From positions 1-17,669 of the IMG/VR virus record IMGVR_UViG_3300045988_015366: a stretch of 17,669 bases of DNA. The stretch is one strand, 5' to 3'. Below the pieces are notes generated by a model, which saw only the letters and a program-made list of their open reading frames with translations, made no database searches and had not been told where the DNA came from. Source of the DNA: a virus. Within the stretch, counting starts at the first letter, position 1, and each line of letters opens with the position of its first letter. The position numbers and the translations under genes were made by a program. Shown here in pieces: positions 1 to 17,669 of the stretch.

Positions 1-124
1 TTAGGACAATGGGTCTGCCTATGTCAGGACATTTGTTTGTGTGGTTCAGTTCACATGTTTCTGGGTTGACTCATGAAGAACTCTGGTGCATTATTAATAC
101 ATGAACGGAGCGGGGTTAGCCCGC
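1..124. repeat. Left inverted terminal repeat (ITR). It is the reverse complement of 17546-17669 with 3 mismatches at positions 56, 74 and 109. Weaker homology, including the ribosome-binding site GGAAGGAAC, continues to about position 147.
   Basis: Direct comparison of the window start with the reverse complement of the window end. Window position 1 pairs with 17669. Confidence 0.9.
66..94 (+). promoter_or_regulatory. Candidate sigma70-like promoter inside the ITR: TTGACT (66-71), 17-nt spacer, CATTAT (89-94), with TG just upstream. It would drive the inward-reading first gene at 145.
   Basis: Hexamer match by eye. The identical element sits in the right ITR. Confidence 0.3.
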
Positions 125-144
125 ACAGAACGGAAGGAACTGAG

Positions 145-378
145 ATGGAACACATTAAGACATTGCTTGGAGCGTCGGCATATAAGTTCTACAAGGAAGT
201 GGGGTACAGTGTTCAGACGTATGCAGGGGGCTTGAGAGGCATTGTGAGTTATGGTGGCGATGAAATTAGCGTTTTTCGTCACGGTCTTCGAAACTGGGAG
301 GTGCGTGACACCGATGGTGATTCGTTTTGGTTTGGTTCTCAGTGGGAACTGTTGTCCTGGTTTGGTGATCGGTTGTGA
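145..378 (+). CDS. Left terminal early gene, a 77-aa hypothetical protein. The likely true start is the ATG at 145, preceded by GGAAGGA. The upstream ATG at 73 lies inside the ITR.
   Basis: ORF track 73..378. An internal Met has a strong SD. The same SD-ATG arrangement is mirrored at the right end. Confidence 0.45.
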   Translation: MEHIKTLLGASAYKFYKEVGYSVQTYAGGLRGIVSYGGDEISVFRHGLRNWEVRDTDGDSFWFGSQWELLSWFGDRL

Positions 379-608
379 GGCATAGGGCTCACCATGGTGA
401 GGGTGACGATTTTGTCACCCTCACCAATTGGAAGGTTTCTAATTTTATTACACATGTGTTATTGAATGGATATCACATTGGTTATTATCGCGATACTGCT
501 CGGATTCATTATTGGAGGAATGGATCGAAGGATTATCACATAATTTCGATTGACAATATAATTTCAAGCAAAACAGGAATTGAAAACGGAATCATCAATC
601 ATGGATAA
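375..608 (+). CDS. Hypothetical 77-aa early protein. GTG start overlaps the upstream stop as GTGA.
   Basis: ORF track. It sits in the inward-reading left cassette. Confidence 0.3.
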   Translation: MRHRAHHGEGDDFVTLTNWKVSNFITHVLLNGYHIGYYRDTARIHYWRNGSKDYHIISIDNIISSKTGIENGIINHG

Positions 609-855
609 TTCGCTTAAATGGTTACTTGGCGACATAATTGACTACGCGTCCAATCAACAAGACATAATCGTTAAAACACCAACGATTATGTTGAGTGCAA
701 GAACAATAGGTCACCATATTTCTTGGGTATTGATTTACAAGAAAAAGAAATTTTCTATTATTGGAGAAATAGGCGACACAGATACAGTGTTTTATTCAAT
801 GAGAAATTTCATCTGCGACACGGACAAGGAATGTAATGAGTCAGACAATTCTTGA
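601..855 (+). CDS. Hypothetical early protein of about 84 aa from ATG 601 (the track gives a TTG at 580). It lies inside the AT-rich island.
   Basis: ORF track 580..855. Composition shifts sharply here. Confidence 0.3.
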   Translation: MDNSLKWLLGDIIDYASNQQDIIVKTPTIMLSARTIGHHISWVLIYKKKKFSIIGEIGDTDTVFYSMRNFICDTDKECNESDNS

Positions 856-944
856 GCGCACGGGCGACAGCAATTGGTACATTAAGCACACTTGCCTTAA
901 TGATACTCCTGAGCGGATGGCGGCTTGGGTTAAGTCGGTGAAGT

Positions 945-1187
945 GTGATGTCAATTCAGATGACTAAGAGAAAGTTACGTCATTACGGAATGAGGGAGTT
1001 TTATACTCCTGCGGGATGCAACATTCTTTATTGTGGTTGCACAGCATTTCGCCTGATTAATGATTACACAATGGAAGTGTGGAATCATTTTGAGACAGAA
1101 AGTGGAACAATTGTTCATTATGATTCGATGAATGAAAGAAATGAAGCATTGTTGGAAATGGGCATGGAAAGCATGGGAGTAATTTAA
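945..1187 (+). CDS. Hypothetical 80-aa early protein. Its stop overlaps the next start (TAATG).
   Basis: ORF track. The stop/start overlap suggests translational coupling. Confidence 0.35.
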   Translation: MMSIQMTKRKLRHYGMREFYTPAGCNILYCGCTAFRLINDYTMEVWNHFETESGTIVHYDSMNERNEALLEMGMESMGVI

Positions 1188-1462
1188 TGTATCACTTCAG
1201 GGAACTTGCTAAGAAACTTAATCTGACAGATCAACTGCCTGGATACAACATTGCTGTCAGGTGTGATCGGATTCTGATTGACGGCCTTGATTTTCGGCTT
1301 GACGTTTATGGTTGGCCAGATAATCGGGTAGTGTTTTCAGATAAGACTACAGGTCTAAATACCCTGAAGCGCTATGGTCATACTGGTGGTGAACAGTGTC
1401 GCAAAACCTGGCTTGAGATGCTTAATGCGATCGGAGTTGATACTACAGCGGCTGAGAACTGA
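1187..1462 (+). CDS. Hypothetical 91-aa early protein.
   Basis: ORF track. It is the last gene of the left inward cassette and ends just before the convergent hairpin. Confidence 0.35.
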   Translation: MYHFRELAKKLNLTDQLPGYNIAVRCDRILIDGLDFRLDVYGWPDNRVVFSDKTTGLNTLKRYGHTGGEQCRKTWLEMLNAIGVDTTAAEN

Positions 1463-1468
1463 GGACAT

Positions 1469-1508
1469 ACTTATCCCCGGAAGTGGTTGGTTCCTTCCGG
1501 GGATAAGT
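1469..1508. terminator. Bidirectional hairpin between convergent transcription units: ACTTATCCCCGGAAG, a 10-nt loop, then CTTCCGGGGATAAGT. The stem is a perfect 15 bp.
   Basis: Inverted repeat seen directly. GTTTAT follows on the plus strand. It lies between the plus-strand stop at 1462 and the minus-strand stop at 1511. Confidence 0.6.
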
Positions 1509-1510
1509 GT

Positions 1511-2329
1511 TTATGGGCGTTCTGCGGTGCGCGCGAGACGCTCCCATGCGGCCCAGGTCTCGGGGCCCCATATGCCGTCAATGGTGACGCCTAGGGCTCC
1601 CTGTAGGGATTCAATGACGCGGTCATGGGCGGCTTCACTGGCGTCACCCCAGATTCCATCTGGAGTGGTTCCTACAACCTGCTGGGTGTAGGCGACGCCC
1701 CATGGGAATTCGCGTCCTCCCCAGTTGCTGGCCTTGATTACGGCGCACATTCGCTTCTCAGTGTCAGTTCCAAGAATGTTGTCCTGTACTGCACCAAGAA
1801 TTCGCTGAATGTCTCGAATGTCTCCACCACTGGAAATGGCAGAATTATCGTCAACAACGCGAATGCCGTAGCGAGCAACGTCCATATTGCGCTCACGACG
1901 GGCAACAACACCACCATTGTCCTGTGGTCCACCAATTCCCCACGTGGTGTTTCCGTCAATGCTGTAGAAAACACCTGCGGAGTTCGGAGGTTGCTCAACG
2001 ACCCCAATGTGCTGGGCTACTCCAATACCGTCGAAGTCGAAGGTGATGAGGTCGCCGGGGCGCACGTCCCATTTGTCGATGAGTACGCCACGTGCTCGTG
2101 CCTGCGCTTCGCGGCCGGGGACGTAGGCGCTCACCCAGTTAATGCCTACCTTGTTGAGTACCCAGGAGACGAACATGTCGCAGTAGGGGACGCCGCTTGC
2201 ACCGAAACTGGGGGAGCCGGTTACCTGGGCGTACCAGCGCCCGTACTTAGTTCCCGCTTCGTCGTCTGCCCATCGGGAGTATCCGATCTCTGAGCGTGCT
2301 GCGGAGATAATGTCTGCGCGAGTTACCAT
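1511..2329 (-). CDS. Endolysin: an N-terminal CHAP peptidase domain (Cys in PYCDMFVSW, His in AQHIGVV) followed by two PG_binding_1-type peptidoglycan-binding repeats (IRDIQRILGAV..., LQGALGVTIDGIWGPETWAAWERL).
   Basis: Motif recognition. AAGGAG lies 6 nt upstream of the ATG. It is the last gene of the late operon, after the holin-like genes. Confidence 0.75.
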   Translation of the reverse strand: MVTRADIISAARSEIGYSRWADDEAGTKYGRWYAQVTGSPSFGASGVPYCDMFVSWVLNKVGINWVSAYVPGREAQARARGVLIDKWDVRPGDLITFDFDGIGVAQHIGVVEQPPNSAGVFYSIDGNTTWGIGGPQDNGGVVARRERNMDVARYGIRVVDDNSAISSGGDIRDIQRILGAVQDNILGTDTEKRMCAVIKASNWGGREFPWGVAYTQQVVGTTPDGIWGDASEAAHDRVIESLQGALGVTIDGIWGPETWAAWERLARTAERP

Positions 2330-2331
2330 AT

Positions 2332-2526
2332 TTACTCCTTGTTGGGGACGTTTCGGCTGGCAACGCCAAAGAATGTTGCGAATAGGAAGTTGAGCGCGGC
2401 AATCTTGTCGCCGTCAAACACGCCCCAGACACCGAGGCAGACGAGGACTCCGGCGCTAACGACGTAGAGCCAGAGTCGGTATGCGTCGGGAATGAAGGGC
2501 GGCTTAGGGGCCTCATGGTCACCCAT
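2332..2526 (-). CDS. Small two-TM membrane protein of 64 aa, a holin candidate.
   Basis: Two hydrophobic segments (LWLYVVSAGVLVCLGVWGV and IAALNFLFATFFGVA). AAGGAG precedes the start. It sits immediately upstream of the endolysin. Confidence 0.55.
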   Translation of the reverse strand: MGDHEAPKPPFIPDAYRLWLYVVSAGVLVCLGVWGVFDGDKIAALNFLFATFFGVASRNVPNKE

Positions 2527-2824
2527 TGTTTTTCTCCTTGAGATAGGAAATGATTTCTCTGAGTTGGCGGTTCTGCGCGTCTACGCTTGATCCGCCATGG
2601 TTTGGCTTGACATGATATTGCACGTCTTTCAGTTTGTCTTCAATATCTTCAAGCCGGTCCAGGACGCTAGGTGTCCCGTCTTTCCCGTCCCAAGCATTTA
2701 GCATGGACGCTAAATGATCCATGAATCGCGTGACACGGTAGATGAATCTGCCTGCGATTGTTAGCAGGGATATGACGCCGAGAACTAGGGCAACGTCAAT
2801 TGTGGTGGGACTAATGTGTATCAT
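2519..2824 (-). CDS. 101-aa protein with one N-terminal TM and a coiled-coil C-terminus. Possibly a holin, antiholin or lysis regulator.
   Basis: An N-terminal hydrophobic segment (VALVLGVISLLTIAG) followed by a charged helical tail. An ATGA overlap with the ATPase stop suggests translational coupling. Confidence 0.45.
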   Translation of the reverse strand: MIHISPTTIDVALVLGVISLLTIAGRFIYRVTRFMDHLASMLNAWDGKDGTPSVLDRLEDIEDKLKDVQYHVKPNHGGSSVDAQNRQLREIISYLKEKNNG

Positions 2825-3837
2825 CGGACAAAGATTTCAGCGAACATGTTACGCGTCTCAGGTGAGTCGGAGAAAAGACGGCCCTTCCTGTACGTGCTGC
2901 GCATGATGCTGAGCACTTTGTCACCATACATCAGTAGCCGCTCCCCTTCACGTAGATCAGAGACCTTATAGGCCCATCTTACCCTATCCCCGCGGGGCTG
3001 GCGGCGCTGGGCGAACCATGTGCCGCCGTCGATCCAGATAGAGACCTCGCCGTCGGGGCAACGCAGGGAGAATGCGTATTTGGCCTTTCCTGTCTTTTTC
3101 ATTACAAAGTCGTCGTAGTTGTCTGCGAATTTGTTGGAGATGGAATAGTCGGCATAGTCTTCGGCGTAGTTGGTGATGAATGAACCGAAGCGAGTGTGCG
3201 CAACTTCGGACTGAAATTGCTCACTATTCACGAAGTCGGTGACGATGAACCCTTCAGCGTGACGGCTAATTCCTTCTTTGGGCTCAATGTGGAATCGAAT
3301 GAAATAGGGATTCATAATACTGACAGCATTGGAGAGCATTAGACAGCGCACACGGTCCTGATAACGGTCCACAGTTGAGTAAAAGTCCATAAAAACTTTC
3401 GCCTCATCAGGAAGATACCGCAGCGAACCTTTATCAATGATGAACTCATCAAAGATAATGGTGTACACATTCGGGTAGGCAATAGACTTATTCGCCTGCG
3501 CCGTAGAAAGAGGAATGAAATAGCCGATAGTCTCCCATTTCTTTCCCACCTTCCTTTGCGCAAACTGCCCTTCGACACGGAATTCCTCATCAGGAAACTC
3601 GTGTTGAATGTCGGCGAAGAAACTGTTACGCCCCTTGAGTTCAGTCTTGTACCTACGAAGGTAAATGAATTGCTGTCCCTTATTGATTGCGTTCTTGATA
3701 ACAATCTTCTTAGCCCCGTAGGTCTTTCCAAGCCCACGAGCACCCATAATCATATTAAACACGCCCGCATACGAGAGCACGTTAGAGAAAGAATAATAGG
3801 AAAACTTTTTCTTCATCAGTGTCGCCTTACCGTCCAC
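2821..3837 (-). CDS. DNA encapsidation (packaging) ATPase, a phi29 gp16 homolog.
   Basis: Walker A GARGLGKT and Walker B IIFDEF. Similarity to phi29 gp16 along its length (FIYLRRYK, AYPNVYTIIFDEFI, RVRCLMLSNAVSIMNPYF). Confidence 0.9.
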   Translation of the reverse strand: MDGKATLMKKKFSYYSFSNVLSYAGVFNMIMGARGLGKTYGAKKIVIKNAINKGQQFIYLRRYKTELKGRNSFFADIQHEFPDEEFRVEGQFAQRKVGKKWETIGYFIPLSTAQANKSIAYPNVYTIIFDEFIIDKGSLRYLPDEAKVFMDFYSTVDRYQDRVRCLMLSNAVSIMNPYFIRFHIEPKEGISRHAEGFIVTDFVNSEQFQSEVAHTRFGSFITNYAEDYADYSISNKFADNYDDFVMKKTGKAKYAFSLRCPDGEVSIWIDGGTWFAQRRQPRGDRVRWAYKVSDLREGERLLMYGDKVLSIMRSTYRKGRLFSDSPETRNMFAEIFVR

Positions 3838-5105
3838 CAGCGCGTGGCGCTTAGATTGTCTATAGACTTCTTAACGGGACCATAATACGGGTTACCACCA
3901 TGGCCTACAGTGGTGTTCTGGTCCACAACCATTTCTACGTGATCTGTTTCAGGGTACACACTGCCCGTAGAGCGCCACGCCATGACGATCATGTCCCCAG
4001 GTCGTAGGAGGGCCTTCTGGGCGGCCGTCATAGCCCCAGAACCACGCTCAATGACTGCCTGCCCACGGAAGTACTGGTCGCCCGTCCACGTGCCTACGAA
4101 GACTCCGCTAGTGGCTTTGTAGGCGGCGTACATGAGTCCGCTACAGTCAGTGATTCCTGAGTTGTCGGGGTCCTGGCGGCCAGGACACTGACAGTAGGCG
4201 AACTTGCCTAAGCGGGCTAGGACCCATGCGAGCGCCTTGGCTCCGTTGGAGCCATCGGACGGGACCGCTCCCCCACCTCCTGGGGTAGGAGCACCTGCCT
4301 GCCCGCCCGTGATGTTCTGGACGATTTCACCGATATTTACTTCCCATAGATTGTGTCCTTTGGAGTATAGACGGTGAATTCCGAATTTTGATCGCATTGT
4401 GAGGATGTTTGAGTCATCTGCGGTAATGATGACCTTGCCACCGTCAACGGTTACTTGCTGACCGTTTTGACCAACACTTCCACCATTTCCAGGTGTGCTA
4501 ACACCGCCTACGCCAACATCAACGCCGCTGGTGTCTTTGTTTGCGATAATGTTCTTGGCGCCATTGTAGCGATTATAGTACCTCCCCAGAACACCATTAG
4601 CCATAATGGCGTTGTACATCTGATTAAGGCCGCCACCAGAATAGTTATTCGCTGCTTGCAGGGCATAGCGGGGACCCTGGTGATAGGCCACGCACCAGAG
4701 AATAAACGCATCAGTGTCTGTCTCAGGATTAATGTCATATTGCTTGGCAACATTAAAATACGACTCAAGGTCCTTGGCAATCTGGTCACCCTGAATATCT
4801 TTGCTAGCAAGTAACAGGTCACGAAGACTATCCCCAGCCGCCCTGCTCAGGTAGTAGGTGTTCCACGAACTGGAGGACTCGGAGACAGTTTCCAGGCGAC
4901 TACGCAGGTCAGCGTCTACGCGCGCGTACTCTGCCGTATGGGCTGCACGCATACGGTTAAGGATAGCGGCCGCTCGAGTCCCATACCACTGTGCCAAGCC
5001 AACGGTAATGGGGTCGTTATAGTTGATTGCCGCATAGTTCATAGACGACTCAACCTGACCAATTGCCTTGACAGCAACTTTCTTTGCGGTAGCGTCCCAA
5101 GCCAC
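3816..5105 (-). CDS. Tail-associated peptidoglycan hydrolase, positionally phi29 gp13-like. The N-terminal region looks like a lytic transglycosylase or lysozyme domain (ES...GLAQ). A Gly-rich linker follows, then a C-terminal NlpC/P60 endopeptidase (DCSGLMYAAY ... PGDMIV ... DHVEMVV).
   Basis: Motif recognition. GTG start with AGGAGGAAATT upstream. It sits between the appendage gene and the ATPase, as phi29 gene 13 does. Confidence 0.7.
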   Translation of the reverse strand: MAWDATAKKVAVKAIGQVESSMNYAAINYNDPITVGLAQWYGTRAAAILNRMRAAHTAEYARVDADLRSRLETVSESSSSWNTYYLSRAAGDSLRDLLLASKDIQGDQIAKDLESYFNVAKQYDINPETDTDAFILWCVAYHQGPRYALQAANNYSGGGLNQMYNAIMANGVLGRYYNRYNGAKNIIANKDTSGVDVGVGGVSTPGNGGSVGQNGQQVTVDGGKVIITADDSNILTMRSKFGIHRLYSKGHNLWEVNIGEIVQNITGGQAGAPTPGGGGAVPSDGSNGAKALAWVLARLGKFAYCQCPGRQDPDNSGITDCSGLMYAAYKATSGVFVGTWTGDQYFRGQAVIERGSGAMTAAQKALLRPGDMIVMAWRSTGSVYPETDHVEMVVDQNTTVGHGGNPYYGPVKKSIDNLSATRWWTVRRH

Positions 5106-5122
5106 AATTTCCTCCTAAACTA

Positions 5123-5155
5123 CGGTGCTCCCCTGATTGTACCAGGGGAGCACCG
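5123..5155 (-). terminator. Intergenic hairpin with a 13-bp stem (CGGTGCTCCCCTG / CAGGGGAGCACCG) and a 7-nt loop. It lies between the appendage gene stop and the lysin SD, and is followed on the transcript by GTAGTTT then AGGAGGAA.
   Basis: Perfect inverted repeat seen directly. The T-run is weak, so it may act as an attenuator or RNA-stability element rather than a full terminator. Confidence 0.45.
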
Positions 5156-5160
5156 CGTCC

Positions 5161-6648
5161 TCAGAATATGGGGTATGTTGCGTTGACAGCGAATGTCTTT
5201 TCGCTGCCTAGCCTTGCGGCCGGAACTAGAGCACCAGTGTTATCGACGATTAGCGGAAATGCTGTAGCATTATCCCACGCCGTAATGTACATGTTTCGAT
5301 ACGGTCTAGCCCACGCAGGAACATTAAACATTGTCAAGAACGCTTCAAGTTGAACGACCGAAAAGATTCCGTGAATGCTTACAGTATCACGCTTTCGAGC
5401 AATGAACATCTGTAGGTTGTTGTCATTCTTGACCCGATCAAAACTTGCACCATTCTTGAGATTGTGCCAACCGAAATCAACCCAACCACTTCCACCTTCA
5501 AGCCAGTTGTCAAACTGTCGCTGCGCAAACTCATAGCCAGCAACACCGAAGTGAACACCAGCATCATCCGGGAAGTAGCGCGAGTTCTTACCGTTGTGGA
5601 ACCACGACCTTGACCCTTCGCAAACTAGCGCACCGTAGGGCTCAAGAACCTCCTTGAGCACGTTAGTTGCGTTGGCACAGTTCATCGCCATATTCCAGTC
5701 ATTGTTGAGCGAATGCTCATTATACAGAACCGGAATAACATAGATCTTTGCGTTAGGAAAAGCCCTTACAGCCTTCTTGATAAACGTAGTGGCAGACTCA
5801 CGAATGTCTTTCTGCCCACGAATATCGTTAAGCATGTCAATAATATAGATCTGTCCCGTAAGACGTGCACGGTCACCAACAGAGTCGGAGATAGCGCGAT
5901 CAATCTGAGTGTTGAAGTTATTGTCGGGAGTACTGGTAAATCCACCACCAGAATACCCATAGTTGTGTGGAATCTCGCCCTTAGCAGTAACCCAGCGCTC
6001 CCAGGTTCCGTTGGGCCAACCACGACTCTCAGCGTTAGATGAACCAATGATAATCGAGTGTGGGTACATCACCCTATGAAGAGGATTATACCGCTTATCA
6101 CTATCAGTCTTGTTGTAGAAATTATTGTCAACAGTCTGCTTGAGAGTCGCAAGGCGACTAGTCACGTCACCACTAAGCGCTATAGCGGAAGACTTGATCT
6201 CAGATATCTGGGAATCAATCTTGTCCTGCCACTTCTTCGACGGAACCTTCAACTTCCCACCAGCAATCGTGGGGGCCGCAACAGTGTCTCCCCCGTCGTC
6301 GCCAGTAAACAATGCGGTGACAACTCTGTTCTCGAAAGACTTTAGCCGCGTTTCCAGTTCTGCGCGTTTAGCGTTGACGGAAGAGTCCCAGTTGTTATGC
6401 AGTTTCTCCATCTCAGTGATGAAGTTTGTAACAACCTCATTGATTCGCTTAACAACCTTGTCCTGCTCTTCGCCGAAACTGTTAGTGAATTCGATAACGT
6501 CAATCACGCTTCGACGAATTCGTTCAAGCACGTCAACATACGTGAGGCCGTCAGAGTACGTGAAAGGGGTGACGTTGTTTAGTGATCGCGAATTAACTCG
6601 CCAAAGAGCACGGTCAATGTTGCCGAGAATCTCATCACCAGTAGCCAT
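5161..6648 (-). CDS. Tail appendage or fibre protein. The N-terminus is a coiled-coil anchor. The central domain has SGNH/GDSL-hydrolase-like blocks (IIIGSSNAE, a Gly block, SLNND, DDAGVHF), suggesting a receptor-modifying esterase. The likely start is the ATG at 6648, preceded by GGAGGA. The track's upstream extension to 6744 lies inside the lower-collar gene.
   Basis: Block motifs by eye. It occupies the phi29 gene-12 position (pre-neck appendage, an enzyme-bearing receptor protein). Confidence 0.5.
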   Translation of the reverse strand: MATGDEILGNIDRALWRVNSRSLNNVTPFTYSDGLTYVDVLERIRRSVIDVIEFTNSFGEEQDKVVKRINEVVTNFITEMEKLHNNWDSSVNAKRAELETRLKSFENRVVTALFTGDDGGDTVAAPTIAGGKLKVPSKKWQDKIDSQISEIKSSAIALSGDVTSRLATLKQTVDNNFYNKTDSDKRYNPLHRVMYPHSIIIGSSNAESRGWPNGTWERWVTAKGEIPHNYGYSGGGFTSTPDNNFNTQIDRAISDSVGDRARLTGQIYIIDMLNDIRGQKDIRESATTFIKKAVRAFPNAKIYVIPVLYNEHSLNNDWNMAMNCANATNVLKEVLEPYGALVCEGSRSWFHNGKNSRYFPDDAGVHFGVAGYEFAQRQFDNWLEGGSGWVDFGWHNLKNGASFDRVKNDNNLQMFIARKRDTVSIHGIFSVVQLEAFLTMFNVPAWARPYRNMYITAWDNATAFPLIVDNTGALVPAARLGSEKTFAVNATYPIF

Positions 6649-7357
6649 AGTATCCTCCAATACCATATCCGTAGATTCCACTCCCAATAAGTCCCCCGGG
6701 AGTTTTAGGGTTGTCGCCATCCCAGATACCCATGAATAGGTCACTAATATCTGCGATAACTAGATCGTCAACATTAATTAGAGTGCTTCGGTAATCAGCA
6801 ATAGCCCGCGCCTTACTTCCCGAATAACCCCACGATTCAGAGTTCTGGTTATTCGTGTAGTTCGACGTCGATGATGACGTACTGTCCGACTCATTCCGGG
6901 ACGTAGAACCCCCGCTAGTGCTGGCGTCGCTAATTGACGTGGCATAGTCGCCATCGCCCGCAAGGCGTGTCTGAGGCGTGTCAGAACCAACCGTACGCCC
7001 CTTGGACTCATTGGTCCCACTACCGCTGCCAGTCTGATGGTTGACTCCAGAGTTTTGAGACTTCCCGTCCTGGCCGGTGCGTGAGTAATGCCGATTGCCC
7101 TCAAGCGGGTCGGTGTTCTGAAGTTCAGCAAGATACATTCGATTATACCGAGGCATAATCAAGTCCATCCGCAACCTCATTCGCCACACGAAAATGTCAA
7201 CAGTTTCGTGCCCGATTTCCTGCAGCCAGTACTCACGTTTAATCCGATCATTAAGTGTTGCCCTGTATGCCTCATCAAAAATCGGATAACTGTCAAGACC
7301 AATATGGTCATCGGTTATTCTGACAACATCACGAAGCATCATTGTTGTTACCGACAT
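6635..7357 (-). CDS. Lower collar protein, phi29 gp11-like, with a central Ser/Thr/Asn/Gly-rich low-complexity segment. The start is probably the ATG at 7357, preceded by GGGGGTGA. The track extends it to 7369.
   Basis: It sits between the connector and appendage genes. The N-terminal region resembles phi29 gp11, and the low-complexity middle is typical. Confidence 0.55.
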   Translation of the reverse strand: MSVTTMMLRDVVRITDDHIGLDSYPIFDEAYRATLNDRIKREYWLQEIGHETVDIFVWRMRLRMDLIMPRYNRMYLAELQNTDPLEGNRHYSRTGQDGKSQNSGVNHQTGSGSGTNESKGRTVGSDTPQTRLAGDGDYATSISDASTSGGSTSRNESDSTSSSTSNYTNNQNSESWGYSGSKARAIADYRSTLINVDDLVIADISDLFMGIWDGDNPKTPGGLIGSGIYGYGIGGYYGYW

Positions 7358-8300
7358 CTTCACCCCCATAGGTTGTTGTGTTCATCTCAGCAAGATAGTC
7401 AGACATGTTCGGAGCAGCATTGTCATCAACAGCCCAGGAACACGAGATATTAAGACCAAACATCTCATTGATCTGTTCGCAAGCAAGTAGCCTTGGTTTC
7501 ATAAACGACTCACGCGACGCAAGAACCTGACCAGAGTTCGCGGCCGCTTCCTCAACCACCATTCGCTCGCGCTTCTCGGAATTGACGTTCATAATTCCAA
7601 GCATTGTGAGCGCTTCACCCCATATCTTGGACTTAGACTCCATATGCTTAATGGAAGAAACAGCACCAGCACCAGCATTCTGGTTGAGCGGAAACACACC
7701 GATCATGTTTGCCAGGTTATCCATAGACATGTTCTCAGTACCCCACACAACGGGCTCACCGTCATAAATCCTAGAAATAAGATTCTGAACAGTGAGACGC
7801 TGGTCCTGGGAACAGGCAACGATCATGGGGTTACGTTCGTTGAGCAGATCAATTTCGATTGTTCTGTCAATCTGTGCAAGTCGTGCAGCATATGATAGAA
7901 CAACGTCGATTTCTGGTTCACGAACTTGGTTGCCCCAGATACATACACTCTCTGAGGCTTTAACCTCGCGGGAGTAGATGCCATTTCGGGACACACGATA
8001 GCCCGTGGGGTTATCCTGGATATCCAATGGGCCTGAAATGGTTGCGGGCATTGCCATAAACATTTCAAACATCGTGTCGAAATAGAAAACAGAGTATGCA
8101 TTATTGAAGATAGTTGCTTCAATGAATCGCGGATCAATCCCATTAGGCAGTCCCTCCCAAGTAAACCGCGAGAGACATTTACCCATTAGTTGACGCCGGT
8201 ACATATGCTCCAACTGAATCTGCCTAACCTCACTCGAAGACGGAGGCTTAAGCATAATCTTATTATAGATTCCGTTCTTAACGTAATCGGTTTTAGCCAT
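7329..8300 (-). CDS. Head-tail connector (portal / upper collar), a phi29 gp10 homolog.
   Basis: The C-terminal block LGIMNVNSEKRERMVVEEAAANSGQ...ACEQINEMFGLN matches phi29 gp10 LGIKNANLEKKERMVTDE...ACEKINELYGLN. Confidence 0.8.
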   Translation of the reverse strand: MAKTDYVKNGIYNKIMLKPPSSSEVRQIQLEHMYRRQLMGKCLSRFTWEGLPNGIDPRFIEATIFNNAYSVFYFDTMFEMFMAMPATISGPLDIQDNPTGYRVSRNGIYSREVKASESVCIWGNQVREPEIDVVLSYAARLAQIDRTIEIDLLNERNPMIVACSQDQRLTVQNLISRIYDGEPVVWGTENMSMDNLANMIGVFPLNQNAGAGAVSSIKHMESKSKIWGEALTMLGIMNVNSEKRERMVVEEAAANSGQVLASRESFMKPRLLACEQINEMFGLNISCSWAVDDNAAPNMSDYLAEMNTTTYGGEDVGNNNDAS

Positions 8301-10488
8301 TTAGTCTCACCTTAACCCGCGTATCAATAAAGTTACGCTTAATGTTCGTCCTACCAATCCTATCAGGCGATCGCCACACAGTCACACCTTTCTCGAAGAT
8401 ACCCCGGATAGTCCCCTTGAAACTCTCAGGAATGTCACCCCTTTCAAGATAGCACTCAACCAGTTTCCAGTAAGTAAACTCAGTCATAAGAGAAAGAGTG
8501 TCGGGAATCTTAACCCAGGTATTCATTGTGTACCCATATCGCAACCAGAACTGACCGATCGCATGCATAGCGTTCTCCGAAATGAATCGCATTCTACAGT
8601 CAATAACAAAACCATGAGCCACCATCGGAGAGACGTATCCCGAAGTCTGTCCTACAACAGCAGGAGGGATAACCTGCATATCTTGACGCTGGGCGTTGAT
8701 TGAAGAAATGGCTGTCTCATAGTCGCCATTAGCAGTGAACTGTGCGAGTTCATAGTTAGTGTCGCGCACGGCCCGCTGCTGAGTCTGACTAATCTGAGAC
8801 GCACCACTAGCCAACTGATTCTGAATATTCGCAGTGGACTGCGCCTGAGAGTTAGAAATCATAGCATTAACCCCGGCAGTAGCCGACTGAGCAATACCCG
8901 CCCCAACAGCCTGTCCATTAAGGCTAAGAGCGCCCCCGAGCGCCATAATTCCACCCTGCGCCGCTTGCACAGTTGCTCTCATGTTATTATAACGCGATTG
9001 AGAATCCGCCATAGCAGAATTACCCCACATAGAGTTCTCCGCACCGGCCGCCGTTGCAGCAATACCCGCGTTAGCAATATCCCGACTAGCAGTAGCCGCG
9101 CGCTGGGCGCGCTGTTGCTGCCACTTGGCATTATTGATTTGTGCTGCTGCTGTGTGGGCGCTGGACGCTAGGGCGTTTAGTGCTGAGTTGTTAACCGCCG
9201 AGAATGTGGGCAGTGATGTGTACCCGGTACACATATCCCATGTTTCACCAATTTCCTCACTGACCTTTCCGTCTCGAATATCCAAAACATTCCCGCCGAC
9301 CACGCTGTTGTAGTCCCTGAGTGTGAAAAACACCGCGGGATTAGGAGGTGCGATATGTGAATACTGTCGAATCTTAAGGCCAGGAGTTTTAACGGACTCG
9401 GGGCGGAATTCAACGGGATTGCCCGAGTAGGTAGTCAACTCGAGAATGCAGTATGGGGCTGTAGCGAATTTTTTAAACTGGCGATATTCCTCCGGGACGT
9501 ATTGTAGTAGTTCGTCTCGGAAATTGGCGTCGTTAAGAGAATAGTCCTTGGTGATATAAATGGAAGACTTGTTCATGATAGACCAAGTACCAACGTTCCC
9601 CCCGTCTCCCACGGGAACAGGGCTTCCGGCATTCAGGTCAACGACTTCCTTGGGAATTAGTGTGATGGAACCAATTCCTTGGGCAACCCAAGGAAACTTG
9701 CTTAAACCCAACATTCCTTGCTTAAACTGGTCATAACTGCAAGCATAAATATTAACCCCATTAGGCAATCCCTCGGCATTACTAGGAAAGGCAACATTCA
9801 CCTTAGGGTTGCTTTCACTTCCATAACCCTGATTCTTGTCAAGGTTAATTGTGGAAGTAACGACAACAGAATAATCCTGCTCGTGTACCCTAGAGAGAGT
9901 TTTCCGGTACGTCCGAATAATGCGGTGCTCACCGCCGAGATCTAGTCCCTCAGGTTGAGTCAACCACTTCCGACCATAACTCTCATTTGAGTCAACAGCG
10001 GCAACACCCATATGTCCCCGCTCAAGATAGGCGTACCCGAAACTAATGCGAGAGTAGTAAGTAGACCACACATCAAGTTGGAGAGTCAACTGGGTGGTGT
10101 TGGGCGCAACATAGTCAATCGACGTGATGAAGTAGAAAAACGTGGTAGGAGTGTACCCCTCAAAACCGGGCATGTCCGCAGGCTTACCGGGATTTTCAAC
10201 CATCACATAGTTAAACTGGTTCGCAACACTGAACGGTGTAGGAATACGGATAGGACGCCCCTGCGCAAGGTAAGTCATCTTAGACAACTCAACCTTATTC
10301 CGCTTAGGCAAAGACCGCACATAATCCCTCGGAGTCCTACCGTACGTGCTCCAATCAATAATGTCGCGGTACGTGTTATCAAAAGGGACATTAACCATGG
10401 AAAGCAAAGTCCCTGCAGACCATACAGAATAATCAAACGAAAGACCTGCGTTAGTCTCAGGGGGCATATCGTAAATCTGATTCGGCAT
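8293..10488 (-). CDS. Tail knob / distal tube protein, a phi29 gp9 homolog. The true start is the ATG at 10488 (MPNQIYDM), preceded by AGGAGGA. The track's upstream extension translates a hairpin.
   Basis: The N-terminus VPFDNTYRDIIDW matches gp9 VPFSNDYKNTRWF. The C-terminus FWLRYGYTMNTWVK...IRGIFEKGVTVWRSPDRIG matches gp9 FFHKYGYKINRVKK...IRTIFDNGITLWHTDNIG. Confidence 0.85.
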   Translation of the reverse strand: MPNQIYDMPPETNAGLSFDYSVWSAGTLLSMVNVPFDNTYRDIIDWSTYGRTPRDYVRSLPKRNKVELSKMTYLAQGRPIRIPTPFSVANQFNYVMVENPGKPADMPGFEGYTPTTFFYFITSIDYVAPNTTQLTLQLDVWSTYYSRISFGYAYLERGHMGVAAVDSNESYGRKWLTQPEGLDLGGEHRIIRTYRKTLSRVHEQDYSVVVTSTINLDKNQGYGSESNPKVNVAFPSNAEGLPNGVNIYACSYDQFKQGMLGLSKFPWVAQGIGSITLIPKEVVDLNAGSPVPVGDGGNVGTWSIMNKSSIYITKDYSLNDANFRDELLQYVPEEYRQFKKFATAPYCILELTTYSGNPVEFRPESVKTPGLKIRQYSHIAPPNPAVFFTLRDYNSVVGGNVLDIRDGKVSEEIGETWDMCTGYTSLPTFSAVNNSALNALASSAHTAAAQINNAKWQQQRAQRAATASRDIANAGIAATAAGAENSMWGNSAMADSQSRYNNMRATVQAAQGGIMALGGALSLNGQAVGAGIAQSATAGVNAMISNSQAQSTANIQNQLASGASQISQTQQRAVRDTNYELAQFTANGDYETAISSINAQRQDMQVIPPAVVGQTSGYVSPMVAHGFVIDCRMRFISENAMHAIGQFWLRYGYTMNTWVKIPDTLSLMTEFTYWKLVECYLERGDIPESFKGTIRGIFEKGVTVWRSPDRIGRTNIKRNFIDTRVKVRLNG

Positions 10489-10503
10489 ACATCCTCCTAA
10501 CAA

Positions 10504-10536
10504 GCAAGGCCCCAACCCTATCGGCTGGGGCCTTGC
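10504..10536 (-). terminator. Hairpin with an 11-bp GC-rich stem (GCAAGGCCCCA / TGGGGCCTTGC) and an 11-nt loop, directly after the capsid gene stop and before the tail-knob SD. TTGTT follows on the transcript.
   Basis: Perfect inverted repeat seen directly. Its position after the most abundant structural gene suggests a partial terminator or attenuator. Confidence 0.45.
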
Positions 10537-10551
10537 TCTATTGTAGCACGG

Positions 10552-11919
10552 TCACTTCTTGACCTGAATACTAATCTCCTTGTTCGCAGGCTTATTACCG
10601 TTAAGCCCCTTGGTGTCAACATTCACACCAAGAGTAAGGAAAGCCTCAGGCTCATCCGGTCCGATAGTAATAACACCATCATTGCTAACCTTAGTTCCCT
10701 TAGACTTGGCGTTCTTAAGGTACCAATCCGTCGCATAGCCCTTATTCGCGGGCGCAGTCTTCCACTGAATAGCCGCCTGACGAACAGCGCCCGGAGGCAT
10801 AATCGTGGACTGAGTTCCGTCAGGACGACTCACCGTGAGGTTCGCGATCTCGGCGTTAGTCTCAGCCTTAGGCGTCACCACAATCGTGTTCGGCTTAGTT
10901 CCGAACGCGATCGCCGGAGTAAACGGTGAAGCGCTCAAAACGGACCAATGGTGCAACCAATAGTTGTCATACAGTCCCTCGGGGTTAGAGATACTCCGGT
11001 TCTCAAGGAGCAGGTCCTTGATGACGAAGAACTGTTTACTGGTGAGGATGGCGGAAGTGTCATCCATTCCCATAACCTCGGAAGGAACAGTGATGATATG
11101 AGACGGCGCCTCAGCATCACTACGGTTGAAAGCCGCGGCCAGCGAGGTCACGTCAACGTTCGCCTTAAACTCGGGAGTTGCAATAAGCACCAGGTCCTCA
11201 GGGCGGGCAAAAGAGTGAACACCGGCCGAGTTGAATGCTGGCGTTGGATACATCATTTTATTCGCCGCAACTCGAAGGGCCTTGAGCGCCGTGTCAACCT
11301 TATCCTTATTCACCTCAAACTGGTTGAGGTCAGCGATCTGCATCCTGAAGAAACCAAACGAATCATCGTAGGTCTTGAACAGGCGCGTCATGTACAAGAA
11401 CTCCGACCACTCATCAGAAGACGCGGCCACAGACATAATCTGAGAAATCATCTCAGAAAGACCGTTATCCGAAAGAAAAGCCCTACGGAGAACGTCGCGG
11501 TTAAACGTAATCTTAAACTTCTCCTTGCGGTTAAGAGTGTGGAAAGCACTCTTAGCCGGGGGAGGGGCCTGCCCGAAGACGTCGCGCTCGAGATAGTCGC
11601 GCTGCTCTTCGTAAATGGTGGGCTTAATGAAGTCAAGGTGAACCTCTTCAATTGTGTCACCGAAGTTCATCATTCCCTGCTTAAAAACAGCTAGCGGGTT
11701 CTTCCACGAAATGTCTCGGACGATGGTAGAACCAATGCGGTTAATCATGGCTGACATAAACTCATTTCGAGTAATGTTGTCAGACATGATTCCGGCGATA
11801 GTCTCCTGGATATTGGCCTTAGTGGCCTCAGGAACCATGTTCTGGTAGTCATAGCGCGCATCGCTTCGGATGGCGTTAAGAATATCAATGTTAGTAGTGT
11901 CGTCACGCAACTGGGGCAT
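10552..11919 (-). CDS. Major capsid protein, a phi29 gp8 homolog. It likely carries a C-terminal Ig-like surface domain.
   Basis: Shared blocks with phi29 gp8 (NPL..FK.G....TIEE near the N-terminus; NPEGLYDNYWLHHWSVLSASPF against gp8 [22 protein letters not shown]). It follows the scaffold gene. Confidence 0.85.
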   Translation of the reverse strand: MPQLRDDTTNIDILNAIRSDARYDYQNMVPEATKANIQETIAGIMSDNITRNEFMSAMINRIGSTIVRDISWKNPLAVFKQGMMNFGDTIEEVHLDFIKPTIYEEQRDYLERDVFGQAPPPAKSAFHTLNRKEKFKITFNRDVLRRAFLSDNGLSEMISQIMSVAASSDEWSEFLYMTRLFKTYDDSFGFFRMQIADLNQFEVNKDKVDTALKALRVAANKMMYPTPAFNSAGVHSFARPEDLVLIATPEFKANVDVTSLAAAFNRSDAEAPSHIITVPSEVMGMDDTSAILTSKQFFVIKDLLLENRSISNPEGLYDNYWLHHWSVLSASPFTPAIAFGTKPNTIVVTPKAETNAEIANLTVSRPDGTQSTIMPPGAVRQAAIQWKTAPANKGYATDWYLKNAKSKGTKVSNDGVITIGPDEPEAFLTLGVNVDTKGLNGNKPANKEISIQVKK

Positions 11920-11921
11920 AA

Positions 11922-12953
11922 TCAGTTATCCTTAAACAGATCGGTAATTGACTTGGGGTTCCAACCGGAATCGGGAACCTTGCTATTCTCATTGTCTGAC
12001 CTGGAAAACAGGCCAGACAATCCTGCCAACGTCTTTCCAGTGCTCTTTGCGGCCTCCGTATCAATGTCTAGTGCATCAACTATAGCATTTCCAGCGTCCT
12101 TCGCAGCAGTACCCGCCGTTCCAGCCGCCGCCTTACCCACGGTACCCAGGTCCCTGCCTACCCTCTCGGCCGTGTCCTTAGTGTTGTTCAAGGTTGCCTT
12201 AACGTCGTCCAGTCGCATCTCCTTGGACTCAGGAACATCATCCCCCGCATAAGGGTTATTGAGTTCCCTGTCGGTTGGCTCAAGGGCTTGACCTAGATTG
12301 GCCTCAAGTTCTGACTGGAGTTTAGATACCTTCTCACCGAAAACTTCAGTGAGTTTCTGCCACGCTTCTTTAGTGTCAGCAAACGGGTCTTTCTTCTCTT
12401 CCTCAGGAACAATGGGATCGCCCGGCTTATTGTTTCCTTTTTCCGAAGAAACCTCAATGCCATCACCATCAGTGTCCCCAGGATCATGAGCCTGCGCGCC
12501 CTGGTGGTCCTTGGGGTCTTCGCCCATTGCGCGCCACTCTTCGTCAGTGCGCTGACCACCATTCTGATTCTGAGCTGCTTCGGCGGCCTTCTTAGGATTA
12601 GCGAGGTCATCGGGATTCTTAGGTGTTACGCCCTTATTGGCTTCGTGCCGCGCCTTCTGTTCGGCCTTGGCCTTCTCCATCCCCGCCGCTTCCTTGGCGG
12701 CCTCCTTGTCCTCCTTCTCCCGTTCCTTGCCAAGTCCTTCCTGGACGCGTGAATTAACGTCACCCGCGAACTTACCAGGGTCCTTAACAATCTCCTTTAC
12801 TGAGGGTTTAGCGGCCTCCTTGGCCTTGGCTTCATTCTTTTTCTGTTGATACAGTTTCTCACCAAGAATTCGCCTATTGCGATCATCCTGGGCTTTATTA
12901 ACTTCATTCTGCAGGCGCACTCTCTGTGCGTAGTCGTTTTCTTTCTTTGCCAC
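11922..12953 (-). CDS. Putative scaffolding protein: highly charged, Lys/Glu/Ala-rich and low-complexity.
   Basis: Composition, and position immediately upstream of the capsid gene (the phi29 gene 7 slot). GTG start with AGGAGGAATT upstream. Confidence 0.5.
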   Translation of the reverse strand: MAKKENDYAQRVRLQNEVNKAQDDRNRRILGEKLYQQKKNEAKAKEAAKPSVKEIVKDPGKFAGDVNSRVQEGLGKEREKEDKEAAKEAAGMEKAKAEQKARHEANKGVTPKNPDDLANPKKAAEAAQNQNGGQRTDEEWRAMGEDPKDHQGAQAHDPGDTDGDGIEVSSEKGNNKPGDPIVPEEEKKDPFADTKEAWQKLTEVFGEKVSKLQSELEANLGQALEPTDRELNNPYAGDDVPESKEMRLDDVKATLNNTKDTAERVGRDLGTVGKAAAGTAGTAAKDAGNAIVDALDIDTEAAKSTGKTLAGLSGLFSRSDNENSKVPDSGWNPKSITDLFKDN

Positions 12954-12968
12954 AATTCCTCCTAAAAA

Positions 12969-13000
12969 GGTAGGCTAGGAACTTACGTTCCTAGCCTACC
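12969..13000 (-). terminator. Canonical intrinsic terminator on the minus strand. The stem is a perfect 14 bp (GGTAGGCTAGGAAC / GTTCCTAGCCTACC) with a 4-nt loop, followed on the transcript by TTTTT and then directly by AGGAGGAATTGTG of the scaffold gene.
   Basis: Seen directly. It separates the replication/early block from the structural block on the same strand. A 14-bp perfect palindrome could also be a protein operator. Confidence 0.65.
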
Positions 13001-13094
13001 ACAATACCCAACTATCTGAAAGTGATCCTGAGGGGTGCTACCCAACCGAGCAAGGCCCAGTTCATTAGGTTGCTTCCTCGCAATCGGTCAGAAC

Positions 13095-13262
13095 TCACTT
13101 AGCAGACTTGGGAGCATTCTTGGCGAGATACTCAATAACCGCCGCCTCAACAATCTCCGAAGAATCCTTGCGAAGAACCCAGTGCATCTCTTCGAGATCA
13201 GCAACAACAGACTTGGAGAGACGGAACTTAACAGTGGTGTGAGTAGAAACAGGACGTGCCAT
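13095..13262 (-). CDS. 55-aa ribbon-helix-helix (CopG/Arc/MetJ-like) DNA-binding protein: MARPVSTHTTVKFRLSKSVVADLEEMHWVLRKDSSEIVEAAVIEYLAKNAPKSAK. It is absent from the ORF track because it is short.
   Basis: Translated by hand. It shows the classic beta-strand (VKFRLS), helix (LEEMHWVLRKD) and second helix (EIVEAAVIEYL) pattern. It starts 15 nt after the polymerase stop. Confidence 0.6.
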   Translation of the reverse strand: MARPVSTHTTVKFRLSKSVVADLEEMHWVLRKDSSEIVEAAVIEYLAKNAPKSAK

Positions 13263-13276
13263 GATGATTACCAACC

Positions 13277-14977
13277 TTAATCAATCTTGAGTGTGAATGT
13301 TGTATCCTTGAGGACTGTTCCCCCAGGAACCCTTACGGGAATCAGTTTACCATTCCAAGAACCGCCGCGCAACATGTCATCTAGCGTAAGTGTTGCTGCC
13401 ACGTTCCGGGGCATCCCCGCAATGTGTACATCTAGTTTACCATCAATTTCCTCTGCGTATTGCTTCGCGCGAATGTAGACCGATTTTGTGAAAGAACTCT
13501 CATGCTTCCAAGCGCCCAGTTCTACAGGGTCAACCCACAGTGAGTCCGGGGGAGTGGTAGGACCAATCAGGTGCAAAGAGTCTGTATCGGCGTACGCGAA
13601 GGTTTCATAGTTATCTTGTGCTGCGCTGATAGTTTTCTTCCGAGCGTATGCAGTAATGAAAACACCCATCGGAGTGTAAACAGGGTCACGCGTCTCCGGT
13701 TCATTCATTACTAGTGAGACTCTGTTATCTTTTAGTTCAGGGTGTTTTCCAGTAATGTCGGGGTTAGTTGCGAACTTTCCATACAAACTGTTTAGATGTA
13801 GTTTTGCGATTTGCCGCAATCCACCTGTACTGTTTTTCTTAATCTCCATAAAATGATCAACATAATTGTCGAAAAATCCGTGTGAGCCGCGAAACTCAAA
13901 CGTTCCATTCCATGAATAAATCTTAAAGTCATAATGTTTTTTCCACAATTCAATATCGATGTTTGTTGCTACAACAGTTGTTGGTTCAGGAACATCTTCA
14001 AGGTACTGTGTTGGATTAAAGGATAGATTCTTTTTAATCTGAATGCAGGGAATGTGGTTGGGTTTAAGTTTTGCTGTAAACGTGATTGAAGCAATATATA
14101 GTGGACGATCTGTTCTAGGGGCGCCCTCCGAGTAGATCGGGTCTCCGTAGGGGAGTAGAGCCGTTCGCATAACAGAGGGATATAGAGAGTTGACGTCATA
14201 CACGCTTCCGACGCCATTCAGTTTCTTTGAGAATCTAGGGTCCGCATAAGTGAATCCGCCACGATATGCTTTTCTGATTTCTGTATCGATCCCGGGTGAG
14301 AGGATTGGGAATCGACGAATGAAAAGTTTCCCCGTCATCTTCTTGTAAGTAGCCAGCGAATCACTACCCGCCGTCAACTTCGTCATCTTCTCTGCAAACT
14401 GAACCTCGAGTGCTTGAGCAACAATCGCAACGTCATTCCGTTGATAGTGTTTCTCTTGCTCTGTAGGAATATATCCTATTGGGCGATGCTTTTCATAGTC
14501 GATCTCTAGTTTCTGGTCATGTAGGTTGAATGCCTTAGCGATTGCTGAAACAGACATAGGCAATTTCTTAAACGAATCTCGAAACTCAACCCTATACCCT
14601 GTCTCAAAAACCACAGTAATTGAATAATACTTCCCCATGCGAGAAATCAAGGAAGTAAATTCCTTCACCCCAGGTGAGTCCTTAGTCCACCTATATCCAT
14701 GCTTAAGCAACCAATCCAGAATGAATGTGCCATCAAAAGCGAGGTTGTGGAAATAAATGTGGGCCGCGCGTTCAGAGATGTGAGACATAAACCCATCAAG
14801 GCTAGTCCCGTCAACATAGTTCTGTAGTTTGCCTACCTGAATAATGCCCCAAGACCATACACGACAATCTTCCTCAACCGTAGTCGTCTCAAAGTCTGCA
14901 CAAAACGAAGGGACCTTCTTGTGGCTACGCCTAACGCCGGCCCTTACGGGCCTTGCGCTTGTTGATTGGCGAACCAC
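13277..14977 (-). CDS. Protein-primed family-B DNA polymerase, phi29 gp2-like.
   Basis: Exo I CADFETTT, Exo II YFHNLAFDGTFIL, Exo III YQRNDVAIV, motif A YDVNSLYPSVM, motif B KLHLNSLYGKF, motif C YADTDS, and a KQY motif. It is collinear with the phi29 DNAP, including the TPR-like insertions. GTG start with GGAGGA 8 nt upstream. It overlaps the terminal protein gene's 3' end by 47 nt in another frame. Confidence 0.95.
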   Translation of the reverse strand: MVRQSTSARPVRAGVRRSHKKVPSFCADFETTTVEEDCRVWSWGIIQVGKLQNYVDGTSLDGFMSHISERAAHIYFHNLAFDGTFILDWLLKHGYRWTKDSPGVKEFTSLISRMGKYYSITVVFETGYRVEFRDSFKKLPMSVSAIAKAFNLHDQKLEIDYEKHRPIGYIPTEQEKHYQRNDVAIVAQALEVQFAEKMTKLTAGSDSLATYKKMTGKLFIRRFPILSPGIDTEIRKAYRGGFTYADPRFSKKLNGVGSVYDVNSLYPSVMRTALLPYGDPIYSEGAPRTDRPLYIASITFTAKLKPNHIPCIQIKKNLSFNPTQYLEDVPEPTTVVATNIDIELWKKHYDFKIYSWNGTFEFRGSHGFFDNYVDHFMEIKKNSTGGLRQIAKLHLNSLYGKFATNPDITGKHPELKDNRVSLVMNEPETRDPVYTPMGVFITAYARKKTISAAQDNYETFAYADTDSLHLIGPTTPPDSLWVDPVELGAWKHESSFTKSVYIRAKQYAEEIDGKLDVHIAGMPRNVAATLTLDDMLRGGSWNGKLIPVRVPGGTVLKDTTFTLKID

Positions 14978-16007
14978 TGAAATCGTCCTCCGGTTTAATC
15001 TGGATTGAATGAATCTCCTTCAAGAGATTCTTAATGCCGCTGTTTGAATCTTCGACGTCTTCGTAATATAAATCTTCTCCCGCTCTACGTTTCTCGAAAT
15101 ACCCTTCTTTTGCTGCCTCATACTGCAAAGATAGTTGGTTGGCAAAATCGGCATTAACTGTCCACATTAGCCATAGCACGTCATCGGGAATATCTGTAAG
15201 AATGTCATACAGGTCAGGGTCACCAATAACATCAAGCATTGCCGCGATTTGTTTCTTAGCGTTAGTCAATTTCTGTTTCTTACCCTTAGCAGTTATGTCA
15301 CGCAAAACCTGATTGGTTTTCTCGCGCATTGCCTCAGCCGACTCAAAATTAACAGATCGCTTATCAGGATTCATTCGCTCAAGGGCGTAATGTGAACCAC
15401 CATCGAGATAGGTTTTCTTTGGACGAAAATCTCTAATCCAATCACCCACGCTAGCGTCACCTAATTGGGGGAGGTGTGTTCCCGAAACAGATTTCTCGTA
15501 AGCATCTATGTCTGCATTATAGCGTCGCACAGCATCACGATAACGACGAACGTCCTTAGCAGAGATGGGATTACCATGACGGTCACTATAATACCAAACA
15601 CTACTAGAATTATTAAACTCACTAAGACGCTCAAGTTCTCTCGAAGCATTCTTTAACGTAACCTTTCCTACCGCAGACTTACCCAACGGATCAAACTTAG
15701 TCCCACGAATATCCGCCCCGTCATCACTGGTGGCCATCCGATACATTTTTCTGATAGCCCTATCGCGCTCAACCTGAAGCATCTCACGCGCCTTATCCAA
15801 CTCAGACCTATGCTGTTCACGTTGACTCGCCTTAGCCGACTTGATCCGAGAACCACCCTGTTCCTCAGAAAGCGTATCCGGCAAAGGATTAAAAGAAAGA
15901 GAACCAACAAACGACCTAATATCATTCGCAGTATTCCGAACATTCTTCGCACCACGCTTAAACGCCCTATAATGCCTACCCCAATGAGACCTAACCAAAC
16001 CAATCAC
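14931..16007 (-). CDS. Putative terminal protein, the replication primer.
   Basis: It sits immediately upstream of the polymerase and overlaps it, as phi29 gene 3 does with gene 2. It is basic with a helical N-terminal half. A TP is required given the ITRs and a protein-primed polymerase. The start is uncertain: GTG at 16007 or TTG at 15998. Confidence 0.5.
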   Translation of the reverse strand: MIGLVRSHWGRHYRAFKRGAKNVRNTANDIRSFVGSLSFNPLPDTLSEEQGGSRIKSAKASQREQHRSELDKAREMLQVERDRAIRKMYRMATSDDGADIRGTKFDPLGKSAVGKVTLKNASRELERLSEFNNSSSVWYYSDRHGNPISAKDVRRYRDAVRRYNADIDAYEKSVSGTHLPQLGDASVGDWIRDFRPKKTYLDGGSHYALERMNPDKRSVNFESAEAMREKTNQVLRDITAKGKKQKLTNAKKQIAAMLDVIGDPDLYDILTDIPDDVLWLMWTVNADFANQLSLQYEAAKEGYFEKRRAGEDLYYEDVEDSNSGIKNLLKEIHSIQIKPEDDFSGSPINKRKARKGRR

Positions 16008-16032
16008 CCCCTGCCCCCTAAGGGGCAGGGGG
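16007..16032 (-). terminator. All-GC hairpin with an 11-bp stem (CCCCCTGCCCC / GGGGCAGGGGG) and a 4-nt loop, followed on the transcript by UGAUUGGUUUGGUU. It lies between the SSB and terminal protein genes and abuts or overlaps the terminal protein start codon.
   Basis: Seen directly. It could terminate or attenuate after the abundant SSB, or sequester the terminal protein ribosome-binding site. Confidence 0.5.
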
Positions 16033-16055
16033 CAACTAGTATCCTACAGGACCAC

Positions 16056-16421
16056 TCAGGCCAGCGTCACCGTCGTGTACTCACGACCACGACCAGACTT
16101 CGCCGAACCAATCTCAACAGCCACCGGCTCCGGCCACGACTTAACATCACCCAGAATATCCACAAGCCGCTGAATCTGGGCAACAACCGTCTGAGACGAC
16201 GTGCCGAACGCATTACCGTCCTTGTCAATCACAGTGATAGCCCGACGCGTCTCAACTTCACCAGTGTCCGTGTCAACAACATCATCCTCCGTGATAACAA
16301 TATCCTTGATTTCAATCGTCTTACCGCGCAGTTCCTTAAAAGAAACCGCCGAGTTCTGGGCCGTGAAAAAGGCCTTCTTGCCAGCGAAGTCATCAGAGAG
16401 AGAAGAGTAAACAACAGCCAT
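16056..16421 (-). CDS. Single-stranded DNA-binding protein, phi29 p5-like. The likely start is the ATG at 16421 (MAVVYSS), preceded by AAAGGAAA.
   Basis: Along-length similarity to phi29 p5. FFTAQNSAVSFKELRGKTIEI matches IFNAQTGGGQSFKNLPDGTII. VIDKDGNAFGTSSQTV matches IFAADGSLYSAISKTV. The C-terminus VAVEIGSAKSGRG matches VKVVQGTSSKGNV. Confidence 0.6.
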   Translation of the reverse strand: MAVVYSSLSDDFAGKKAFFTAQNSAVSFKELRGKTIEIKDIVITEDDVVDTDTGEVETRRAITVIDKDGNAFGTSSQTVVAQIQRLVDILGDVKSWPEPVAVEIGSAKSGRGREYTTVTLA

Positions 16422-16489
16422 GATCGTTTCCTTTCGTGTATGGCTTGATTTCATTTCAGAGTTCTGGTATTACCCGTCCAGCCGGGAAT

Positions 16490-16813
16490 CTAAAATAGAG
16501 GTGAGGTGTCAATGTCTTCAGGGAATAAAATAAACCCCTCATCTGTCAATGCTGTACATACAATATCTTCAGTTGACGTTTGTTTGTCAAACTCTAAATT
16601 ATGTGTGTCCACTGATAGTGTATGTGATGTGGTGGTTGTTCCCCGTCTAATTGTCACTTCATATTTAGTTCCAAGAATCTTGAAGCGTCGAATATGGTCA
16701 AATGATGTGAAGTATCTTTTAACTAGAAACCGCTTAGATTCAAGTCTATCAGAGTATGCTCTCACATAAAAATCATGATCAGTGTAATCAGCCCAGCCAC
16801 CCACAACAACCAA
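16490..16813 (-). CDS. Hypothetical 107-aa early protein with an acidic C-terminus. TTG start. Its N-terminal VVVGGWADYTDHD motif recurs in the 17272-17526 gene.
   Basis: ORF track. AT-rich. It sits in the p6/early-protein slot upstream of the SSB. Confidence 0.4.
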   Translation of the reverse strand: MVVVGGWADYTDHDFYVRAYSDRLESKRFLVKRYFTSFDHIRRFKILGTKYEVTIRRGTTTTSHTLSVDTHNLEFDKQTSTEDIVCTALTDEGFILFPEDIDTSPLF

Positions 16814-17019
16814 CTCCCAACCCTAGGCGCAGCCTTCGCAGCAATCATACCCCCAGCGACACCGACAGCAATCCTGCCCGCACTAAGGCGGTCGCCATGA
16901 CTGCGCACGTCACCACAAGAACAAGCTTGATCATCGCCAACAGAATTGTATCGCTCATTTTCCTGCCATCCCATTTCCTTGTCAATCCAGATAAGTTCGC
17001 CGTTAACGTTTTCCCACAT
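16762..17019 (-). CDS. Hypothetical 85-aa protein with a C-terminal hydrophobic segment. It lies on a GC-rich islet.
   Basis: ORF track. Putative TM WLLWVAGLITLIMIF. It overlaps its neighbours by 52 nt and 17 nt, so confidence is low. Confidence 0.3.
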   Translation of the reverse strand: MWENVNGELIWIDKEMGWQENERYNSVGDDQACSCGDVRSHGDRLSAGRIAVGVAGGMIAAKAAPRVGSWLLWVAGLITLIMIFM

Positions 17020-17287
17020 TGTTGTCCCTTGAGGGTAGTTCGCCCTGTGATAGAACGAATGAAATAATTTTATTCAGGTCTGCTGTGCTGAATTCTGAGA
17101 TAAAAACACCGTAATGTTTCATCTTATAGTCAAACACTACTTGCTCGCCATAAATGCTCACGTATAACGATGCTTCCTTGACTCTAAATGTTGCATGATT
17201 TCCACCACCTCGTATGAAATATTCAATCCAATGCGTGATGGTCTTCTTGATAACTTTATGAGTAGTCATAATCACACATCCAGCCAC
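17003..17287 (-). CDS. Hypothetical 94-aa early protein. GTG start.
   Basis: ORF track. AT-rich. Confidence 0.35.
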   Translation of the reverse strand: MAGCVIMTTHKVIKKTITHWIEYFIRGGGNHATFRVKEASLYVSIYGEQVVFDYKMKHYGVFISEFSTADLNKIISFVLSQGELPSRDNNVGKR

Positions 17288-17526
17288 TTATCAATCAAAG
17301 TCATTGCCTTAATCACTCCGCCCATGGTGGTTCTAAGTAGATTGAAGTCCCATTGGAATACAATAGAATCGTCATCGGGATTGTTGTCTAGTGCTACTAC
17401 ACGCGTGCCATGTATGTTAAACGCAACCCAATCGGCCTCATGGTTGACATAATAGTCTGTCCATCCGCCAATCACAGCCCTAAGTTTCATGCTGTTGCAA
17501 GGGTTCGTGTTCTGTGTGTTGTTCAT
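17272..17526 (-). CDS. Right terminal early gene of about 84 aa, starting at the ATG at 17526 behind the same GGAAGGAAC SD as the left end. It contains a VIGGWTDYYVNHE motif.
   Basis: ORF track 17272..17541. An internal Met has the mirrored SD. The N-terminal motif is shared with the 16490-16813 product. Confidence 0.45.
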   Translation of the reverse strand: MNNTQNTNPCNSMKLRAVIGGWTDYYVNHEADWVAFNIHGTRVVALDNNPDDDSIVFQWDFNLLRTTMGGVIKAMTLIDKWLDV

Positions 17527-17545
17527 TTCGGTTCCTTCCATTCCG

Positions 17546-17669
17546 GCGGGCTAACCCCGCCCCGTTCATGTATTAATAATGCACCAGAGTTCTTCGTGAG
17601 TCAACCCAGAAACGTGTGAACTGAACCACACAAACAAATGTCCTGACATAGGCAGACCCATTGTCCTAA
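17546..17669. repeat. Right inverted terminal repeat, partner of 1-124.
   Basis: The reverse complement of 17546-17669 equals 1-124 except for three T/C or A/G differences. Confidence 0.9.
17576..17604 (-). promoter_or_regulatory. Mirror copy of the ITR promoter candidate. On the minus strand, TTGACT is 17604-17599 and CATTAT is 17581-17576. It would drive the right terminal gene starting at 17526.
   Basis: The ITR is identical across both hexamers. Confidence 0.3.

Follow-up and report, generated by a model that had tools for sequence, protein, structure and literature searches.

The question raised by this locus is whether the window, i.e., the whole stretch of 17,669 nt analysed here, is the complete linear genome of a protein-primed phage belonging to a new and poorly sampled lineage, as stated in the original prediction. 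A linear phi29-like phage with real inverted terminal repeats (ITRs) and a full replication and morphogenesis set was supported by the searches and by synteny with phage Av-1 (Dybvigvirus Av1; NC_009643 / DQ123818); completeness and novelty were not. We are highly confident that the window contains the full coding sequence, with trimmed ends, of an uncultured phi29-like podophage of the human mouth, representing a distinct species of Dybvigvirus (Table 1).

The predicted 124-bp inverted repeat is present at both ends, with arms 98% identical (three mismatches), and could not be a chance occurrence because the second-best inverted repeat within the window has only 44 nt at 70% identity. Could it have been produced in assembly, e.g., through circular permutation or as a fold-back chimera? 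Fold-back-like chimeras do occur at some IMG/VR contig ends (e.g., TATTAATATGCCCCCC). However, the differences between the two copies indicate that they were assembled separately, different unique sequence adjoins each copy, cultured Av-1 has homologous ITRs of 210 bp, and the same repeats are found at both ends in dozens of independent contigs, making an artefact extremely improbable.

The ITRs are thus real, and yet the window does not reach their outer ends. Its whole sequence recurs exactly, at offset 72, inside ENA contig ERZ989743 k127_90971, a 17,813-bp contig from a human oral metagenome, and both ends of the window are therefore cuts. That contig, otherwise 100% identical, continues for 72 nt at each side, and its repeat reaches 196 nt. 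The repeat in the window aligns with the Av-1 ITR from position 141 onward, and Av-1, like at least 16 independent contig ends, reaches about 140 nt further out than the window, to a common terminus, 5'-TGTGTCTGTGCC. An ITR motif at position 26 of the window lies 155-175 nt from the end in 28 of the 45 distinct IMG/VR contig ends carrying it, and at 164-166, the position in Av-1, in 16 of these 28. Judged from these alignments, about 140 nt are absent from each end of the window. The full repeat is predicted to be about 264 bp and the true genome about 17.95 kb, with the inferred terminus 5'-TGTGTCTGTG; in this reconstruction the inner 72 nt per end were seen in the identical contig and the outermost 68 nt were taken from relatives.

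That the ends are nevertheless physical termini of a complete genome with 124-bp repeats would agree with the halt of both at the identical base of the repeat. Such a symmetric truncation is, however, also what would be expected if an assembler collapsed an identical outer inverted repeat, and the point of the cut is the apex of a 17-bp hairpin within the repeat, which is conserved and covaries and whose left arm was found in the longer contig. Among 16 variants of this hairpin, nine of the 17 pairs showed compensatory changes and 97% of cells were paired, compared with 31-52% in slid controls. Together with the longer contig and the shared outer terminus, this leaves physical termini at the window ends very improbable.

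The closest cultured relative is Av-1, with 81.4% nucleotide identity across 92% in megablast; positions 868-17023 form a single co-linear block with Av-1 16711-539 (80.8% identity), and 21 of the 22 Av-1 proteins have orthologues in the window (57-99% identity). With a polymerase 95% identical in amino acids and a co-linear genome of about 81% identity, the phage is placed in the described genus Dybvigvirus and not in a new lineage; the next nearest polymerases of cultured phages, from actinophages, are about 50% identical. As the window agrees with Av-1 at about 76% of its positions (arithmetic from the block alignment), below the species line of 95% applied here, sequence comparison makes it a species distinct from Av-1. 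Given this close kinship with a known phage, the phage itself is ordinary. The lineage is not poorly sampled either, since IMG/VR contains more than 130 related contigs (polymerase relatives on at least 132, endolysin relatives on at least 163) and there are 240 terminal-protein cluster representatives, and Av-1-like phages were repeatedly reported from oral metagenomes (PMC3654486; bioRxiv 10.1101/633727). The suggested actinobacterial host fits: Av-1, the sole cultured close relative, infects Actinomyces naeslundii, and, judged from Av-1 alone, the host would be actinobacterial. Two MAG bins containing related contigs were labelled Saccharibacteria and Atopobium, a point against a firm host assignment.

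The minus strand carries nineteen genes, from 17526 down to 1511, and the plus strand five to six small ones (145-1462); the two blocks meet at a hairpin, a convergent two-unit layout shared with Av-1, which also has the same ITR hairpin and promoter but, unlike the truncated window, still has the outermost 140 nt of both ITRs. The hairpin between the two blocks is, on either strand, the one conserved structure of its region (SCI 0.63-0.88, z -6 to -13), and is read as a bidirectional terminator. The one-direction arrangement of replication and structural genes is present as predicted, although it is not unusual, being the norm for Av-1 and for phi29-like phages of Curtobacterium (Ayka, Penne), Arthrobacter (Anjalivirus) and Bifidobacterium (Badaztecvirus), with which Microbacterium phage PineapplePizza is grouped here. 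The order SSB-TP-polymerase ... capsid-knob-portal-collar-appendage-lysin-ATPase, for instance, is the same in Penne, and a one-strand order has been described for actinobacterial phi29-like phages (PMC9502298). Bacillus phage phi29 (Salasmaviridae), which shares the polymerase, SSB, capsid, tail knob, connector, lower collar and gp16 ATPase families, differs in that its ITRs measure 6 bp and its early and late units diverge, under the control of p4 and p6.

Inward-reading small genes at both ends were also correctly predicted. No function was obtained from Pfam or PHROG for the left-end ORFs and no family matches for the right-end genes. Nothing in Av-1 matches region 155-867 at the nucleotide level, the left-end small ORFs there covering about 320 bp versus about 700 bp in the window, and the ORFs of this region are common among relatives; the right-end ORF 17003-17269 is extra relative to Av-1, having no homologue there. 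The promoter-like site in each ITR has its homologue in the -35/-10 of the Av-1 annotation, while in the window as a whole such consensus sites were no more numerous than in shuffled sequence.

Table 1. Features of the window, with positions in nt
Feature	Positions	Strand	Basis or remark
Left terminal inverted repeat, inner part only	1-124	+	98% inverted match to 17546-17669
ITR hairpin: last base of left arm, 4-nt loop, 17-nt right arm	1-22	+	mirror copy 17648-17669
Promoter-like site inside ITR, inward-reading, TTGACT-17-CATTAT	66-94	+	consensus match only; mirror 17576-17604 (-)
Inward-reading small-ORF cassette, left end	145-1462	+	ORF calls, relatives
Small ORF	145-378	+	
Small ORF, uncertain	375-608	+	
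Small ORF	601-855	+	
Small ORF	836-967	+	
Small ORF, Av-1 ORF B-like	945-1187	+	
Small ORF, Av-1 ORF C-like	1187-1462	+	
14-bp hairpin between convergent transcription units	1470-1507	.	conserved structure
Endolysin, LysA-like: papain-like N-terminal domain + PG_binding_1	1511-2329	-	PF01471 E=4.8e-5
Two holin genes, HolB-like (2332-2526) and HolA-like (2519-2824)	2332-2824	-	Av-1 similarity
gp16-type DNA packaging ATPase	2821-3816	-	PF05894 E=2e-65, full length
gp13-like tail-associated lysin: lysozyme-like N-terminus + NlpC/P60 C-terminus	3816-5105	-	PF00877 E=1.3e-5; PF18013 E=2e-4
Appendage / receptor-binding candidate, SGNH/GDSL hydrolase domain	5161-6648	-	PF13472 E=4e-7, just under cutoff
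Lower collar, gp11-like	6635-7357	-	PHROG 3225 'adaptor Ad4' E=2.5e-51; phrog_5472 'lower collar'
Connector / portal, gp10-like	7329-8300	-	PF05352 E=2.4e-42
Tail knob, gp9-like	8293-10488	-	PF20934 E=1.3e-8; PHROG tail protein E=3e-139
Major capsid protein, gp8-like	10552-11919	-	PF25622 E=9e-99
Scaffold candidate, charged 343-aa protein	11922-12953	-	position only, directly upstream of capsid gene
Intrinsic terminator: perfect 14-bp hairpin then U5	12969-13000	-	adjoins RBS of gene 11922-12953
Structured RNA, three-way junction, long closing helix, ~106 nt	13007-13112	-	conservation + covariation
Ribbon-helix-helix (RHH) protein, 55 aa, Av-1 ORF 7-like	13095-13262	-	PF01402 E=3.5e-4
Protein-primed-type family B DNA polymerase	13277-14977	-	PF03175 E=1.5e-69
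Candidate terminal protein (TP)	14931-16007	-	gene order + remote match to annotated TPs
phi29 p5-type single-stranded-DNA-binding protein (SSB)	16056-16454	-	PF17427 E=1.9e-13
Early small genes, right end	16490-17526	-	16490-16804, 16762-17019, 17003-17269, 17272-17526
Right terminal inverted repeat, inner part only	17546-17669	-	inverted copy of 1-124

Pfam, PHROG and PDB searches bore out the phi29-type polymerase and SSB; the polymerase matched phi29 polymerase 1XHX (E=3e-139) over residues 25-564, with the TPR1 and TPR2 regions aligned. The terminal protein and the scaffold, which had also been named, have no family match in Pfam or PHROG and are candidates by position or gene order. The TP candidate gene lies between the SSB and polymerase genes, overlapping the latter, and its product shares 81% identity with the 'terminal protein' of Av-1 and is remotely homologous to the TP family of the actinobacterial phages (hhalign probability 89% with the Penne 'DNA terminal protein'); no similarity to the phi29 TP was detectable, and its AlphaFold model was poor (pLDDT 45). 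The scaffold candidate is 83% identical to Av-1 ORF 8, and the syntenic gene of phage Ayka is annotated as a scaffolding protein. The RHH protein, scoring 20.9 bits against a PF01402 cutoff of 20.5, is a candidate transcription regulator. According to Av-1 and ENA gene calls, GTG starts are used by TP, polymerase, gp08 and the tail lysin; the predicted TTG starts were seen in no core gene.

Family matches likewise agreed with the predicted gp8 capsid, gp9, gp10, gp11 lower collar, gp16, tail lysin and endolysin. The ATPase is 99% identical to that of Av-1, whereas among the structural proteins conservation is lowest, at 75% identity to Av-1, in the appendage candidate, whose gene occupies the place of phi29 gp12. 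The tail lysin (89% identical to Av-1 gp14, annotated there as 'antireceptor') has NlpC/P60 in place of the M23 domain of phi29 gp13. The holins (HolB 91% and HolA 86% identical to Av-1) matched Phage_holin_9 weakly. The endolysin (PHROG endolysin E=8e-112; 90% identical to Av-1 LysA) was predicted to combine CHAP with PG_binding_1, of which PG_binding_1 reached the threshold and CHAP was not confirmed, the N-terminal domain giving only a sub-threshold NlpC/P60 match (E=0.04). A head-fibre gene was looked for in vain in the window.

A structured RNA separates the early from the late genes; its first 18 nt, at the 5' side, are shared with the end of the RHH gene, and it is followed by the strongest terminator-like site of the window, kept in relatives. 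RNAalifold on 45 sequences gave 52 pairs, 19 of them compensatory (SCI 0.91, z -12.7), and a covariance model found one copy in each of 93 out of 93 relatives, with 19 of 38 pairs covarying and 84.5% paired, versus at most 42% in slid controls. It matched no Rfam family, gave no covariance-model match to phi29 pRNA (RF00044) even at E<=10, and had no detectable promoter of its own; the "packaging RNA" site annotated in Av-1 showed no conserved structure. The RNA is a previously unannotated element.

By analogy with phi29 pRNA, it may be the DNA-packaging RNA of the Av-1 group. Both have a long 5'/3' closing helix and a three-way junction, a first branch with a 5'-side bulge and terminal hairpin, and a second short hairpin, followed by a linker and by a terminator hairpin plus U-run; the sizes are similar (106 + 46 nt versus 117 + 57 nt), and both accompany gp16- and gp10-type packaging proteins. 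The phi29 pRNA lies near the genome end and the RNA of the window at the early/late junction; internal pRNAs have been reported for GA-1 and Karezi (PMC9965433). The RNA could instead be a cis-acting leader controlling read-through of the terminator and setting the early-to-late switch, by put- or EAR-like antitermination or as a riboswitch-like attenuator, a reading that we consider possible but somewhat doubtful. The first late gene has its ribosome-binding site directly against the terminator U-run, with no promoter-like site nearby, so late transcription must pass through the terminator. Moreover, the loop-loop (bulge/loop) complementarity is limited to 2 bp (GC/GC only) in the clade of the window, and the Curtobacterium phages also have a structured RNA and terminator right before the scaffold gene. 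In these actinobacterial phi29-like phages the RNA has three hairpins versus two and was not detected by the window-derived covariance model. Against a leader stand the overall shape, which mirrors phi29 pRNA, and the failure to find an alternative antiterminator pairing in an inspection by eye only. The packaging and read-through roles are not mutually exclusive, and both together are possible.

A scheme for the biology of this phage can be proposed from its gene content. The candidate TP, bound to the phi29-type polymerase, would prime replication at both ends, where the terminal TG reiteration would permit slide-back or jump-back, as is typical of protein priming. The promoters within the two repeats, identical to each other, would read inward, the left one driving the short cassette and the right one the early genes, i.e., the small genes, SSB, TP, polymerase and RHH protein. 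This early unit would terminate in the structured RNA and the strong terminator, and since the latter directly adjoins the late genes, these would have to be reached by read-through. Finally, the gp16-type ATPase on the gp10 connector would package the DNA, with the structured RNA as the best candidate for the bridging packaging RNA.

The only match of the window in a megablast search of 50,697 phage records was Actinomyces phage Av-1 (ICTV name, Dybvigvirus Av1), with 81.4% identity over 92% of the window. In blastn comparisons, window positions 868-17023 and Av-1 positions 16711-539 formed one co-linear block of 80.8% identity, and by our own arithmetic on the co-linear blastn blocks about 76% of the window positions are identical to Av-1. 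Orthologues were found in the same order for 21 of the 22 annotated Av-1 proteins, and their identity was highest for the packaging ATPase (99%), SSB (98%), polymerase (95%), connector (93%) and capsid (91%) and lower for the terminal protein (TP; 81%) and the SGNH-domain appendage candidate (75%). The next-closest polymerases of cultured phages, from Curtobacterium, Arthrobacter and Microbacterium phages, were only about 50% identical, and the nearest IMG/VR contigs were about 92% identical to the window. By ICTV convention, the genus line is drawn at 70% or more genome-wide nucleotide similarity to the type species; the species line was taken at 95% or more. The 70% convention was used for genera by PMC9502298. 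The window lies above the genus line and agrees with Dybvigvirus in gene content and order, and its similarity to Av-1 (about 76-81%) is below the species line. Judged by these sequence comparisons, it is a new, uncultured species-level member of Dybvigvirus, a known genus.

The sequence of the window can already be found in public data, within a metagenome contig that has no annotation. Identical TP and endolysin sequences were present on eight contigs each, and both exact-sequence look-ups included ERZ989743 k127_90971, an ENA contig of human oral metagenome origin (ERR589649, PRJEB6997). The original prediction regarded the lineage as poorly sampled, whereas it is heavily sampled: at least 132 IMG/VR contigs have a relative of the polymerase and at least 163 a relative of the endolysin, the TP clusters have 240 representatives, and multiple Av-1-like phages have already been reported from oral metagenomes (PMC3654486; bioRxiv 10.1101/633727). 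As a phage genome, the window is ordinary, one further species in a genus already described and abundant in oral metagenomes. For host inference from genome assemblies, only two MAG bins with related contigs were found, Saccharibacteria and Atopobium. The contigs concerned (loci L197 and L198) are Av-1-like, about 17 kb long, and lie inside a MAG of Candidatus Saccharibacteria and one of Atopobium; these placements are probably binning artefacts caused by mis-binned phage contigs.

The original observation was confirmed in part, and its interpretation was supported in part. The inverted terminal repeat (ITR) that had been read from the sequence is real. Its arms (1-124 and 17546-17669) match at 98% in inverted orientation, and a weaker continuation (128-154 and 17517-17543, 78%) spans the ribosome-binding site (RBS) of the first gene at either end. 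This match cannot be attributed to chance because the runner-up inverted repeat within the window has only 44 nt at 70%. The ITRs of phi29-like protein-primed podophages are located at the physical ends, and those of the window correspond to them without the outer ~140 nt. The further claim, that the genome is complete, was not borne out, since the window is an internal substring of k127_90971 and the ends of Av-1 and its relatives run about 140 nt further out. The ENA contig, rebuilt from two overlapping loci with 100.000% identity across both fetched parts, is 17,813 bp long and includes the complete window without a mismatch at offset 72, with 72 additional nt on either side and an ITR of 196 nt with 3 mismatches. 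Position 1 of the window aligns to position 141 of Av-1, whose 210-bp ITR reaches 140 nt further out. The invariant ITR motif AGGACATTTGTTTGTGTGGT was found on 45 distinct IMG/VR contig ends, at 155-175 nt from the end in 28 of them and at 26 in the window; the sixteen ends with the motif at 164-166 (Av-1: 166) start with (T)GTGTCTGTGCCCCCC. A 17,947-bp SPAdes contig, 92% identical to the window, starts with GTGTCTGTG.

From these data we infer that the consensus terminus expected for the true genome is 5'-TGTGTCTGTG, and that this genome would be about 17.95 kb long with repeats of about 264 bp. Approximately 140 nt, and with them the replication origins, would be absent from each end of the window. 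The symmetric cut could be explained by the assembler collapsing the identical outer part of the inverted repeat into one path. An inverted repeat at both ends of a contig is thus not proof of completeness, as the symmetric cut gave a convincing but false "complete genome". A few other IMG/VR contig ends (e.g., the right end of locus L029) start with TATTAATAT... joined to a terminal CCCCCC tract and resemble fold-back chimeras for which the palindrome region of the ITR was the seed. The missing outer repeat also contains a second conserved TTGACA element (comparison locus L195:8-45; Av-1 76-115), with 17-nt spacing to TAGGTC and TG before it, which may represent another inward promoter, located upstream of the ITR hairpin.

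The phi29-type gene set that had been predicted is largely present. The polymerase is of family B and of the protein-primed type (PF03175, E=1.5e-69) and aligned with phi29 polymerase 1XHX (phmmer, E=3e-139) from residue 25 to 564. Its alignment with the phi29 polymerase covers residues 9-575, the TPR1 and TPR2 regions included, with short gaps only. Matches were found for capsid (PF25622), connector (PF05352), tail knob (PF20934), lower collar (PHROG 3225/5472) and gp16 ATPase (PF05894), as well as for a phi29 p5-type SSB, a tail lysin with lysozyme-like and NlpC/P60 domains and an endolysin with PG_binding_1; both the polymerase type and the capsid, connector, knob, collar and ATPase set of phi29-like podophages were thus recovered. 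Other details fared less evenly. The endolysin had been described as CHAP plus PG_binding_1, and the latter domain was confirmed, but no CHAP match was returned for the catalytic domain, which gave only a sub-threshold NlpC/P60 match (E=0.04). With gene starts taken as in Av-1 and the ENA gene calls, GTG starts occur as predicted (TP, polymerase, gp08 and tail lysin), but no core gene starts with TTG. Neither the gene proposed for scaffold (11922-12953) nor that proposed for TP (14931-16007) has a family match.

The minus strand encodes nineteen genes (17526 to 1511) and the plus strand five or six small ORFs (145-1462); the hairpin at which the two units converge is probably a bidirectional terminator. 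The one-direction layout does differ from that of phi29 as proposed, but it is not novel: Av-1 has the same layout, Curtobacterium phage Penne has essentially the same gene order with all annotated genes on one strand and without the opposed end cassette, and a paper on phage Ayka describes this organisation as common to Ayka, Anjalivirus, Dybvigvirus and Badaztecvirus (PMC9502298). A nucleotide match to Av-1 is absent for window positions 155-867. Three or four small plus-strand ORFs are present at 145-967, whereas Av-1 has only the 40-aa ORF A at that place; as the ORFs of this region occur in 45-80 of the fetched loci, the Av-1 cassette is the shorter one. No significant paralogy was detected among the small end-cassette ORFs, and no tRNA genes were found. 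The equivalent of Av-1 ORF D is probably not a gene, as its conservation may just mirror that of the endolysin gene. The ribbon-helix-helix (RHH) protein, annotated in Av-1 only as hypothetical, is a candidate transcription regulator. These and the other features are listed in the table.

Features located in the window and its terminal repeats
Feature	Position	Strand	Remarks
17-bp palindrome with 4-nt loop	~123-160 nt from true terminus		Full element at L195:56-93 (comparison locus)
Inward promoter-like site	In each repeat		TTGACT-17-CATTAT; homologous to promoter annotated in Av-1
Small GC hairpin	110-124 and 17546-17560		GCGGG-GTTAG-CCCGC; inner repeat edge, between promoter-like site and first RBS
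14-bp GC-rich hairpin	1470-1507	Both	Conserved; in 48-nt gap between endolysin gene and left cassette, where gene units converge
ORF equivalent to Av-1 "ORF D"	1374-1691	+	Antisense within endolysin 3' end; not in ENA gene calls
Conserved RNA and terminator	12969-13112	-	Directly before first late gene
55-aa RHH (CopG-type) protein	13095-13262	-	PF01402, E=3.5e-4; after polymerase gene, before structured RNA
88-aa ORF	17003-17269	-	Absent from Av-1; in 6 fetched loci only; no family match

The gene of the TP candidate, flanked by those of the SSB and the polymerase, overlaps the polymerase gene, and its product is the orthologue of the protein annotated as TP in Av-1. A profile of 22 homologues matched the "DNA terminal protein" of Curtobacterium phage Penne (hhalign, 89%, E=2e-6, 242 columns) but not the TP of phi29 (hhalign probability 0.3%), and no match to the candidate was found among PDB chains by phmmer and profile search. 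Its AlphaFold model was unreliable (pLDDT 45), and the best Foldseek hit (E=2.3) was meaningless. Protein priming is the probable mechanism and has good support from the repeats, the gene order and the type of polymerase. A slide-back or jump-back step would be possible with the TGTG reiteration of the consensus terminus, which lies outside the window.

Two structured elements were recognised, the first of which is the palindrome of the ITR. The window (1-22, mirrored at 17648-17669) holds only its right arm (nt 6-22), having been cut at the hairpin apex. Among 16 sequence variants, changes on both sides were observed at 9 of the 17 pairs, and 97% of the cells were paired, compared with 31-52% when the partner was slid by 1-3 columns. 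The T-G wobbles are located on the strand with its 5' end at the terminus, which folds better than its complement (-25 vs -20 kcal/mol). This is the strand displaced in protein-primed replication, and inward transcription has the same sense. The idea that the palindrome is an operator that co-evolves with the RHH protein was considered and rejected, since the same RHH sequence occurs alongside different hairpin variants; because the RHH variants do not track those of the hairpin, a structural element is favoured. Scanning the repeats revealed no larger RNA beyond this hairpin.

The second element lies at the 141-nt gap that separates the RHH gene (13095-13262) from the gene at 11922-12953. This gap is strongly structured on the transcribed strand (SCI 0.91, z -12.7, 40 sequences); window positions 12962-13112 correspond to Av-1 positions 4453-4600. 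RNAalifold analysis of 45 distinct relatives gave 52 pairs, 19 of them compensatory and almost none broken, and the window sequence alone folded at -68.4 kcal/mol (z -4.9). In a 106-nt domain (13007-13112), a long closing helix leads to a three-way junction, from which a first branch with a 6-nt bulge on its 5' side (AAGCAA) and a terminal hairpin and a second branch consisting of a short hairpin (GGG-UAGCAC-CCC) emerge. After a short linker follows the strongest terminator-like site of the window, a perfect 14-bp hairpin with U5 (12969-13000). With a covariance model built from 25 sequences, exactly one copy, complete and in the same position, was detected in each of the 93 related loci searched, including a divergent clade with polymerases 83-87% identical and RNA scores of 40-80 bits. 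In the 93-locus set, aligned by fitting to the covariance model and hence biased toward the structure, 19 of 38 pairs covaried and 84.5% of the cells were paired, compared with at most 42% in slid controls. The U-run of the terminator adjoins the AGGAGGA RBS and the GTG of the next gene, and no promoter-like sites were found within 12850-13400, so the late genes must be reached through the terminator. That the RNA is a read-through or attenuation leader is accordingly to be considered, and we regard this as a reasonable possibility about which doubt prevails.

Phi29-type packaging uses a prohead RNA (pRNA), and for this reason the window was searched for one. Rfam searches returned nothing but chance-level matches, both for the window and Av-1 (E<=1) and for the 191-nt RNA region (E<=10), and the phi29 pRNA covariance model (RF00044) had no match at the same thresholds. 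The predicted shape of the junction RNA nearly coincides with the MFE fold of the phi29 pRNA (174 nt), both having a closing helix, a three-way junction, a bulged first branch, a second hairpin, a linker and a terminator domain; the pRNA-type architecture from the closing helix to the second hairpin is present with covariation. Complementarity between the bulge and the loop of the second hairpin amounts to 2 bp (GC/GC) in the clade of the window and to 3-5 bp in other variants (UGC/GCA, CGC/GCG, UGCAA/UUGCA). As a ring-forming link between RNAs this is suggestive but weak; its weak covariation is due to the near-invariant GCA motif in both loops.

Six Curtobacterium phages have a conserved, unannotated multi-branch RNA, about 114 nt long, in the syntenic gap that separates the scaffold gene from the small gene following the polymerase gene (loci L200:4100-4300 and L243-L247). 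Its closing helix and its three hairpins precede a 17-bp terminator (53 pairs, 8 compensatory). Another group of actinobacterial phi29-like phages thus shows the same arrangement. The Av-1 "packaging RNA" annotation (16295-16402; about 1177-1284 of the window, minus strand) was rejected as a pRNA, as its folding did not exceed that of shuffled sequences (z +0.5). The equivalent site of the window had no conserved structure in 20-sequence alignments (SCI 0.01-0.15) and is antisense to conserved small ORFs, and the annotation in the GenBank/RefSeq records of Av-1 looks unsupported.

According to reviews, phi29 and its relatives among the Bacillus phages are the only known sources of pRNA (PMC11476376, PMC9965433), and one review from 2024 describes it as a feature of these phages (PMC11476376); internal pRNAs are possible, as in GA-1 and Karezi (PMC9965433). 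Based on predicted structure, synteny and covariation, the RNA and terminator at 12969-13112 could be the pRNA of Av-1-like phages, with its Curtobacterium counterpart in the same gap, an assignment that we favour tentatively and with somewhat less than even confidence. A pRNA analogue and a read-through leader are compatible readings of the same RNA.

The covarying ITR hairpin and the structured RNA are the parts of the window worth more work. The latter is a concrete candidate for a pRNA outside Bacillus phages and would correct the reference record of Av-1, whose annotation looks unsupported. If the candidate is a pRNA, the "packaging RNA" of the Av-1 GenBank record would be misplaced, and pRNA-dependent packaging would reach beyond Bacillus phages to actinobacterial phi29-like phages, with an RNA derived from the early operon's 3' end that may double as a gate between early and late transcription.

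Follow-up and report, generated by a model that had tools for sequence, protein, structure and literature searches.

The sequence IMGVR_UViG_3300045988_015366 (the window, i.e., the whole stretch of 17,669 nt analyzed here) is a complete linear genome in which the first ~100 nt recur inverted at the opposite end. It is a relative of Actinomyces phage Av-1 (genus Dybvigvirus), with an identity of 76.5% genome-wide and of 84% over the 3 kb between positions 12000 and 15000, and its orientation is the reverse of the Av-1 record. The genes at the junction that we describe are all encoded on the minus strand. On that strand, the early part comprises small ORFs, a phi29-type SSB, a terminal protein, a type-B polymerase of 566 aa (13277-14977) and a 55-aa ribbon-helix-helix (RHH) protein. 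The late part begins with a 343-aa charged protein, followed by a phi29-type major capsid protein, tail knob, connector, and lower collar, and then by ORF13, antireceptor, packaging ATPase, holins, and lysin. Early and late genes are co-directional from the SSB through the connector. The presence of a phi29-type polymerase, a terminal protein, and an SSB points to protein-primed strand-displacement replication.

The last gene of the replication block (13095..13262, minus strand) is the equivalent of Av-1 ORF7, to which its product is 87% identical. It starts with an ATG at 13262, 14 nt past the polymerase stop, and ends with a stop codon at 13097-13095. The match to the Pfam family RHH_1 (PF01402) is marginal (score of 20.9 bits, with the cut-off set at 20.5; E value of 3.5e-4), and profile matches to MazE and CopG-family proteins of the PDB reached E values of 0.6 to 0.7 at best. 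The AF2 monomer model (mean pLDDT of 81) has residues 1 to 16 extended and helices at residues 17 to 30 and 34 to 49. When this model was compared with the PDB using Foldseek, the ~30 best matches were all RHH proteins, with the CopA antitoxin, CopG, ParD, and Arc on top (probability of 0.92 to 0.99; TM of 0.6 to 0.78), so that the modeled structure supports an RHH fold. The protein resembles CopG, P22 Arc/Mnt, and the ParD antitoxins in size (45 to 55 aa) and in its strand-helix-helix fold, but its sequence identity to CopG, Arc, and ParD repressors is 27% or less, and no toxin partner is encoded nearby. All of the 97 homologue clusters have a length of 55 aa and, among those whose longest contig is near-complete, most are found on contigs of ~17 kb. 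A Pfam search of the small ORFs detected no DNA-binding domain other than RHH.

The first gene of the morphogenesis block (11922..12953, minus strand), equivalent to Av-1 ORF8, codes for the 343-aa K/E/A-rich protein, for which no match was found in Pfam or PHROGs. It is presumed to be the scaffold from its position and from the scaffolding annotation of its positional equivalent in Curtobacterium phage Ayka. Its translation start (12951..12963, minus strand) consists of an AGGAGG Shine-Dalgarno at 12958-12963, a 4-nt spacer, and a GTG codon at 12951-12953. GGAGG and a start codon are kept at this position in all relatives.

Between these two genes there is a gap whose length in related phages, measured with both the RHH stop codon and the following start codon included, is 145 to 153 nt. 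We collected RHH-encoding loci from 53 IMG/VR, 80 metagenome, and 6 further contigs, and found the RHH gene together with the hairpin described below in 130 out of 130 complete related loci. Their gaps amount to 98 distinct versions that fall into six clades (A to F). The closest relative of the junction is its unannotated equivalent in Av-1, the ORF7-ORF8 gap, which has the same gene order, an identical hairpin, and 95% identity along the gap, compared with 81 to 89% for the flanking genes and 76.5% for the genome. This identity lies in the top 0.2% of all 141-nt windows, and the 58 nt from TTGGGT to the Shine-Dalgarno are 100% identical in both phages. Since the identity to Av-1 exceeds that of the genome and the flanks, the gap is the best-conserved non-coding element of the genome. 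In the Av-1 record, ORF7 is a "hypothetical protein" and the hairpin carries no annotation. Rfam 15 gave no match with an E value of <1 within 12954-13094, nor a pRNA match anywhere in the window, and a literature search (the 2006 Av-1 paper was outside its coverage) retrieved nothing on Av-1 ORF7, on the gap, or on transcription in such phages.

The gap starts with a long imperfect RNA hairpin, P1 (13041..13092, minus strand), located 5 nt past the RHH stop and predicted by RNAalifold in clades A plus B and C and by single-sequence folds in all six clades. It is made up of an outer helix, an internal loop on the 5' side (AAGCAA), an inner helix (CCUA/UGGG), and an apex (AUGAAC) that takes the form xTGAxx across clades. 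The helices were detected sequence by sequence, since their register shifts between clades. The stems comprise 38 different sequences, and the median length of their uninterrupted helix is 9 bp, compared with 6.2 in shuffles; the G-U pairs fall on the sense strand. Among other possible roles, P1 could mark where the early transcript ends, undergo processing, or serve as the target of a regulator. The Av-1 record places a putative promoter after ORF7 (TTGAC-18-TAAT), but it is not conserved in most relatives and both hexamers lie inside the covarying P1 helix; the annotated -35 reads CTGAC, CCGAC, or TCGAC in the window and clade B and is absent in clade D. We discarded a pseudoknot between the P1 loop (ACCUA) and UUGGGU, suggested by RNAalifold, given that clade F lacks ACC and keeps TTGGGT.

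Other candidate elements in the gap were also rejected. A packaging RNA was ruled out, as the P1 apex and the hairpin loop are not complementary, there is no terminal helix, and Rfam gave no match. A leader peptide encoded by a 17-codon ORF (MNWALLGWVAPLRITFR) in clades A and B was discarded, given that the ORF is truncated in clade E and absent in clades C and D; its substitutions follow RNA pairing. A sigma-B/F-like -10 (GGGTAT) at the TTGGGTAT box has no -35 at the right spacing.

The second structure of the gap is a perfect 14-bp stem-loop (12969..13000, minus strand), identified by folding, by a terminator scan, and by covariation. Its arms (13000-12987 and 12982-12969) are complementary at 14 out of 14 positions, with eight G-C pairs, a GUAA loop, and a predicted dG of -27.8 kcal/mol. 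Of all perfect stems in the genome it is the longest (100 dinucleotide shuffles yielded none above 11 bp), and it is also the top-ranked site of the terminator scan, in which the total count of terminator-like matches was not above that of shuffles. Directly 3' of the stem there is a U5 tract (12964..12968, minus strand), to which the Shine-Dalgarno of the scaffold gene is fused. The preliminary description had reported this anatomy, namely a 55-aa RHH gene right after the polymerase and a perfect 14-bp inverted repeat with U5 fused to the Shine-Dalgarno, set between co-directional early and late genes, and it holds in every respect.

The hairpin is present in every clade. Among 40 distinct sequences, 96.7% of the cells were paired, six of the 14 pairs showed compensatory changes, and the core TAGGC/GCCTA was essentially invariant; the inner stem varies (GGAAC is replaced by, e.g., GAAGC, GGGGC, GGAAGC, or CGCACA). 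The U-tract is not conserved, with exactly U5 in 13 of the 98 unique sequences and one to four U in the first six bases in the other clades. The stem is followed by U5 in clade A, to which the window belongs. In clade B it is extended by A-U and U-G pairs, followed by UUU or GCUUU, while the sequence after the stem is UCGCUUAU in clade C, UUCUUGUUU or UUACUAUU in clade D, and ACUCGUU, GCCAUU, or similar in clade E; GUUUU is also among the variants of the clades other than that of the window. In the window's genome the hairpin thus looks like an intrinsic terminator at the boundary between replication and morphogenesis genes, judging from its sequence, but since the U-tract is clade-specific, the term fits this genome and not the conserved element as a whole. 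Stable hairpins were found in four same-strand gaps (after the SSB, the RHH, the capsid gene, and ORF13), i.e., also inside the early and late blocks, hence the hairpin is not a unique device of the early/late boundary.

It had also been proposed that the palindrome serves at once as terminator and as operator of the RHH protein. The first part fits this genome, but the second found no positive support. There is a single copy of the palindrome in the genome, and neither a second copy nor TAGRNTAGR boxes were found near the early promoters. Depending on the clade, the invariant TAGG/CCTA boxes are spaced 22 to 25 bp apart. The beta-strand residues T10, K12, and R14, which would read the DNA, change in clade C alone, and this clade still keeps TTGGGT and TAGGC; as it is the only one that differs in both the protein strand and the DNA boxes, the comparison amounts to a single event and gives no clean covariation. 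A host origin of the repeat was discarded: when 185,579 genomes were scanned for exact copies of the hairpin, the single match was on a 16.8-kb contig, which had been binned with a Saccharibacteria genome but almost certainly represents a phage.

The base that precedes the stem and positions 1 to 8 of the 5' arm form the sequence TGGTAGGCT (12993..13001, minus strand), which matches the extended -10 consensus TGnTAnnnT. Its hexamer occupies 12998-12993, and 39 nt separate the motif from the GTG. By inspection, no TTGACA-like hexamer is found 16 to 18 nt upstream of it in the window or in its relatives. The consensus is present in 97 of the 98 unique gap sequences as one of three variants (TGGTAGGCT in 84, TGATAGGCT in 7, and TGATAGAAT in 6) that differ at the degenerate positions only; the best motif of clade C (TGATAGAAT) is displaced by 5 nt with respect to TTGGGT. 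This conservation is not independent of the hairpin, because the motif sits in a region conserved for pairing. Along the sense strand of the co-directional block we counted 16 matches to TGnTAnnnT, three of them within the 323 nt of gaps, where 0.29 would be expected (Poisson P value of 0.003). The predicted transcription start is at ~12986, the first base of the loop. A late RNA starting there would lack the 5' arm and so could not form the hairpin. The preliminary description had left two routes to late expression, read-through of the terminator or a promoter upstream of the hairpin. The comparative data go beyond that choice and suggest a third option, a promoter inside the 5' arm itself. 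The candidate early promoters in the terminal repeats (TTGACT-17-CATTAT) are unlike this extended -10 type. A constitutive extended -10 promoter alone would give no temporal switch.

In an RNA starting at 12986, the freed 3' arm is predicted to pair with the Shine-Dalgarno (dG of -10.6), an odd arrangement for genes needed in bulk.

Two copies of a TTGGGTA box are found upstream of the motif. Copy 1 (13039..13045, minus strand), within TTGGGTAGC, doubles as the 3' end of P1 and occurs in clades A and B; its counterpart in clades E and F is the related GGGTAGC, and in clade C the box is found as well 5' of the capsid-tail hairpin. Copy 2 (13005..13011, minus strand) has a nearly invariant TTGGGT core, which each of the six clades retains. 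Alignments A2 and A4 show no change in this core, 62 unique 3' halves include just two variants of it, each differing by a single base, and the stretch around it is 100% identical to Av-1. The core always starts 13 to 14 nt 5' of TAGGC. From this invariance, TTGGGT and TAGGC are candidate subsites for the RHH protein.

The two other gap copies of the motif, found in the remaining large gaps of the late block, are TGCTACAAT (10548-10540), just past the capsid stop, and TGGTACAAT (5144-5136), in the gap between ORF13 and the antireceptor. The latter is the apex of a 16-bp hairpin (5122-5156), and its Av-1 counterpart, TGGTATAAT, is annotated as a -10 signal in the Av-1 record, where such features are predictions. 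A TAnnnT hexamer (TACAAT, TAGAAT, TATAAT, or TATACT) occupies the hairpin apex in 49 out of 49 distinct upstream regions, on 38 different stems, in which sense-strand G-U pairs outnumber A-C by 91 to 8. In the capsid-tail gap the motif is kept, and its position relative to the hairpin changes among clades: it precedes the hairpin in clade A, follows it directly in clade B (TGCTATGCT), and overlaps the stop codon in clade D. If the capsid-tail hairpin were an efficient terminator, the clade A motif preceding it would have its own transcripts terminated. The geometry of hairpin and -10 also differs among the three gaps.

We propose that the region is a conserved control junction between replication and morphogenesis, in which a terminator and a promoter would be compacted into one element with the RHH protein as the likely regulator, a reading to which, working from sequence, we give a probability of roughly 45%. 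Transcripts from the early promoters would run through the polymerase and RHH genes, fold P1, and then fold the 14-bp hairpin. In the clade of the window, where the stem is followed by U5, they would most likely terminate or be strongly attenuated at ~12964-12969. The DNA of the 5' arm would carry an extended -10 promoter without a -35, TGGTAGGCT, from which the host RNA polymerase would start at ~12986, in the loop. Late mRNAs, devoid of the 5' arm, would escape the terminator and run into the scaffold and capsid genes. With an internal start inside the hairpin, antitermination would be unnecessary. The RHH protein is a candidate regulator because it is encoded right beside the gap, the Pfam search detected no further DNA-binding domain in the small ORFs, and TTGGGT and TAGGC are invariant beyond what pairing requires. 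It would be the most likely factor to set the activity of the promoter, probably through these two boxes, and both activation and repression are possible. The phi29 protein p4 activates at the -35-less promoter A3, while Arc and CopG repress at sites overlapping the -10.

Among the alternatives, the most credible one, although we consider it rather unlikely, is that a single long minus-strand unit is transcribed from the terminal-repeat promoter. The hairpins would then be attenuators, RNase-processing sites, or stability elements, the -10-like motifs would be incidental, and the RHH protein would regulate something else, e.g., the early promoters or host genes. The occurrence of stable hairpins in four same-strand gaps, most of them without good U-tracts, fits this possibility, as does the sense-strand G-U bias of the ORF13 gap, which is consistent with a function at the RNA level. 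Long imperfect duplexes such as P1 are the kind that RNase III cuts. However, a single unit leaves unexplained why the fixed T, G, T, A, and T of TGnTAnnnT are maintained while the stems diverge completely, why the motif of the capsid-tail gap persists despite moving with respect to the hairpin, why the motif is enriched in gaps, and why TTGGGT is invariant.

The junction probably does not work as a read-through switch. In this version, to which we assign a small probability, the hairpin is a true terminator without an internal promoter, and late genes are reached by read-through, with the RHH protein binding the palindrome (as DNA operator or as nascent RNA) and thereby turning termination off late in infection, or acting in the manner of p4. 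The hairpin with its U5 is indeed the best terminator-like site of the genome, there is no room for a promoter between it and the Shine-Dalgarno, the adjacent RHH gene always co-occurs with it, and its sequence is conserved far beyond pairing needs. Nevertheless, the U-tract is not conserved across clades, the TAGG/CCTA spacing varies, the palindrome occurs nowhere else in the genome, the promoter that the Av-1 record places upstream lacks conservation and falls within a covarying helix, and similar hairpins occur away from the boundary. Furthermore, RHH proteins are not known to act as antiterminators.

A translational device seems very unlikely. The ribosome-binding site (UAGGAGGAA) and the 3' arm (GUUCCUAG) are complementary, and the 5' arm would compete for this pairing, so that translation of the scaffold would depend on the form of the RNA. 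An RNA without the 5' arm would have its Shine-Dalgarno paired, as predicted above, while the full-length form leaves it free, and the hairpin always lies 3 to 13 nt from the ribosome-binding site. Yet the complementarity is short, follows from the purine-rich 5' arm, and is weak or absent in clade C, and there is no known means of removing the 5' arm except the internal start that we propose. Least probable of all is that the palindromes act as DNA structures, with hairpins or cruciforms on displaced or torsionally stressed DNA exposing or hiding the -10 and so coupling late transcription to replication: the -10 hexamer exactly at the palindrome apex in every relative in the ORF13-antireceptor gap, the likely strand-displacement replication, and a sense-strand wobble bias that would also fit the displaced strand speak for it, but it has no known precedent among phages of this group, the three gaps differ in geometry, RNA folding explains the same bias, and a displaced non-template strand cannot be transcribed.

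Parts of the junction can be recognized in more distant phages. Anjali (from Arthrobacter), Penne, Ayka, and Reje (from Curtobacterium), and Voltaire (from Glutamicibacter), with ~50% polymerase identity to the window phage, share with it the order polymerase, small gene, long gap, scaffold, and capsid. In Anjali, Penne, Ayka, and Reje the gap measures 96 to 302 nt, the SSB and the terminal protein are upstream of the polymerase, and, as in the window, there is a P1-like hairpin, with an xTGAAx apex. The small RHH-like proteins of Anjali and the Curtobacterium phages are longer (76 to 92 aa) and weakly similar to the 55-aa protein; Anjali gp8, annotated as RHH, matched the 55-aa family with an hhalign E value of 2e-5. 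The Curtobacterium gaps contain TGCTATAGT, TGCTAGGAT, or TGCTAGAGT (TGCTAnnnT). In these phages the -10 motif directly follows the P1-like hairpin, and a large hairpin is located in the leader before the ribosome-binding site. Penne has more hairpin-plus-motif pairs elsewhere in its genome. TGnTAnnnT is absent from the Anjali gap.

Among regulatory systems, in the lambda Q/PR'/tR' module the regulator gene likewise immediately precedes a short structured leader and a strong terminator, which lead into the late operon. The junction differs from it in that no Q-family protein is present, no conserved promoter lies upstream of the hairpin, and the promoter-like motif is inside the hairpin. The p4 switch of phi29 also has a small early protein beside the early/late boundary of a protein-primed podovirus, and its late promoter A3 lacks a -35 element, like the candidate late promoter of the junction (PMC11476376). 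However, p4 is not an RHH protein, the early and late promoters of phi29 are divergent, and it has no terminator at the junction. We found neither a p4 homologue nor divergent overlapping promoters in the window, where the candidate regulator is an RHH protein and the genes are co-directional. The junction resembles the phi29 and lambda systems without belonging to either, and the functional analogy to the p4 switch drawn in the preliminary description is speculation about function only.

A broader extrapolation, which we regard as improbable, is that Av-1-like and related actinobacterial phi29-like phages embed their late promoters in hairpins as a rule, with the RHH protein gating the scaffold site through TTGGGT and TAGGC. 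If so, a single stretch of ~40 bp would serve both as the end of one transcript and as the beginning of the following one. The -10 would lie in the 5' arm ahead of the scaffold gene and right at the apex ahead of the antireceptor gene, and transcription would begin within the hairpin, which would let the new RNA escape it. In its radical version, the hairpin form of the DNA would control the use of the promoter and tie late transcription to strand-displacement replication.

To our knowledge, how early and late expression are separated in small protein-primed phages with their genes on one strand is not known outside the Bacillus phage phi29. The junction is common to more than 100 phage genomes from oral metagenomes, and its parts are recognizable in soil phages of Arthrobacter and Curtobacterium. 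It consists of a small and defined set of elements (a 55-aa protein, two boxes, one hairpin, and one -10 motif). Should the overlapping terminator/promoter design prove false, the hairpins and P1 would still be conserved RNA elements; if true, it would represent a compact insulator of transcription units that could be reused in Actinobacteria.

Downstream of the gene for the 55-aa ribbon-helix-helix (RHH) protein, the window carries on the minus strand an imperfect RNA hairpin, P1 (13041-13092), and hairpins of the same type are found 3' of RHH-like genes in the related loci L222 (4290-4330) and L221 (4150-4180). P1-type hairpins follow such genes in Av-1-like phages, Arthrobacter phage Anjali and Curtobacterium phages, and are characterized by an internal loop on the 5' side and an xTGAAx apex. 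A search of Rfam gave no match for the P1-type hairpin, which we consider a candidate for an uncharacterized RNA motif. The same gap includes a 17-codon ORF (MNWALLGWVAPLRITFR, 13014-13067, minus strand) of equal length in clades A and B of the related loci; since it is truncated or absent in the remaining clades, we regard it as a probable by-product of RNA structure.

Hairpins are also present in other gaps of the minus strand. The one between the ORF13 and antireceptor genes (16 bp, 5122-5156) has TGGTACAAT at its apex, with the motif at 5136-5144. Among 49 distinct relatives, its stem has 38 different sequences and the TAnnnT hexamer of the extended -10 promoter motif (TGnTAnnnT) is found at the apex in every one; the stems show a strong sense-strand bias of G-U pairs (91 versus 8 A-C). 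Residues 233 to 405 of the adjacent ORF13 product (527 aa, 5161-6744, minus strand) match GDSL-like lipases/acylhydrolases at 31.0 bits, just below the threshold of 32.9, and this near-threshold similarity suggests a virion-associated esterase. Between the capsid and tail-knob genes, TGCTACAAT (10548-10540) lies immediately 3' of the capsid stop codon and is followed by another 16-bp hairpin (10538-10502). Unlike the window, clade B relatives have the extended -10 motif just 3' of the hairpin in this gap, and the clade D motif shares bases with the stop codon. In clade C (loci L047-L054), CAGATTGGGTAGCCACCCC is located just 5' of the capsid-tail hairpin and contains the TTGGGTAGC box, also found at 13045-13037 of the window; hence, this box recurs beside hairpins in different gaps. 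Finally, a very stable G/C hairpin (16005-16033, minus strand) separates the SSB and terminal-protein genes. Its 3' arm (GGGGGCAGGGGG) adjoins the GTG start of the latter, so that a purine-rich stretch, a possible ribosome-binding site, would be buried.

The genome ends are inverted repeats of ca. 100 nt (1-105 and 17565-17669; 98 to 100% identical), each with an inward-facing consensus-like promoter, TTGACT-17-CATTAT (66-94, plus strand; 17604-17576, minus strand). The left arm (1-1510) shares 46% identity with Av-1, versus 76.5% overall, and has small plus-strand ORFs and two perfect hairpins (395-426, of 13 bp, and 662-691). A "packaging RNA" is tentatively annotated in the corresponding arm of the Av-1 record; Rfam found no pRNA anywhere in the window.

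The hairpin preceding the scaffold-like gene had a single match among 185,579 reference genomes, the contig L228 (CAUPVL010000003.1; 16,832 nt), binned with a "Candidatus Saccharibacteria" genome. This contig is probably a mis-binned Av-1-like phage genome. A possible reason for this binning is the epibiotic life of Saccharibacteria on Actinomyces.
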